Below are positions 1 through 64,000 of a stretch of 64,000 nucleotides of DNA, one piece after another. How positions within the stretch are numbered: position 1 is the stretch's first letter; each line of letters begins with the position of its first letter. The DNA is from a bacterium. Its GTDB lineage: Bacteria; Hinthialibacterota; Hinthialibacteria; Hinthialibacterales; Hinthialibacteraceae. The position numbers and the translations under genes are program-made. The notes under the pieces are model-generated. The model was given only the letters and a program-made list of their open reading frames with translations, did not search any database and was not told the origin of the DNA. The stretch spans positions 112,779 through 176,778 of the forward strand of contig CAXXSM010000076.1 of NCBI GenBank assembly GCA_963663405.2, in the 5' to 3' direction.

Positions 1-698
1 ATCGGTGGGAATAGAATTCCCGACTCTGCTTCCATGAGTGTCATCGTTGGACGAACGGTAATGGTAATCGTATCATTCGCAGGCGGATTCACTCCGTCTT
101 TTACAATGAAATACAGAACGTACGTTCCCGGCGACTTCGGCGTGAAAAGAGGATCGGGAGCTGAATTGGTCGAAAATTGGTCTAAAGAAACATTCGGACC
201 GGATAGAACTGACCAGGAATACGTATAATTTGCGGTTCCACCCGTCGCAAATCCATTTAATACGATGGGCGAAAAAATCTCCTGATCCTCTCCGGCGTCA
301 GCGGTGATTGGACTCTCCTCTTCGGGATTGTAACCTGGAGTACTTTCGTCCCCCTCTCCTATCGTAAACGAGATTTCTTCGGAAAACTCGCTCTCATTGA
401 AATACTTGTTATACGATTTCAGGGCAAAAAAATAAGTTCGGCCTTCCTCCAAATGGGTAATTGTATATGTGTTCACATTCCCTACATCAATCACCGAATC
501 GTATAATCCACTCTGCGTTCCATAATAAACATTGAAACCGGTCTGCGTGGAATTAGGATGAGGATCCCAGGTAAGAGTCACCTCTCCAGCGCCGCTGGAT
601 TGGGATTGCGATAGAACGGCTGTAACTATAATGAAAAAAATAAGAAGGCTTGGATACCTATTTAAAAACCAATTCAGTGGATAATGAGAGGAAACCAT
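1..698 (-). CDS. Secreted protein with FN3 and PKD-like domains, 5' part only (runs off window; absent from ORF track)
   Basis: Manual translation from ATG 698 (GGGAGGAGGG upstream): signal-like N-terminus, FN3 (VTLTWDPHP..GFNVYYG..YTITHLEEGRTYFFALKSYN), PKD-like (ADAGEDQ..YTYSWS..PGTYVL); open to position 1. Confidence 0.8.
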   Translation of the reverse strand, partial: MVSSHYPLNWFLNRYPSLLIFFIIVTAVLSQSQSSGAGEVTLTWDPHPNSTQTGFNVYYGTQSGLYDSVIDVGNVNTYTITHLEEGRTYFFALKSYNKYFNESEFSEEISFTIGEGDESTPGYNPEEESPITADAGEDQEIFSPIVLNGFATGGTANYTYSWSVLSGPNVSLDQFSTNSAPDPLFTPKSPGTYVLYFIVKDGVNPPANDTITITVRPTMTLMEAESGILFPP

Positions 699-1266
699 AA
701 TAAGAACCTTCCCTCCTCCCGGTCAAACAACACAGGAGAAAGCAAATTCGACCGAATGACTGCCTGTAATCAAAGGTTCATCCTAGTGATTATGTTTATT
801 TATTAAACCATCATGATCGAAAACACAACGATGAAAGGCCAAGGCATGTTTTTTTCTGCCCTGACATAATTCTGTATTACTTCAATTTAAGATCGGCCGC
901 GTTTTCGACCTGCAAATCTGAAAATTTATTATACCTTTTAATTTACATTATGTCAAATTACATTTCCTTTTAATTCATTATATTCAATTTTATCCTTCAA
1001 TCATATTCTGATAGCGAATAATTTCGGAAAAACGAAATGATTAATAGAAAAAGGATTACAAAATCGCTTGAATTAGTCGATCTATAATAACTCAATATGC
1101 GGAACAAATATATTTCGTTACGAGCATAACTATATTCTACAGCAATTTGAATAAAATAGATGATTTTTTCTAGTAATTTGATAACTACAGGATGAGATTT
1201 TCAATGAATTTGTAGCAATTATTCATGTATTCTATTTGTAGCAAGTGGATGATCGGTATTGAATCA

Positions 1267-2244
1267 TTACCGGCCCTTTGAATCTTTGGAAAAGGTCATT
1301 CGTGAGGATGGTTGGGCGCGCTGACTAGGCGCGCTGGGTGTCGATTTCGTTTCACTCGCTCGGGCGATGGATGGGCTGGAGGATGAAGTTTGATTGATCT
1401 TTGCGTTGATCCCATCTTCGATCGTATCGATATGACTAATGATTTCTTGTTTCTGTGATATCACACGGTCGATTCGGATAATCTCATTCAACTGTTGCCG
1501 CAGCGTTTCCTTCAGTACTTTTACATTAGAGAGTTGCAACGTCGATTGTGATATTTTGCTGGCTTGAAAACTGCTCGATTGGCTCTGAAGAGATTTCAAT
1601 CGCTCATGCACTGCGTTAAACAGATCCTCATCCCCCGCCTGCGCCGCGTCTATCCGGAGTTTTTCCAGCAATACGCTTCGCAGATTCTCATAAAAATCGA
1701 TCTCCAATACGATTACGTTTTTCCAGCATTGAATTAAATTTAGGCGCCCGGCCAAAGCTTCGTGGATTTTCGTACCTAAATCGGACAGTTCCTTGGAATA
1801 GGAGGCTTTCAGGCTTTGGATTTCCCGCCGGTATTGAGTCCGGGCGCTCGTCTGGCAATCCGGCTTCTGGATTTCCTTCTGCAGATTGTTGTACCGTTTG
1901 ATTCCCGGTTTGCTCTCGATTTGTTGGATGGATGTTTCCGTCACCGAGAGTGGACCGGCGATCTTATCCGCGCTATCCCTCTGTTTGTTTAATTTCTTGA
2001 TGATATCGACCACCCATGCGGGTAATTGTATGTTCGATCCTTCCGGCGTTTTGATGACGGCGTCCAGTTCCTCAAATGTCGCGAATGGGCCAAACTCTTT
2101 TTCTTGTCCTTCAACAGGAACTTTCATCGCAAGAGATTGCACTTCTTCAATCTCGCAATCGATCTGACCAACGACTTTGGATGGTTCTCCATTTGCTAAT
2201 AATATAATTAAATTTCGCAGGTCTGCTTTTGCCGCCATGTTCAC
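1267..2244 (-). CDS. Hypothetical coiled-coil protein with Ser-rich tail
   Basis: 325 aa ORF, heptad-rich (L/I/E/K/Q), no family recognised. Confidence 0.7.
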   Translation of the reverse strand: MNMAAKADLRNLIILLANGEPSKVVGQIDCEIEEVQSLAMKVPVEGQEKEFGPFATFEELDAVIKTPEGSNIQLPAWVVDIIKKLNKQRDSADKIAGPLSVTETSIQQIESKPGIKRYNNLQKEIQKPDCQTSARTQYRREIQSLKASYSKELSDLGTKIHEALAGRLNLIQCWKNVIVLEIDFYENLRSVLLEKLRIDAAQAGDEDLFNAVHERLKSLQSQSSSFQASKISQSTLQLSNVKVLKETLRQQLNEIIRIDRVISQKQEIISHIDTIEDGINAKINQTSSSSPSIARASETKSTPSAPSQRAQPSSRMTFSKDSKGR

Positions 2245-2974
2245 CTGTTCAAATACTTGATACTATTGGTTTTCCTTGTCGCGAATCAATTCTTCTCATT
2301 GACAACCGGGCCGGCTTCGTTTATTGGATATAATATCTTATATAATATAATCAAAATTGAAATCAATTTCAAATCGTATGAATCCACAGATAATTATTTT
2401 TTTTCTATTTTTTAAAATTGCTGTTCCTGTCTCATGATCAATTACCGAATGGTTGGGCTTTCCAGATTTAGGCCAAAAAAATACCGTCTATTGCTTTTCA
2501 CAATACGAGTTATATGAGTAAATTGTTTGTTTTTGCGGTATTATATTATTATTAGAAATACATTATCTTTATTTCTATCTTCATAAATGCGCTTTAAATT
2601 CCAATGCCTTGTTTCTCACGAGGCTCAATCCCCAACTCTCTTCGATAATTTTCTTTCTAATTCATTATAATGGGGAAAAAAGAAAACGCTACATTGTATC
2701 TGCAGGTTATTTGCTCCCCCTATTATATCCACTGGAATTGAAGAGTATCGTGAATCCTGATTTTCGATAAAATATATTTTATAATATGAATCTAATTAAT
2801 TTGAAATCCTGGACACCGTCTTTTCTTTCAAACCGCAATACGAATTTGAAGAAAGGAAACCTAAGGATACAAATCGATGTATTATGTGGAACGCTGGAGG
2901 TTGGTTTTTCATTTAACACTTACAAGAAAAAACAGAATCGCCTGAATAACAAGGCGTCACGAGGGAGAAGAACA

Positions 2975-3631
2975 ATGGGGAAAAAAAGGAATGTATTGCA
3001 TGGATTCACGTTGATTGAACTGCTCATCGTCGTCGCCATTATTGGAGTGCTCGCGGCGATCGCCGTTCCGAATTTTCTGAATGCGCAGATCCGCGCGAAA
3101 GTGTCGCGCTGCTACGCCGATACAAAAGCGCTCGGAACGACCATTGAAATCCTGCGGATGGATAAAGGCGTGATGCTGGTCGATTGGTGGGACGACGACC
3201 GGGAATGGGGTCATGAGCGTCTCCGCACGATCTTCAACATGGTCGGCGCTGGAGACTTCGAAGCGCGGGGCCGTAACGCCGTGCTTGCGCCGTTGACGAG
3301 TCCTGTCAACTACATGTCATCTATTCCAAAAGATCCGTTTCAAAGCCCGGCGATCGATGGCGGCTGCTACTATTATTACCTCGACAACGATCCCGAAGAT
3401 CCAACCGACGATCACGATTTCCCCGCCTACAAAGAAGGCACAGCCGAAGTGTATGGCAACAAACCGTTGAAATCGGGAGAATGGGCCATCGGCGGTATCG
3501 GCCCTGATGGGGAATGGTACGGGGCGACATGGACCGACGCCACCTCCAACGCCCGTGGCAGCAAATACGATCCCAGCAACGGCCTCTCCAGCCGCGGCGA
3601 TATCATGCTCACCTCCCGTGGGATCGATTAA
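2975..3631 (+). CDS. Prepilin-type N-terminal cleavage/methylation protein (pilin/pseudopilin-like) #1
   Basis: G|FTLIELLIVVAIIGVLAAIAVPNFLNAQIRAK; start moved to ATG 2975 after GAGGGAG; C-terminal YDPSNGLSSRGDI. Confidence 0.9.
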   Translation: MGKKRNVLHGFTLIELLIVVAIIGVLAAIAVPNFLNAQIRAKVSRCYADTKALGTTIEILRMDKGVMLVDWWDDDREWGHERLRTIFNMVGAGDFEARGRNAVLAPLTSPVNYMSSIPKDPFQSPAIDGGCYYYYLDNDPEDPTDDHDFPAYKEGTAEVYGNKPLKSGEWAIGGIGPDGEWYGATWTDATSNARGSKYDPSNGLSSRGDIMLTSRGID

Positions 3632-3710
3632 TGGAGCGCGAGCGTCCCGCCCGTGAATTTGGATACATAGAGTGAGTGTTTCAATTGTGTATCCTACAAT
3701 AATGAATCAT

Positions 3711-3753
3711 ATCCTGAACATCCTGCTAATCTTGCCCATCCAGATTCAGACAA
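3711..3753. repeat. Four degenerate 9-bp tandem units (ATCCTGnnn) between convergent genes
   Basis: atcctgaac atcctgcta atcttgccc atccagatt cagacaa. Confidence 0.5.
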
Positions 3754-3765
3754 AAAAAAATCCAT

Positions 3766-4443
3766 TCACCCCATCTCCCCAACCGGCCGTATAACCTGTT
3801 CGTGAGAGATCTCCTTAATTCGCCCCTCATCAAAGAGAAATATCTGATTGGCGAGACGAACCGCCTCTTCCCGGTTATGCGTGATATGCAGAGTCGTGAC
3901 ACCTGTATTTTTCGTGATGGATTGTAAGAGACGGCACATCTCCGCGCGTGTGTCGTCATCTAACGCGCTCAGCGGTTCATCCAAACATAAGATCGGAGGT
4001 TCAAACGATAACGCGCGAGCCAGCGCGACACGTTGGCGCTCCCCCCCACTCAGACCCTCCGGTTTTCGATCGAGCAGATGGGTAATGCCGATCGACTCCG
4101 CGAGAAAGCCAATCCGTTCTTGGATTGCCTTTTTCGGCCAGCGGCGTATGGACAAGGCGAATCCAATATTACGGCGCACGGACATAGTCGTAAACAACGC
4201 TCCTTCCTGCGGGACAAAACCAACGCGCCGTTCCGCCGGTTTTAGTTTTGTCACATCCCGGCCGGCGAGATGAATTTGTCCGCTTTTGATGGAACGCAAT
4301 CCGCAGATCGCTTCCAACACCGTTGTCTTGCCACAGCCGGTTTTGCCCATTAGAACGCCATAGTTACCCGCCGCGACGGTCAGATTGATATCCCGCAGCG
4401 AAAACGTCCCTAAATCGATGGATAGATTCTGAATCGTGATCAT
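3766..4443 (-). CDS. ABC ATP-binding subunit, molybdate/sulfate/tungstate class (ModC-like)
   Basis: Walker A GKTGCGKT, LSGGERQRVALARAL, LDEPLSALD; overlaps permease stop. Confidence 0.85.
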   Translation of the reverse strand: MITIQNLSIDLGTFSLRDINLTVAAGNYGVLMGKTGCGKTTVLEAICGLRSIKSGQIHLAGRDVTKLKPAERRVGFVPQEGALFTTMSVRRNIGFALSIRRWPKKAIQERIGFLAESIGITHLLDRKPEGLSGGERQRVALARALSFEPPILCLDEPLSALDDDTRAEMCRLLQSITKNTGVTTLHITHNREEAVRLANQIFLFDEGRIKEISHEQVIRPVGEMG

Positions 4444-5336
4444 GGCGCCCTGCGGTAGTTTTCAAACGTTTTCCCACCGAGAAAACGCACCAACACTAAT
4501 ACAACGATCGCCGCCGCCACCATAATCAACGAAATAGCCAGCGCCCCTTTGACGTTCCCGATCCCCAGTTCCAAAAAAACGGATACCGGCAGGACTTCGG
4601 TCCGCATACGAACCGATCCCGCGAAGACCAATATCGGCCCGAACTCGCCCAGCGCCCGCGCCCAGGCCAACGTTCCCGCCGTTAGAATCCCCCGGAACGA
4701 TTGGGGCAGAACCACCCGCCAAAACGCCTGGCTGTGATTGCAGCCCAGGGTAAGCGCCACATCTTCCTGCCGGGGTGAAATCTGATCAAACGTAGCCCGC
4801 ATTGTCCGTACGGCGAACGCGCACGCCACCATGAATTGCGCGAGAACCACAGCGGGGATCTGAAACACAATCCCCGCGTCCCGGCCGAAGAGTTTTTTCG
4901 ATACGATCCGGAAAAGATCATCCACTGTAAAAGGGTCGCTGTCGGTTCCCGCCACCGTCAATCCAAACAAAATCAACAGACTCAATCCGATGACTAATGG
5001 CGGCAGCACAATCGGAATATCCAAGATCGAGTCAATCAGAATCTTTCCCGGAACCTTGAACCGTGACAAGAGATACCCAATCGGCAGCGAGACGATCACC
5101 GACAACACGGCGGTGATCGTACACGTGATCATACTCAGGCGGATGGAATATTGTATATTCGGATTGCGCAGCGCGATGGAAAAATCGTTCCACTCGACTT
5201 TGAGCAATCCCGCCACAATAATCATCAAAATAAAGAGGATATAAAAGGAACTTAACGAAGCGAACAGCGTAAAGAATGGAATATCCGTTTTAACGCGGTA
5301 TTCATGGTTTGGAGTGGATAACTGCGTAGATTTCAC
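4440..5336 (-). CDS. ABC permease, molybdate/sulfate class (ModB-like)
   Basis: DIPIVLPPLVIG and WARALGEFG motifs, multiple TM helices. Confidence 0.85.
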   Translation of the reverse strand: MKSTQLSTPNHEYRVKTDIPFFTLFASLSSFYILFILMIIVAGLLKVEWNDFSIALRNPNIQYSIRLSMITCTITAVLSVIVSLPIGYLLSRFKVPGKILIDSILDIPIVLPPLVIGLSLLILFGLTVAGTDSDPFTVDDLFRIVSKKLFGRDAGIVFQIPAVVLAQFMVACAFAVRTMRATFDQISPRQEDVALTLGCNHSQAFWRVVLPQSFRGILTAGTLAWARALGEFGPILVFAGSVRMRTEVLPVSVFLELGIGNVKGALAISLIMVAAAIVVLVLVRFLGGKTFENYRRAP

Positions 5337-5359
5337 GAATCGTTTTATATTGATGGGAA

Positions 5360-6280
5360 TCAGGCTTTTGCGAGAGCCTTTTGGAGTTTTTCGATATAAC
5401 GGGGAACCGCTTCCATTGGTTCTTCATTCGATTCGTATTCGAGAGCGACATAGCCCCGGTAACCAGCCTCCCCGATGATATCGACGATCCGGTCGAAATC
5501 GGCTTCGTATTTTTGATTGGAATCGGACCACATTTCGACTTTTATCTGTACGTTGACAGCATAAGGAGCCGCTTTTTCGATCTCTTTGTAGGGATCGCTG
5601 GTGTGGAAATTGCCTGTGTCGAGATTGACGCCGAACCATTCGGAATCGACTTCATCGACGATCGCGAGCAGACCTTCGGCGTCCGATACGATCCCACCGT
5701 GGTTTTCAAGCGCGAGGATAATCCCTTTCGTTCCGGCGTATTCACAGGCTTCTTGGATGGTGTCGATGGAATATTGCCGGGCCTGCCGTTCATTGGCGCC
5801 GTCACGCACTCTTCCCGCGAAAATCCGGATGCAGGGGGCGCCGAAAATGGCCGCGTAATCGACCCACTCGCGGCAGTATTCAAGTTGCTTATCCCGCTGC
5901 GGACCGGGAGGGTAGGTGAATTCATTGCCGATCGCAGTGGCGGAAATATCCAGACCGAGCATGAACGCTCTCCGTTTGTACCGGATGAAGTACTCTTCCA
6001 AAGGATATTTGGGGAAGTAATACGATGTCGGTTCCGCCGCATCCAATCCCATTTGGGCGCATTCATATAGAAATCCATCCATATTCATGGTGTAGGGATC
6101 GGGATCGTTGAGGTACTTGCGGAAGGAATATGCGGAGAGACTCGCTTTCATTTTGGGATCGACTCCACGGATGATGGGAGGGATCGCCTGCGTAACCGTT
6201 GGGTGAGCCGCTAAGGCCGCCACACCGGAGAGCGCGAGTAAGCTTTGTTTAATAAATTGCCGCCGGTTTGGATCTATCAT
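5360..6280 (-). CDS. Tat-exported sugar phosphate isomerase/epimerase (AP endonuclease 2 TIM barrel)
   Basis: NRRQFIK Tat motif; ALENHG, NLDTGNF, ALEYE metal motifs. Confidence 0.85.
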   Translation of the reverse strand: MIDPNRRQFIKQSLLALSGVAALAAHPTVTQAIPPIIRGVDPKMKASLSAYSFRKYLNDPDPYTMNMDGFLYECAQMGLDAAEPTSYYFPKYPLEEYFIRYKRRAFMLGLDISATAIGNEFTYPPGPQRDKQLEYCREWVDYAAIFGAPCIRIFAGRVRDGANERQARQYSIDTIQEACEYAGTKGIILALENHGGIVSDAEGLLAIVDEVDSEWFGVNLDTGNFHTSDPYKEIEKAAPYAVNVQIKVEMWSDSNQKYEADFDRIVDIIGEAGYRGYVALEYESNEEPMEAVPRYIEKLQKALAKA

Positions 6281-6773
6281 CGTTTTTTTCCTTTCCTGCT
6301 TAAATTCAACGCTCCAAAATTATAATGAATAAATGAATCCGTTGAAGATGGTTTGTTCCACCATATGTCATTCCAACCAAGAAGTCACCCGGTAAGATTC
6401 AGAAATAGTCTTGTTTTTCCGAATTTGTTCCACTCAAGAAAATACCATAGAATCCTTGCGATATCCAAGCCCAAATAGCAAAAAAGGATGGGAAAAATAA
6501 AACACCGTTTCATTTCGGTTGATGGCTGCTATGAACAGATATATCTTGTGAATTATAGATACGATACGGAGACAAAAAGGCCCTGCAAAGCGTGACTTAA
6601 GCATAACTCATCTATGGAAAGTACGTCATCATCTATCTCAATGAGTTTCTATCTAAAATTTTAACTTTTTGCCGTTTCTTAATAGAACAATAAATCCTTT
6701 TCGTTTATTGACGATAATAATACGATAGGCCTCGTTCTATCTATGAACGATCGATTTCGAATGAGAACCAATT

Positions 6774-8060
6774 ATGCCACAGTCCGAACATTTAGAACGC
6801 TTAAAAAGAGATATCGACTCCTGGAATCAATGGAGAGAGGAGAACCTGGGTGTTCTCCCCGATCTCAGTTGGGCGGATCTGAGTAAGATGGACTTGAGTG
6901 AAGCGAACTTGATTGTGGCGGACCTGAGTCATGCGGATTTACGGGAAGTGAATCTGAGTCATGGAGATCTCCGGCAGGCGAATTTAACGGGAACGGACCT
7001 GAGCGGGGCGGATCTCTTCCGGGCGAACATCAGCGATACGGAAATGATTGAAGCGGACCTGAGCCGGGCGGACCTGCGGGAGGCCAATTTGAGCGGGGCG
7101 GATCTGCGTTGGGCCAATCTGCGGGGAGCGGAGCTGAGCGGCGCCAATTTTGATCGTGTGAAATTCCGAAAAGTCGATCTGAGTGGAGCGTATCTTTTTC
7201 AGGCGAATTTTGTCGGCGCCGATCTCCGGGACGCGGATCTGAATGACGTTAATTTATTGAAGGCGAATCTTAGCGGGGCGGATCTAAGTGGCGCGAACCT
7301 GTGCGGGGCGAATCTGAGTGAGGCGAATCTGAGCGGCGCGCAGCTGGATGGGGCGGATCTGATGTTTACCAATTTTACGAGAACGACGCTGACAAAGGCG
7401 AATTTTAAGCGGGCGAAATTGTTCCGTACCATTTTCGCCGACGTGAATCTCAGCGAAGCCATTCACCTGGAAAGCGTCGAACATTGTTTTCCTTCCACCG
7501 TCGGTGTCGATACATTTTTCCAGTCTAAGGGGAAAATCCCTGACGCGTTTCTCCGGGGAGCGGGTGTGCCGGAAAATCTGATTGTTTATAAAAACCCATT
7601 AACTCATGACGCGAATCATTATTATTCCTGTTATATCAGCCATAGTGATAAGGATAAGGATTTCAGCGAAATGCTGTTACTGGCGCTGCGGAAAGAAGGG
7701 ATTCGCGCCTGGCGGTTCCCGGAAGAGATCAAGATGACGGAATCGATCCGGTGCGAAATCGGCCGCAGCATCGACCGCCGGGATATTTTGCTTTTTATTT
7801 GTTCCGAAGAATCTCTAACAAGCGCCTGGGCGATGGAAGAAATCGAACACGCGTTGATGAGAGAAGAGACGGAAAACATACAAATCCTCTTCCCGGTCAC
7901 TATCGATCCATTTCTCGAATATTGGCAAGCGCCTTTACAGAAAGACCTTCTTAACCGAATCATCGTAAATTTCAGTGGTTGGTCTCAAAACTCACAGATT
8001 TTATATCAGCGGATTCCTCGATTGATCTCTGCATTGAAAAAGAAGAAGAATTCTTTCTAA
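6774..8060 (+). CDS. Pentapeptide-repeat protein with C-terminal TIR domain
   Basis: Long A(D/N)LxxA array; TIR begins YSCYISHSDKDK and contains SAWAMEEI. Confidence 0.9.
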   Translation: MPQSEHLERLKRDIDSWNQWREENLGVLPDLSWADLSKMDLSEANLIVADLSHADLREVNLSHGDLRQANLTGTDLSGADLFRANISDTEMIEADLSRADLREANLSGADLRWANLRGAELSGANFDRVKFRKVDLSGAYLFQANFVGADLRDADLNDVNLLKANLSGADLSGANLCGANLSEANLSGAQLDGADLMFTNFTRTTLTKANFKRAKLFRTIFADVNLSEAIHLESVEHCFPSTVGVDTFFQSKGKIPDAFLRGAGVPENLIVYKNPLTHDANHYYSCYISHSDKDKDFSEMLLLALRKEGIRAWRFPEEIKMTESIRCEIGRSIDRRDILLFICSEESLTSAWAMEEIEHALMREETENIQILFPVTIDPFLEYWQAPLQKDLLNRIIVNFSGWSQNSQILYQRIPRLISALKKKKNSF

Positions 8061-8093
8061 AAGAGTGGAGAGGATTTCAAGCCCGTGATTGCT

Positions 8094-9974
8094 CTACTTC
8101 ACTCGTGGAGCGAAGATCTCAGCGAAACGATCCGGTTTGTCTTCATTGCGGACGATATCCACGTATCGCGGTCCTCCATCGTATTGGATGGTAACAGTTT
8201 CGAACACTTCATCTTTTAAAAGGAGCAGTTCAACCGATCGTGTTGTTGGGCTGTCCGCGATCGCGTCTTTCAGGCGGTTTTCGCTGAATTTTTTTCCATT
8301 TACACCGATGATTTTGACGCTGTCGTAAAGTCCCGCTTGATCCGCTGGGCCGCCTGGGCTGATTTCCGTGATCTCACCAGTAGTTGAGACGCGCATACCT
8401 AATGATGTGAGAGAATGATCTTTATCATAATCTGTTGGTTTAGGTGAATATTCAATCCGGTAGCCTAGACGATCGAGAACAGTCAGGGGGAGTTCATCAT
8501 GCCATCCGCGCACGCGGTCTTCGATCAGCGCTTCCCAATCGTATGGAAGCAGCTCATTTAGTATTTCAACGATGTCTTTTTCTTCATAACCCATGAGCAT
8601 TTGGTTTTTATCGTACCGGCCAAGAAACCGCTGGATAAAATCGTCCAGGCAGAGTTTCGAATCGCTTTCTTCCTGGAGAATGGTGTCGATTTCATACCAG
8701 AGGAGCGCGCCTTCAAAATAGTAGTCTTGTGGCCGGTATAATCTCCGCCAATGCTCACTTCCCCGGCGGCGCAGATAGGAAGATGACGCGGTGTCTTCTA
8801 GATTGATGGAACGGCGGCCTTTCTGCAGCATCAAAGAGACAATAGTCTTGCCCACGCCTACCCATTCATCCCGCAGGCCGCCTTCGAAGGATGTTCGATC
8901 CTTGGTTTCAAACAGGCCGGAGCGGGTGGTTAGAACAACGCCGATGTATTGATCCAATCCTTCATATACCCATAGCAATCGAAGGTCTTTCGGTACTTGA
9001 TAATCAGGAGTGGCCATCCCTTGGGGACGGTGGTATTTACCGCACCAGCGATGCCCGTATTCGTGCGTAATGAGGTGGCCGGTGACGCGCAGCTGGTCTT
9101 CTTCCAGGCCGTTGGCGCCAACAACGTTCAGACTTGATCGCATATGCTCTAATCCGATAAACGGCAGGTTGTCACTTAACATCAGCAGGAAATGGTAGTC
9201 ATAATCGTGTCGCTTACCGAACATCACCATCGCTTCCGCAACCATCTTGCGGATTTTATCCAACGTTTTTTCATCGGGGTGAAGCCTTGGTTTCGATTCC
9301 GCTAAGAGATGGAGAAAGTGGGGCGTTCCACCGTCTGGCGTTACATCGATAAAGCGATACCACTTACCGCAGACCAACGGGCTGTCGACGAGTTCACGGA
9401 TAGACACTGGATTAAACTGAATGGTACCTTCGTCCTCTTTTTGAGCGGTTAATGAGGAGCCCCATTTCCATTCTTTGGGTAATTGAAGAGTGAGATTGAC
9501 ATTGATATCGCTGATATCGTATCCCTTTGGATAGAGGAGGCAGGTGTTCCATGCGATGATTCCAAGCTGGGATGTGCCATGCGTGTCGACACCCAGCGAA
9601 TATGCTGGCGCCGCTTGGTTGCAGATGTAGGTTGTATCGGCCTGAATCCGGATTACGCCGTTTGGAATATCGATCAGGAAATGAAATACGTCATGGGGAT
9701 CGCGGGTCCAGGATAGGCGTTTTCCATCTTCTGTGGAGAAGAAAATTTCGGCCAGATTTTGAATCGGGCTTTTGGGACCGTGCACACCTTCAACCCATTT
9801 GGGGTAATAGAGATCGAAGACAGGGCCGCTGACATGATAGGTGGAAGACGCTTTGAGCAAACCACGGGGTAGATCCCTCGCGTCCACATCCAGCGTCATT
9901 GTCGCCGCCGCGCTGGAGGAGACGGCCGCTGTGATTAGAAAGATGGCTAATAAGAGACATTTCTGATTCCGCAT
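8094..9974 (-). CDS. M61 family glycyl aminopeptidase with C-terminal PDZ domain
   Basis: Signal peptide, GLEH, HEYGHRW zinc motif, LWVYEG, PDZ (GGPADQAGL). Confidence 0.9.
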   Translation of the reverse strand: MRNQKCLLLAIFLITAAVSSSAAATMTLDVDARDLPRGLLKASSTYHVSGPVFDLYYPKWVEGVHGPKSPIQNLAEIFFSTEDGKRLSWTRDPHDVFHFLIDIPNGVIRIQADTTYICNQAAPAYSLGVDTHGTSQLGIIAWNTCLLYPKGYDISDINVNLTLQLPKEWKWGSSLTAQKEDEGTIQFNPVSIRELVDSPLVCGKWYRFIDVTPDGGTPHFLHLLAESKPRLHPDEKTLDKIRKMVAEAMVMFGKRHDYDYHFLLMLSDNLPFIGLEHMRSSLNVVGANGLEEDQLRVTGHLITHEYGHRWCGKYHRPQGMATPDYQVPKDLRLLWVYEGLDQYIGVVLTTRSGLFETKDRTSFEGGLRDEWVGVGKTIVSLMLQKGRRSINLEDTASSSYLRRRGSEHWRRLYRPQDYYFEGALLWYEIDTILQEESDSKLCLDDFIQRFLGRYDKNQMLMGYEEKDIVEILNELLPYDWEALIEDRVRGWHDELPLTVLDRLGYRIEYSPKPTDYDKDHSLTSLGMRVSTTGEITEISPGGPADQAGLYDSVKIIGVNGKKFSENRLKDAIADSPTTRSVELLLLKDEVFETVTIQYDGGPRYVDIVRNEDKPDRFAEIFAPRVK

Positions 9975-10012
9975 TGTGTAGATCCTTTCCATGACAGAAT
10001 TGTAAATGGATT

Positions 10013-10765
10013 CTAATGGATTGGCCACGAATTACCATACCATTGGCGCACGATGGCTTCGCTGGTGTCAAATAGCTGACAGATTAAAGTGGGATTGAGA
10101 ACGTCCTGTGGATTGCCCTGCGCGAGGATACGGCCTTGATAAAGGGCGGCCACCTGTGTGGCGATGCGCCGCGCGGAATGGAGATCGTGGGAGACGTATA
10201 GTATGAGTTTTCCGGTTTTGTATAACTTGACAAGGATGTCTTCGAAAATGATCTGATGCTTCAGATCGAGGAAAACTGTTGGTTCGTCCAGGAATATTAC
10301 GGGGGTGTTCTGGACAATGACTTGCGCCAAATAGACCCGCTGCCGTTCGCCTCCGCTCAAAGTTGAGAGTTTCCGGTTTCTAAATTCCTCTATATGACAT
10401 AATTCAAGCGCGTACTCAAGGCGCTGTTTTGAAGTTTGCGGTGACTCGATGTGGTTCCAGGGATGGGTCGCGAGTGAGACGAATTCAGCCACGCGGTATC
10501 CTTGGACAGAAGGCATGGATTGGGGTAAATAGGCGATGATCCGGGCGCGTTCCATGCGGGGGAGACTTAATAAATCATACTCCTTGTGATAAAGCCGATC
10601 CGCATGGGTGGGGATTAATCCAGCGGCGGCGCGGAGGAACGTGCTTTTTCCCGCGCCGTTGGGTCCAACGATCGCGAAGACACCGGCGTCCGGGATGTCG
10701 AGAGAGACAGAATCGAGGATCGTTTTGTTGGCGATGGAAACGGAAAGGTTTTGGATCGATAGCAT
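10013..10765 (-). CDS. ABC ATP-binding subunit, iron-siderophore/cobalamin class
   Basis: GPNGAGKST, LSGGERQRV, LDEPTVFLDLKHQ, SHDL. Confidence 0.85.
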   Translation of the reverse strand: MLSIQNLSVSIANKTILDSVSLDIPDAGVFAIVGPNGAGKSTFLRAAAGLIPTHADRLYHKEYDLLSLPRMERARIIAYLPQSMPSVQGYRVAEFVSLATHPWNHIESPQTSKQRLEYALELCHIEEFRNRKLSTLSGGERQRVYLAQVIVQNTPVIFLDEPTVFLDLKHQIIFEDILVKLYKTGKLILYVSHDLHSARRIATQVAALYQGRILAQGNPQDVLNPTLICQLFDTSEAIVRQWYGNSWPIH

Positions 10766-11057
10766 TCAATATATCCTTTTTTGAACGGGGGCGCGCCGTA
10801 TGAATAACAAGCAATAAGAGAACAATCACATAAGAGATTGCGTCAATGGGTGACACGCAGAATTTCCCATTGACTGAAATTATAATTTAAGAGGACTGAA
10901 TTCCAAAAGACTCACAATGAATGAAGGATGGGGAATCGATTGATTTCATGTTGTGAGTGAAATGTGGTTTTTCATTGGTTCCATGCAGTGTGATCCATGA
11001 TACAATGTTCTGTGGAATAATCGATTTAATTTGTTTGTGCAAGGGAGATGTGAAATA

Positions 11058-11708
11058 ATGAATATGCGAGTTAGGAATCACTGGTTGGGTTTTACGTTGA
11101 TTGAATTGCTGATTGTTGTCGCGATTATCGGGATTTTGGCGGCGATCGCCGTACCCAATTTTCTCAATGCGCAGATCCGCGCGAAGATTTCCCGTACGAA
11201 AAGCGATGTGCGGATGTTGGATGACCAAGCCGTTATCCGAAATATGGATTGTGGATTATGGTTGATTGATGGCAACGATACTGGACAAGCTGATCATTGC
11301 GAGTTTGAAGCCGGTTATAATTTCTGGGGCAAGACACCGGCGGAAGCGCAGGTCGATACCCAAGGGGCGCTTGGGGATAATTTCTTTAACGGACAGATTT
11401 ACCAACAATTAACAACCCCCGTCAATTACATCAATTCGATCCCGGTGGATGTGTTCACCAAGGGATTGTTTTACGGTTATGAGGATCGCGGGTGTTCTAA
11501 TGCGCCCATTGGCACGCATTATCTCTTCTTTGCCTGCGGGCCGGATGGGGATACATTTGATTGGTACATTGGCCGTCATGCGACTCCATACGTTTCATCG
11601 AACGGGCTGACGTCCAATGGAGATGTCTGGCGGTCCCGTAAACTGCGTATCCGGCCGGACGAAGGCGACCTGTATCAACAAGAGATATTCCAAGATTACT
11701 GGGAGTGA
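11058..11708 (+). CDS. Prepilin-type protein #2
   Basis: G|FTLIELLIVVAIIGILAAIAVPNFLNAQIRAK; LTTPVNY; GPDG; SSNGLTSNGDV. Confidence 0.9.
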   Translation: MNMRVRNHWLGFTLIELLIVVAIIGILAAIAVPNFLNAQIRAKISRTKSDVRMLDDQAVIRNMDCGLWLIDGNDTGQADHCEFEAGYNFWGKTPAEAQVDTQGALGDNFFNGQIYQQLTTPVNYINSIPVDVFTKGLFYGYEDRGCSNAPIGTHYLFFACGPDGDTFDWYIGRHATPYVSSNGLTSNGDVWRSRKLRIRPDEGDLYQQEIFQDYWE

Positions 11709-11868
11709 TTTTCTTAAACGGGCAATTATTTATGCGTATTCATTCCGTTTTATGTAACGGATTCTTTTCCCGCGTTATATTTCACGGCTGACAAAGATTT
11801 CATACGTCGAGAAGGCGCGTTACTCTATTCCTCTGGATAGATATCTTGCTGACGCAGGAGACTGATGA

Positions 11869-12075
11869 ATGAGAAATTGCGTGATACTGAATCCTGCGCG
11901 TATTCTTCTGTTCTAAAACCTACACGTATTCTTCAAGGTTTTTTCTTCTACTTATTGTTATATCTCACTACGTGGACGCCTTTTGCGCCGAATACCCAGT
12001 GAAACAAGATGGAACGGGTGATTTCACAACGGTTCAAGCCGCGCTGGACGCTGTGTTATCTAACGACATTGTGTT
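11869..12075 (+). pseudogene. Truncated, frameshifted copy of the 5' end of the beta-helix gene at 12968
   Basis: Aligns by eye to 12968-13150 (atgagaaattgc..., aagatgg-acgggtgatttcacaacggttcaag), reading frame broken. Confidence 0.8.
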
Positions 12076-12153
12076 CATGCGGCACAAATCACGATACTAT
12101 ATTTGTTATAGCAAAATCGATTTGATTTGTCGGCGTTAGGGAGAGATGGAATC

Positions 12154-12807
12154 GTGAATCAGCGTTTTCGGTATTACCGATGCGGTTTTACGTTGATTGA
12201 ATTGCTGATCGTTGTAGCGATTATTGGGATTCTGGCGGGGATCGCCGTGCCCAATTTTCTCAATGCGCAAATCCGCGCGAAAGTGACTCGTACGAAATGC
12301 GATATGCGCATGTTGGACGATCAAGCCGTTATCCGCCATATAGATACCGGCTTATGGTTGATTGATGGGAATGACGCAGGACAAGCCGAACATTGCGAGT
12401 TTGAAGAGGGATTTCATGACTGGGGCTTGGTACCCGATGAATTATATATTGATACACAGGGGGCGGCGCTCGGGAATGAATTCTTCAATGGGCAGATTTA
12501 TCAGCGATTAACTACCCCCGTCAACTACATTAATTCAATCCCGGCGGATGTGTTCACCAGGGGAATGTTTTATGGGTATTTTGACCATGGGTGTTCGAAT
12601 GCGCCTAAAGGCGCGTATTATCTTTTCTTCGCTTGTGGGCCGGATGGGGATCTATTTGATTGGTTCATTAACCGTCCTGCGATTCCGTATGTTTCCTCGA
12701 ATGGGCTGACGTCCAATGGAGATGTCTGGCGGTCCCGTAAACTGCGTATTTATTCAGACGAAGGCGCCTTGCACAACGAAGCGCTATTCCAGGATTACTG
12801 GGAGTGA
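12154..12807 (+). CDS. Prepilin-type protein #3 (tandem paralogue of #2)
   Basis: Same motifs; closely similar to #2 over its whole length; GTG start after GGGAGAG. Confidence 0.9.
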   Translation: MNQRFRYYRCGFTLIELLIVVAIIGILAGIAVPNFLNAQIRAKVTRTKCDMRMLDDQAVIRHIDTGLWLIDGNDAGQAEHCEFEEGFHDWGLVPDELYIDTQGAALGNEFFNGQIYQRLTTPVNYINSIPADVFTRGMFYGYFDHGCSNAPKGAYYLFFACGPDGDLFDWFINRPAIPYVSSNGLTSNGDVWRSRKLRIYSDEGALHNEALFQDYWE

Positions 12808-12967
12808 TTTTCTTAAACGGGCAATTGTTTATACGCATTCATTCCATTTCCTGCATCAGATTCTTTTACCGCTATATATCTCATGGTTTAAGAAGGTTTC
12901 ATTCTTTGAGAAGGCGTATTACTCTATTTCTCTGGATTGATATCTTACTGACGCAGGAGATTGATGA

Positions 12968-14437
12968 ATGAGAAATTGCGCGATACTGAATCCTACACGT
13001 ATTCTTCAAGGTTCTTTTATCCTATTCATTGTTCTATTTCATTTTGTGGATGCTTCTTGTATTGAATACACAGTGAAGCAAGATGGGACGGGTGATTTCA
13101 CAACGGTTCAAGAGGCGCTGGACGCCGCGTCTTCTGGCGATGTTGTGACCGTGTCCGGCGGTTCATATGTTGAAGATGTGAGTATTGGACATTTCAACGT
13201 TCCTTCATTGAAAAAAGATAATATTACTTTCCGCGCCGCCGAGGGAGAAACCGTCGAAATTATTGCGGCCAACACCAAAAACCGGGCGGGTGGATTGACA
13301 CAAGCTGGATTCGATCCAGGCCCCGCCGACCGCGCCGGCTTTGTTTTGAATGGAGATAACGCTCTCATTGAAGGAATCAGATTCATCCAACCTTCCGCTG
13401 AGTTGAATAATATCGATCAAGCCTTGGCGGTTATCGTTGGCAGTTCCAATGTCACATTCCGGAATTGTGAAATTGTGGGACCTTCCCCTGATGACGGCCC
13501 CGCCTCGAATACGGAAGGGGATTTGGTTGGATTGGCCATTTCCCCGATCGACGTATTCGCGCTGAGTCAAGGAACGGGTGTACCTCCAACGAATCTGACT
13601 ATGGAAAACTGCCGGTTCCATCATGTTGAATTCGGATTCGGTACCGAAGATATGTTGAAAACGGGTTTGCCGCCTGAGACAACCTTGCGGAATTGTGAAT
13701 TTTATTACAACCGCAATGGAGTTGAAGTGAATGATGGAACTGTCCATCTGTTTGATTGTAATATCCATGACAATAGCGTCGGCGTTCAGGCCGCTGATGA
13801 CCAGGCGTTTCTCACCAATTGTGTCATTTGGAATAATGGAAGACATGGCGTGCAGCTGGATGAAGGGGAGATTGATGCGGTTGAATCCGCTCAGAATCCA
13901 ACCGTAGTTATCGATCAGTGTGAAATCAGAGACAATGGCCTGGATAATGAAGGCGCCGGAATCCAGATGGAACTCGGTACGCTGACAGTGAAAAACACGG
14001 TTCTCTCGAATAACGTGAACGGCCAAGTGTTTATCTCTTCCTCCAATAAAGGAGACTCGACGGTAACGATCGATCATTGTGATCTCTATGAATCGATTAT
14101 GGGATTCGCTATCGCGACTACGGAAGATCTGATTAGTTTAGCTGATATCACGATTACTAATTCCATTCTTGTTGATGAAATCGGCGTCATGAATAATATG
14201 GGAGTGTTAGCGGAATTTACCGTAGAGTATTGTGATTTCTTCGTGACTGACGAGCCATTTGTTGGCGCATCCATCGTTTCGAATACTATTCTAAACATAG
14301 CGCCTGGATACGTTGATGCGGAGAGTGGAGATTTTTACCTTACGCCGGATTCCCCACTGACTACGGCCGCGCAGGATGGGGAGTACATTGGATCGAAAGG
14401 CGTTAAAACGCCAGTGGTGAATTGGATGGTTCACTAA
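12968..14437 (+). CDS. Secreted right-handed parallel beta-helix protein (pectin-lyase fold)
   Basis: Signal peptide, VKQDGTGDFTTVQEALDAA start, PbH1-like repeats; ends TPVVNWMVH. Confidence 0.8.
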   Translation: MRNCAILNPTRILQGSFILFIVLFHFVDASCIEYTVKQDGTGDFTTVQEALDAASSGDVVTVSGGSYVEDVSIGHFNVPSLKKDNITFRAAEGETVEIIAANTKNRAGGLTQAGFDPGPADRAGFVLNGDNALIEGIRFIQPSAELNNIDQALAVIVGSSNVTFRNCEIVGPSPDDGPASNTEGDLVGLAISPIDVFALSQGTGVPPTNLTMENCRFHHVEFGFGTEDMLKTGLPPETTLRNCEFYYNRNGVEVNDGTVHLFDCNIHDNSVGVQAADDQAFLTNCVIWNNGRHGVQLDEGEIDAVESAQNPTVVIDQCEIRDNGLDNEGAGIQMELGTLTVKNTVLSNNVNGQVFISSSNKGDSTVTIDHCDLYESIMGFAIATTEDLISLADITITNSILVDEIGVMNNMGVLAEFTVEYCDFFVTDEPFVGASIVSNTILNIAPGYVDAESGDFYLTPDSPLTTAAQDGEYIGSKGVKTPVVNWMVH

Positions 14438-14444
14438 GAGGACA

Positions 14445-14518
14445 GTGGATCGCGTTTTAATGATCCACTTTATATATTGATCGCTCCCGGTGGGTCAATA
14501 AAGCGCGGTCTGCCCTAC
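14445..14518. repeat. Inverted pair of GTAG-type REP-like hairpins between convergent genes
   Basis: gtggatcgcgttttaatgatccac and, on the minus strand, gtagggcagaccgcgctttattgacccacc; related copy at 55164. Confidence 0.6.
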
Positions 14519-14552
14519 CGCGGCTTATTTGCGCGTTTGAATCTCAATCATT

Positions 14553-15017
14553 TCATGTGTGAAACAAGGATTGGAGGCGCGTAGGGATGAAATGGGCGAG
14601 CATGGAGCGGCGTTTTTCGCGGCGTTCTGTCGATCCATCCAAGATTGATTCCACTGCTTGCGCCATTGTTTCTATACTGATTGGCCGATGGAGCGCCGTG
14701 GGGACATTGTATCGTTTTAATCGATTCATCTCCTCTTGTGTGATCGAGGAGTAGATCGACAGAATCCTCGAATATTGAAAGATTCCTTTCAGCAGCCAAA
14801 GTATATAACTGGGAGAAGAGACAGTATCGCTCTGTCCCAAAATGCAGAGATCATAGTTTTTGTACCGCGCGTGGTTCCATAAATCCAGATCATCACTTGC
14901 CGTTATAATTGTACCGTTCTGATTGGATACAATCCGTTTCAACAATGTAAGTTCTTCTGGCAGTAATCCAATAGATAGAATGCGCAACGCCTGCTCATCC
15001 TCATGAGGCATCTTCAT
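14553..15017 (-). CDS. Stand-alone atypical (pseudo-)receiver domain protein
   Basis: CheY-like pattern (RILSIG..YDLCILG..LHRPIS) with acidic pocket and phospho-Asp missing. Confidence 0.55.
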   Translation of the reverse strand: MKMPHEDEQALRILSIGLLPEELTLLKRIVSNQNGTIITASDDLDLWNHARYKNYDLCILGQSDTVSSPSYILWLLKGIFQYSRILSIYSSITQEEMNRLKRYNVPTALHRPISIETMAQAVESILDGSTERREKRRSMLAHFIPTRLQSLFHT

Positions 15018-15159
15018 ATTCACCTCCGTGAGTATACGATTCTCTCAATCACGTATTCAAATGGAGCGCGGCGCCAGCGTCCATTCTTTACTGAATTAGT
15101 AGCACAATTTTATTGGATTGTCATTTCAGGAAAGGAAAATGTTGGAAACGGATGTGGTA

Positions 15160-16107
15160 TTATAGAAACCTCAATCCTTCTTCCTTGCCCACAGAGCGGA
15201 TATGTTGGGCTGCTTGGTTATATTCTTCGGCTGTGCTTAAGTGTTCCAGCATCAAGGGAACGCCATCTAGTTTGCTCAATTCTTTTAAGTATACGCCATA
15301 ATCGAGATAGCCCAGACCAGGACGAATTTCATCCAGGTGAACGGTGAGTTGCTGACGCATAATGATGTCTTTCGCATGGCAGCTTTTTAAATAGGGACCA
15401 AGTTTCATAAAACACTCGCGGATCAGCGCGGCGTTGCTGTAATACCGGCGTGGGCTGTTGACGATGTTGACGGGATCGAGGTGGGCTGCGCAGGCTTTGC
15501 GGTCTATGGCGTGAATCAGGCGAAGATAGGAATCGGGGGAATCGGGAAAAGCGTATGGCATCGTCTCTAACGCGTAAACCGTGCGTTTCGGTTCTACGGC
15601 GTCAATGATTTCACGGACCGACTCAACGATTTTGTCGAAGGTCTCTTGGCTTAGATTATCTGGATGATGCCCATCCCACTTTTCTCCAACCGAGCCGCTG
15701 ATGTTGACGCAGCATTCCGCGCCGATCCGGTCCGCGAGATCCAATTGTTCTTTGCATTTTTTCAGCGCGGCGTTTCGTTTTGTTTCATCGGGATCGAGGG
15801 GATTACTCCAGGCTCCCACTTCGGCGATGATGATATTGGCTTCTTTGGCGGCTTTGGCGTAGGCTTGGACGATGTCATCGCTTTGCTGAGCGTTGACGGG
15901 GCAGTACGCCGCGCTGTAGCCCAGGCGTTTCATGATCGCCACCCATTCGTCCGGTGAGTTATATTTTTCCATCGGCGGCCCTCCCAGCCGGATGGGATTG
16001 GCCTGGGCGGCCATGGCGCGCCGATGAGACGATGCGGTAAATAGAGTGGCGCCGAGTATGGATAATTTTGCGAAACGGCGTCTTGATACGGATTTTTCTT
16101 GACTCAC
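15160..16107 (-). CDS. Tat-exported sugar phosphate isomerase/epimerase (TIM barrel)
   Basis: SRRRFAK Tat motif; ALETMP, HLDPVN, CHAKD, LMLEH. Confidence 0.85.
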   Translation of the reverse strand: MSQEKSVSRRRFAKLSILGATLFTASSHRRAMAAQANPIRLGGPPMEKYNSPDEWVAIMKRLGYSAAYCPVNAQQSDDIVQAYAKAAKEANIIIAEVGAWSNPLDPDETKRNAALKKCKEQLDLADRIGAECCVNISGSVGEKWDGHHPDNLSQETFDKIVESVREIIDAVEPKRTVYALETMPYAFPDSPDSYLRLIHAIDRKACAAHLDPVNIVNSPRRYYSNAALIRECFMKLGPYLKSCHAKDIIMRQQLTVHLDEIRPGLGYLDYGVYLKELSKLDGVPLMLEHLSTAEEYNQAAQHIRSVGKEEGLRFL

Positions 16108-16140
16108 GATCGTGTATCCTTTCGTTTATGATAATTGAGT

Positions 16141-17052
16141 TTACATACGCTGACAGTATTCTTTCCATACCTTCAGTGAGCGTTCCATTTTGCCTGTGAT
16201 GTCTCCTTCGAAACCATATCCTTGGAAACCGAATGGGCCTGTATATCCAAGGCGGATGAAGGTTCTGACGAAGGCTTCAGTGTCGTAGTCTCCTTCGCCG
16301 AGAGGCAGGATGCCATCCGTCACCTTTAATTCCGAGGCGTTTTGGAGGGAACCGTTAATTGTGACGCAATTCAATTTCGGGAGCGCGAGTTTTGCTTTCT
16401 TCTCCAGGTCTTTGGGGCCTTCCACATACAGCCAGTGGAAGAGATTGAACGTGCATCCCAGATTTTCCCGGTCCACGTGAAGCGCCAGGCGCAGCGCGTC
16501 TCCTATTCGTTCCGCCCAGAAATTGCAATGGGGGTAGATTGAGATCCGTAGCCCATTTTCCTTGCCGAGATCCGCCGCTTCCCGGAGAATGGGGATCGCC
16601 AGTCTGTCTCCCGCGGGATCGGAGGATTTGTATTTCCGGCTTATTAGTGAGATCCAAAGGATCGCCCCGCTGCCTTTTAACAATCCAATCAGGTCTTTGA
16701 TCCATTGGGGGAGGATTCCCGCATCGATCTCGATTGTGGAATAGACCGTGATTAGATCGATCCCTTTCCGCTTCATTGTTCGCAATGACTCCGGGAATTC
16801 TTTAAAACGTTTCTCGTCATTTCCAATGGTATAGTCATAGCGGGGATTCCCGATGCGTTGAAGCCAATCGGCGATTTGCGCGGCGCTTAAATCGCTTTTG
16901 AAGAATCCAGCGCTCATGATAAAAAAGCGGTCACAGAGGGGAACGACTGTTTCTTTGGCTTTGGACGCTGGCGGCGCCCAGACGGTAGCGGCGAGTCCCG
17001 ATCCAGCGAGCAGCGATGTTCGCAAAAATTGACGGCGCGGTTGTTGATTCAT
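16141..17052 (-). CDS. Tat-exported sugar phosphate isomerase/epimerase-like TIM barrel
   Basis: MNQQPRRQFL Tat start; IYPH, FNLFHW, PLGEG, GYTGP. Confidence 0.8.
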   Translation of the reverse strand: MNQQPRRQFLRTSLLAGSGLAATVWAPPASKAKETVVPLCDRFFIMSAGFFKSDLSAAQIADWLQRIGNPRYDYTIGNDEKRFKEFPESLRTMKRKGIDLITVYSTIEIDAGILPQWIKDLIGLLKGSGAILWISLISRKYKSSDPAGDRLAIPILREAADLGKENGLRISIYPHCNFWAERIGDALRLALHVDRENLGCTFNLFHWLYVEGPKDLEKKAKLALPKLNCVTINGSLQNASELKVTDGILPLGEGDYDTEAFVRTFIRLGYTGPFGFQGYGFEGDITGKMERSLKVWKEYCQRM

Positions 17053-17231
17053 TGGATTCGATCTCCCTGTTTTTTGTCGATTGCCTTGTTCATAATGACT
17101 CAATATACCATAGGAAAAACGAGAAAAACAATAGCTGGAATCGATCGATGTTTTTTCCTTGCTTTTCACACAACCTTTTTTGATCGTTCACCGTTAAAAT
17201 AGTAATGCGATTGAGTCTGGTGGAGGTATTC

Positions 17232-19040
17232 ATGATGAAATGTATTGTGGTAGTCCTATTATTGTTTTCTGTTGCGGGTATGGGATGGTTTGTTGATCCT
17301 CCCAGCGTGAACGCGGCGGAAGAACCGGCGGGAACGGAGGAATTCCAAGACGATCCAGCCGCGCATGCGCTCTATGACAAGATGGTGGAAGCGATGCGGA
17401 GCGCCGAGAGCCTCTATATTGAAAGTGAGTATCAAGATGAGGCGAAAGGCGAGGTATACAGCTCAGGCATGTATAAAATCTGGTTGAAAAAGCCGAATTA
17501 CTTCCGGATGGAGGTATTCCCTGGTGGGGATACTTCGCCGAAGGGAATTCTCGTTGGAGACGGAGAAAATTTGTGGATTTATTGGCCGAATGGGAAACCC
17601 CGCTATGGTTGGGAATCTAAAGGAGAACGCGCCGAACTATATGAAAAACATAAAAACACCTTCTATATGACGAAATACTGCGCCAATGGAATGCACTCCA
17701 TCAGTCACGAAGCGTGCTGGCTGGGTATGGGGATGACGGTTCTCGATCCGAGCACGTTTCACGGTTATACCGATTCCCTCCAAGATTACATCGATGGAGT
17801 CCAAAGCATGGGAACGGAAACCGTTGGGGGGGAGGAATGCGAGATTATTGAAGTCAGCATCATGAAACACCAGCGCAGCTGGATTTTATGGATCGCGAAG
17901 AAAGATACTCTCCCCCGTAAATTGAAGCAGATTGTCCGCGTCAGCTACGATATTATCATGCACGAACAGTGGACAACGCTGAAGATCAATTCCGAAATGG
18001 ACAATCAATTATTTGTCTGGAAACCGGGGGAGGATTGGCTCGAGTGGAAGAAGCCTCCGATCGAAGAAGGACTGCTCAAAAAGGGTACGATGTTTCCTGA
18101 TTTCGATCTCGCTTCGATTGATGGGGGGCGGATCCGGTTGTCTGACTATAAGGGGAAGATCATTTGGTTCTATATCTTCCGCGCTGGTTGACCGGCGTGC
18201 CGTGAGGAGATAGGGAGTCTCCAAAAAATATATCAAACTTATAAGAAAAAAGATTTTGTCGTTCTAGGATTCAACCGGTCGGATAGTAAACAAGTGGCGG
18301 ATCAATTTCTCATGGAAAACGGCGCGACGTTTCCAACGATCCTCGACACATCCGATGATGCAATGAAACTCTCAGGCGAAATGGAATCGATTGGCATGAG
18401 CGCCGTTCCATTGACGTACATCATCGGTAAAGACGGCCGGATTATCGACGCGTGGTATGGGTACCGAGGGAATAACGAGTCCACCGTTGTTGATTTTTTT
18501 AGTAAGGATGTGACGCTCAAGGGGAACATTCAATTCGTGGATGATGAGTATACGGTTCCGCTTCGCGGGGAGTGGGAATTCGCTGAGGATATGATCCAAC
18601 AGAACGATCCGAACGCGAATCCGGCTTCGTTGATCTTTCAACCCGTGATTGAAAAAGGTGATTTCGTCTGCAAAGCCCGGATCGACGATGGAACCGGGGG
18701 CATCCGGATTCTGTTGAATTATCAAAAACCGACGAACTATTTTGTGTGGAATATCGGCGGGGAAGAGAACTCGACCATCTCGCTCGAACAGTGGAACACG
18801 CTCGATGGGGATTATTCGATCTACATCGTTCTAAACGATCTCGAAGATTTTACGTTTGAGCGTGGAATGTGGCACTCGATCCGTGTAACCGTTGATGTCA
18901 AGGGACGGATGATTGAAGGATATATCGACGGTCAGAAATTGCTTGAATTTAAAACGAAATATTTAAAACCGAGTCAATTTGGATTGGGCACATGGCAGAC
19001 AAACGCTGCGTTTAAAGCGGTTGAGATGAATGTTTATTAG
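17232..19040 (+). CDS. Putative selenoprotein: LolA/DUF2092-like + TlpA-type redoxin (UxxC) + DUF1080/ConA-like domain
   Basis: ORFs 17205-18191 and 18294-19040 are in one frame; single TGA at 18189-18191 gives FRAG-U-PAC-REEIGSLQKIY with no other stop. Confidence 0.85.
18192..18222 (+). promoter_or_regulatory. Candidate bacterial SECIS element
   Basis: Hairpin GGAGAU-AGGGA-GUCUCC, loop 20 nt after UGA, G in second loop position. Confidence 0.65.
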
Positions 19041-19056
19041 GGCTCAATTTTATTCT

Positions 19057-22000
19057 TCACCAATACCGTTTTCGTAATGTTACTTTTTTATAGTCTTTGT
19101 TTATATCAAAGAGTTCTTGGAGTGGTTTGAGATAGGGGCTTTCGGCGGGGGATTCATTGTTGATGGTTTCAATTGTTATGGTGTTTACCGGCGTGAAGGC
19201 CCGTTCGAGCATATCTTTGAAAAGTGAGTAATATTCAGGCAAATGAGAATCGTTGGGAGTTACTTTGATATCTAGATCTTTGCCATTGCGGCGGGAGATC
19301 ATGACAAGTTGTTTACCGTGGTAGACAAGATGATTTGCGGGACGCCGTTCGGGTAGATTGTATTCGAGGCCCTCTACTGATACGCCGCAGAGGGATGCGG
19401 GATCGTTGGCGTTGATCCAAAAAATCGATTCCTCCGAAAGCCCGTTTTGCAGCGCGCGCAGGGCGGTGGATGAGATGAACTGCAAACCGGGAATTCCTTC
19501 AAAGAAACATCCCGCCATGATTTCTCCTGAAAGTTCCATCAGCCGCAGCGCTTTGAATAATGCGCCCCAGCGCAGCGCGGGCCGTTCGCGTATTAGCAAT
19601 GTCCGGAAAAGAATCCCATATCGATCCAATAATAGCCGTACGCGGTCTTTCAGGCGTTCAAGTTCTTCTACGGCGTCCTGCGCGGGAGTGGGTGGATCGA
19701 GAACATACCAGTTGCCTGCGAAGGGCCGTGACATCTTCCAGCGGCTGAACGCTGCGCGGCGCCCGCCTCCATTGATTTGAGATAAATCGCTGGCCTGAAA
19801 TTGATTCTCCACTCCTTTACGTAATGATCCAAACGAATCGTTGGTTACTTTTCCCTGCCAGACCAAATCCCATAACGCGTTGGTCAGGCTCGCGGAATCC
19901 AGGTTTGTGTGATTCAGCAATTGTGAGAAATCATACTTGCCTTTAGGATCGGGAAAGATCGTTTCTAAAGAGATTGAATTATTCGTTTCTTGTGTATTGA
20001 TTTTTCCAGCAGGATCATTTTTGTTCCCACCGTTCTCTTCGATAAATAAATCCAATTGATCGTGGAAGCCGATGGTGACTTTCTCTTTTCCGCAGCCAAT
20101 CCAGGCGAGATTGGTTTCCTGCATGAGCGTGTCCATCGATGATGTGGAATAGGCGTTTATCCGGGCGGGGAGGAATTCACGTTCCCAAAGTTCTGGACTT
20201 GCTGGATAGGCGAAGAGTTTTTCGAGAGCGTATTGCAGGTGTTCCAGCGTATCTCCTTTTCGGGCGATTCCTTGATGAGACGCCAGGAAGAGTGGCAGCG
20301 CTTCGGGGGGGGAGTGGATCGAAATGGGGGATCGCTTCTTTCCTGGTGAGACGGAGTAGGATTTCCAAATTCTCGCTATCACATATTTCCTCTTCTGTAC
20401 AACCGGCGCTGATCGAGCCGATGACAACCCGTTCTGTTTCTACAAGTGTATCCAGCGCGGTGTTTAGACTGGATTCGGAGATCCCTAATGTTTCGAGAAT
20501 GTAAGTTTTTGTAACTGGTCCGTAATATTGCAGCCATTGCCCCAGCCAATCGGCGAAGGGATCGCTGTCTTCTGAAACTGTTTCGTAGGGAGGTAGAGAA
20601 CTTACAATTTCATTTATTGGCAGTTCTCTTTGATTGATTAGTGAATTGATTGATATCTGCGAACGGTCTATCTGTAGAGATGTAATGAACCGCGGAAGTT
20701 TTTCTAATGCGGTAATAGAAGCCGGCGTGTTTGCGGACCATCTGATCCACGCTATTTTCGTGTCTAATGTTTGTATTGTCTCACTGGGTTGGATTGAATG
20801 GTCTTTTTCTATCGCTTGAAGAAGGGCGATCCATTCGGCGCGTGGTATTAACAGGCGTTCTTTGATCCAATCCAATAGATCCACTGTCGTTCGTGGAGAG
20901 TAGCCGGGAAAAGTACGCTTTGCTTTCTGTTCAAAACGCTCGATCAATTCCCGCGCAATCTCCGGCCGTAAATCTTGTGAAAAAACCGCCTGTTTGATTA
21001 GATCATCGCGTAAATTCGAAACGGCGCCGGCGGGAGAGTCTTCTTTATACATGAGCTGGTTGGTCTGCCGCCATAGAAGCCCTTCGGTGAAGGGGGAGGG
21101 AACATGGGTTGCGACTTCCGTGATGGTGATTTCGCCTATGTGGATTTCATCCAATAGTTTTTTCAGTGTATTCAGGTCAAACTCATCCCGCAGACACCCA
21201 CGCCATGTTTCCATGAGAATGGGGAAATCTTCATATTGAGTAATTGTGTCCAGAAGTTTTTTTTGAACGCATCCTATTCAGCCAAAGGGGCGTCCGCCGG
21301 TCGAAGGAATCGCGGGGTAAGAGCAGCGCCCGCGCGGCGTTTTCGCGAAACCGGGCTCCAAAAAAACCGCTTCGTTCCAATTTCTGTCGCAGCAACGATT
21401 CTATATCTTCCGCGCGTAGAGAAAGGAGGAATTCTTTAACAGGGAAATCATAAGGCGGAATGATCGCGATGGCGTCGTTGTGAGGCAGAATTTTTAGCTC
21501 GCTTCGATTTGTGTTTTCCCATAAGGCGGAGAGCGCCAGCGCAAAAGGATAATTGACTTTCCCGCCCCATAATGTATGCAGAATCACCTGTGAACAGTTC
21601 TTATCACCGCCGGGAAACTGGGTGTATTCCACCAGCAAATTATGGCGATGTGGCAGCCCAGTTCCAGATGCTTTTTTTTGTTTTCGTAAAAAGAGAATCA
21701 GCGATCTTGCCGCTGTCTCTTCCATGCAATAGTCATGAATTAGTGTTTTTTCGAATCCAGAATCTTGAAGATTACTATCCGCTGTTTCGAGAAAGAGACT
21801 GATCTTTTCCGCAAGGTGGAAATCGCGGTTGATCTCTTCCGCGATCCAAAACGGCGCTCCTTCTGTGGTTCCATCACTCAGCGCCGCGATGACGTCGTTG
21901 TGGGTGATCTGGTGGATTTTCCAATTTTGCGCGCCGAATGTGAACACATCACCTGGTTTATGTTCCCAGACAAATTCTTCGTCCAGTTCTCCAACCTTGG

Positions 22001-23551
22001 TTCCTGTGTCCCGGCGCCGCAGTATGAAATAGCCCCGGTCAGGGATCGTTCCACCGGATTGATAGACAAGGCGAAGCGTTTTTTCTTTGGCGCGAATGGT
22101 GTTGTCGATACGGTCGATGGAGACGAGTGGTTGTAATGCGCGGTTCCGGCTTCCGGCGTAATGGCCGCTCAACATTTTAAGGACAAGATCGTATTCCACG
22201 CGGCTCAATTCGTGGTAGGGATAACTGGTTTGGAGAAAATGATAGAGCGCGTCGATGTCCCATATTTCAACGCCGGTCATTGCGGCGATCACCTGAGCGA
22301 GCACATCCAGCGGGGATTGAATCGTATGTCCGCTTTCGATTTCCCGATCGAGAACACAGCGTCCGATTGCGGCGGCTTCCAATAGATCGCGTCCATGAGT
22401 GGGGAAGAAGAGACCTTTGCTGACCTCTCCAACGCGATGCCCGGCGCGGCCGATTCGCTGCAGGGCCGCTGATATTGACATGGGGGATTGGATCAAAATC
22501 ACTTCATCCAATGCGCCGACATCGATCCCCAATTCCAACGATCCCGTAGCGATGATCGCGGATAAATTTCCATTTTTCAAACGCTCTTCAACAATGCGCC
22601 GGGTTTCGAGGGAGAGGGAACCATGATGCGGGTAAGCGATCAGTTGTTCTTCATCCTGATTGATGAGTAGAGCGATCTGTTCGCAGAGACAGCGGTTGTT
22701 GGCGAATAGAAGCGTAGAGCGATTTTCGCGATGATCTCTTTTAATTGTTTGACCAGTGGCGGCCAGAAGTCCGTTTCTTCTAGATTCTCTCTTGGTTTGA
22801 CGGGGAAATGGACGCGGATTTCGTAATCCTTGGATTGTTCGGAGCGGATAATTCGAACATCCCGCTTTTTATATTTCACATGTCCACCGTGTTCTTCAAT
22901 CTGATACCCGCCAATGAAATCGGCTACTTCTTCAAGAGGTTTGACGGTAGCGGATAGGGCGATGCGTTGAAATTCTCCCGCCAGAAGAACGAGCCGGTCA
23001 ACGGCGGTGATGAGATGGGTTCCGCGTTTTGTACGGGCGACCGCGTGGATCTCATCGAGGATGACGCATTCGATCTGTGTCAAGATCCTGCGTCCCCGCA
23101 TGGAACTAATCAACAGGTTTAAACTTTCCGGTGTGGTGATCAATATTTCCGGGGGATGACGCAGCATTCTCTCGCGTTCGCTGCGGGTCGTGTCACCGCT
23201 GCGGGTGAGAACGTTGATTTCTGGAAACGGAACGCCTGCGCGCTGGAAGTATTCGCGGATTTGCGTTAGGGGTTCGAGAAGGTTTCGTAAAATATCATTG
23301 TTGAGGGCTTTGAGCGGGGATACGTATAGAATTCGGGTATGTCCGCGCGCCCATTGTTGTGTAACCAGACGATCGATCGCCCAGAGAAATGCCGTGAGTG
23401 TTTTGCCGCTGCCCGTCGGCGCGGTGATGAGCAGGTGTTCTCCACGCGCGATCGGCGGCCATGAGCGTTTTTGCACGTCGGTTGGAACGCCAATTTGTTC
23501 CGTAAACCAGTTTTGAATGATGGGATGAAAGAGTGATAGCGGATTCCCCAT
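19057..23551 (-). CDS. lhr: Long Lhr-family DEAD/H helicase, split into four ORFs by three homopolymer frameshifts
   Basis: APTGSGKT, DEIH, ALSAT, HHGS, SLELGID, QRIGRAGH, GELDEEF, DRYGIL; slips at ~22723, ~21257, ~20305. Confidence 0.9.
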
Positions 23552-23672
23552 GTTTGTACCTAGGCGCCGTTCGGTTGACTTTCCGTATGATGTATCGTAT
23601 GAATGGATTTGTAAACCGTTTTATAACCATGAAGACGGGCGTAATCCAACGATAGAAAGGATGACTCTTATC

Positions 23673-25070
23673 ATGCGAATGCTTCCTTGTCTCTTATTCA
23701 TTCTATTCATGATTTTCTGTATCCCGTGTTTAGCACAGGAAACGATTATTGTCCGGCCTATTGAGATCGATGATGTCTTGATCAATCCGGGAATCGGTTT
23801 TATGACCTTCCAGCGTTTTAATGGGGATAAACTGAATGAAGGGAAACGATGGACGGAAGGATTTCCGATTGAGTATCAGGATTTTGATGGGAATCTGGAG
23901 AATGAGAATCACCCGATGACTTCACTCGCTTATTTCCGGATTTATTGGAAATTCATCGAACCGGAGCGGGATGAATACAATTGGGAACTGATCGACAAAG
24001 CTCTTGAGACCGCCGCCGCACGCGGTCAGACGTTGTTGCTGCGTATTGCGCCCTATGGCACGGGGCCGGAGCGGGACGTTCCTGATTGGTATCGGGATAT
24101 GGTGGGGGAACGGAAGGAACTGCCTGTAGAGAAATGGCAGGTCGATCCAGAAGATCCTCGCTATGTGGAGCATTTTTGCGATCTGATCCGTGATTTGGGG
24201 GAACGGTATGATGGACATCCCAGTTTGGAGAGCGTCGATCTTTCGATTGTCGGCGCCTGGGGGGAAGGCGCGGGATCGGAACGGTTGACAGAGAAAACAC
24301 GGGAAGCGCTTGTGGACAGTTATCTCGAAGCCTTCCCCAATACACACTTGCTCATGCTGTTGACCGATCCCAAAACGAATGGCTACGGTCTCTCGAAACG
24401 GAATGTGGGATTGCGGTTTGACTGTTTGGGGGATATGGGGGGATTCAGTCCTACTTGGTGTCATATGTATGACATGTATCCACAGGATATTATTAAATGT
24501 GGATTCCGCGACGCATGGAAAACGGCGCCGGTCAGTTTGGAAGTCTGCTGGGTGATGAGGCATTGGAAAGATCAGGGCTGGGATGTTGATTACATCATCG
24601 ACCAATCCCTTAAATGGCATATCTCTTCTTTCAACTCCAAATCATCCCCTGTTCCTAAAGAATGGGAGCCCCATGTTGACCGGTGGCTGAAAAAAATGGG
24701 GTATCGCTATGTCTTGCGGAAATTTACCTATCCTTCCATTGTGAAACCGAATGGAAAACTTACATTTACATCCTGGTGGGAAAACAAGGGAGTCGCTCCC
24801 TGCTACCATCCGTTTCCTCTCGCGCTGCGGCTGAATAGCGAAAATGAGAAAGCCATACTGCTTTTAGCCGCTGATATTCGAGAATGGCTTCCTGGCGATA
24901 ATCTGTGTGACAGTTCCGTCGTTGTTCCAGAGTATCTTTCCGAAGGGGAATACCAGCTTGAGATCGCTATACTGGACACACTCACGCATACGCCGAATGT
25001 CAAACTTGCGATTGAGGGAAGGCGTCCGGATGGGTGGTATCCATTGGGGGGGATTCGGGTGAAGAAATAA
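23673..25070 (+). CDS. Secreted glycoside-hydrolase-like TIM barrel with DUF4832-type C-terminus
   Basis: Signal peptide, NPGIGF, WKFIEP..YNW, GAWGEG, MGYRY, NKGVAPCY. Confidence 0.7.
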   Translation: MRMLPCLLFILFMIFCIPCLAQETIIVRPIEIDDVLINPGIGFMTFQRFNGDKLNEGKRWTEGFPIEYQDFDGNLENENHPMTSLAYFRIYWKFIEPERDEYNWELIDKALETAAARGQTLLLRIAPYGTGPERDVPDWYRDMVGERKELPVEKWQVDPEDPRYVEHFCDLIRDLGERYDGHPSLESVDLSIVGAWGEGAGSERLTEKTREALVDSYLEAFPNTHLLMLLTDPKTNGYGLSKRNVGLRFDCLGDMGGFSPTWCHMYDMYPQDIIKCGFRDAWKTAPVSLEVCWVMRHWKDQGWDVDYIIDQSLKWHISSFNSKSSPVPKEWEPHVDRWLKKMGYRYVLRKFTYPSIVKPNGKLTFTSWWENKGVAPCYHPFPLALRLNSENEKAILLLAADIREWLPGDNLCDSSVVVPEYLSEGEYQLEIAILDTLTHTPNVKLAIEGRRPDGWYPLGGIRVKK

Positions 25071-25081
25071 TAGTAGTTCTA

Positions 25082-25903
25082 TCAATCTTGGCGTAACGAC
25101 TGTATCGCTTCTTGAATGGATACTCCACATTTTTTACCATTGATAAAGTGGTGAATGGTTGTATACCCCACATCGAGTAAGAGCTGAAACGCTTCCTGAA
25201 AATCCGCGCCTGCGCGGGAAGGATCGTGCGCGTCGGAGCCAACGACGACAGGGATTCCCCTTATTTTCATCTCGTTTAGAAATTCGATACCCGGATTCAT
25301 TTCCGGAATGATTTTATTTAATCCCGATGTGTTTAATTCCAAGGCTGCGCCTGTCTTTGCGATTCGGTCTAAACTGCGCTTAATACTATCCATCGATTTT
25401 TGAATATCCCATGATTCGGGTATCGCCAATTTAACAACATCCGGATGAGCGAGCGCATGAAAGAGGCCGGATTCAGCGGCGGAGGCGAGATGATCAAAAT
25501 AAATGCGTTCAAACTCGCGGACGTCTCCTTGGTAGAATCGGTCGATGTAATCCGGGATATGGGCGTGCACGGAGCCAAGAATATAATGAAATGGGGCTTT
25601 TGTGTGTAATTCTGTCAACCAGCCCTCCATCTCGGGCAGATAGTCGCTTTCGAGACCGAGTAATATATCCAAACGGCCCGCCCATCGATCGCGCGCGTCT
25701 TGGACGAGAGAGAGATAGGCGCCGAACTGATCCATTTTCATCCGCGTGCTGGGGGACCAACCAGTGGGAATCGGATTGTGGCATGTGATAATGATCCCTT
25801 TCAAATCCCGCCTTTCAGCGGTGGAGGCGTATTCATCTATACTTCCAACCGCATGGTTGCATAAGGGAGTATGGATGTGACTGTCGTAGACAATTCGGTT
25901 CAT
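25082..25903 (-). CDS. PHP-family histidinol-phosphatase (HisJ type)
   Basis: DSHIHTPLCNHA, ILGSVH, LAHPD, LELNTSGL, GSDAH. Confidence 0.85.
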   Translation of the reverse strand: MNRIVYDSHIHTPLCNHAVGSIDEYASTAERRDLKGIIITCHNPIPTGWSPSTRMKMDQFGAYLSLVQDARDRWAGRLDILLGLESDYLPEMEGWLTELHTKAPFHYILGSVHAHIPDYIDRFYQGDVREFERIYFDHLASAAESGLFHALAHPDVVKLAIPESWDIQKSMDSIKRSLDRIAKTGAALELNTSGLNKIIPEMNPGIEFLNEMKIRGIPVVVGSDAHDPSRAGADFQEAFQLLLDVGYTTIHHFINGKKCGVSIQEAIQSLRQD

Positions 25904-26122
25904 TAGTGTGGAAACCGCTCCTCTCAACCTTTTCATACATACTAAATAGTGACATAGAAAGAATAGCAATATCTTCAAGAAAACGGACGGGGTAAGGTTT
26001 TGTAAAGAATCACAGTTTGATAAAAACCATAATCTTGATAAAACGTTGATGTTAGCGGGCTGTAAGAAATGATGTGATTTTGTGTATGAAATAGATCGAT
26101 TGATATGCGCGCTTAATGATCG

Positions 26123-27616
26123 TTATTGGTTTTTTTGAACGACTTGTATATTCGTTAATCGAAGCATGTTCTTACGCTCACCAGTTTCGGGATCAAGGCC
26201 GTTTCGGAGGCCGAATCCATAGAGCAGTTCACCGGGAGCCACTTCTGCTATCCATGTGTATCCGGAGTAGCGTTCAGGATGAACGCTGGTGTGATCCGTC
26301 CAGGTTTTGCCTTGATCCGCGCTGAACATGATCTTCGCGCCCGGCCGTCCGTAGCTACAAGCCAGCACTCCATTCGACATGACCACAAGGCATGGATAGA
26401 CGCCGTCGATCCCGGTCCGGTGAGGACCATCCCATGTGAGGCCCTGGTCTTTGCTGTAAAAGATACATAGTGGATTATCTTTCCATTTTTGCGAATCACT
26501 GCCGGAACGGATGGCGGCGATGAGGGTACCGTTTTCAAGTTTCTTCAACGATCCCTCGTTCCATCCTTCGCTGCCCCAGTTGGGTTCATAGGCGATGGTG
26601 GAATAGTATTTCCATGTCTGCCCGTTGTCCGTCGAGCGAGTGAGGAAACTGCGGCGGTAATTCTGACCGTGCACAGGAGATTCTTTTGTGTCGGTGTCAA
26701 ACCATCCACACATCAACGCCAGGAGAGAACCGTCGTCGATCTCTACGATTGAGCGCATGAATAATGGGCCAGGATGATAGGCGTGGCCGTGGGAACCGAC
26801 AGCGTGGGGTACAGTAAACGGGCATTCAAACGGATCTTTGATGGTTTGACCGTTGTCATCGCTGGTGTACCGTTGACCGATGAATGCGCCTTTTTCTCCT
26901 TCTTTTGGCAATGTGCGGTACGCGAGACCGAGCAGCGAACTATCAGTAAATTCGTGTGATATCATGGCGGATTGAGAATGTCCTTTTCCCCACAACAGCG
27001 AGTCGTTCGTATAAGGTTTCCATGTGTATCCTTTATCATCCGAATATTTTCCATCGCTGATAACACGTCCACTTGATGTGACAAACATGGTGTTGAAATG
27101 CGTTCCCTCGGCGAAGTAACGATCCGGCTCGATCGAAATCGCTAGATGATCTTTTGGATCTTGCACTTTGATGGCGAAGTCGCGGTAATCTAGCGCGGGA
27201 TGATCAGGGCCTTTGTGGATGGCGCTGGGTTCGATTGTAAAATTATGGATTCCACTTGGCCAATCCTTTGTGCTGATTTGTATGCGTAGTTTCCCCGCTT
27301 CTGGATCTAGATCGTTTTGTCCATTGTCTTCAATCATTCCATTGGGGCCGTAATAGGCTTGCTGGTTCTCTTCATGGAACTGAAATCCAGGAAGGGTTTC
27401 TTCTTTTAGAATTGTGTAGGGATGATGAATTGTCCAATTTTTAATATCAGAAAAGGATGTGTGAATGGAGATGGTTATGGGCTGTCCTTGTTTGACGGAT
27501 AGCGGTTCGACAGAAAAATGGGTATAGATTCCTGTATGAGGAGTTTGCGCTTGAGCGGCGCCGGTTAGGATTAAAATGGATAGAGTGATAAATTTGCATT
27601 GTAGGGGAAAACGCAT
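26123..27616 (-). CDS. Secreted BNR/Asp-box (sialidase-like) glycoside hydrolase
   Basis: Signal peptide; SDDKGYTW, SDDNGQT, STDNGQTW, SKDQGLTW, SADQGKTW. Confidence 0.85.
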   Translation of the reverse strand: MRFPLQCKFITLSILILTGAAQAQTPHTGIYTHFSVEPLSVKQGQPITISIHTSFSDIKNWTIHHPYTILKEETLPGFQFHEENQQAYYGPNGMIEDNGQNDLDPEAGKLRIQISTKDWPSGIHNFTIEPSAIHKGPDHPALDYRDFAIKVQDPKDHLAISIEPDRYFAEGTHFNTMFVTSSGRVISDGKYSDDKGYTWKPYTNDSLLWGKGHSQSAMISHEFTDSSLLGLAYRTLPKEGEKGAFIGQRYTSDDNGQTIKDPFECPFTVPHAVGSHGHAYHPGPLFMRSIVEIDDGSLLALMCGWFDTDTKESPVHGQNYRRSFLTRSTDNGQTWKYYSTIAYEPNWGSEGWNEGSLKKLENGTLIAAIRSGSDSQKWKDNPLCIFYSKDQGLTWDGPHRTGIDGVYPCLVVMSNGVLACSYGRPGAKIMFSADQGKTWTDHTSVHPERYSGYTWIAEVAPGELLYGFGLRNGLDPETGERKNMLRLTNIQVVQKNQ

Positions 27617-27640
27617 ATTTGGTCTCCTATATGTTATTAT

Positions 27641-28519
27641 TCATTGATAGCATTGCGCATTCTTGTTGACGCTGACGGAAGAAAAACTTTCGTGAAAGAA
27701 ATCCACGACTAAAGGAAGCGATTCTTCCACAATACTGAATGTATGCGAACCTTCAAAGACCTTGTATTGATGGGGGATATCCAATTCAGTGAGTTTTTCA
27801 TGAAAATGTTCGTTCATGGTGAAGTCAAAGGCTTGATCCGCTGTTGTCAGAAACAGACACATGGATTTTAAGTTGGCGGCGAGTGGAAGGGGATTGAACG
27901 ATTCTTGTTGTTCTTGCGTAGTCCCAAAAATGGAAGGAACGCTGTGGTTTTGTTCCGTGGGGAGAGAAAAATTGGGGAAATCGAGCAATCCCAAAATCGC
28001 AGCGGCGGCTATGAACCTGTTTGCGTGTCGTTCCGCGTATCGAATCGCTCCAAAGCCGCCCATTGACCAACCTGTGATCCCCCGCTGTTTAGATAACTTG
28101 CTGATATTCAGATGTTTTTCGGAGACTTGGATTACTTCGTCAATGAATGTTTCGAATTGGCTTTGCGCTGAGACGGGACTATCGATCCACCACCCGTTTT
28201 CCCCATAGGGCATTATCGTTACGAAACGGGCTGCCAATAAAGTCTCGCGTGTGGTTTCAAAATCGGTGAGTGAAAAATGGTTGCGTCCCGCGCCGTGAAG
28301 AAGGTACACCACCGGCCAGGGAGCGCCGGTATCGGAGTACTCTTTTGGAACGACCGCGGTGAATGATGTTAATTTGTTTAACGCGGGGCTTTGGATCCGA
28401 TAATGGAAGATTTGATCATGGATTGCCCGCATGTTGGTCACTTCGGGCTCATCGCAAACGGCTATCGTAGAGAAAATCATCCCCATCCAGATTCCCATGC
28501 TCCGATGGATTGCTCTCAT
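27641..28519 (-). CDS. Secreted alpha/beta-hydrolase esterase (CE1/tributyrin-esterase-like)
   Basis: PVVYLLHG, GWSMGG nucleophile elbow, GSHTF. Confidence 0.85.
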   Translation of the reverse strand: MRAIHRSMGIWMGMIFSTIAVCDEPEVTNMRAIHDQIFHYRIQSPALNKLTSFTAVVPKEYSDTGAPWPVVYLLHGAGRNHFSLTDFETTRETLLAARFVTIMPYGENGWWIDSPVSAQSQFETFIDEVIQVSEKHLNISKLSKQRGITGWSMGGFGAIRYAERHANRFIAAAAILGLLDFPNFSLPTEQNHSVPSIFGTTQEQQESFNPLPLAANLKSMCLFLTTADQAFDFTMNEHFHEKLTELDIPHQYKVFEGSHTFSIVEESLPLVVDFFHESFSSVSVNKNAQCYQ

Positions 28520-28646
28520 GACTTTTTCTCCATAAAATATGGTTAGAAACATGATTATTAGTATTCCTATACTAGAGTAATTAATGATTGAAGTAAAGAT
28601 ATATAGGAATATAATTTTTTTAATTTTTGGGGTATTGTTAAATCTA

Positions 28647-28662
28647 TATAATACGTATACTA
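28647..28662 (+). promoter_or_regulatory. TATAAT -10 box overlapped by operator TAATACGTATACTA
   Basis: Identical 14-mer at 30288-30301. Confidence 0.65.
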
Positions 28663-28690
28663 TTCGCTAAACTTCATATAGAGAGGCGTT

Positions 28691-29485
28691 ATGAAATCAT
28701 TGCCGAATAATCGTGTATTGGAAACACTTCGAAGCGGGAAGATTGTTTTTTCCTGCAGCTTGACTCCAGTCTGTGATCCTAAAATCGCTGAATTGATTGG
28801 GCTGGTTGGATTCGATTGTCTTTGGATCGATATGGAACATCAGGATTTCGATTATCAAAGCGTATTTAACGCCTGCCTGGCTTGCCGGGCGACAGGGATG
28901 GAGCCGATGGTGCGTATCCGGCGGGAGGGGCGTCATTCCTGTTTCCGGGGATTCGAAGTAGGGGGGACGGGGATCATGGTTCCGCATTGTATGGGGGAGG
29001 TGGACGCCAAAACGATTGTGAAAGAGGCGCGGTTTTCTCCTATGGGTTTGCGTGGCATGGATGGTGTTGAGGTGAGCGCCCGCTATGGGATGACGCCGAT
29101 GGAGGAGTATATCGAATGGGCCAACCGGGAAACGTTCATCGTTGTTCAGATCGAGGACCGGGAAGCGGTGGATGAGATTGACTCGATCGCCGCCGTGGAG
29201 GGAATCGATATTCTTTTTATCGGTCCGGGAGATCTGAGTCAGAGTTATGGACGGCCTGGGCAGTGGGATTGTCCAGAGATCCAACGCGCGTTTGAGCAGG
29301 TCGCCCAAGCGGCAAAGGAACATGGAAAATATTGGGGCGCGCCGGGAGGCAATCCGGAACGAGCGCGGACATTGATTGAAATGGGTGCCCGTTTTCTGAA
29401 CACCACATCATTGAGCGGTATTATGCGGAAGGGATTTCAAGACGCGTTTGAATCTTTTGACGCTGTGCGGCGGGAATTTGGTTAA
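28691..29485 (+). CDS. HpcH/HpaI aldolase family protein
   Basis: GFDCLWIDMEH, VQIE, LFIGPGDLS. Confidence 0.9.
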   Translation: MKSLPNNRVLETLRSGKIVFSCSLTPVCDPKIAELIGLVGFDCLWIDMEHQDFDYQSVFNACLACRATGMEPMVRIRREGRHSCFRGFEVGGTGIMVPHCMGEVDAKTIVKEARFSPMGLRGMDGVEVSARYGMTPMEEYIEWANRETFIVVQIEDREAVDEIDSIAAVEGIDILFIGPGDLSQSYGRPGQWDCPEIQRAFEQVAQAAKEHGKYWGAPGGNPERARTLIEMGARFLNTTSLSGIMRKGFQDAFESFDAVRREFG

Positions 29486-29511
29486 TCACGCATGATGAAT
29501 ACTATCCATTG

Positions 29512-30054
29512 TTAAAATCCCAGTTCGTAAATATCCCCGATGCTTACCAAACCATTCGAGCTGTCATATTCCATATGAATACCAAGCGCTCCTTCCGCTG
29601 TGCTGGGTTCGTATAATCCATTCGGGGCGGCTCCTAATAAGATATACGTTCCTTTGGCGTCGCGTACGCGTGGCATATGATCAAATTCTCCTCCATCCCG
29701 TTTTCCATCCGCTACATCAATCGGCCAATAGGGGTAGACATCTCCATCCCGATCCGTGAGTCCTTTGGGGCGGAACGGATCGTAGGGGATTGAGGAGAGG
29801 TAGGGAGTGGGTGTGGTGAGGCGGATCAGGCGGGTTAAGCGTCCTGAAATGCCTGGTGAGTAGGACGGGTATTCGTTGTTATCGAGCCGATATTGCGCCA
29901 ATCCCATTTTGATGGCGCGCATGTCGGATACGCTCCGGGCGACTTTAGCGCGGATTTGCGCGTTCAGAAAATTGGGGACGGCGATCGCCGCCAGAATCCC
30001 AATAATAGCCACGACAATCAGAAGTTCGATCAATGTGAATCCGTTTGCTTTCAT
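29512..30054 (-). CDS. Prepilin-type protein #4
   Basis: MKANG|FTLIELLIVVAIIGILAAIAVPNFLNAQIRAK; LTTPTPY; YDSSNGLVSIGDI. Confidence 0.9.
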   Translation of the reverse strand: MKANGFTLIELLIVVAIIGILAAIAVPNFLNAQIRAKVARSVSDMRAIKMGLAQYRLDNNEYPSYSPGISGRLTRLIRLTTPTPYLSSIPYDPFRPKGLTDRDGDVYPYWPIDVADGKRDGGEFDHMPRVRDAKGTYILLGAAPNGLYEPSTAEGALGIHMEYDSSNGLVSIGDIYELGF

Positions 30055-30085
30055 GTTTTCACCTGATAGTGTACCGGGATCGAGG

Positions 30086-30301
30086 TAGTATACGTATACA
30101 TTTTTTTGTGATTTTATCCATTTGTCAAGAGAATCTATCACAATTTTATGAAGAAAATATTAAAAAAGAAATTTCTTGGGATCAATTGGTTTTTTAACGT
30201 ATACATGCCTTTGTATCAGAATTATTTTGGATATTTTATTTCCTGTTTTTGGAAAACAATGGTTGACGGGGTAGGCAAGAGTGTGAATAATACGTATACT
30301 A
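30086..30301. promoter_or_regulatory. Divergent promoter region with three ACGTATAC operator sites
   Basis: GTATACGTATAC 30088-30099 (perfect palindrome), TAACGTATACAT 30195-30206, TAATACGTATACTA 30288-30301; TTGACG-17-AATAAT on +, TTGACA at 30128 on -. Confidence 0.7.
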
Positions 30302-30359
30302 AAAATGCTTTAAATATTCTATGAAGGACCAAATTCTATCCAGAAAGGGTGAACTCAAA

Positions 30360-31832
30360 ATGATGGGGCTGAAAAAGGGATTTGGATTGTTGATTTTAGG
30401 GCTGCTTGCCGTGAATGTTGGGCTGGCTCAAGAGTGGAGCGCCGTGTATACGGAGGATTTTGAAGCGGCCGCTGTTGGGGAGAAGCCCGAAGGCTGGACC
30501 GGTGGCGATGGGGACGATACGGATGATGTCAGCATCTTTTGGGAGGTCTCCGATTTCGTGGGTTTTGATAACGAGCCATCCGGAACCACGCATAATCTGT
30601 CCATCGGTGACGACAGCGATCAAGGAAACGCCGTCATTGCCATGCCGTTTCCGGCGCAAACGGAAAACTTCAAATTGACGATTTACGTAGGAAACAATCG
30701 TCCAGGAAGTTCGTTTCTGCGAATCGCTTTGGGCGATTCGGAGGATGGCGGTCTTGATGGCGCGGGAAAATTGGGAATCGGGTATTTGAATATGAACATG
30801 AATACAACAAATGGCCTGCTTCCCAACTTCAACAGCGCTGTGGATGGGATCACTCTCCCTCATGGCAATGCGGCGCTGCATAAAGTGGAATATTACGTGG
30901 CCCGGAATGAGGAGAATACCGCGTATACACTCGCCGCCGTTACGATCGATGACATTGCGGTTCTGCCCGCCACGCCAACGGAGAATGCGCGTACTCAGTT
31001 GAATCTAATGTATTTAATAACAAGCACCAGCGGGACCAATGTCGATCTCACAATTGATGATATCACCATTGAAGTGGGTGGTTCTGGAATCGAAGCGCCG
31101 CCTGATATGGAATTCACGCCATCGGATACCGTTTATGAAGAAACCTTTGAATCCATCGATTTGAATGGTGTTCCAGAGAATTGGACGCCGGGCGATGGCG
31201 ATGATTCCGATGGTTCGGTTGTGGTTTGGGGCGTGTCGGATATGACTGATTTTGAGGGAATCCCGGATGGTTCCACGAAAACGATGTATCTCCTAGATGA
31301 ATTCGATAGCGGGAACATTATCGCTGAAGTGGCGATCGACGCGCAGGACGCTCCCATCCGTTTTAGTTTTTATGTGGGGACAACGGAAACCAGTGAAGGA
31401 GATGAAGACGATGATACTGTGCGCGTGGCTATGGGGGATAGCGCCGATGGAGGCATCGCATCAAGTGGAAAGGATGGGATCGGATTTTTGGATGTCACGT
31501 TCCGGCCAATCACGGGGGATCTGAAACTGGATTTTAGTAATACGGAACATCCATCCGGATTTACTGTGCCTCATGCGGATGGGCAGATGCATTTGATAGA
31601 ATACGTTGTCTTCCGGAATGAGGATGGTACCGCGTATGAAATGCGCAAAGCGTTTGTTGATGGCGTCGAGGCCTATCCGTTGTCCTATGTGGAATTCCAG
31701 CGCGCACAGATCGATCTGCTTCGTTTCATCACCTATACCGGTGGATTTCATCATATTTATTTAGATGATGTGCGTGTTGAAATTGGCTCCCAGGCAAAAT
31801 TGACGGAAATTGTGAATTGGAGTTTGTTCTAG
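30360..31832 (+). CDS. Secreted acidic protein with two tandem homologous beta-sandwich-like domains
   Basis: Signal peptide; VYTEDFE..PEGWTGGDGDD vs VYEETFE..PENWTPGDGDD; ends EIVNWSLF. Confidence 0.8.
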   Translation: MMGLKKGFGLLILGLLAVNVGLAQEWSAVYTEDFEAAAVGEKPEGWTGGDGDDTDDVSIFWEVSDFVGFDNEPSGTTHNLSIGDDSDQGNAVIAMPFPAQTENFKLTIYVGNNRPGSSFLRIALGDSEDGGLDGAGKLGIGYLNMNMNTTNGLLPNFNSAVDGITLPHGNAALHKVEYYVARNEENTAYTLAAVTIDDIAVLPATPTENARTQLNLMYLITSTSGTNVDLTIDDITIEVGGSGIEAPPDMEFTPSDTVYEETFESIDLNGVPENWTPGDGDDSDGSVVVWGVSDMTDFEGIPDGSTKTMYLLDEFDSGNIIAEVAIDAQDAPIRFSFYVGTTETSEGDEDDDTVRVAMGDSADGGIASSGKDGIGFLDVTFRPITGDLKLDFSNTEHPSGFTVPHADGQMHLIEYVVFRNEDGTAYEMRKAFVDGVEAYPLSYVEFQRAQIDLLRFITYTGGFHHIYLDDVRVEIGSQAKLTEIVNWSLF

Positions 31833-31841
31833 ACCAGCGAT

Positions 31842-31874
31842 CCGGGAGGAGAAATGGATGGCTTCTCCTTCCGG
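31842..31874. terminator. Hairpin between convergent genes
   Basis: ccgggaggagaa-N9-ttctccttccgg. Confidence 0.55.
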
Positions 31875-32894
31875 TTATCCGGATTCCCGGCAGATGATTT
31901 CGCGGCTGACGAACACTTTTTGATAGGGCGCCGGCAGTTCCTCTTCATTCAATACGGTTCCCGCTACGAAACCACAGACAGCGTCAAGGATTTCGTGAGT
32001 GAATTGTGGAACGGATGTGATGGAGGGGAGCGTATAGCGGCAGATCGGAAAATTCTGATATCCGATCACGCGCAGATGCTTGGGAACGGACAAACCCGCG
32101 TCATGCAGCGCCCGGATCGCTCCAATCGCCTGCGCGTCGGATACGCATACGATGCTGTCCGGTTTCATGTTTTGTGACAGGGCTTCGTGTGTCAACATAT
32201 AACCGCCATGTTCGTCGAAATCTCCATGATTGAGAATCAGGCGGTGGATTCGTTTTGCTTTGCAGAATTGTTCGTAAGCGGCGATGCGGGCCTTGTCGAC
32301 TTGGCTGGTCCAATGGCGGCCGAGGTAGAGAATGCGGCGGCAGCCGCGTTCCCATAAGTAATCAAGAGTCGCCCGGAACTGCTGTTTGTAATCGATCGTG
32401 ATGGAGTGAAATTCATCCAGCAAACGTCCGATGAACAAAATGGGAATCGGCAAATGAGCCATATTTTCACGAAACCAGTCATCGCCTTGGAGAGAAGTTC
32501 CCATGATGATGCAGAGCCGGTACGAACTCAGGCCGAGGTTGATAAAATACGTCGGATCATTTAAGAGGCGGTCTTCTTGGAGATTGTGGAAGAAGAATGA
32601 GGCTTTTGCCATACCCTCCATAGTTTGGAGCCGGTCCCGGATGCCATGATACACGAGCGGGCTTTTAAAAATATTGCAGAACATGATCCGCAATTCGGTT
32701 TTTTGCCCTTTCAATTCACGGGCCGCTTCGTTGCGAACGTAACCGAGTTCTTTGATCGAGTGTAAGATGCGGTTTTTGGTTTCCTCGGTTATGCTGAAGT
32801 TGTTGATTTCACCGTTCAAGAAACGGGAAACCGTTGGTTGAGAAACGCCCGCGAGACGGGCGACGTCTTTCATCGTTGGTTTGTTCTTTTTCAT
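31875..32894 (-). CDS. LacI-family transcriptional regulator
   Basis: PTMKDVARLAGVSQPTVSRFLN HTH, ELGYVRNEAAR hinge, GLSVP, PSITSV. Confidence 0.92.
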   Translation of the reverse strand: MKKNKPTMKDVARLAGVSQPTVSRFLNGEINNFSITEETKNRILHSIKELGYVRNEAARELKGQKTELRIMFCNIFKSPLVYHGIRDRLQTMEGMAKASFFFHNLQEDRLLNDPTYFINLGLSSYRLCIIMGTSLQGDDWFRENMAHLPIPILFIGRLLDEFHSITIDYKQQFRATLDYLWERGCRRILYLGRHWTSQVDKARIAAYEQFCKAKRIHRLILNHGDFDEHGGYMLTHEALSQNMKPDSIVCVSDAQAIGAIRALHDAGLSVPKHLRVIGYQNFPICRYTLPSITSVPQFTHEILDAVCGFVAGTVLNEEELPAPYQKVFVSREIICRESG

Positions 32895-33109
32895 GATCGG
32901 CGGTTACGATGCGCTAAATGATAATTATGCAATTGAAAATGTTGGACTGTAACGATTGAAAAATGGACAATGCGCATTGATTAAAAACAGTGTTAATAGG
33001 CTCAATGTGAAACGTGTTCTAACGAGATCGGTTGTATCGCATTGATGAATTGAACACAGAGTTTTGAACTGGATTCAACTGGTATTCATTCTATATCCAA
33101 ATATTGATT

Positions 33110-35422
33110 ATGTCACTTCGTACATTACAGAAACGAACGATTGAATGTGATCTTACGATCATCGGCGGCGGATTGGCGGGTGTTTGCGCGGCGATTACCG
33201 CGGCGCGTTTGGGATTGCGTGTAGTTTTAATTCAAGACCGGCCGGTTTTGGGGGGGAATTCCAGCAGTGAAATTCGCCTGTGGGCGTTGGGGGCGACATG
33301 TTACGGACGATCGCACAACCGGTATAGCCGTGAAAGCGGTGTTATGGGAGAACTGTTTATTGAAAACCGGTATCGCAATCCCGAAGGGAATCCCGTCATT
33401 TGGGACACAATCCTGCTGGAGTGGGTTCACCGGGAATCCAATATAACATTATTGCTGGATACTGCAGTATACGATGTCACGATGGATTCTACTTACCCGA
33501 ATCGGATTCGATCGGTTCACGCGCTCAGCGCGTTGAATCAAAATGAATATAAGGTTCGTTCGCCCTTATTTCTCGATTCGAGTGGAGATGGGATTGTTGG
33601 GTATCTCTCCGGCGCTGAATTCCAGATGGGCCGTGAAGCAGCGCAGACGTATCAAGAGCGTTTCGCGCCCCCACAGGATGACCGGCGCCTTCTCGGTTGT
33701 TCAATCTATTTTATGAGCAAGGACGCCGGGGAACCGGTTCGTTTTATCCGCCCGGATTATGCGCTGGATCTTGCTGCAACTGATATTCCCAAATTCCGCC
33801 GGATCCGGTCTGAAGAGAACGGGCCGGAATTTTGGTGGATCGAATATGGTGGATTGATGGATACTATTCACGAAGCGCATTCGATCAAATGGGAACTCTG
33901 GCGAATTGTGTATGGGATTTGGGATTATATCAAGAATAGCGGTCAATGCGCAAATACGGAAAACTTAACTTTGGAATGGGTGGGTTTGATTCCGGGTAAA
34001 CGTGAATCGAGGCGGTTCATTGGCGATTACGTTTTGACGCAATCCGATATCACAGAACAAAGGCGTTTTTCCGACGCCGCCGCGGTTGGGGGATGGCCCA
34101 TCGATCTGCATCCCGCGGAAGGTGTTTTTTCCTGTGAAAACGCTTGTTCACAAGAACATCCCGATGGCGTCTATACCATTCCATATCGTTGTTATTACTC
34201 AAAAAATATAGAGAATCTGTTTTTAGCAGGGCGTATTATTTCCGCGTCTCATGTGGCGTTTGGATCGGCGCGGGTTATGGCGACCTGCGCGGTGGGCGGG
34301 CAGGTGGTTGGCGCGGCGGCTTACCTGTGCCGGATGGCGTCTTTAACTCCTAGACAGTTGAGCGGCGATGGCGCCGAATCTTTGCAAAACCTTTTATTGA
34401 GAGAGAATCAAGATATCCATTGGCTGCGGGGAGAGGATCCGGTTAACATCGCTCGAACGGCGAATGTGGCAAGTTCGACGTACCGGAAACTTTCCAGTTT
34501 CTCTATCAAGTCTGATTCTAAATATTCGATTGATGACGATTTTGCGTTGATGTTTCCGGTAACAGAGGGGCGATTGGATCAAATCACGTTTCCAATTGCG
34601 GCTGAGCGGGATACATGTGTCTCCGTTTCAATCTGGATTAATGATAAGAAAATGAATTACATTCCGAATTGTAAGTTATGGGAAGAGACGATTTCAATTC
34701 CAAAATCTGAATCTTACAATTTAGTTATCCCCGCCGATCTTTGTTTCAAAGAGCCATTGTTTGTCTGGGTGATTGTAAATAAGAATGAAGATATTTCTTT
34801 TTTTCAATCCAGTGATCAAGCGGTAGGTGTCATCGCAAAAAAACCGGAACGGCCCCGTGAACTCCATCACCAATATGTGGGACAATTGATTTGGAAGCCA
34901 CGAAAAATCAATGTGGCTTTTTCCATCGAGCCCGCGCAGGATTGCTATCAGCCTGGAAATGTAATTAATGGATACTCACGGCCTTTGCAAACGCCCAATT
35001 GTTGGAGTTCGGAGCGATTAAAAGATGGTGAAACGGAATGGATACTACTTCGGTGGGATTCACCGCAGACGATCACTCAAATCGATGTGATCTGCAACGC
35101 TGATTGGGATAATCCTTTGGAAACCCTGTTCACCCGGCATCGCGATCGGACGTTGGAAGAAATCTTGAGAGATGTGGATATAGAAATCCAGGATCCGGAT
35201 GGTTCCTGGCGCGCGATTCAACGTGTGCGGGGAAATCATCATACCATGATCCGGACGTGTATAGAACCGGAAGTCGTAAAGGCGGTTCGTGTGACTTGTC
35301 TTGCCGCGAATGAAGAGTATCCGTTCGCAGAGATTTTTGATATTCGTGTGTATACCGCTGGTTGTGATGTGTATTGGAAGAAGGCGGCGCAGATTCAATC
35401 CGCAAATGGAAATGCAGAATGA
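33110..35422 (+). CDS. FAD-dependent oxidoreductase (FAD_oxidored family) with C-terminal discoidin-like region
   Basis: GGGLAGVCAA, DRPVLGGNSSSE, GKRESRR, IPYRC, RVMATC. Confidence 0.85.
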   Translation: MSLRTLQKRTIECDLTIIGGGLAGVCAAITAARLGLRVVLIQDRPVLGGNSSSEIRLWALGATCYGRSHNRYSRESGVMGELFIENRYRNPEGNPVIWDTILLEWVHRESNITLLLDTAVYDVTMDSTYPNRIRSVHALSALNQNEYKVRSPLFLDSSGDGIVGYLSGAEFQMGREAAQTYQERFAPPQDDRRLLGCSIYFMSKDAGEPVRFIRPDYALDLAATDIPKFRRIRSEENGPEFWWIEYGGLMDTIHEAHSIKWELWRIVYGIWDYIKNSGQCANTENLTLEWVGLIPGKRESRRFIGDYVLTQSDITEQRRFSDAAAVGGWPIDLHPAEGVFSCENACSQEHPDGVYTIPYRCYYSKNIENLFLAGRIISASHVAFGSARVMATCAVGGQVVGAAAYLCRMASLTPRQLSGDGAESLQNLLLRENQDIHWLRGEDPVNIARTANVASSTYRKLSSFSIKSDSKYSIDDDFALMFPVTEGRLDQITFPIAAERDTCVSVSIWINDKKMNYIPNCKLWEETISIPKSESYNLVIPADLCFKEPLFVWVIVNKNEDISFFQSSDQAVGVIAKKPERPRELHHQYVGQLIWKPRKINVAFSIEPAQDCYQPGNVINGYSRPLQTPNCWSSERLKDGETEWILLRWDSPQTITQIDVICNADWDNPLETLFTRHRDRTLEEILRDVDIEIQDPDGSWRAIQRVRGNHHTMIRTCIEPEVVKAVRVTCLAANEEYPFAEIFDIRVYTAGCDVYWKKAAQIQSANGNAE

Positions 35423-36948
35423 ATGAAAGTATAGGTTTTGGATTTTGGGATGTAGCCGTTTTGATTGCATACTTTGGCGTTGTGGTGGGGGTGGGTTTTT
35501 TCTTCCGCAAACACCAATCCCTTTCGGATTATTTCCTGGCGGGCCGCCGGACACATTGGCTGATTGTAGGGATTTCGATTATCGCAACATTATTCAGCGC
35601 TGTCTCGTTTGTCGCGCTGCCCAGCGAAGCCTATGCGAATGGTTTATCGATGTATCCGCGATCGCCGCTGGTGATTCTCGTGGCCCCACTTGTGATTCTT
35701 CTTTTTATTCCATTTTATTTACGCAGGGAAATCTTCACCGTCTTTGAGTATTTAGAGGAACGCTTCAATCTTCCCACCCGGCTTATCGCCAGTGGTATTT
35801 TCTTGTTGGTCCGGAGTTCGTATGTCGCTGTAGTTTTTTATGCCAGCGCCAAAGCCTTTCAACCTGTGTTTCATGTTCCGATTCCTGTTATCATCATTGG
35901 TGTGGGTTTTATCGCTACAGCGTATACGGCGCTTGGTGGAATGAAGGCGGTGATCTGGACGGATTTTTTTCAGTTTATCATCCTGTTTGGGGGAATCCTG
36001 ATTGTATTGTTTAAGTTGATCGGTGAGAGTGGAGGGGGGATCACTGAAATCTATTCATTCGCATCCGAGCGTCAACATGGTTTTGATCTATGGGCCACGG
36101 AATCGTTTTATTCGTTTTCGCTGTATGAACGAGTGACGCTGTGGTCGATTTTCGCGTATGTGTTGGTCTGGAATTCATATACCTATGGCGTCGATCAGCT
36201 GACAGTCCAGCGGTATCTGTCAACAAAAGACCAAAAGGAAGCGGCGAAAGCGTCGTTTTTTCAATTTTTGATGCTGCTTCCATTTGTCGCTTCGTTTTGG
36301 TTTGTCGGCACGGCTCTTTTTTATCACTATGGAATGAATCCATCCCTGGCTCCTCCCTCTTCGATTGATAATGATAGTATCCTTAGTTATTACATTCTCT
36401 CAGAATTGCCACCCGGTCTTGTTGGGTTGATCTTCGGCGCCATCCTCGCCGCTGTGATGTCGACTGTCGATTCGGGAATTAATAGTCTGACGACAGCGAC
36501 GATTATTGATTTTTATAAGCGGCTTGGAAACGTTCCACGCAGCGATCGGGCCTATCTCGCATTGTCCAAGCGTTGGACTTTGTTCTGGGGGGTGTTTAGC
36601 ATTTTGGCGGCCTGCGCGATTGCGATGGTTTCCGAAAGCGCCAATACGACGATCATTGAAGTGACGGCCATCTGGGGAAACTTGAACGCGGTTCTTCTCG
36701 GCGTTTTTTTACTAGGTATGCTGACCAAACGATGTTCGCCGATATCGATTTATATAGCGATGGCGGCTGGGATATTCACAACCGTTTATGTTTCTACTTT
36801 CATGTATTATCAAGCTTCGGAAGAGCAACGAATTTCATTCATGTGGATCGGCGCAATTATTTTAGGGGCGACTTGCGTCACAGGATATGTGTGCAGTTTT
36901 ATCTTTCCTAATCAAACTCCCGTTGGCAATGAGCAATCTATACAATAA
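35419..36948 (+). CDS. Sodium:solute symporter (sugar/sialic-acid class)
   Basis: DYFLAGR, EYLEERF, GGMKAVIWTD, DQLTVQRYL, AAVMSTVDS; ATGA overlap with upstream gene. Confidence 0.92.
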   Translation: MNESIGFGFWDVAVLIAYFGVVVGVGFFFRKHQSLSDYFLAGRRTHWLIVGISIIATLFSAVSFVALPSEAYANGLSMYPRSPLVILVAPLVILLFIPFYLRREIFTVFEYLEERFNLPTRLIASGIFLLVRSSYVAVVFYASAKAFQPVFHVPIPVIIIGVGFIATAYTALGGMKAVIWTDFFQFIILFGGILIVLFKLIGESGGGITEIYSFASERQHGFDLWATESFYSFSLYERVTLWSIFAYVLVWNSYTYGVDQLTVQRYLSTKDQKEAAKASFFQFLMLLPFVASFWFVGTALFYHYGMNPSLAPPSSIDNDSILSYYILSELPPGLVGLIFGAILAAVMSTVDSGINSLTTATIIDFYKRLGNVPRSDRAYLALSKRWTLFWGVFSILAACAIAMVSESANTTIIEVTAIWGNLNAVLLGVFLLGMLTKRCSPISIYIAMAAGIFTTVYVSTFMYYQASEEQRISFMWIGAIILGATCVTGYVCSFIFPNQTPVGNEQSIQ

Positions 36949-36985
36949 TAATTGACTGTATCGTGGATTCATTATTGCGGTGTTT

Positions 36986-38209
36986 TTATAGAAGACCTAT
37001 AGGAATGGCGTATGTGTTGTTGGCAAGCGGTATTACCTGTTTGCATAGGCATATGATTCCCCCTTCTCCCCGCTTATGTTGAAGATTGGATAAACATCTG
37101 AATGTGCGCGTCCATTCTCGTTTTGGCGTGGCGGATTTCTTGACCTCAACAGGATATAGAGTCTGGTCTTGTAAGAACATAAAATCAATCTCTTGTCCAT
37201 CCTTATCTCTATAGAAATAGATTTGTGGAATCCGTCCACGGTGACGCCAACTCTTGAGGATCTCGGTAAACACATATGTTTCCAGAATCGGTCCTGACAT
37301 AGCGCCTGCTTCCAGAGTTTCGGGGGATGTCCATTCGGTAAGATACGCGCATAATCCTGTGTCAAGAAAGTACAGTTTCGGTCTTTTTACAAGTCTCTTA
37401 GTAAGGTTGCTATAGTAAGGTTGAAGGAGATAGACTTGATGGCTTGCCTGGAGGATGGATAGCCAGTTTTTCGCTGTGTTTACACTGATATCCGCATCTC
37501 TTGCCAGATCTGAGTAATTCAGCAGTTGTCCCGTCCGGGCGGAACAGGCTTTAAGGAATTTGAGGAAAGACGCTTCATTCCCCACTTGCGTCAAGTCTCT
37601 GACATCTCTTTGTAAATAGGTCTGAACGTAGGAACTGAAGAATAGATCGCGGTTTTTAATTGGGCCGGCGGTTAAAGAGGGAAAGCCTCCCAGCCAGATG
37701 TCTTTATACACGCGCCGTAAACTGGAACTGGTTTGTGAACTCTCTCGTTCAGCAATATGGTTTTTTGTTGGGAGAAACGGATCTACATTGAGGGAGGTTT
37801 TTTGCCGTTCCCGGTTTGAAAATCCATAGAGTTCCAGTATCGCGACTCGGCCGGCCAGCGTTTCTGTTACACCTTTCATCATATGAAACTGCTATGATCC
37901 TGTCAGCCAAAACGCGCCTGGTTCTCTGTTTGCGTCGACTTCCATTTTGATAAAGGGAAGCAGTTCTGGCGCGTATTGGATTTCATCAATCAGAACGGGG
38001 CTGTTGAATCGTTGTAGAAATAGAGCGGGATCTTCTTTGGCCAAACTCCGCAAAACGGGATCGTCAAGTGTAACGTATCTTCGGCCGGAATCGCATATTT
38101 TTTGTAGAAGTGTTGTCTTGCCGGTTTGACGGGCTCCAGTAAGTAAAACAGCTGGAAATTGCTTGGACGCATCGAGCCAGCAGTCACTCATCGCGCGAGG
38201 GTGGTACAT
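36986..38209 (-). pseudogene. AAA_14/DUF4143 ATPase interrupted by an in-frame TAG
   Basis: GARQTGKT, IDEIQY, LTGS-TAG-QFHMMKGVTETLAGR, KLYFLDTG, EIDF; both ORFs share one frame, stop at 37892-37894. Confidence 0.8.
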
Positions 38210-38299
38210 AGAATAGGCTCCGTCTATTTTGCAATATGGTTGCATTATAGACGGAACGTAGATTCATGATAAGTGGGTATACTCACTTTTTTTAGAATT

Positions 38300-38436
38300 C
38301 ATCCGAGTGAGTACTTTTTAGTAACAATTTCTATCGATGGTGATTGCTGAGAATGAAAGGGATACCCGTTATTGCGCTATCCAAATGTAGTATCGAATAA
38401 GACAAAGGCAGATGAAAAACCTTGCCTTTGCTACCC
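38300..38436. repeat. Dispersed REP/MITE-like element copy A
   Basis: Core caaaggcagatgaaaaaccttgcctttgctaccc; upstream similarity to copy B. Confidence 0.7.
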
Positions 38437-38487
38437 TATCGTAAGAACGAGAAATGTGTTTGAGAATACCGTATTATCGTAAGAAAA

Positions 38488-39582
38488 TTATTCGGTTTTC
38501 GGCTCCATGGATGTTTCGAATTGCATGGTGTCGGCTTCAGGAACGATGACTAACGCTCCCATTTTACGTTCTCCATACGAATTCCGCGAATAGCAGATTA
38601 TGATCGGCTTGCCGATTTGGGCTGTGATTGTGTTGGAGAGGATCGTGTCATTCGAGTTATGACTATAATAATATCGAGTTGAAGACTGCCGTTTGACTTC
38701 GATATTCATTTGATGTTCCTGCTGTGAGCTATCATCGGTATCAAAGCGGATATTTAAGATGAAGGGACCAATGGGGGATTCGATTTCTCCGGAAAGAGAG
38801 GAGGTGCCGAACCAGTACCCAATGGTCTGAATCGGAGGCATGCCCAAGAAATTAACTAGATGCATTTTCAGTTGTTCGGGTAAATGTCGAAACTGCGCCG
38901 CATCGATGTTTTGTGTGAAAGTTTCGGCCTGGTCCCACTGTAAATCGATGATTTCCGCGCCGGGGATTTGTTCAACCAGTTCGACAATGGCGGCGTTCGA
39001 TTCCGCCTTGCCTTGGATCAATATTGGTTTCATTCTCTCTCGTTCATCTGTCATGTTTCCCGATCTTGGGAGTCTATCAAAATAGCGTTCATCCAATTGA
39101 ATGATATCCGAAATTTGCATGCGTGTTTCATCAAGAGTCTTTAACAACTCGGTGGTGAACGTATTTGAAAGGGTTAGTACTACAAGAGAGAAATCTTTCC
39201 ATTGGTTTTCATCATTAGGCGTTTCAAACATATAGATCCGTAATATTAACGATGATGTATCCTTCGTTTTTATATCAGGAACGTCTAATTGGGATATAAG
39301 GTTTTTAATTCTATCCATTTGATTCGCAGGCGTGTTAATAATCAGGCGGTTCGAATGCCGATCCTGATGAATCTCATCAATCCCAAAAATATCTCTAATG
39401 AGCCGTTCTAGATCACTTATGGGATAGTATTCAATAGGAATAATCTGAGTCTCCATCTCACCTTGATCTAGATCGCTCTTAGACGATGAGGAACTGAAAC
39501 CGCCGTTTTGTGATTGGGACCAGGCTTGATTGAACGCGCACAATACGAATGCCATCAAGAAATGTACGATTCGAGTGTTCAT
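38488..39582 (-). CDS. Exported protein with secretin-N (NolW-like) domain
   Basis: Signal peptide; TQIIPIEY..DRHSNRLII..IKNLISQLDVP. Confidence 0.6.
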   Translation of the reverse strand: MNTRIVHFLMAFVLCAFNQAWSQSQNGGFSSSSSKSDLDQGEMETQIIPIEYYPISDLERLIRDIFGIDEIHQDRHSNRLIINTPANQMDRIKNLISQLDVPDIKTKDTSSLILRIYMFETPNDENQWKDFSLVVLTLSNTFTTELLKTLDETRMQISDIIQLDERYFDRLPRSGNMTDERERMKPILIQGKAESNAAIVELVEQIPGAEIIDLQWDQAETFTQNIDAAQFRHLPEQLKMHLVNFLGMPPIQTIGYWFGTSSLSGEIESPIGPFILNIRFDTDDSSQQEHQMNIEVKRQSSTRYYYSHNSNDTILSNTITAQIGKPIIICYSRNSYGERKMGALVIVPEADTMQFETSMEPKTE

Positions 39583-39601
39583 GGTAATTTCTCCTTCTTC
39601 T

Positions 39602-40132
39602 TTATAAGTTGCAGACAAAATAGACTTCTCCATGATCCAACGTTCCATACAATACCCGTTGGGGGGAAGACGCTTCCTTTTTTTTCTCTAATACGATTTT
39701 TGGATTTTCGACCTGGGGATAGATTTCATTGATGATTTTTCCTGATATGATCTGCGTATCTCCAGTTCTTTCCATTGATAATGCAGGGGCGGGCGCCGCA
39801 TTTGTATCTTTCGTGACTTGTCCATTCATATTACTTACTGTTAAGAAACATCCAATACATATTCCAAGAGCAAATGTTACAAATGGTTGTGTGAGAAACG
39901 TGTAGATCTTTGAGAACCATGAAAATTGACATGAATTTTGTGTATGATCGCGCCATATATTTTCAAAGATTTCAGCTTTATCGTTCGCTGACAAATCGGG
40001 AACCGGTATTTGATCCAGTTGTTCGAAGAGCGAGCCATACGTCTCGTATTCTTTCATTAATTCTTCTTCCAGACGGAATTCACTCTCAAAAAGAAGTTTG
40101 AATTCTTCGTATGACAATCGTGGACGCTGCAT
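39602..40132 (-). CDS. Putative single-pass anti-sigma factor
   Basis: Directly downstream of ECF sigma, one central TM helix. Confidence 0.6.
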   Translation of the reverse strand: MQRPRLSYEEFKLLFESEFRLEEELMKEYETYGSLFEQLDQIPVPDLSANDKAEIFENIWRDHTQNSCQFSWFSKIYTFLTQPFVTFALGICIGCFLTVSNMNGQVTKDTNAAPAPALSMERTGDTQIISGKIINEIYPQVENPKIVLEKKKEASSPQRVLYGTLDHGEVYFVCNL

Positions 40133-40143
40133 TTTACAAACCT

Positions 40144-40713
40144 CTACCGTGTGATTTTATCGGCTAATCGTTTCCGCAAAGCGAGCAAAGAACGCCGGAT
40201 ATGAGTTCGAACAGTATTCTCGCTGCAACGCAGTGTTTGAGCGATTTTGGCCGTTGGCATATCCTCATAATAGCGAAGGATAAACGCTGTCCGCTGTGTT
40301 ACGCTGATTTTTTGTAACGCGTGAGTGATCCATTCTTGAATTCGAGCCTCCTCAAGTTCTTCGTGGACCGTTTGACCCTCTGCAATCAACATCGAAAAAG
40401 GAATCGTTTCCGATATGATTCGATTATTATTCTTGATGGCTTTCCGGTAAAAATCGATCGCTGTATTCACCGTAATCGATTTTAACCAAGGAACAAATGG
40501 TTTTCCATCGTGAAACGTATTCAAATTGCGAAACACTTTAAACCAGACTTCTTGTACGCAATCCTTGACGAGTGAAGTATCGAGCACGATCCGGTAGCAG
40601 ATGCGATGTACGCAATCGACATGCCGGTAGTACAAGAGAGCCGCGGCGCTCCCATCTTCGTTTTGAATCGCCTTGATCAGGGCGTTGTCTGAAATCTGTG
40701 ATTCCCGTTTCAT
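40144..40713 (-). CDS. ECF RNA polymerase sigma factor
   Basis: DCVQEVWFKVF, FVPWLKSITVN, QRTAFILRY, TVRTHIRR. Confidence 0.9.
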   Translation of the reverse strand: MKRESQISDNALIKAIQNEDGSAAALLYYRHVDCVHRICYRIVLDTSLVKDCVQEVWFKVFRNLNTFHDGKPFVPWLKSITVNTAIDFYRKAIKNNNRIISETIPFSMLIAEGQTVHEELEEARIQEWITHALQKISVTQRTAFILRYYEDMPTAKIAQTLRCSENTVRTHIRRSLLALRKRLADKITR

Positions 40714-40824
40714 GGTTCTATTAATTACTATACGAAAGGCAATATGAATATGGTGACAATTGAGGAAGAAATAGGAAGGAGAGTCAAGTGAGTTGATATT
40801 TACGAATAGAAAAGGCTGGTTCAT

Positions 40825-40969
40825 CCAGCAAGTGAGTACTTATTCAGTTCTCTAATAAAGATCTTTATCATCCGTCGCTTAAGAAATCAGATAAATACTG
40901 ATCAATACGTTATCCGAATGTGGTCAGGAATTATACAAGGGCAGATGAAAAACCTTGCCCTTGCCACCC
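40825..40969. repeat. Dispersed REP/MITE-like element copy B (same orientation as A)
   Basis: ggaattatacaagggcagatgaaaaaccttgcccttgccaccc. Confidence 0.7.
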
Positions 40970-41050
40970 TCTCCTATCAAAACTTCTATATTTTATGTAT
41001 TGAATTTAGAAGGTATTGCCATTCGATTTAAGACTTGCCATTTTTTACTG

Positions 41051-43585
41051 TCAATACAATCGCCAGTCATCAACGGATACCGGTAGAACGCTGTCGAGAT
41101 AGCCGCTGCGCAGTTCAACAAATTCGCGCAGGATTTGATACGAATCAACAATCTGCTGGCGCCGTCTTGATTGCGATCGATTGAGATAGTCTTCCAAGAG
41201 GGCCAAGTCGTCGAGCAGTATTCCTTCATCGCGATCTATTTCAGTCAACACAGGGGCGTCCGGAATTAGAAACTGGCGGTTCAGTTCGACTCGGAGACGT
41301 CTTAGATATTCCTCATGAATCCCCGTGTCTTTGTGGAAGAGGCCGGTGATGTCTCCAGGACGGCGTGAGCCGTGCTCCGCTTGACCATTCAGGGGAAAAT
41401 CAGGAGGCATCCGGTAGAACTGCGCGTTGCTGTCGGTGAATCCCCACGTTTTATCAAGATCCCAGGGGATGATTTCCCAGTGCCCACCGTCTTCTTCGGG
41501 ATTCAAGTACATCCAATTATTGTTGTGGAAACCATCCCAATTGCTGCATAGTACGGAGACGACGCTGTAGGTCAGAAATTCCTCTACATCGAGATATTTT
41601 TCGATTGCTTCACGGCGGCGGCTCGCAAGATTGGTATTCAGCGCGTTAAGGAGGGTTTGGATGCTTTCGTTCCCTTCGTCTTTATTCGTATGTTTGATGA
41701 AACCGGTGTTGTGTTCCAATTTATAAAGGTCCATACTGGAATCGCGATCATTCATCTCTAAGAATATTTCATTGACCTGCTGGACGATCAATCGCTGGGT
41801 ATGGGATTCCTGCGCCGTTCCCGGATTCTCGATGACGCGGTACCAATCAACGCGAGGCGCCAGTATTCCATTTTGACGGTAGAACCAGAATCCCAGATAT
41901 TCGCGGAAAGGCCCTGTTGGTCCAGCCGTGCCGCTGAATGAGGGCGCTTCGGGAATGATGTTGATCGTTCTGTCTCCCCGGAATTCTTCGCCTTTGTTGA
42001 ATTTGATCTTGTTCCCATTTTCGGAGCGGATATACCGGACGCCGTCGAATACTTCGAGCTGATTCCCCTCCGGAAGATATGTCACCGCCGCATCGTATTG
42101 GTTGGCGCTTTCCGGCAGGGAAGAGGAGATGGAATCGTAGATCCACAAAATTGGCAGTATTGATTCGATCTCTCCGTCAAAGACGAAATACGATTCGAAG
42201 GGATGGCGTTCCGCCTCGTGGGGGAGCCTTAGAATTTGCCCATCGGTCCGTTCAATCTCGATGTTATATCGGATCAAGGATTGAGAAGGGAAGGGAGGCA
42301 GTACGGCTTCCAGGGTTACGGAATCTATAGATCGGCCGGCGATGGTCATGGGGATTCGATCTTGGTTGTCCTGTGAGACACCGCTGGGTAATACTGTTGG
42401 GGCGAGGACAAAGTCGGTACTGTCCGATAGCCAGACGTTAAAGCCAACCAACGCGATCACGTTTTGTCCCACATGGAGTATGTTCCGGGCGTTCCCTAGT
42501 TCAATCTCTGTAAGGGTATCCGATTCATGGTTCTCGACGGCCAGTGATTCATGTGTATATGGATCCGGCGCGGTGTGGCGCGCTGCCTCATTTCCGTTAA
42601 TGTAGCAGATAAATCCATCGTCGTGATAGATACTTAGCGTCAATGCGCCTAGTGATGCGGGATCGTCTACAGTGAATTCCCGGCGGATGTAAAATGTCGT
42701 GTAGGATCCACGCATATCCGGTAATAGTGTATTTACTCGCTCGGTGTCTCCGTATCCAAAACCACCCGGCCCTTGTTCCCAGGATGAATCGTCAAAATCG
42801 AGCGATGTCCATTCCATTCCTTCGGATGGTTCTGACAGTCCCTTCCAATAGCGCCATGTGTCATTGGCGTTGATCAGGGCGTTTGGATTTGATGCTGCGC
42901 TTTTTCCCACACGTTCGTATAGAAGATAGGCGGAATTGATGATCTCCGGTGAGGAAAGACCGAACCGCGCGTGCACTTCTTCTGCTGAAGTTGGATTTCG
43001 AGGGATTCTTTCATGGGAGATAATTAAAGGGCGGGGAAGTGTTCCATCGACTGAATTACGCGCGCCAGGAGTGCCTTCATCCCGAAGCGAAGCGCGCCAG
43101 GAGTGAAAATCCCCCGCTGGCAGATCCCATGCGATCCGTTCGAGTGTGCGTCCATACCCGTCCGCTCCACGCGGCCAGGGGGAATCATCGTCGTAGCGGA
43201 AATTCTCGACTTGTGTCCCGTCCGGGCGTTGGAGAGTTAACCGTTCGCCTCCATTGGAGAGTTTTCCATCGAATGGGCCTAGGACGGAATAGGATTTATT
43301 ACGCCAAGTCCGGTGTGTGGGAACGCGGGCCACAATTAAATAGGCCCCAGCGCTCAAACTGGTTCCTTGGGGGAATGTATAGGTTACGCCGTTCGTTAAA
43401 GCGTATCCAGACAGATCCACGGCGCCCGGTCCAGGATTGTAGATCTCAATAAATTCCCGAAGTCCACCACCTTCATCCCCTTGATCAACCGGGTCGTAAT
43501 TGAGTTCGTTAATAACTACATCTCCCCATCCAATCATGGGACATACCATTAATATCGCGAATACAAACAATGGAATCCGTTTCAT
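41051..43585 (-). CDS. Secreted lamin-tail-domain + CotH kinase protein
   Basis: Signal peptide; VVINELNYDP (LTD); SNWDG, WEIIPWDLDKTWG (CotH); ends PVSVDDWRLY. Confidence 0.85.
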   Translation of the reverse strand: MKRIPLFVFAILMVCPMIGWGDVVINELNYDPVDQGDEGGGLREFIEIYNPGPGAVDLSGYALTNGVTYTFPQGTSLSAGAYLIVARVPTHRTWRNKSYSVLGPFDGKLSNGGERLTLQRPDGTQVENFRYDDDSPWPRGADGYGRTLERIAWDLPAGDFHSWRASLRDEGTPGARNSVDGTLPRPLIISHERIPRNPTSAEEVHARFGLSSPEIINSAYLLYERVGKSAASNPNALINANDTWRYWKGLSEPSEGMEWTSLDFDDSSWEQGPGGFGYGDTERVNTLLPDMRGSYTTFYIRREFTVDDPASLGALTLSIYHDDGFICYINGNEAARHTAPDPYTHESLAVENHESDTLTEIELGNARNILHVGQNVIALVGFNVWLSDSTDFVLAPTVLPSGVSQDNQDRIPMTIAGRSIDSVTLEAVLPPFPSQSLIRYNIEIERTDGQILRLPHEAERHPFESYFVFDGEIESILPILWIYDSISSSLPESANQYDAAVTYLPEGNQLEVFDGVRYIRSENGNKIKFNKGEEFRGDRTINIIPEAPSFSGTAGPTGPFREYLGFWFYRQNGILAPRVDWYRVIENPGTAQESHTQRLIVQQVNEIFLEMNDRDSSMDLYKLEHNTGFIKHTNKDEGNESIQTLLNALNTNLASRRREAIEKYLDVEEFLTYSVVSVLCSNWDGFHNNNWMYLNPEEDGGHWEIIPWDLDKTWGFTDSNAQFYRMPPDFPLNGQAEHGSRRPGDITGLFHKDTGIHEEYLRRLRVELNRQFLIPDAPVLTEIDRDEGILLDDLALLEDYLNRSQSRRRQQIVDSYQILREFVELRSGYLDSVLPVSVDDWRLY

Positions 43586-43959
43586 TGTTTCAATCTTTCC
43601 TCCGAGTATCTTTTTAAGTATATCGAAGATTGAAAGATCGTCAAAAGTATATGCTTTGGTAAACTTGCCAAAATTCATTGGGATTCTTCTAGAAGCGAAA
43701 TCAGACGCCTTGAGACCGAAATACTATGAACGGATGAACCTCTTTTTTGTCTATCTAAATATGAATGTGGCTTGATATGAATGTGGCTTGGATTGTTCGA
43801 GTGAATCGAAATCTGAATATCCCGATCAATGTGTTTGTGTATAATTTTGTAAAAAATCGAATGGTTGATACGATACGATACAATATTTTACATTGCTTTA
43901 TTGAATTAAGAATGAATGCAAATTTAATAAGACAGATTGAAATATAGGAGAGAATAATT

Positions 43960-45935
43960 ATGCGATATTCCTTTTTTTTCATTTTAACGTTCTTTTTAGC
44001 CTTCCCTGGTTTCTCGCAAACAGACGTTCCTACAATCAACGAACCGATATTAACCATTCCTTACGGTTTCGAACCGGGTGCGTTATGTTTGACTTTTTCG
44101 CCGGATGGCAAACTGCTTGCTGGTTTCGGTGATGGCGCCATAAGAATCATTCGAAGTCCAGACGTATCGTATAATGACGAAATTGTTCTGATCGATCCAG
44201 AAGCAGCTATTACAGCCATTCATCTTTCTCCAGACAATCAAATCATTATAACAGGTAATGCCAAAGGACAATTAAAATTATGGGATTTTGAAACAAACGA
44301 ATTTCTACAACAACTTGGTGAGCATGATTCTCCAATCCGGGAGGTTGCATGGTCGCCGGACGGTTCTTTCATTATTAGCGGAAGTGATAATGGTGTCGCT
44401 TTATTGTGGGATGCGAACAGTAGAACGTTACTGGAGCGATTTCCCCTATCTTCTCAAGAAATAATTGGTGTTGGTTTCTCCTCGGATAGCAGCCGTTTTT
44501 TCGCCGCATCGTCCGATGGCGTTCTTAGACTCTACGATTCGAACGATCCATCCAATCTGATTCAAGATCTTCAAACAAATATTCCAATTTATACTGCTTG
44601 TTTATCTCCGAACGCCGATCGAATTGCCGCGTGCGGTGAAGAAAAAATCTTATTATGGGAAAAAGAAACAAACGAATGGAACGATATAATCATCCGTGAA
44701 TATCAAACACCGGGCGCCGCCTGTGAATTTTCTTCGGATGGAAAAAGCCTCTATGTTGCGATGGAAAAGGCCTTCGTTTATTTTGACATTGAAACGAGAG
44801 AAAGACATGTATATTATCTTCCGGAGGATAACGATACTTGTCCTATTACCGATATGGCCGTGTCGGACCGATTTCTTGCGGATAATAGTGAGATGGTTTA
44901 TGCGCTCGCTTATCGATGCGGTAAAAGCCGCCCCGTTGAAATTCGGACGACTAAAGAAAAACAATTAGTGAGTACTCTTCGAAATCCAAGTTTTTACGGA
45001 CAACAACATATTTGCGATTTATCAGAAGATGGTTCGCAATTGCTTCTAGCGATGGGGCGCTGTAAGGATAGAAAAAATCCAAACTATTATTCTTCGATCC
45101 TTATCCGAGATCCCAACACCGGTGAAATCGTGCAAGAATTCAAAGAGCATGGTGAATGGGGAACGGGGAGTTTTTTACCAGGAAGCAAGCAATTTATAAG
45201 CGGCAGCAATCTTGGTTTGCGGTTGTGGGATATATCAAAAACAGATCCTGTGTTCTCTTATCCTGATTATACAAAGAAATCTGGGACATTGCTGTTTCTC
45301 CATCGGGAGACCGGATGGCGGCCGCTAGTTATTCAAACACACGCGATGTCGTAGACGTCTTGGATTTGACTACTGGCGAAATATATTATTCATTCAGTGA
45401 GGGAGACGATATTATAACTTCGGTTGAGTTTTCCCCCAACGGCGCATCCATTATCGCAGGTGGTTACAATAAAAAGATCTACGTTTTTAACGCTAGCGAT
45501 GGACAATTAATTCATTCGCTGGATTTGAATGATTCCTACCCAGAAATTTTTGACATTGCTTTTGCGCCTGATAGTAAAACGTTTGTTACTGCCAATAATT
45601 TCAACGATGTTTCGGCATGGGATTATGAAACAGGTGAATTGAATATCATATTTGATTTTGGTCATTACCCCTTCGCATCAGTGGAAGTGTCGCCGGATGG
45701 AAAATGGGTAGCCGTGGGTTGTCTATCTGTCTATCCGGTATTTATCGGTGATATGAACACGGGTAAATTGATTGCAAAATTGGAGGGCGGTCAGGATTCG
45801 GTCCAAAGCATTAAATTTTTCCCCGGCGGGAATAGACTCGTCACCTCTGCGGCGGACGGTTCCGCGATGATTTGGGATTTAAATGGACTCTTATCCTCCT
45901 CTAATGTTGAAAATTGGGATCTGTATGATAAATAA
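43960..45935 (+). CDS. Secreted WD40-repeat protein, split by a frameshift near 45273
   Basis: Many FSPDG..LWD repeats; one extra A in acaaag restores KEIWDIAVSPSG; ends NVENWDLYDK. Confidence 0.85.
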
Positions 45936-46072
45936 GATAAACTATCATGATCGAGATCGCAACCTGCAAATGAAAATGAGTCGCGGGAGTGTTTGCGAAT
46001 GAGAAAGTACAGGGGACTCATTTTTATATAAATATCTTTAGCATGTATTCATTTGCCGGATAAGCAGGAAAT

Positions 46073-46101
46073 AGAAAAGGGGCGTCTTGCCGGCGCCCCT
46101 T
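46073..46101 (-). terminator. Intrinsic terminator of xylA
   Basis: Minus strand aaggggcg-N9-cgcccctt followed by a T-rich tail. Confidence 0.7.
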
Positions 46102-46127
46102 GCAGGTTTCAATTTATTGTAAGATTT

Positions 46128-47446
46128 TTAGCGAATATATTCATTGAGGATATTTTCGAGATACTCCTGCCGTCCGCTTTGGACTTCAGGTTCACCGTTT
46201 TCGAGGGTGTATGCGTTGAGGGATTCGAAGTCCATTTCTCTGTTTTCGATCTTTTGGCCAAGTCCGGTGTCCCAGCCGCCGTATCGCTGTTGGAGGAAAT
46301 CTTCGAAGGGTTTCTCTTCGATTAACTTCGCCGCGATTTTTAAGCCCCGCGCAAAAGCGTCCATTCCACCGATGTGCGCATGGAAGAGATCGGCTCCATC
46401 GATCGACTGCCGTCTCACTTTGGCGTCGAAATTGAGCCCTCCTGTTTTAAAACCACCCGCTTTAGTGATGATGTACATCCCCAGCGCCGTGTCGTAGAGA
46501 TCGGTCGGGAATTGATCGGTGTCCCATCCTAACAATAGATCTCCCCCGGTTCGCGTCGACGGATCCTAGGATGTCATTCGCGGCGCAGAACGCCAGTTCG
46601 TGGTGGAATGTGTGGCCCGCCAATGTGGCGTGGTTCGCTTCGATGTTCATCTTGAAATCGTTCACGAGTCCATATTTTTGGAGGAACGCGTAGCAGTTCC
46701 CCGCGTCGAAATCGTATTGATGCTTTGTGGGTTCTTTGGGCTTGGGTTCAATATAGAATTGGCCTTCAAAGCCGATTTTCTTTTTATAATCAACCGCCAT
46801 ATTTAAAAACGCGCCTAGGTGATCGAGTTCGCGTTTCATGTCCGTGTTTAAAAGAGTTTCGTAACCTTCCCGTCCACCCCAGAATACATAGCCTTCTCCA
46901 CCCAGTTCTTTGGTGACTTCCATCGCTTTTTTTACTTGGCTGGCGGCGTAGGCGAAAACGGCGGGAGATGGATTGGTCGCCGCGCCCGCGAGAAACCGGC
47001 GGTGACTGAACATATTGCTCGTTCCCCATAGCAGTTTCATCCCTGCGTCCGCCTGCTTTTTCTTGGCGAGAGAGACGATATGATCCAAGCGTTTATTGGT
47101 TTCATCGAGCGTATCGGCTTCCGGGGCGATGTCCCGGTCGTGGAAACACCAGAATTGAACGCCCAGTTTGGTAAAGAATTCAAACGCGGGCGTCCAACGT
47201 CATTTCTGCGATCTTCATTGGATCGCTGGAATCGTTGTACGCCCGGATCATAGTGCCCGGGCCGAATGGATCGGAACCGAGACCTTTGAACGTGTGCCAG
47301 TAGCAGACGGAAAACCGGAAATGATCTTTCATGCGCTTTCCTAAGATCACCTCATCGGGGTTGTAGTGCTTGAATGCGAATGGATTTTTTGAATCCGGAC
47401 CTTCATACGAAATAGGGGATTTGACTTCGGGAAAATATTCAGTCAT
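46128..47446 (-). CDS. xylA: Xylose isomerase (class II), split into three ORFs by two frameshifts
   Basis: [51 protein letters not shown]; slips at ~47189 and ~46545. Confidence 0.95.
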
Positions 47447-47824
47447 GGTATTTAACTCCTAGTAAGCTGAAAGCATGTTCTGTCATGATAACCACAATCC
47501 AGTTCTATGTCTATGATGTCCGCTTTTATCGAGTGAATACAAGTTCATTTTTTTGGGGAGAAGAGTATGTATTATTTGTGAATCGATTTTATATAACATT
47601 AATAAATCAATAATGTAGAGAAATTCCATAATAAAAAATTAACAAATTATCTCAACTGCTATTCACAAATGGAGAAAAATCTGAAATGATAGTGTGTCGA
47701 ATTGGACCTTTTTGTAATTTTCATAACGTATTCACTCGTTTTCTATGCTTTTGTTGGTTGTAAATGCTTTGTTTTATTGGATTTATCTTTTCTGAAAAGA
47801 AGGGCCGGCTGGGAGGTTTTTTTG

Positions 47825-48264
47825 ATGTTGTTGATGCAAATATCGATTTTCGTTGAGAATCGAATTGGGCGGGTTGCGGAAGTCGCCCGGCTTTTGGGGC
47901 AGAATCGATGCAATATTCACGCAATCTCCCTTGCGGATACGCATGATTTTGGAATTATCCGGCTGATTGTCAGTGACCCGGACCGGGCGCTTGCTGTTTT
48001 GAAAGAGAATAAATATACCGTACACACGACTCAGGTCGCCGCTGTTGAGTTGCCGGATTTTCCCGGAAAACTGGGTGAGTTTTTGGATGATATGAGCGGG
48101 AGAGAATCGATGTGAATTATATTTATGGATTTTCTACGGGTGTGGGGGGAAAATCGATTCTTATTATGAAGTTTGGAAATGATGAGGAAGCGCTGGCGAT
48201 CATCAAAGCGAAAGGCCATCGCTTAGTGAGCGCGGACGAACTCTTCGCGCGAGAATCGGATTAA
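47825..48264 (+). CDS. ACT-domain protein (PaaK-associated type), frameshift near 48100
   Basis: QISIFVENRIGR..ADTHDFGIIRLIV; second frame continues IDVNYIYGF..ADELFARESD*. Confidence 0.8.
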
Positions 48265-48498
48265 ACAAACGGGTGAAGTCAGCGGTTGTCAATTCACTAT
48301 GACCGTTTTTTTCTTCACTGCGTTGGAATGGGAGAGGGATACGATTTGAATATATTGATTGAAATGAATGAGGAAGGAGGTGAAGCCTTATTCGGAACGG
48401 GAATCGTTTCACAGCAGTGTGTAGAATGGCTGCATGATGATGAAGAGGGGAAGCAGTAAACTCATGAAGAAACAATATGAATTGGGAGGATTAATGTA

Positions 48499-50070
48499 AT
48501 GCGGTATACAAGTATCTTCATATTAATCGGCGCAGTGCTAATGGGGATTGTCATGCCCAAAGCGGGCTTGTGCCAGGACAATGTGTCTGAATTAGAGAAG
48601 AAAGTCCAAGCGTTGGAGAGTCAATTGAATGAAATGAAAGCGGCGCTGGATGAGTTAAAGCAAGAGAAGGCGGCCGCGCCCGCCGTGGCGGCTCCGGCTG
48701 AAGGGCAGATGCAACTGGTCGGTCCGGGTGGAACGTTGCGGGTCGGTGGTGATATCCGTCTGCGCGGACTCTTTTTCGATAACGTCTGGAATTATGACAA
48801 TGCGAATGACACGGATCAACGGGAAGTCTTCCGGTTCCGTCCCCGCGTCTTCTTTGATTGGAAACCGACGGACGATATGGAAGCGTACGTTCGTATGACC
48901 AAGGAATGGTTCTATGGGCAGGATGAAGAAATGCCCGGTTATGACGTCGAAGGTAAAGACGTTGCTTTTGACAGCGCGTGGTTTGAAGTCAAGAACATGT
49001 TGAATACCGGCTTTACCCTCAAAGCAGGGCGGCAGGATTTGATCTACGGCGAAGGATTGGTGCTTCTCGATGGCACGCCTTACGATGGATCACAGACCAT
49101 CGGATTCGACGCGATCAAATTGACCTACCCGCACGAATGGGGTACCACCGATCTCATTTACTCCAAACTGCATGAAAATAACGCCGATATGGCGGATGAT
49201 GAAGATCTTTATGGGATTTACAATAAACTGAAGTTTGGAAACACGGGAGTCGAACCCTACCTGCTTTACCGCAACAAGAATCTCGATGCGGATAAAGGCG
49301 TCAATCTGATTGCCGGCACAAATATCTTTTCCGGCGCGAATTATGTGTTTGGAGAGTCGCTGGATCCATCCCCTGGCGAAGAAACTGTTTTGCTGGGCAC
49401 ACGGTTGACTCATATGTTTGAATTAAATGACGATGGCATGACCTTATCCCTTGGCGCTGAAGGAGGGAAGGAATGGGGAACCGTCGATTTTACCGGATCG
49501 GGAAATCTGCCCGGCGCGTTCCAATTTAACCGTTTCGCAGGGGACAACCGGGTCGATCGAGACGCATGGGCTGGGTACCTTCATGGAACGCTGGCGTTCA
49601 ACAACGCGCCCTGGAAACCCAGTTTCAAAGCCGCGGTTTCGTACTTCTCCGGTGACGATCCTGATTCCTCCGATTATGAAGGATGGGATGACTTCTACGG
49701 CCAGTGGCCGAAGTACAGCGAATTGTACGTATATTCGCTCTATGACGGATTCAAAAGCCGCACAGGCGCGAACGATCCCGACGTGGGCGTCTGGTCGAAT
49801 ATGATTATTCCAGAAGCGATGATCACTGTGAAACCGACGGAAAAATACACCCAATCGCTGCGGTACCTCTATTACCTGGCGGATGAGAAGAACAGCCTGG
49901 TGAATAATGGAGACGAACGGGGCCACAATCTTCAGTGGCTTTCTCAATATGTCTTCAACAATAACTTGAGCGGTCACTTCTTGGCGGAATGGTTTGCGCC
50001 GGGTGATTTTTATGCGGACGATGCGGACGACGCCTTCTTTGTCCGGTTCGAGTTAATGTACAAATTTTAA
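48499..50070 (+). CDS. Outer-membrane beta-barrel, alginate-export (AlgE-like) family
   Basis: Signal peptide, coiled coil, KAGRQDLIYGEG, FDAIK, YFSGDD, terminal ELMYKF. Confidence 0.8.
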   Translation: MRYTSIFILIGAVLMGIVMPKAGLCQDNVSELEKKVQALESQLNEMKAALDELKQEKAAAPAVAAPAEGQMQLVGPGGTLRVGGDIRLRGLFFDNVWNYDNANDTDQREVFRFRPRVFFDWKPTDDMEAYVRMTKEWFYGQDEEMPGYDVEGKDVAFDSAWFEVKNMLNTGFTLKAGRQDLIYGEGLVLLDGTPYDGSQTIGFDAIKLTYPHEWGTTDLIYSKLHENNADMADDEDLYGIYNKLKFGNTGVEPYLLYRNKNLDADKGVNLIAGTNIFSGANYVFGESLDPSPGEETVLLGTRLTHMFELNDDGMTLSLGAEGGKEWGTVDFTGSGNLPGAFQFNRFAGDNRVDRDAWAGYLHGTLAFNNAPWKPSFKAAVSYFSGDDPDSSDYEGWDDFYGQWPKYSELYVYSLYDGFKSRTGANDPDVGVWSNMIIPEAMITVKPTEKYTQSLRYLYYLADEKNSLVNNGDERGHNLQWLSQYVFNNNLSGHFLAEWFAPGDFYADDADDAFFVRFELMYKF

Positions 50071-50102
50071 ATGTGAATGATTTTGCAGTTTGCTAGAAGC
50101 GG

Positions 50103-50137
50103 CCGGCGGATGATTGCGTCATTGCGTTATCCGCCGG
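50103..50137 (+). terminator. GC-rich hairpin downstream of the porin gene
   Basis: ccggcggatga-N13-ttatccgccgg. Confidence 0.5.
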
Positions 50138-50291
50138 TGCACGCTTATAGACCCGTTCTTCCTGCGTATATAAAACGTGGTGAAGGAAAAAAGTATAAGC
50201 GTATGGGAAAAGGAAACACGCCGGTGGAGATAGGGATCGTATGAATCCGGTCTTCACCAAAGGCGGGAAAAAAAAGGAGGTTTTGGGAACA

Positions 50292-51467
50292 ATGAAAAAG
50301 CATGGTCTATTATTACTGGTAGGATTCGCGCTCGTTTTGTGTGTCTCCTGCGGTGGTGGCGGCGGCGATGAGTCCACTACCCAGGAGCCGATTAAAATCG
50401 GCGCGGTCTTCTCGATTACGGGAGGCGCCTCATGGCTGGGCGAGCCCGAACGGAATACGGCGCTTATGATCGCGGATCAAGTCAACGCCGCTGGTGGGAT
50501 CGACGGGCGGAAAATCGAATTGATCATAGAAGACACTGAAGGTGTTGAAGACAAAGCGGTCATGGCGGTTAATAAACTGATCAAACAGGACAAAGTGTGC
50601 GCCATCATCGGCCCTTCCCGGAGTGGTCCGAGTTTGGCTGTGATTCCCATTGCGGAAGAGAATGAAATTCCTCTCATCTCTTGCGCGGCGGCGGCGCAGA
50701 TTGTTGAACCGGTGAAAAAATGGGTGTTCAAAACTCCGCAAAAAGACAGCGATTGCGTTGTCCGGATTTATGAGCATATGAAAACCGTCGGAATCAGTAA
50801 AATCGCGATTATTACTGGCACGACGGGATTCGGTAAAGGCGGGCGGGATCAATTGATTAAACTCGCGCCGGAGATGGGTATCGAAATCGTGGCGGATGAA
50901 ACTTACGGTCCTCAAGATACGGACATGACCGCCCAGTTGACCCGTATTCGCGGAACCGACGCGCAAGCGGTTGTCAATTGGTCCATCGTTCCCGCGCAGA
51001 GTATTGTGGCGAAAAACATGAAACAGCTGAACATGGATATTCAGTTGTATCAAAGCCACGGATTCGGCAATATAAAATACGCGGAAGCCGCCGGAGATGC
51101 GGGCGAAGGCCTCATCTTCCCCGCAGGCGCGCTGCTGGCTGTCGATTCCCTGCCGGACGATCATCCCCGCAAAGCGCTTCTGATGAAATACAAAAGCGAT
51201 TATATGGCGAAATTCAACGCTGAACCGAGCACATTCGGCGGACATGCGTATGACGCGCTGAAACTCGTCATTAAGGCGTTGCGGTCCGTTGGGCCGGATC
51301 CCGCGAAAATCCGGGATCAAATTGAAAACACGACGGAATTCGATGGCACGGCGGGCACATTTAATTATTCCGCCGAGGATCACACCGGTTTGAAAAAGGA
51401 CGCCTTTGAGATTATTACTGTTAAAGGTGGGAAGTTTGTCCTTTACCCAGCCGTAATAATGAGTTAA
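50292..51467 (+). CDS. livK: Branched-chain amino acid-type ABC substrate-binding lipoprotein
   Basis: Lipobox CVSC, IKIGAVFSITG, GGIDGRKIEL, HAYDA. Confidence 0.88.
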   Translation: MKKHGLLLLVGFALVLCVSCGGGGGDESTTQEPIKIGAVFSITGGASWLGEPERNTALMIADQVNAAGGIDGRKIELIIEDTEGVEDKAVMAVNKLIKQDKVCAIIGPSRSGPSLAVIPIAEENEIPLISCAAAAQIVEPVKKWVFKTPQKDSDCVVRIYEHMKTVGISKIAIITGTTGFGKGGRDQLIKLAPEMGIEIVADETYGPQDTDMTAQLTRIRGTDAQAVVNWSIVPAQSIVAKNMKQLNMDIQLYQSHGFGNIKYAEAAGDAGEGLIFPAGALLAVDSLPDDHPRKALLMKYKSDYMAKFNAEPSTFGGHAYDALKLVIKALRSVGPDPAKIRDQIENTTEFDGTAGTFNYSAEDHTGLKKDAFEIITVKGGKFVLYPAVIMS

Positions 51468-51490
51468 ATTGATAAGATTAACTTTTGTTG

Positions 51491-51520
51491 GAAGGTAGGG
51501 GTGTGACGCGCCCCTACCTT
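51491..51520 (+). terminator. Hairpin after the binding-protein gene
   Basis: aaggtagggg-tgtgacgcg-cccctacctt. Confidence 0.55.
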
Positions 51521-51553
51521 TCCACTGCTATGTGGTTTGGAGATTCATCCAGT

Positions 51554-52453
51554 ATGGGCATTAGTATTTGGGCGCAGATCCTGCAGTACCTCGTCACGGG
51601 AGTCAGTATCGGCTGTATCTATGGCATGGTCGCCATCGGTTTCAATATCATCTATAACTCAACCGGCATTATCAATTTCGCCCAAGGAGAATTCGTCATG
51701 CTGGGGGGCATGGTGATGATTACCCTGACCACGGGCGCGGGTGTCCCAGTTTTTATTGCTTTTTTTCTTACGACCTTGATTGTCGCTTTGATTGGCGGTG
51801 TGTTCGAACGGCTCGCCATTAATCCCGTGAAAGACGCGGGGGTGCTCAAACTGATCATTATCACAATCGGTGGTTCCATAGTCATGAAGGGGATCGCCAT
51901 GTTTATCTGGGGAAAAGAGACCTATCTTTTGCCTCATTTTTCCGGCGAAACACCAATTTCTCTCGGCAGCGCGACGATTCTTCCACAGACTTTATGGATC
52001 TTGGGGATTATGGGCGTGACCGTCACGCTGCTTACGCTTTTCTTCCGTTATACGCTTCTTGGGAAAGCGATGCGGGCCTGTTCGGCCAACCGGGTGGCCG
52101 CGCTTTTGGTGGGAGTGGATGTGCGGCGCATGGTGTTTTTCTCTTTTGTGTTGAGCGCTGGGATCGGCGCGATCGCTGGGATCATCATCGCGCCCATTTC
52201 GATGATGGATTACAACCGTGGATTCATGCTGGCTTTGAAAGGATTCAGCGCCGCCGTTTTGGGGGGCTTGGGAAACAGCACGGGCGCGGTGATCGCGGGT
52301 TTTATGATAGGCATTTTAGAATCACTCGGCGCCGGATTGATTTCTTCCGGTTACAAAGACGCGATCGCATTGCTCGTATTGCTTATCATCTTGTACGCGC
52401 GTCCCAGCGGCCTATTCGGAAGCCGGGAAGAGTTGAAACTGAAATCATTTTAG
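51554..52453 (+). CDS. livH: Liv-type ABC permease
   Basis: INFAQGEF, LGKAMRA, KGFSAAVLGGLG, RPSGLFG. Confidence 0.9.
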   Translation: MGISIWAQILQYLVTGVSIGCIYGMVAIGFNIIYNSTGIINFAQGEFVMLGGMVMITLTTGAGVPVFIAFFLTTLIVALIGGVFERLAINPVKDAGVLKLIIITIGGSIVMKGIAMFIWGKETYLLPHFSGETPISLGSATILPQTLWILGIMGVTVTLLTLFFRYTLLGKAMRACSANRVAALLVGVDVRRMVFFSFVLSAGIGAIAGIIIAPISMMDYNRGFMLALKGFSAAVLGGLGNSTGAVIAGFMIGILESLGAGLISSGYKDAIALLVLLIILYARPSGLFGSREELKLKSF

Positions 52454-52501
52454 CTGAATAGCCAAAATGAAATGGTATGGACATCGCACAAAATAGAGAT
52501 T

Positions 52502-52543
52502 GGGTAGCGAGGGCAAGGTTTTATTCTGCCCTCGCATAATTCC
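52502..52543. repeat. Dispersed REP/MITE-like element copy C (inverted)
   Basis: gggtagcgagggcaaggttttattctgccctcgcataattcc is the reverse complement of the copy B core with stem changes. Confidence 0.7.
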
Positions 52544-52653
52544 TATGAACGTTAAACGCATTTGCAGTTGTGGTCTTAATCATGATTGTTTGAATGAACT
52601 GTGAGTAATGCGTAGTCCATCATTTATTAATTAGAATTGGATTTGCTGAATCA

Positions 52654-53640
52654 ATGACTCGCAGTAATCTCATTTCAATTGCATTTTTTGCCGCCCTAAT
52701 GGCAGTGGCTCCGTTTCTCGTTGGAACAGGAAGTTACTGGATTACGGTGTTTATTTTTATTGGCATCTATTCCATTGTCACCATTGGATTGAGCCTTCTT
52801 ATGGGGTACGCGGGGCAGATCTCATTGGGGCACGGTGCGTTTTTCGGCCTGGGCGCGTACGCGTCGGGTTTATTGACGACTCAACTTCATTGGAATCCCT
52901 GGCTGGCCATTCTTGCCGCGATGGTCATCACATCCATCGCTGCTCTTCTTGTAGGGGCGCCTACATTGCGGTTGAGTGGGCATTACCTCGCGATGGCCAC
53001 GCTTGCGCTGGGGGAGATCATTGTAATTTTCTTTACGGCGGAAATCGATCTCACCGGCGGCCCATCCGGTTTTGGCGGCATTCCCCGTTTATCACTCTTC
53101 CATTTTACCTATCAGGATGAGATCTATTCGTTTACACTGCGGAGCGATCTGGTCTATTACTATTTCGTATGGATCGTCGTGACGGTCGTTCTTCTCCTCG
53201 CTTTGAATATTATCCATTCCCGTGTGGGGAGAGCGCTGCGATCGATCCACGGTGGTGAACGGGCCGCGAATGCGATGGGCGTCAATACCGCCGCCTATAA
53301 GTTACAAGTATTTGTGCTCAGCGCCGCCTTGGCCTCCCTGGCGGGCAGTCTCTACGCGCATTATGTGACGTTTATTAGCCCAACGGCGTGCAGCCTTAAA
53401 TTCTCTGTTATGCTGGTCGTCATGGTGGCGGCGGGCGGGATGAACAGCGTCTGGGGCGCCATCGCGGGCGCCGCGTTGCTGACATCGCTGCCTAAATTCC
53501 TGGGTGTGTTTGAAGATCTCGATTTTTTAATCTTCGGACTCATATTGATGTTGATTATGATTTTCATGCCTAGCGGGATAGTCGGTGGATTGAATACTCT
53601 TTGGCGCTATGCAATGAAAACATTCGGTAAGAAGGAATGA
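52654..53640 (+). CDS. livM: Liv-type ABC permease
   Basis: GYAGQISLGH, LRLSGHYLAMATL, SRVGRAL. Confidence 0.9.
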   Translation: MTRSNLISIAFFAALMAVAPFLVGTGSYWITVFIFIGIYSIVTIGLSLLMGYAGQISLGHGAFFGLGAYASGLLTTQLHWNPWLAILAAMVITSIAALLVGAPTLRLSGHYLAMATLALGEIIVIFFTAEIDLTGGPSGFGGIPRLSLFHFTYQDEIYSFTLRSDLVYYYFVWIVVTVVLLLALNIIHSRVGRALRSIHGGERAANAMGVNTAAYKLQVFVLSAALASLAGSLYAHYVTFISPTACSLKFSVMLVVMVAAGGMNSVWGAIAGAALLTSLPKFLGVFEDLDFLIFGLILMLIMIFMPSGIVGGLNTLWRYAMKTFGKKE

Positions 53641-54420
53641 AAGCAGAACGGATGGACTCGCTACTTGAATTGACCAATCTAACACGCCGGTTCGGTGGCC
53701 TGACCGCCGTTTCCAGCGTTGACCTGCGCGTCCGTCCTGGAGCGATTCAAGCCGTCATCGGCCCAAATGGAGCGGGGAAGACAACCCTGTTTAATCTGAT
53801 CAGCGGCGAGCTGCCGCCCTCGGAAGGCCGCATTCAATTTGAAGATTCCGCCATTCATGGCCGGAAACCGCATGTCATCGCCGCGATGGGGATCTCCCGC
53901 ACCTTCCAAACCGCCGCGATCTTCCAGAACATGACGATTCAGGAGAACGTGATGATCGGTCGGCATACAAAATCGCGGGTGGGATTGTTTGGTGTGGCGT
54001 TGAAAACACCCCGAACCCGGCGTGAAGAAAAAACGATCCGCGGGGGACGCCGCCCGCTGGCTCGCGTTTACCGGCGTTGAAGAGCGATACGATTCGATGC
54101 CGAGTGAATTGCCGTTTGTTCTTCTACGGAAAGTGGAGATCGCCCGCGCGCTGGCGACGGAACCGCGATTGCTGCTTCTCGATGAACCGGCGGCGGGTCT
54201 CAACATGCGTGAAACGGCGGAGATGGGAGATCTGATCTGTAAAATCCGGGAACAGGGAATCACAGTACTTTTAATCGAACACGATATGTCGCTGATTATG
54301 GATATTTCTGATCAAGTCTGTGTTTTGAATTACGGCTCTAAAATCGCGGAGGGAACGCCGAGAGAGGTCCAAACCAACGAAGATGTGATCGCCGCCTATT
54401 TGGGGAAGGAGACCAATTAA
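53637..54420 (+). CDS. livG: Liv-type ABC ATPase, frameshift in G-run near 54044
   Basis: FGGLTAV, GPNGAGKT, RTFQ / LLLLDEPAAG, IEHDM, AAYLG. Confidence 0.88.
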
Positions 54421-54421
54421 C

Positions 54422-55156
54422 GTGCTCCGGATAACAAACCTTGTCACATCCATCGGGCGGGTGGAAATACTGAAGGGGATTTCTCTGCATGTGGGAGAAG
54501 GGGAGATCGTCACGCTGATCGGCGCGAATGGGGCGGGAAAAAGCACGTTGCTTAACACCATCGCCGGATTGCTGCCTTCGCGGGAGGGCCAGATTCAATT
54601 TGACGGCCATAACATCGCCCGTCTTTCCCCCGTGAAGATCGTCCGATTAGGGATCGCGTTGGTTCCGGAAGGGCGTCAGCTTTTTTCTTCGATGAGCGTG
54701 GAAGAAAATTTAATCCTGGGCGCGTATACGATGTACAGCCGTTCGGCGAAAGAGGTGGTGACGGAACAGATGGAATCTGTCTTGGAACTCTTTCCGATCC
54801 TGCGCAACCGCGCGCATCAACTGGCGGGAACGCTCAGCGGGGGCGAACAGCAGATGCTGGCGATCGCCCGCGCCCTCATGTCCAATCCAAAATTGATCCT
54901 GTTAGATGAGCCCTCGATGGGACTGGCGCCTAAGATTGTGGATGAGATTTTTCAAACGATGGCCGTCTTGCGGGAGCGGAATCTGACGGTAGCATTGATT
55001 GAACAGAATGCGCGCATGGCGCTCGATCTGGCTGACCGGGGATACGTAATCGAGACTGGACAGATCGTCATGGAAGGCGATTGCGACGATCTGAAACGAA
55101 ATCGCGAAGTCGAACGGGCTTACTTAGGAAAAGGCTATAAGGAAATTTGGGAGTAA
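54422..55156 (+). CDS. livF: Liv-type ABC ATPase
   Basis: GANGAGKST, VPEGR, LSGGEQQMLA, DEPSMGLAP. Confidence 0.92.
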   Translation: MLRITNLVTSIGRVEILKGISLHVGEGEIVTLIGANGAGKSTLLNTIAGLLPSREGQIQFDGHNIARLSPVKIVRLGIALVPEGRQLFSSMSVEENLILGAYTMYSRSAKEVVTEQMESVLELFPILRNRAHQLAGTLSGGEQQMLAIARALMSNPKLILLDEPSMGLAPKIVDEIFQTMAVLRERNLTVALIEQNARMALDLADRGYVIETGQIVMEGDCDDLKRNREVERAYLGKGYKEIWE

Positions 55157-55163
55157 TAGTCCC

Positions 55164-55193
55164 GTAGGGTGGATCGCGTCTTTATGAGGCGCC
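55164..55193 (+). repeat. Single GTAG-type REP-like copy
   Basis: gtagggtggatcgcgtctttatgaggcgcc, related to 14445-14518. Confidence 0.5.
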
Positions 55194-55252
55194 GTGTCTG
55201 CTCAACTTCGCTACATGACTGCATGTCAAATCTTTTTGGATAGGAGCGTATC

Positions 55253-56548
55253 ATGCCCATCCTTGACGCTAAACACGAATGCATGAGCCGTCCGGAACTC
55301 CGGCAACTCCAGTTGGAACGTCTGCAGGCCATGCTGAACCGCGCCGCACGCAATGTTACGTATTATAAAGAAGCCTTTGAGCGAATCGGCCGGCTGCCCA
55401 GTGATTTTCGGTCGTTGGATGATTTGTCTTTGCTGCCACCGATTGATCGGCAGACTCTAGCGGACAATCATCCCTATGGTATGTTCGCCGTACCCTTGCG
55501 GGAAGTGGTTCGCCTGCATCCGGCCCACTCTGGCCGCGGTGAGCCAATCGTTTTGGGGCATACGAGAAATGACGTCCATGTCTGGACTCATTTGAAAGCG
55601 CGGGGATTTGCCGCTGCGAAGATCACGGAAAACGATTTAGTGCAAGTGTACCTGGATCATATGCTGTTCCCCGGCGCTGTGGTCGCTCATTATGGTGTAG
55701 AGCAGTTGGGCGCGTGCGTAACTCCCCTTTTCAATATGCCGATCCAGGATCAAGTCAATATCATGATCAATTACCGGACCTCCGTGCTCGTCTGCGCGCC
55801 GACAAGGGTTGTCCATATCATCCGGTATTTACGTGAAAACCAGATCGATCCAAAAACATTGTTCCTGCGGACCGTCGTGATTGTCGGTCTCAGCTGGTCG
55901 GATCATACGCCGAAACAGATTGAAGAGCAATTGCAGACGGAAGTGTATGGCAACTATGGCGTGAATGAAATCTGTATCCCCGGCGTCGCCTTTGAATGCG
56001 AAGAAAAATGTGGACTGCACCTCAATGAGGATCATTTTCTCGCTGAAATCATCGATCCAGAAACCGGCGAAACGCTGCCTTCAGGCGAACGGGGCGAACT
56101 GGTTCTAACAACGCTGACGAAAGAGGCGTTTCCATTGATCCGGTTCCGCACCGGTGATATTACCGCGCTGACGGAAGAGCCGTGCGCGTGTGGGCGAACG
56201 TTCCTGCGTATGGAAACGGTGAACCGCCGTGTCGATAACCTTCTTGTCGTGGAAGGGGTCGAGTTCCTTCCTTCGGAAGTCGGTGTGGCGCTGAAGCGCG
56301 TCGGGCGCGTGTCGGCGGACTATCGGCTCATTATCCAGCGGGAAGGACTCCAGGACCGCCTTGAGGTGGAAGTCGAGATTCCCCCCAGCCTCTTCACGGA
56401 CACGATGGGGCCTTTGGAAGAACTGCGCGAACGCATCGAAGAAGAAATCTTCGAACGCTTACGGATCAAACCCATCATCAAACTGGTCGAACCGAAAAGC
56501 CTGGAAGGCAAAGAACCGGTTGTCGATCTCCGCAATACAAATTCTTAA
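55253..56548 (+). CDS. paaK: Phenylacetate-CoA ligase-like protein with divergent P-loop
   Basis: LQLERLQ, PYGMFAVP, EDHFLAEIIDP, GELVLTTLTKEAFPLIRFRTGD, CACGRT. Confidence 0.78.
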   Translation: MPILDAKHECMSRPELRQLQLERLQAMLNRAARNVTYYKEAFERIGRLPSDFRSLDDLSLLPPIDRQTLADNHPYGMFAVPLREVVRLHPAHSGRGEPIVLGHTRNDVHVWTHLKARGFAAAKITENDLVQVYLDHMLFPGAVVAHYGVEQLGACVTPLFNMPIQDQVNIMINYRTSVLVCAPTRVVHIIRYLRENQIDPKTLFLRTVVIVGLSWSDHTPKQIEEQLQTEVYGNYGVNEICIPGVAFECEEKCGLHLNEDHFLAEIIDPETGETLPSGERGELVLTTLTKEAFPLIRFRTGDITALTEEPCACGRTFLRMETVNRRVDNLLVVEGVEFLPSEVGVALKRVGRVSADYRLIIQREGLQDRLEVEVEIPPSLFTDTMGPLEELRERIEEEIFERLRIKPIIKLVEPKSLEGKEPVVDLRNTNS

Positions 56549-56576
56549 CCCTCTTACGCTTGATGATACGTCTTTT

Positions 56577-58616
56577 TTAATAAATCTCCCAATTTCGAAC
56601 AGGAACGGGCAGTTCCGGCTGTGCCAAAAGGAACTCGCGGCGGAGGCGGATGAAGGTTCGCATGGTTTCGGACGCGTCTTCTATTTGTTCCCGGCGGTCG
56701 TTTCTTTTTCTTCCGATGGTCTCTTCCAGGAGGGCCAAGTCTTGGAGGAGGAGTGTCTCGGTTGCGTTGATTGTGCCGATCATTCGTTCTTCGGAGAAAC
56801 GTCCATCAAGGGCTTCCCGGACGCGCCGTAGATACTCCGCATTCAATTCCGCGTCTTTGTGTACTGCTCTCGATACCGGTCCTGGTGTGCGCGCGGCCAA
56901 GTCGGCGCGGCCATCGAGTGGGAATGCAAGGGGCATCTCTACAAACATTGTGCTGTGGGGAGGATACCCGTCAGTGTAGCCGAAGGTTTTATCCAGGTCC
57001 CAGGGAACGCATTCCCATTTATCGACGGGCTGGGGGGAATGAACGAGAAACATATTGTTGAAAAATCCATCCCAGTTGCTCAGCAATACTCCAGCGACAG
57101 AATAGTTGATAACTTCATCCACATTAAGATAAAGACGCAGCGCGCGAGCGCTTTCATCACTGTCCGCGCTGTTGATGGTTCGGATGAATTCGTATAAATC
57201 TTCGTTTCCTTCATCAAGGTTGGTTTTCTTCGCGTAATGAATATTACTCATACCGGGTATGGAATTAGATTCATTGTAGGCGATTTTATAGATGTTGCTG
57301 TTGGGATCGCGGTTGTTTAGTTCGAGAAAACATTCGTTGGGTTGTTGTGTGACGGCCCGTTGGGTGTGCTCGCTTCCTTCGATCGCCCGATACCAATCGC
57401 AGCGGGGAGTCAACACATCGAAATCCTGGAAAATCCAGAGTCCCATCTGTTCGGTGTGGGAAGTCTGCGGACCGCCTGAATTGGGATGGGTCGACACTTC
57501 GGGGCCGATATTGATCGTACGGTCGCCCCGGTATTCTTCGCCTTTGAGAAACTTGACTTTCAATCCGCTGTTGTCAACAAGTGAGGATTCGATTCGCGTT
57601 CCGTCGTAGAGTTCTATGGTTTCCGATTCTACCGGCTTGACCGCGACGCCCCTGATGGCCATCGAATCAACATGAAGGCGTGTGAAGACATAAGGAAAAA
57701 TCCAGAGAATGGGCAGTAAGGAGGGGATTTCGTTGTCATACACAAAATAGGATTCAAAGGGCCGGGGCGCCATACGATCGGGAAGCCGTAAAGTCTTTCC
57801 ATCTACCCTCTCGATGTTGAAATTGAACCGGACCAGCGTCTGCGAGGGCTGCGGGGGGAGCGCCGCCTGGTATACCGCCGATTCTGGATTCTTACTGTTC
57901 AATTCCATCGGAATGCTCAAAGGGGATTCACTACTTGATAAAAAGACGGTCTCATACCGGAGTTCCACTTGTTGGATTGTGTCCGGTGTGTCTAAGGAGA
58001 CGTGGATTTCCACGTCATCAAGAGAGGTTGGATGTTCCGGCCGGATTTCGAAGGAGACGATCGCGGGCCGATCCAACGTATCGATGACGGTGTTTTCCGC
58101 TTGGGGGGAGCCACCGCTCCGGTTGCGGGAGGCTTTCCACGAATGATAATCATCGGAAGGTAAATCGGGAGAGATCCGTTCCAGCGAAGGGCCGTATCCA
58201 TCCGCCCCGCGCGGCCAAGGATCGAAATCACAATAGGTAAGCCGGTCGATTTCGTGTCCATCCGGCGAACGGAGGACAATCTCTTCGCCTTGGTCCGATA
58301 ATTTTCCTATATAGGGGCCCATTTTGATTCTACTGAACTGGTTCCAATGCGTGTCAGATGGATTCTTAACAACCAATAGATATCCTTGCGCAGGAATCGA
58401 AGAGCCTTCAGGAAAAGCATACTCTATCCCTTCAATAAACGCGTAACCGGATAGATCAATTGTGGATCGAGTGGGATTGTATAATTCTATAAATTCATAA
58501 AGACTTTCATCCGGTGGATTGTATTGAATTTCGTTGATCACAACGTGATCCACTGCGAAAGAAAGCAACGGTTCCATCATAATTAACAGCGCAATCGGCC
58601 ATCGATTGAAAGACAT
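56577..58616 (-). CDS. Secreted LTD + CotH kinase protein (tandem copy 1)
   Basis: VVINEIQYNP, SNWDGFFNN, PWDLDKTFG; ends PVRNWEIY. Confidence 0.85.
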   Translation of the reverse strand: MSFNRWPIALLIMMEPLLSFAVDHVVINEIQYNPPDESLYEFIELYNPTRSTIDLSGYAFIEGIEYAFPEGSSIPAQGYLLVVKNPSDTHWNQFSRIKMGPYIGKLSDQGEEIVLRSPDGHEIDRLTYCDFDPWPRGADGYGPSLERISPDLPSDDYHSWKASRNRSGGSPQAENTVIDTLDRPAIVSFEIRPEHPTSLDDVEIHVSLDTPDTIQQVELRYETVFLSSSESPLSIPMELNSKNPESAVYQAALPPQPSQTLVRFNFNIERVDGKTLRLPDRMAPRPFESYFVYDNEIPSLLPILWIFPYVFTRLHVDSMAIRGVAVKPVESETIELYDGTRIESSLVDNSGLKVKFLKGEEYRGDRTINIGPEVSTHPNSGGPQTSHTEQMGLWIFQDFDVLTPRCDWYRAIEGSEHTQRAVTQQPNECFLELNNRDPNSNIYKIAYNESNSIPGMSNIHYAKKTNLDEGNEDLYEFIRTINSADSDESARALRLYLNVDEVINYSVAGVLLSNWDGFFNNMFLVHSPQPVDKWECVPWDLDKTFGYTDGYPPHSTMFVEMPLAFPLDGRADLAARTPGPVSRAVHKDAELNAEYLRRVREALDGRFSEERMIGTINATETLLLQDLALLEETIGRKRNDRREQIEDASETMRTFIRLRREFLLAQPELPVPVRNWEIY

Positions 58617-58691
58617 ATATTTTGACTCCTAATAGTGAGTTTTCCTTTTGATGATTATATCGTATGGGAGAGGCGCGCTGAAATGGAATGA

Positions 58692-60725
58692 TTAGTAAAT
58701 CTCCCAATTTGATACGTGTACGGGGAACTGTGGTTGTTTTAAAAGGTATTCCCGGCGAAGACGGATAAACGTTCGCATGGATTCAGATGCGTTTTCGATT
58801 TGCTCCCGGCGATCGTTTCTTTTTCTTCCAATCGTCTCTTCCAGGAGCGCCAAATCTTGTAGAAGGAGTGCTTCGGTTTCATTTATTTGTTCGATTATAC
58901 GTTCTTCGGAGAAGCGTCCATTGAGCGCTTCCCAGACGCGTGTTAAGTATTCATCATTCAGTTCCGGATCTTTGTGAAGCGGTCCTGATATGGGGCCTGG
59001 GGCATTTGTCCAGGGGTGGCCTTCCTTAGGAAAAATGAGGAACATTTCCACGAGTGTTTTATTAACGGGTTTGTCTCCGTCTGTGTTTCCAAAGGTTTTA
59101 TCTAAATCCCAAGGAACGCATTCCCATCGATCGATGGGAGGGGGAGGGTGGACGAGAAACATATTATTGAAGAATCCATCCCAATTACTAAGCAAAACAC
59201 CTGCTACTGAATAGGATATGACTTTATCCAAATCAAGATATTTGCGAAGCGCCTGAGCGCTTTCTTCCCTGTTTACGTTATTGATCGCGTTGAAAAATTC
59301 ATATAAATCATCGTCTCCCTCATCAAGGTTTGTTTTCTTTGCATAATAAATCCGCTTCAGGCCGGGAAAGGGATGGGATTCGTTATACGCTATTTTATAG
59401 ATGTTGCTGTTGGGATCGCGGCCGTTCAGTTCGAGAAAGCGTTCGTTGGGTTGCTGAGTGATGGCCCGTTGAGTATATGCGCCGTCTTCGATTACGCGAT
59501 ACCAATCGCAGCGGGGAGCCAGTACACCGAAATCCCTAAAAATCCGAAATCCCATTTGTTCGACATGAGAGGTCTGAGGACCGCCTGAATTGGGATGGGT
59601 CGACACTTCAGGGCCGATGTTGATCGTCCGGTCACCCCGGTATTCTTCGCCTTTGAGAAACTTGACTTTCAATCCGCTGTTGTCAACGAGTGAGGATTCG
59701 ATCCGCGTTCCGTCGTAGAGTTCTATGGTTTCCGATTCTACCGGCTTGACCGCGACGCCCCTGATGGCCATCGAATCAACATGAAGGCGTGTGAAGACAT
59801 AAGGAAAAATCCAGAGAATGGGCAGTAAGGAGGGGATTTCGTTGTCATACACAAAATAGGATTCAAAGGGCCGGGGCGCCATACGATCGGGAAGCCGTAA
59901 AGTCTTTCCATCCACCCTCTCGATGTTGAAATTGAACCGGACCAGCGTCTGCGAGGGCTGCGGGTGGAGCGACGCCATGTATACCGCCGATTCTGGATTC
60001 TTACTGATTAAATCCATTGGAATGCTCAAAGGAGACTCACTACTTGATAAAAAGACGGTCTCATATCGGAGTTCCACTTGTTGGATTGTGTCCGGTGTGT
60101 CTAAGGAGACATGGATTTCCACGTCATCAAGAGAGGTTGGATGTTCCGGCCGGATTTCGAAGGAGACGATCGCGGGCCGATCCAACGTATCGATGACGGT
60201 GTTTTCCGCTAGGGGGGAGCCATCGTTCTGATTGCGGGAGGCTTTCCACGAATGATAATCATCGGAGGGTAAATCGGGAGAGATCCGTTCCAGCGATGAT
60301 CCGTATCCATCAGCCCCGCGCGGCCAAGGATCAAAATCGCTGTATGTAAGCCGGTCGATTTCGTATCCATCCGGTGAAAGGAGGACAATCTCTTCGCCGT
60401 GGTTTGATAACTTTCCAATATAGGGGCCCATTTTAATACCACTGAACTGGTTCCAATGTGTGTCAGATGGATTCTTGACAACCAATAGATATCCTTGCGC
60501 AGGAATCGAAGAGCCTTCAGGAAAAGCGAATTCGATCCCTTCAATAAACGCGTAACCGGAAAGATCAATTGTGGATTGAGTGGGATTGAATAATTCTATA
60601 AATTCATAAAGACTTTCATCCGGTGGATTGTATTGAATTTCGTTGATCACAACGTGATCCACTGCGAAAGAAAGCAGCGGTCTCATCATAATTAAAAGCG
60701 CGATCGGCCATCGATTGAAACACAT
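58692..60725 (-). CDS. Secreted LTD + CotH kinase protein (tandem copy 2)
   Basis: Near-identical N-terminal half to copy 1; ends HVSNWEIY. Confidence 0.85.
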   Translation of the reverse strand: MCFNRWPIALLIMMRPLLSFAVDHVVINEIQYNPPDESLYEFIELFNPTQSTIDLSGYAFIEGIEFAFPEGSSIPAQGYLLVVKNPSDTHWNQFSGIKMGPYIGKLSNHGEEIVLLSPDGYEIDRLTYSDFDPWPRGADGYGSSLERISPDLPSDDYHSWKASRNQNDGSPLAENTVIDTLDRPAIVSFEIRPEHPTSLDDVEIHVSLDTPDTIQQVELRYETVFLSSSESPLSIPMDLISKNPESAVYMASLHPQPSQTLVRFNFNIERVDGKTLRLPDRMAPRPFESYFVYDNEIPSLLPILWIFPYVFTRLHVDSMAIRGVAVKPVESETIELYDGTRIESSLVDNSGLKVKFLKGEEYRGDRTINIGPEVSTHPNSGGPQTSHVEQMGFRIFRDFGVLAPRCDWYRVIEDGAYTQRAITQQPNERFLELNGRDPNSNIYKIAYNESHPFPGLKRIYYAKKTNLDEGDDDLYEFFNAINNVNREESAQALRKYLDLDKVISYSVAGVLLSNWDGFFNNMFLVHPPPPIDRWECVPWDLDKTFGNTDGDKPVNKTLVEMFLIFPKEGHPWTNAPGPISGPLHKDPELNDEYLTRVWEALNGRFSEERIIEQINETEALLLQDLALLEETIGRKRNDRREQIENASESMRTFIRLRREYLLKQPQFPVHVSNWEIY

Positions 60726-60809
60726 AGAGTGTGACTCCCAATAGTATTTCCTTTTTAATGATTATATCGTATTAGAGAGGAACGCTGAAATGGAGTGGAT
60801 TTTTTTAAT

Positions 60810-62531
60810 ATGATTACGCGCCTATCTGGGAAACGAATCCTGAAGCCTGTTTTATTTACGATTATTGTCTTTGCTGGATTGTGGCTGCGGATGGATTCAT
60901 TGGATTGGGGATTGCCGTTCCGGCTGCATCCGGATGAATGGAAATACGTTGGGGGAGCGATCCGGTGTCATGAAGGGGATTGGAATCCAAAGTATTTCCG
61001 GAATCCTCCAGGTTTTACTTATTTAAACGCGCTCTGGTATCCCATTTGGCTGCCCATCTGTCCACGGATTCAACCGCCGGACTGGGTTGGCGCTGATCCA
61101 TATACACTGGCTCCAAGCGGTAATGTTCGAGTGACGGGAAACAACCGGCCGTTCGACTTAGTATTAGGAGGGCGGGTGTTGGCGGCCCTGATGGGAGTGT
61201 TGACAATTGTTGGGATCTACTTGATTGCGCGGGAACTAGGGGATGAGTGGATATCATGGGTGGCGGTTGCGCTGGCGGCGGTTTCGTTCGCGAACGTCAG
61301 GGAAAGCCATTTCGCCGTCAATGATACCTCCATGACGGCGCTGGTTACTTTCGCTCTATGGCTGGGAATCCAGGCGGCGGGGAGGCGTTCACGCTGGCGG
61401 TTTTATACCGCGATGGCAGTAGGAGGCGCAGCCGTCGCGTTTAAATACAGCGCGTTTCCCGTTCTGTTCGCTCTCCTTGTGATATGGAGCGTGATGGTTT
61501 TCCGCAATCGGAGTGATGAGGCAACCACAGATCATGGCCATATTCTTCTTAAAGCATTGTGGATTGATATCGCGCTGTCCATTGGACTCGCGGCGTGTTG
61601 CTTTCTTATAATTTGTCCTTTCCCGATTATCGATTCATCAACATTTTTCCATGAGATGAGTAAATTATCCAATGCGGCGGCGGAAGGATGGCCGGGGCAG
61701 GAGAAAGTCTGGTCGGGTTTATTACTGTTGAATGCGTTGTCAACCAGTGAAGGATGGCTATCGGTTTTATTTTCGATGATCGGTGTCTTCGCTCTGATAA
61801 AGCGGCGGTTGTGGGAGTATTTGATTTTTCCAGTTTGCTACCTGCTTTTAATTTGTATGAACACATTGTTCTTTATACGGTTTTCATTGCCTCTTCTTCC
61901 ATGGATTTCATTAACAGCGGCGGTGGGGATTGTTTTTTGTGTGAAGTATAGTAAGGAAAAACGATATCAGTTAATTGCGGCTATCACGCTTTGTGTTCTT
62001 TGCCTTATACAGCCTCTTTTAAGCGATCTCCGGATGAACGCCCTTCTTAAGGAAACAGACACACGGATCGAGTGTCTACGCTGGCTGCGGACGGAAGAAA
62101 ATTCACAGGTTATTATCGCGTCGGATCAATACGGATTGCCGATTCCCTACCGGACGAAATCCAAAGTTTGGTCGAGTCTGATTGATCCACGAGTGGGACA
62201 GATCGATTCGGTTAAGAGGGACGAATTGCTGAATTATAAGGAATTAAACAATCCGCCTGTTGGGATCGTTCTGTTCAGTTCCTTCGCGGCTTTTCCTGGT
62301 TTGGTCGATGAGACGTATGAAGAACGGCGGGAAACGATCATTCAATTCACTGGATCGGATACGCCATCCAAGGTCTTTCACGCTTTCACAGGAGACTGGA
62401 CGCCTGCTCCGGCGGATGTGGAGGATACCTATATACCTGTTACGGATTTATGGAGCCGGACGCGCCCCGGCCCGACGATTGAAGTCTTTCGAGTTGTTGA
62501 ACCTTCTGATGGATCGAAATCAAATCCTTGA
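60810..62531 (+). CDS. GT-C membrane glycosyltransferase (PMT/ArnT-like, GT39/GT83)
   Basis: First TM followed by HPDE motif, many TM helices, AVAFKY. Confidence 0.8.
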   Translation: MITRLSGKRILKPVLFTIIVFAGLWLRMDSLDWGLPFRLHPDEWKYVGGAIRCHEGDWNPKYFRNPPGFTYLNALWYPIWLPICPRIQPPDWVGADPYTLAPSGNVRVTGNNRPFDLVLGGRVLAALMGVLTIVGIYLIARELGDEWISWVAVALAAVSFANVRESHFAVNDTSMTALVTFALWLGIQAAGRRSRWRFYTAMAVGGAAVAFKYSAFPVLFALLVIWSVMVFRNRSDEATTDHGHILLKALWIDIALSIGLAACCFLIICPFPIIDSSTFFHEMSKLSNAAAEGWPGQEKVWSGLLLLNALSTSEGWLSVLFSMIGVFALIKRRLWEYLIFPVCYLLLICMNTLFFIRFSLPLLPWISLTAAVGIVFCVKYSKEKRYQLIAAITLCVLCLIQPLLSDLRMNALLKETDTRIECLRWLRTEENSQVIIASDQYGLPIPYRTKSKVWSSLIDPRVGQIDSVKRDELLNYKELNNPPVGIVLFSSFAAFPGLVDETYEERRETIIQFTGSDTPSKVFHAFTGDWTPAPADVEDTYIPVTDLWSRTRPGPTIEVFRVVEPSDGSKSNP

Positions 62532-63782
62532 CTAGATAGTAGTTACAACCTGGGATTCCTTGATGTAATCTGGATCGATTTCAAGACCGAAGCCCGGTCC
62601 CGTGGGGGTCTTAATGATTCCATTCACACATTTTAATGGTGAAGTTTCACAATGAAATGGAATGTCGCTCATCCCTTTGTATTCCATGTGAGGCGCGGCG
62701 TTGGGGATGTAGGAACAGAAATGAAGCGAATTGACATATCCCATACCCGATCCGGACATGTGAGGCGTACATGGGAGTCCGGCTTTCGCGGCCATGAGCG
62801 CGACACGTGTCGAGCGGATCAAACCACCGAAATAATGAAGGTCCGGTTGAACGACGTCTACTACGCGATTTAAAATCGACCAACGGAATCGCCGCAGGCT
62901 GAATTCCTGTTCTCCCCCAGCGACTGGGATTGTCAGTGTATCCGTCACTTTCTTGGTTTCCCATAAATCATCAAATGGACAGGGTTCTTCAAAGAAGGCG
63001 TATTTGTATTCTTCCATCATGCGCCCGATGCGGATCGCGTTGGTTGCGTCATACGAACTATTCGCGTCGGCGTACAGTGTCATCTTATCGCCGAAGACAT
63101 CACGAACCATTGGAATCAGCGCCTCGGTTCGCTCTGGAAGCGAATCTCGATTGTTGCTCATTCTTCCACCAAGCCGGAATTTGATCGCTTTCGCGCCGGT
63201 TTCTTCCACCAGTTTTTGCAGGTATTCAATTTCTTCTTCCGGACGGTTGCCTCGATTGCCACTCGCGCGGTAGACCGCGATTTCACCTTGTTTCACCCCA
63301 CCGAACATCTGACCGATCGATAATCCAGAGATCCTGCCCAGCATTTCTAAAATCGCCATTTCCGCCGCCGCCACGCATATCCAAAACGCCAAGCCCTGGA
63401 ATTTATAATTACTTCCTTGGCGGTACATTTCTCCGAACAGCGTTTCTATCTCCCGCGCGTCCTTTCCGATCCAAAATGGAGCGACGCGGTTTATAAAGAT
63501 CGGATAAGTGTCTCGCATCCGGCTTGAATTGGCGGCGATGACGCCTTCCGCTCCATTCGTGGAACGAATCCGAACGAGAAATTCGTTTCCATTCCGGAGC
63601 AGTTCCATAGATTTGATCGTGACCGCTTCACGGATTCCTTCGAGATGAAGAAGCGGTCCGGCGGCGGCGCGGTCCAGATCGTCTATCGTTATTGTGTTAG
63701 AATCGCTGGCCAAGGTTTTCTTGGAGATCATGAATGGGATGATTCCAGCGGTGGAAAGAAACGAACGCCTTGTTGTTTTCAT
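62532..63782 (-). CDS. Tat-exported mandelate racemase/muconate lactonizing enzyme family protein
   Basis: TRRSFL; KAIKFR, YADANSSY, FFEEP, AGGE, VQPD, TPH, PTGPGFG. Confidence 0.88.
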   Translation of the reverse strand: MKTTRRSFLSTAGIIPFMISKKTLASDSNTITIDDLDRAAAGPLLHLEGIREAVTIKSMELLRNGNEFLVRIRSTNGAEGVIAANSSRMRDTYPIFINRVAPFWIGKDAREIETLFGEMYRQGSNYKFQGLAFWICVAAAEMAILEMLGRISGLSIGQMFGGVKQGEIAVYRASGNRGNRPEEEIEYLQKLVEETGAKAIKFRLGGRMSNNRDSLPERTEALIPMVRDVFGDKMTLYADANSSYDATNAIRIGRMMEEYKYAFFEEPCPFDDLWETKKVTDTLTIPVAGGEQEFSLRRFRWSILNRVVDVVQPDLHYFGGLIRSTRVALMAAKAGLPCTPHMSGSGMGYVNSLHFCSYIPNAAPHMEYKGMSDIPFHCETSPLKCVNGIIKTPTGPGFGLEIDPDYIKESQVVTTI

Positions 63783-64000
63783 TGGTGAATCCTTTCAATC
63801 CTGCAGGTGAGTGTTCGTATACAGTGTCTTTTTAACATCGATCGCCCATGAAAAAAAGGGAATCAAACGAAACACGCGGCTCAATCTTTTAATAGTATAT
63901 ATGGACACTCGTTACATTTATGAGATAATCGGATTCATTAGAATACGTTCATCGAATGTAGGAGGCGTATTGATGGTGAAGGCTCTGTTTATTCCCATTC

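Follow-up and report, generated by a model that had tools for sequence, protein, structure and literature searches.

About 160 unrelated exported proteins of one uncultured bacterium share a nine-residue C-terminal tail with a tryptophan, and this tail looks like an address label. The window analyzed here is a 64-kb stretch of this DNA, in which a preliminary description had reported six genes ending in the pattern. All six C-termini, read up to the stop codon, are as described (Table 1). A tail-matrix scan of the 51 genes in the window gave scores of 19 to 25 for these six and at most -12 for each of the 45 non-carriers. Pfam assigned the six carriers to beta-helix/pectinesterase, CotH with LTD (three genes), WD40, and, in one case, no family. 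The preliminary description needs one correction: the WD40 carrier is a single gene interrupted by a frameshift, and its signal peptide is found on the upstream open reading frame (ORF) (43960-45354), separate from the ORF with the tail (45315-45935). Homologues have kept the tail: it is retained in 8 of 8 homologues of the beta-helix carrier 12968-14437 and at 13 of 16 loci related to the CotH carrier 58692-60725 from other metagenome-assembled genomes (MAGs).

Table 1. Tails, the split carrier gene, and prepilin-type genes in and beside carrier loci, in window coordinates
Feature	Position	Strand	Gene or context	Matrix score
Second prepilin-type gene	11031..11708	+	Tandem with 12127-12807; domain-family match C76:123953-124411	
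Prepilin-type gene	12127..12807	+	160 bp upstream of carrier 12968-14437, same strand; TIGR02532 and N_methyl above cutoff	
Tail TPVVNWMVH	14408..14434	+	Beta-helix/pectinesterase-like carrier, gene 12968-14437	24.3
Prepilin-type (GspG-like) gene	29512..30141	-	Divergent from carrier 30321-31832, gap 179 bp; N_methyl and T2SSG above cutoff	
Tail TEIVNWSLF	31803..31829	+	503-aa exported protein, gene 30321-31832, no Pfam family	19.5
Tail VSVDDWRLY	41054..41080	-	LTD+CotH carrier, gene 41051-43678	24.9
WD40 carrier	43960..45935	+	Single gene, interrupted by a frameshift of one base around 45,270-45,300	
Tail SNVENWDLY, then two extra residues, DK	45900..45932	+	WD40 carrier	19.3 at offset 2
Tail VPVRNWEIY	56580..56606	-	LTD+CotH carrier, gene 56577-58616	23.8
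Tail VHVSNWEIY	58695..58721	-	LTD+CotH carrier, gene 58692-60725	25.1

Sequence pattern and distribution of the tail

The pattern is not limited to these few genes. The end T-[ASP]-V-x-[DN]-W-x-[LIV]-[YHF]-stop, defined by a tail-matrix score of at least 8 at the exact C-terminus, was found in 135 of 6485 called genes and 0 times in three controls (8.4-Mb genome), and the number of carriers rises to 159 of the same genes once one extra residue after the tail is permitted. The core [ND]W.[LIVM][YFHW] occurs as an exact ORF end 70 times genome-wide compared to an expectation of 0.6 to 0.7, calculated from the internal rate, the composition, and 200 tail shuffles (shuffle maximum of 3). The tail is thus enriched approximately 100-fold over expectation, and the reversed motif is found at 0 ORF ends genome-wide. 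In these 70 seed tails, D/N at -5 and W at -4 are present in all 70, both being fixed by the seed rule, and the C-terminal residue is always Y, H, or F, with L/I/V at -2 in 68. Positions -7 (V/I in 65) and -9 (T/V in 57) lie outside the seed rule. Counted from the end, positions 1, 2, 4, 5, 7, and 9 are conserved, without alternation, and 1 to 3 residues beyond the tail are tolerated in some carriers.

The tail is selected at the protein level and not at the DNA level, since synonymous codons vary (all four codons are in use for Val at -7, and third codon positions hold close to zero information), there is no conservation in the DNA 3' of the stop, and homologues keep the tail. The enrichment, codon, and control tests rule out that the tail arose by chance, from faulty annotation, or from a repeat at the DNA level, and its retention in 32 of 35 genomes leaves such a reading virtually inconceivable. 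No Pfam or NCBIfam model covers the tail in the 46 carriers scanned, and our literature search found no paper describing it.

Across the 35 genomes, the tail pattern gave 765 matches compared to 60 control matches, and in 32 genomes the excess was 3-fold or more. The tail is thus conserved throughout a phylum, which is probably Hinthialibacterota/OLB16; lineage specificity was examined within this phylum and by means of labelled homologues. PEP-CTERM (TIGR02595) gave 0 matches in G000 and in 0 of the 19 other genomes of the tail-rich family f1, and its matches were confined to family f5 (7 of 7 genomes) and one f2 genome. The T9SS C-terminal domain (CTD) (TIGR04183) likewise gave 0 matches in G000, and the few matches elsewhere lie on short contigs of 4 of the 35 genomes. 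Both tags are absent from family f1. A 400-kb sample of the tail-poor genome G027, inspected by eye, showed no other recurring C-terminal tag.

Carrier proteins and the position of the tail outside the fold

The approximately 160 to 190 carriers are best explained as Sec-exported, soluble, extracellular-type proteins that are not lipoproteins. A permissive heuristic, positive for 38% of background genes, detected signal-peptide-like N termini in 119 of 145 carriers (82%) compared to 2412 of the 6285 other genes (P = 2e-26). An extra transmembrane segment is present in 3% of carriers compared to 15% of the others, and Tat-like and lipobox-like N termini were each seen in 1 of 159. The 159 carriers fall into 72 BLAST clusters, 52 of which are singletons, and the last 100 residues without the tail form 87 clusters, so that the tail recurs genome-wide on many unrelated exported families, as the six window genes had first suggested. 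The carriers include CotH, leucine-rich repeat (LRR), LamG, CBM9, pectinesterase, GH5, and S8 and C1 peptidase types as well as cohesin scaffolds and choice-of-anchor proteins. The largest reach 3288 aa, a size that is unusual for cargo of the type II secretion system (T2SS). Among the window proteins without the tail, a likely barrel protein ends in ...FELMYKF.

AlphaFold models of two unrelated carriers gave the tail a pLDDT of <50 and the body one of at least 90, and the last strand of each carrier's own fold ended earlier; in the model of gene 12968-14437, the values were <50 at residues 479 to 489 and around 90 in the body. In these predictions, the tail is a disordered appendage that is structurally independent of the fold. 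The residue pattern could make a beta-strand, and the tail might then serve as the final strand of the domain before it, or as one for homo-oligomerization, and not be a signal at all. This is highly improbable, given that the preceding sequences belong to no fewer than 72 unrelated families, among them CotH with its helical end, that the last strand stops before the tail in both models, and that homologues fold without the tail and have other modules in its place. We consider a short C-terminal recognition tag outside the fold to be the best explanation.

The homologues of one carrier (L024; n = 54) illustrate this use of the C-terminal site. Thirty of them have the tail at their C terminus, another 2 have a Leu-ending variant, 19 have an extra module of approximately 65 residues, and one ends in a transmembrane helix with a basic tail. 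Verrucomicrobia-labelled homologues have other C-terminal modules where the tail would sit, and in two homologues the domain before the L024-type tail reached the threshold for choice-of-anchor J. The idea of a split domain, in which the tail would be the donated last strand of the Verrucomicrobia module of approximately 65 residues, was rejected: the module HMM had 0 matches in 12670 ORFs at an E value of ≤10. Of the proteins ending in a cohesin, 2 of 3 carry the tail, compared to 0 of approximately 11 ending in a dockerin.

Prepilin-type neighbours and candidate readers

We infer an address function for the tail, which is likely, as well as the mode in which it would be bound. Sec would export the protein, with removal of the signal peptide, and the exposed tail could then act as a label that is recognized at the outer membrane or within the periplasm, whereby the protein would be sent out of the cell or held on its surface. 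The likeliest reader would be a component of a type-4-filament machinery (T2SS or pilus-like), possibly the expanded orphan prepilin-type family whose genes adjoin carriers, and the export signals of TcpF and CofJ, which are bound by minor pilins, serve as the model for such reading. We thus tentatively propose that the tail is a post-Sec export or display tag, perhaps with type-4-filament (T2SS or pilus) components as its reader. That the reader itself belongs to the type-4-filament or pilin-like proteins is possible, with some doubt.

The involvement of a T2SS or pilus, at first a guess, has gained indirect support from the genes beside carriers. Prepilin genes at most one gene away from a carrier number 22 of 131, compared to an expected 6.0 (P = 8e-8), and an adjacent prepilin gene was found for 23 of 159 carriers (14.5%) compared to 54 of 1229 other signal-peptide-like proteins (4.4%; odds ratio, 3.7; P = 5e-6). 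The 23 paired carriers span 20 different clusters. The adjacency was repeated in a genome of a second genus (G015; 4/20 versus 8/169; P = 0.026), and synteny of one carrier-prepilin gene pair is preserved in 6 of 8 genomes. The globular domain of the window prepilin 12127-12807 is a member of the family that was searched across genomes (C76:125049-125510).

The presence of a T2SS does not by itself discriminate between genomes with and without many tails and was rejected as a discriminator. The genome has at least three T2SS-type operons, the GspG family was found in 35 of 35 genomes, and prepilins are abundant in tail-poor genomes; the full prepilin profile matches 40 to 100 genes even there, with 40 and 46 profile matches in two such genomes. 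Tail and pseudopilin counts correlate with a raw rho of 0.54, but the value per Mb is 0.23 and not significant, and there is no correlation within family f1. The specific prepilin globular domain had no match at an E value of ≤1e-20 in the tail-carrying family f5. The carrier-adjacent prepilins have diverged (median identity of 33%) while the tail is nearly invariant, which speaks against the two being in simple one-to-one contact. It is unlikely, at present, that the tail is a general, linear, and portable export signal of the T2SS or type 4 filaments, with periplasmic reading aided by diversified cargo-adaptor pseudopilins. If true, it would be the first universal sequence signal for this secretion class, carried by approximately 2.5% of genes and throughout a phylum. 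It is not well understood how diderm bacteria select folded periplasmic proteins for export, a gap that PMC10120004 points out explicitly for the T2SS and type IV pili.

Approximately 85% of carriers have no adjoining prepilin gene, and this is one of several observations that fit a tag for surface retention, which would dock non-covalently on an outer-membrane or surface scaffold through a reader other than a pilin, for example, by donor-strand complementation, with the neighbouring prepilin genes being co-regulated and not the reader. The tail is disordered in the monomer models, as are subunits such as ElrB that only donate a strand (10.64898/2026.10.17.759780). It is found on cohesin-ending proteins, where anchoring scaffoldins have their anchor; homologues place other C-terminal modules at the same site; and the conserved residues would occupy the two faces of a putative strand. 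However, the acceptor search was negative, with 0 matches in the genome for the Verrucomicrobia module HMM and also for a PapD-like chaperone (PapD_N), and neighbour enrichment gave no other candidate, as it yielded, beyond prepilins, only a cassette present in three copies and a single very large single-linkage family. Docking on such a scaffold also leaves the specific enrichment of prepilin genes unexplained, and we regard it as doubtful.

PDZ proteases read free hydrophobic or aromatic C termini, and the tail ends in just such a residue. It could thus be a processing motif or degron for an S41/PDZ-type protease or for an Asp/Asn-specific endopeptidase or transpeptidase, being removed during maturation or marking unexported protein for degradation. 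The nearly invariant Asp/Asn directly before the Trp and the seven S41 peptidase genes in the genome are consistent with this. The TcpF export signal is clipped upon secretion (PMC10120004), so cleavage and addressing can coincide. Nevertheless, S41 matches were present in 10 of 14 control genomes, and such a ubiquitous family cannot account for a phylum-specific tag. The sole C13-like match was marginal (22.9 bits inside a 1619-aa ORF), and the tolerance of 1 to 3 trailing residues is a poor fit to strict recognition of a terminal carboxylate. A pure degron on approximately 2.5% of genes, all of the extracellular type, would have no obvious rationale. Proteolytic reading of the tail is therefore quite unlikely.

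The secretin loci were also searched for a reader. No PDZ- or GspC-like domain was found at an E value of ≤1e-5 in 128 genes around 8 secretin loci or, at an E value of ≤1, in the 16 ORFs that had no annotation at these loci. An orphan secretin locus on contig C18 has as a neighbour a 546-aa protein with a weak resemblance to WxLIP_PGBD (E = 7e-4, below the cutoff). Close homologues of this protein are found only in G000, G027, and G030, with a distant one (21% identity) in G018, and close homologues of the secretin are confined to these four genomes. The locus was rejected as the reader on account of this patchy distribution (4 of 35 genomes) and its presence in the tail-poor G027.

Approximately 160 extracellular-type proteins per genome are tagged in a phylum of polysaccharide degraders, and no known tag architecture fits. 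If the tail is an address label, it would represent a new sorting system with an identifiable reader, allow the exoproteome of these uncultured bacteria to be predicted by a simple rule, and be a candidate portable tag for secretion or display. The link to prepilins is a concrete hypothesis that can be approached with peptides and recombinant proteins without culturing.

Comparison with known systems

The known tripartite C-terminal sorting signals (LPXTG/sortase, PEP-CTERM/exosortase, GlyGly-CTERM/rhombosortase, and MYXO-CTERM/myxosortase) have been characterized by a list of attributes in preprint 10.1101/2023.06.07.544157. The tail shares attributes 1, 2, 3, 6, and 7 with them, being C-terminal, present in many copies, built around at least three near-invariant signature residues, and found on unrelated carriers with signal peptides. 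It differs in attributes 4 and 5, as there is neither a hydrophobic transmembrane segment nor an Arg/Lys cluster and the protein ends 4 residues past the Trp; the lack of a transmembrane helix and basic tail is in line with the preliminary description.

The T9SS CTD (TIGR04183/PF18962) resembles the tail in being a C-terminal tag on many Sec-exported enzymes and adhesins in a diderm host. Its last residues matter and short extensions are tolerated (PMC11285876), and the same holds for the tail. However, the T9SS CTD folds into an Ig-like domain, and its profile spans approximately 70 positions, far more than the 9 to 10 disordered residues of the tail. With the beta-signal of outer membrane proteins, recognized by BamA/BamD, the tail has in common an aromatic residue at or near the C terminus. 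The beta-signal is a pattern of alternating hydrophobic residues, whereas the conserved positions of the tail do not alternate and its carriers are soluble proteins (beta-helix, CotH, LRR, and LamG) and not barrels.

The WxL/DUF916 system (ElrA to ElrE) also has a Trp-x-Leu near the C terminus. According to 10.64898/2026.10.17.759780, the Elr system attaches modular payloads non-covalently to the surface through short strands that are individually disordered, but WxL itself is described there as a whole acceptor domain with the donor strands being N-terminal. WxL/DUF916 is described as confined to Bacillota. WxL Pfam models gave 0 matches in 46 carriers, and the only DUF916-like match was the sub-cutoff one at the C18 locus.

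The closest model for the proposed reading comes from the export signals of TcpF of the Vibrio cholerae TCP and CofJ of enterotoxigenic Escherichia coli (ETEC) CFA/III. The TcpF signal binds the minor pilin TcpB and is portable (PMC10120004), and the CofJ signal is read by the minor pilin CofB (PMC6048534). These known signals are N-terminal while the tail is at the extreme C terminus, and each known system has one cargo compared to approximately 160 carriers with one motif here, for which pilin binding is hypothetical. TcpF and CofJ are read in the periplasm, and by analogy we propose that the tail may be as well. What the systems have in common is a short, disordered terminal segment on a Sec-exported soluble cargo and, for a minority of the carriers here, a cargo gene located beside pilin genes.

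A tryptophan tail on unrelated exported proteins

In the genome (8.44 Mb, 170 contigs, 47% GC), exact C-terminal matches to [ND]W.[LIVM][YFHW] number 70 among 12670 ORFs (100 aa or longer), and 17 further ORFs match with one extra residue. Only 0.6-0.7 exact matches are expected by each of three estimates, namely the internal rate, the composition, and 200 shuffles of the final 12 residues, which gave 3 at most. The reversed motif gave no match. The comparison with shuffled tails proposed in the preliminary description thus comes out clearly in favor of a true C-terminal motif. The 70 seed tails yielded a position matrix with the consensus T/V (-9), A/S/P (-8), V/I (-7), any residue, D/N (-5), W (-4), any residue, L/I/V (-2) and Y/H/F (-1), and its scores are bimodally distributed. 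Of the 6485 genes in a greedy non-overlapping set, 135 reach a score of at least 8 at the exact C-terminus, 65 of them non-seed genes, and the matrix found no match in this set when placed 15 or 40 residues upstream or on shuffled tails. Permitting one extra residue gives 159 carriers, so the motif is not restricted to a few genes.

The tail is conserved by selection on the protein and not on the DNA. All four codons are in use for the conserved Val (30, 24, 22 and 21 times), the third codon positions of the tail carry almost no information, and the 30 bases past the stop codon are not conserved (IC <=0.1). The stop codon TAA is somewhat favored after the tail (78/121 carriers versus 2933/6485, or 45%, in the background).

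Within the window, all six tails of the preliminary description were confirmed on re-reading the sequence, and of the 51 genes called, these six alone are positive with the matrix. Pfam assigns them to beta-helix/pectinesterase-like (one), LTD+CotH (three) and WD40 (one) proteins, and one has no family. A Sec-type signal peptide had been attributed to all six; this has to be amended for the WD40 carrier, a single gene in which a one-base frameshift at about 45,270-45,300 puts the signal peptide on one ORF and the tail on another. The frameshift is either an assembly error or the mark of a pseudogene. An exported 523-aa protein in the window is without the tail, which therefore marks a subset of exported proteins. 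Coordinates are collected in the table.

Coordinates of features in the window and on other contigs of the same genome
Feature	Location	Remark
WD40 carrier frameshift	window 45240-45420	reading '...DYTKK' in one frame, 'EIWDIAVSPSGD...' in the next
Prepilin gene flanking a window carrier	window 12127-12807	ends ...FQDYWE; member of the ~125-gene family
Prepilin gene flanking a window carrier	window 29512-30141	
Prepilin-type gene in tandem with 12127-12807	window 11031-11708	ends ...FQDYWE; member of the ~125-gene family
LTD+CotH paralogue, first of tandem	window 56577-58616	tail present; N-terminus nearly identical to that of the second
LTD+CotH paralogue, second of tandem	window 58692-60725	tail present
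Exported 523-aa protein	window 48499-50070	end ...FELMYKF resembles outer-membrane beta-barrel signal
477-aa carrier, copy 1	contig C86, 22958-24391	
477-aa carrier, copy 2	contig C110, 26147-27580	
477-aa carrier, copy 3	contig C4, 79938-81371	
Orphan secretin locus L076	contig C18, 19719-39718	

That the tail sits on unrelated proteins holds for the whole genome, since the 159 carriers, stripped of their tails, fall into 72 BLAST clusters (52 singletons); their last 100 residues form 87 clusters, and LRR caps, CBM9-like modules, LamG-like modules and a helical CotH end alike precede the tail. A Pfam search of 40 representative carriers and the window genes returned CotH+LTD, LRR, Laminin_G_3, beta-helix/pectinesterase, esterase, CBM9, FGE-sulfatase, GH5, cohesin+dockerin, S8 peptidase, C1 peptidase, FG-GAP and FlgD_ig families among carriers, while 23 of the 40 representatives had no Pfam family. 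One 477-aa carrier occurs in three near-identical copies with conserved neighboring genes, a locus that looks like a multi-gene cassette.

The expected enrichment among proteins with signal peptides was also seen: by our own permissive heuristic, 119/145 strong carriers have signal-peptide-like N-termini compared to 2412/6285 other genes (Fisher p = 2e-26), and many carriers without a call are visibly gene fragments or have signal peptides that the heuristic missed. Additional TM segments are found in 3% of carriers versus 15% of other genes, and a Tat-like and a lipobox-like N-terminus each in 1/159 carriers.

Structure models suggest that the tail lies outside the fold of the preceding domain. 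In the window beta-helix carrier, folded with 8 homologues, the body is modeled with a pLDDT around 90 and tail residues 479-489 below 50. L024, an unrelated carrier folded with a 31-row alignment, gave 90-97 for the body and below 50 for residues 482-487, and the final strand of its domain is predicted to stop at residue 477. In neither model does the tail form an integral strand of the preceding domain, an explanation that the preliminary description had considered.

Spread in the phylum and alternatives at the same position

A DNA pattern encoding V-x-[DN]-W-x-[LIVMF]-[YHF]-stop matched 765 times in 35 species-level genomes of the phylum, compared to 60 matches for the pattern read backwards, and the excess was at least 3-fold in 32/35 genomes. 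One genome (G033) was marginal (5 versus 3), and G025 (3 versus 1) and G027 (1 versus 1), two deep tail-poor branches, were at control level; 400 kb sampled from G027 (282 genes) held at most one loose match, with ~7 expected at the frequency of the window's genome. The tail is kept in 8/8 homologues of the window beta-helix carrier (36-54% identical) and in 13/16 CotH loci. Related CotH loci come from MAGs labeled "Candidatus Omnitrophota bacterium" (e.g., isolate SURF_12) or "bacterium", and one L024 homologue is labeled "Candidatus Hinthialibacter antarcticus". Judging by these labels, the window's genome is probably a member of Hinthialibacterota.

Among 54 homologues of L024, the tail is present in 30, a Leu-ending variant in 2 and an F-for-W variant in 1; one ends in a hydrophobic helix and basic tail, and one is partial. 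The other 19 (P0036, P0041-P0044 and P0046-P0059) have an extra module of ~65 residues past the shared domain end (...FW[AV]IDNV[RS]VT...), ending in [FY]YR[LV]. This module, which has no name in Pfam or NCBIfam, is present in every Verrucomicrobia-labeled homologue except one partial sequence and could be a C-terminal sorting or anchoring domain in its own right, so far undescribed. Choice-of-anchor domains are defined by their position beside alternative sorting signals. The domain shared with L024 reaches the NCBIfam cutoff for choice-of-anchor J in two homologues, with L024 just below, and another carrier is above the cutoff for choice-of-anchor X.

The genome also encodes a cohesin/dockerin system in a diderm, with 10 cohesin and 18 dockerin matches above cutoff, and some of its dockerin-ended proteins are arrayed in tandem on contig C6. 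None of about 11 dockerin-ended proteins has the tail, compared to 2/3 cohesin-ended proteins, which fits the logic of anchoring scaffoldins.

Prepilin-type genes and candidate readers of the tail

The tail is probably an address tag that would act once Sec export has taken place. As its reader, the type-4-filament machinery or pilin-like adaptors are our foremost, if tentative, candidates. T2SS-type operons (at least three), a Tad system and additional secretins are present in the genome, and a regular expression found 131 prepilin-type genes, 125 of which form one BLAST family; none of the 131 has the tail. Within one gene of a carrier lie 22/131 prepilin genes versus 6.0 expected (p = 8e-8), and within two genes, 31 versus 11.5. 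In 18 of the 23 adjacent pairs both genes run in the same direction, separated by 5-542 bp. The pairs are not copies of one cassette, since their carriers belong to 20 clusters and the median identity of their prepilins is only 33%. The enrichment is specific to carriers, with an adjacent prepilin gene at 23/159 carriers versus 54/1229 other signal-peptide-like proteins (odds ratio, 3.7; p = 5e-6) and 207/6195 other genes. It was replicated in another genus (G015; 4/20 carriers versus 8/169 other genes in the same neighborhoods; p = 0.026), and in 6/8 genomes of different genera, a prepilin gene in the same orientation follows the L024-family carrier, five of these prepilins being clear orthologues. 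The adjacent proteins carry a bona fide prepilin cleavage/methylation domain together with a GspG-like helix; no named family was found for their globular part, and their nearest ESM Atlas clusters are pilin-like. In the window, two of the six carriers are flanked by prepilin genes.

A precedent for a pilin-read tail is the disordered export signal of TcpF, which, according to PMC10120004, binds the minor pilin TcpB and is cleaved off when the protein is secreted. Several observations, however, count against a pilin as a simple reader: no prepilin gene adjoins 85% of carriers, tail-poor genomes are also rich in prepilin genes, and normalized tail and pseudopilin counts do not correlate. Furthermore, a specific prepilin globular family present in 25/25 genomes of families f1-f3 is absent at E <= 1e-20 from f5, a family that bears the tail. 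The main rival to filament-type reading is that the tail would dock non-covalently onto an acceptor at the cell surface, e.g., by donor-strand complementation, for which the Gram-positive Elr/WxL pilus, as presented in 10.64898/2026.10.17.759780, is a model. Less weight goes to a further rival, in which the tail would be a processing motif or a degron.

The orphan secretin locus L076 encodes a 546-aa protein with a weak WxLIP_PGBD-like match and a 1276-aa FG-GAP/VWA protein. The secretin and the 546-aa protein have close homologues in the window's genome, in G027 (both 44% identical) and in G030; G018 shares the secretin (44% identical) and matches the 546-aa protein only distantly (21% identity). 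The locus appears to be accessory and was possibly transferred.

Comparison with named sorting signals

We found no entry for the tail in the curated libraries and no description of it in the literature that we searched. The search for an existing model suggested in the preliminary description was made with Pfam and NCBIfam, and in 46 carriers no model spans the tail and no known sorting domain matched. Full-text and term searches of articles found no account of such a tail, and in a term search the founding description of Ca. Hinthialibacterota (PMC9324843), which equates the phylum with OLB16, had no occurrence of "C-terminal", "sorting" or "secretion". The T9SS CTD model has no match in the window's genome and a few, on short contigs, in 4/35 genomes. 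The PEP-CTERM model has none in this genome or in 19 others of its family; its matches are confined to f5 (7/7 genomes) and one f2 genome. The f5 genomes (G026, G028-G030 and G032-G034) have 3-21 PEP-CTERM signals each together with 5-22 matches to the tail pattern, and the two tag systems thus coexist there.

Each known type of C-terminal tag that was tested has defining features that the tail misses. Of the seven attributes of C-terminal sorting signals given in a preprint (10.1101/2023.06.07.544157), the tail shares the location, the multiplicity, the signature residues, the N-terminal signal peptide and the unrelated carriers; a TM segment and a basic cluster are missing.
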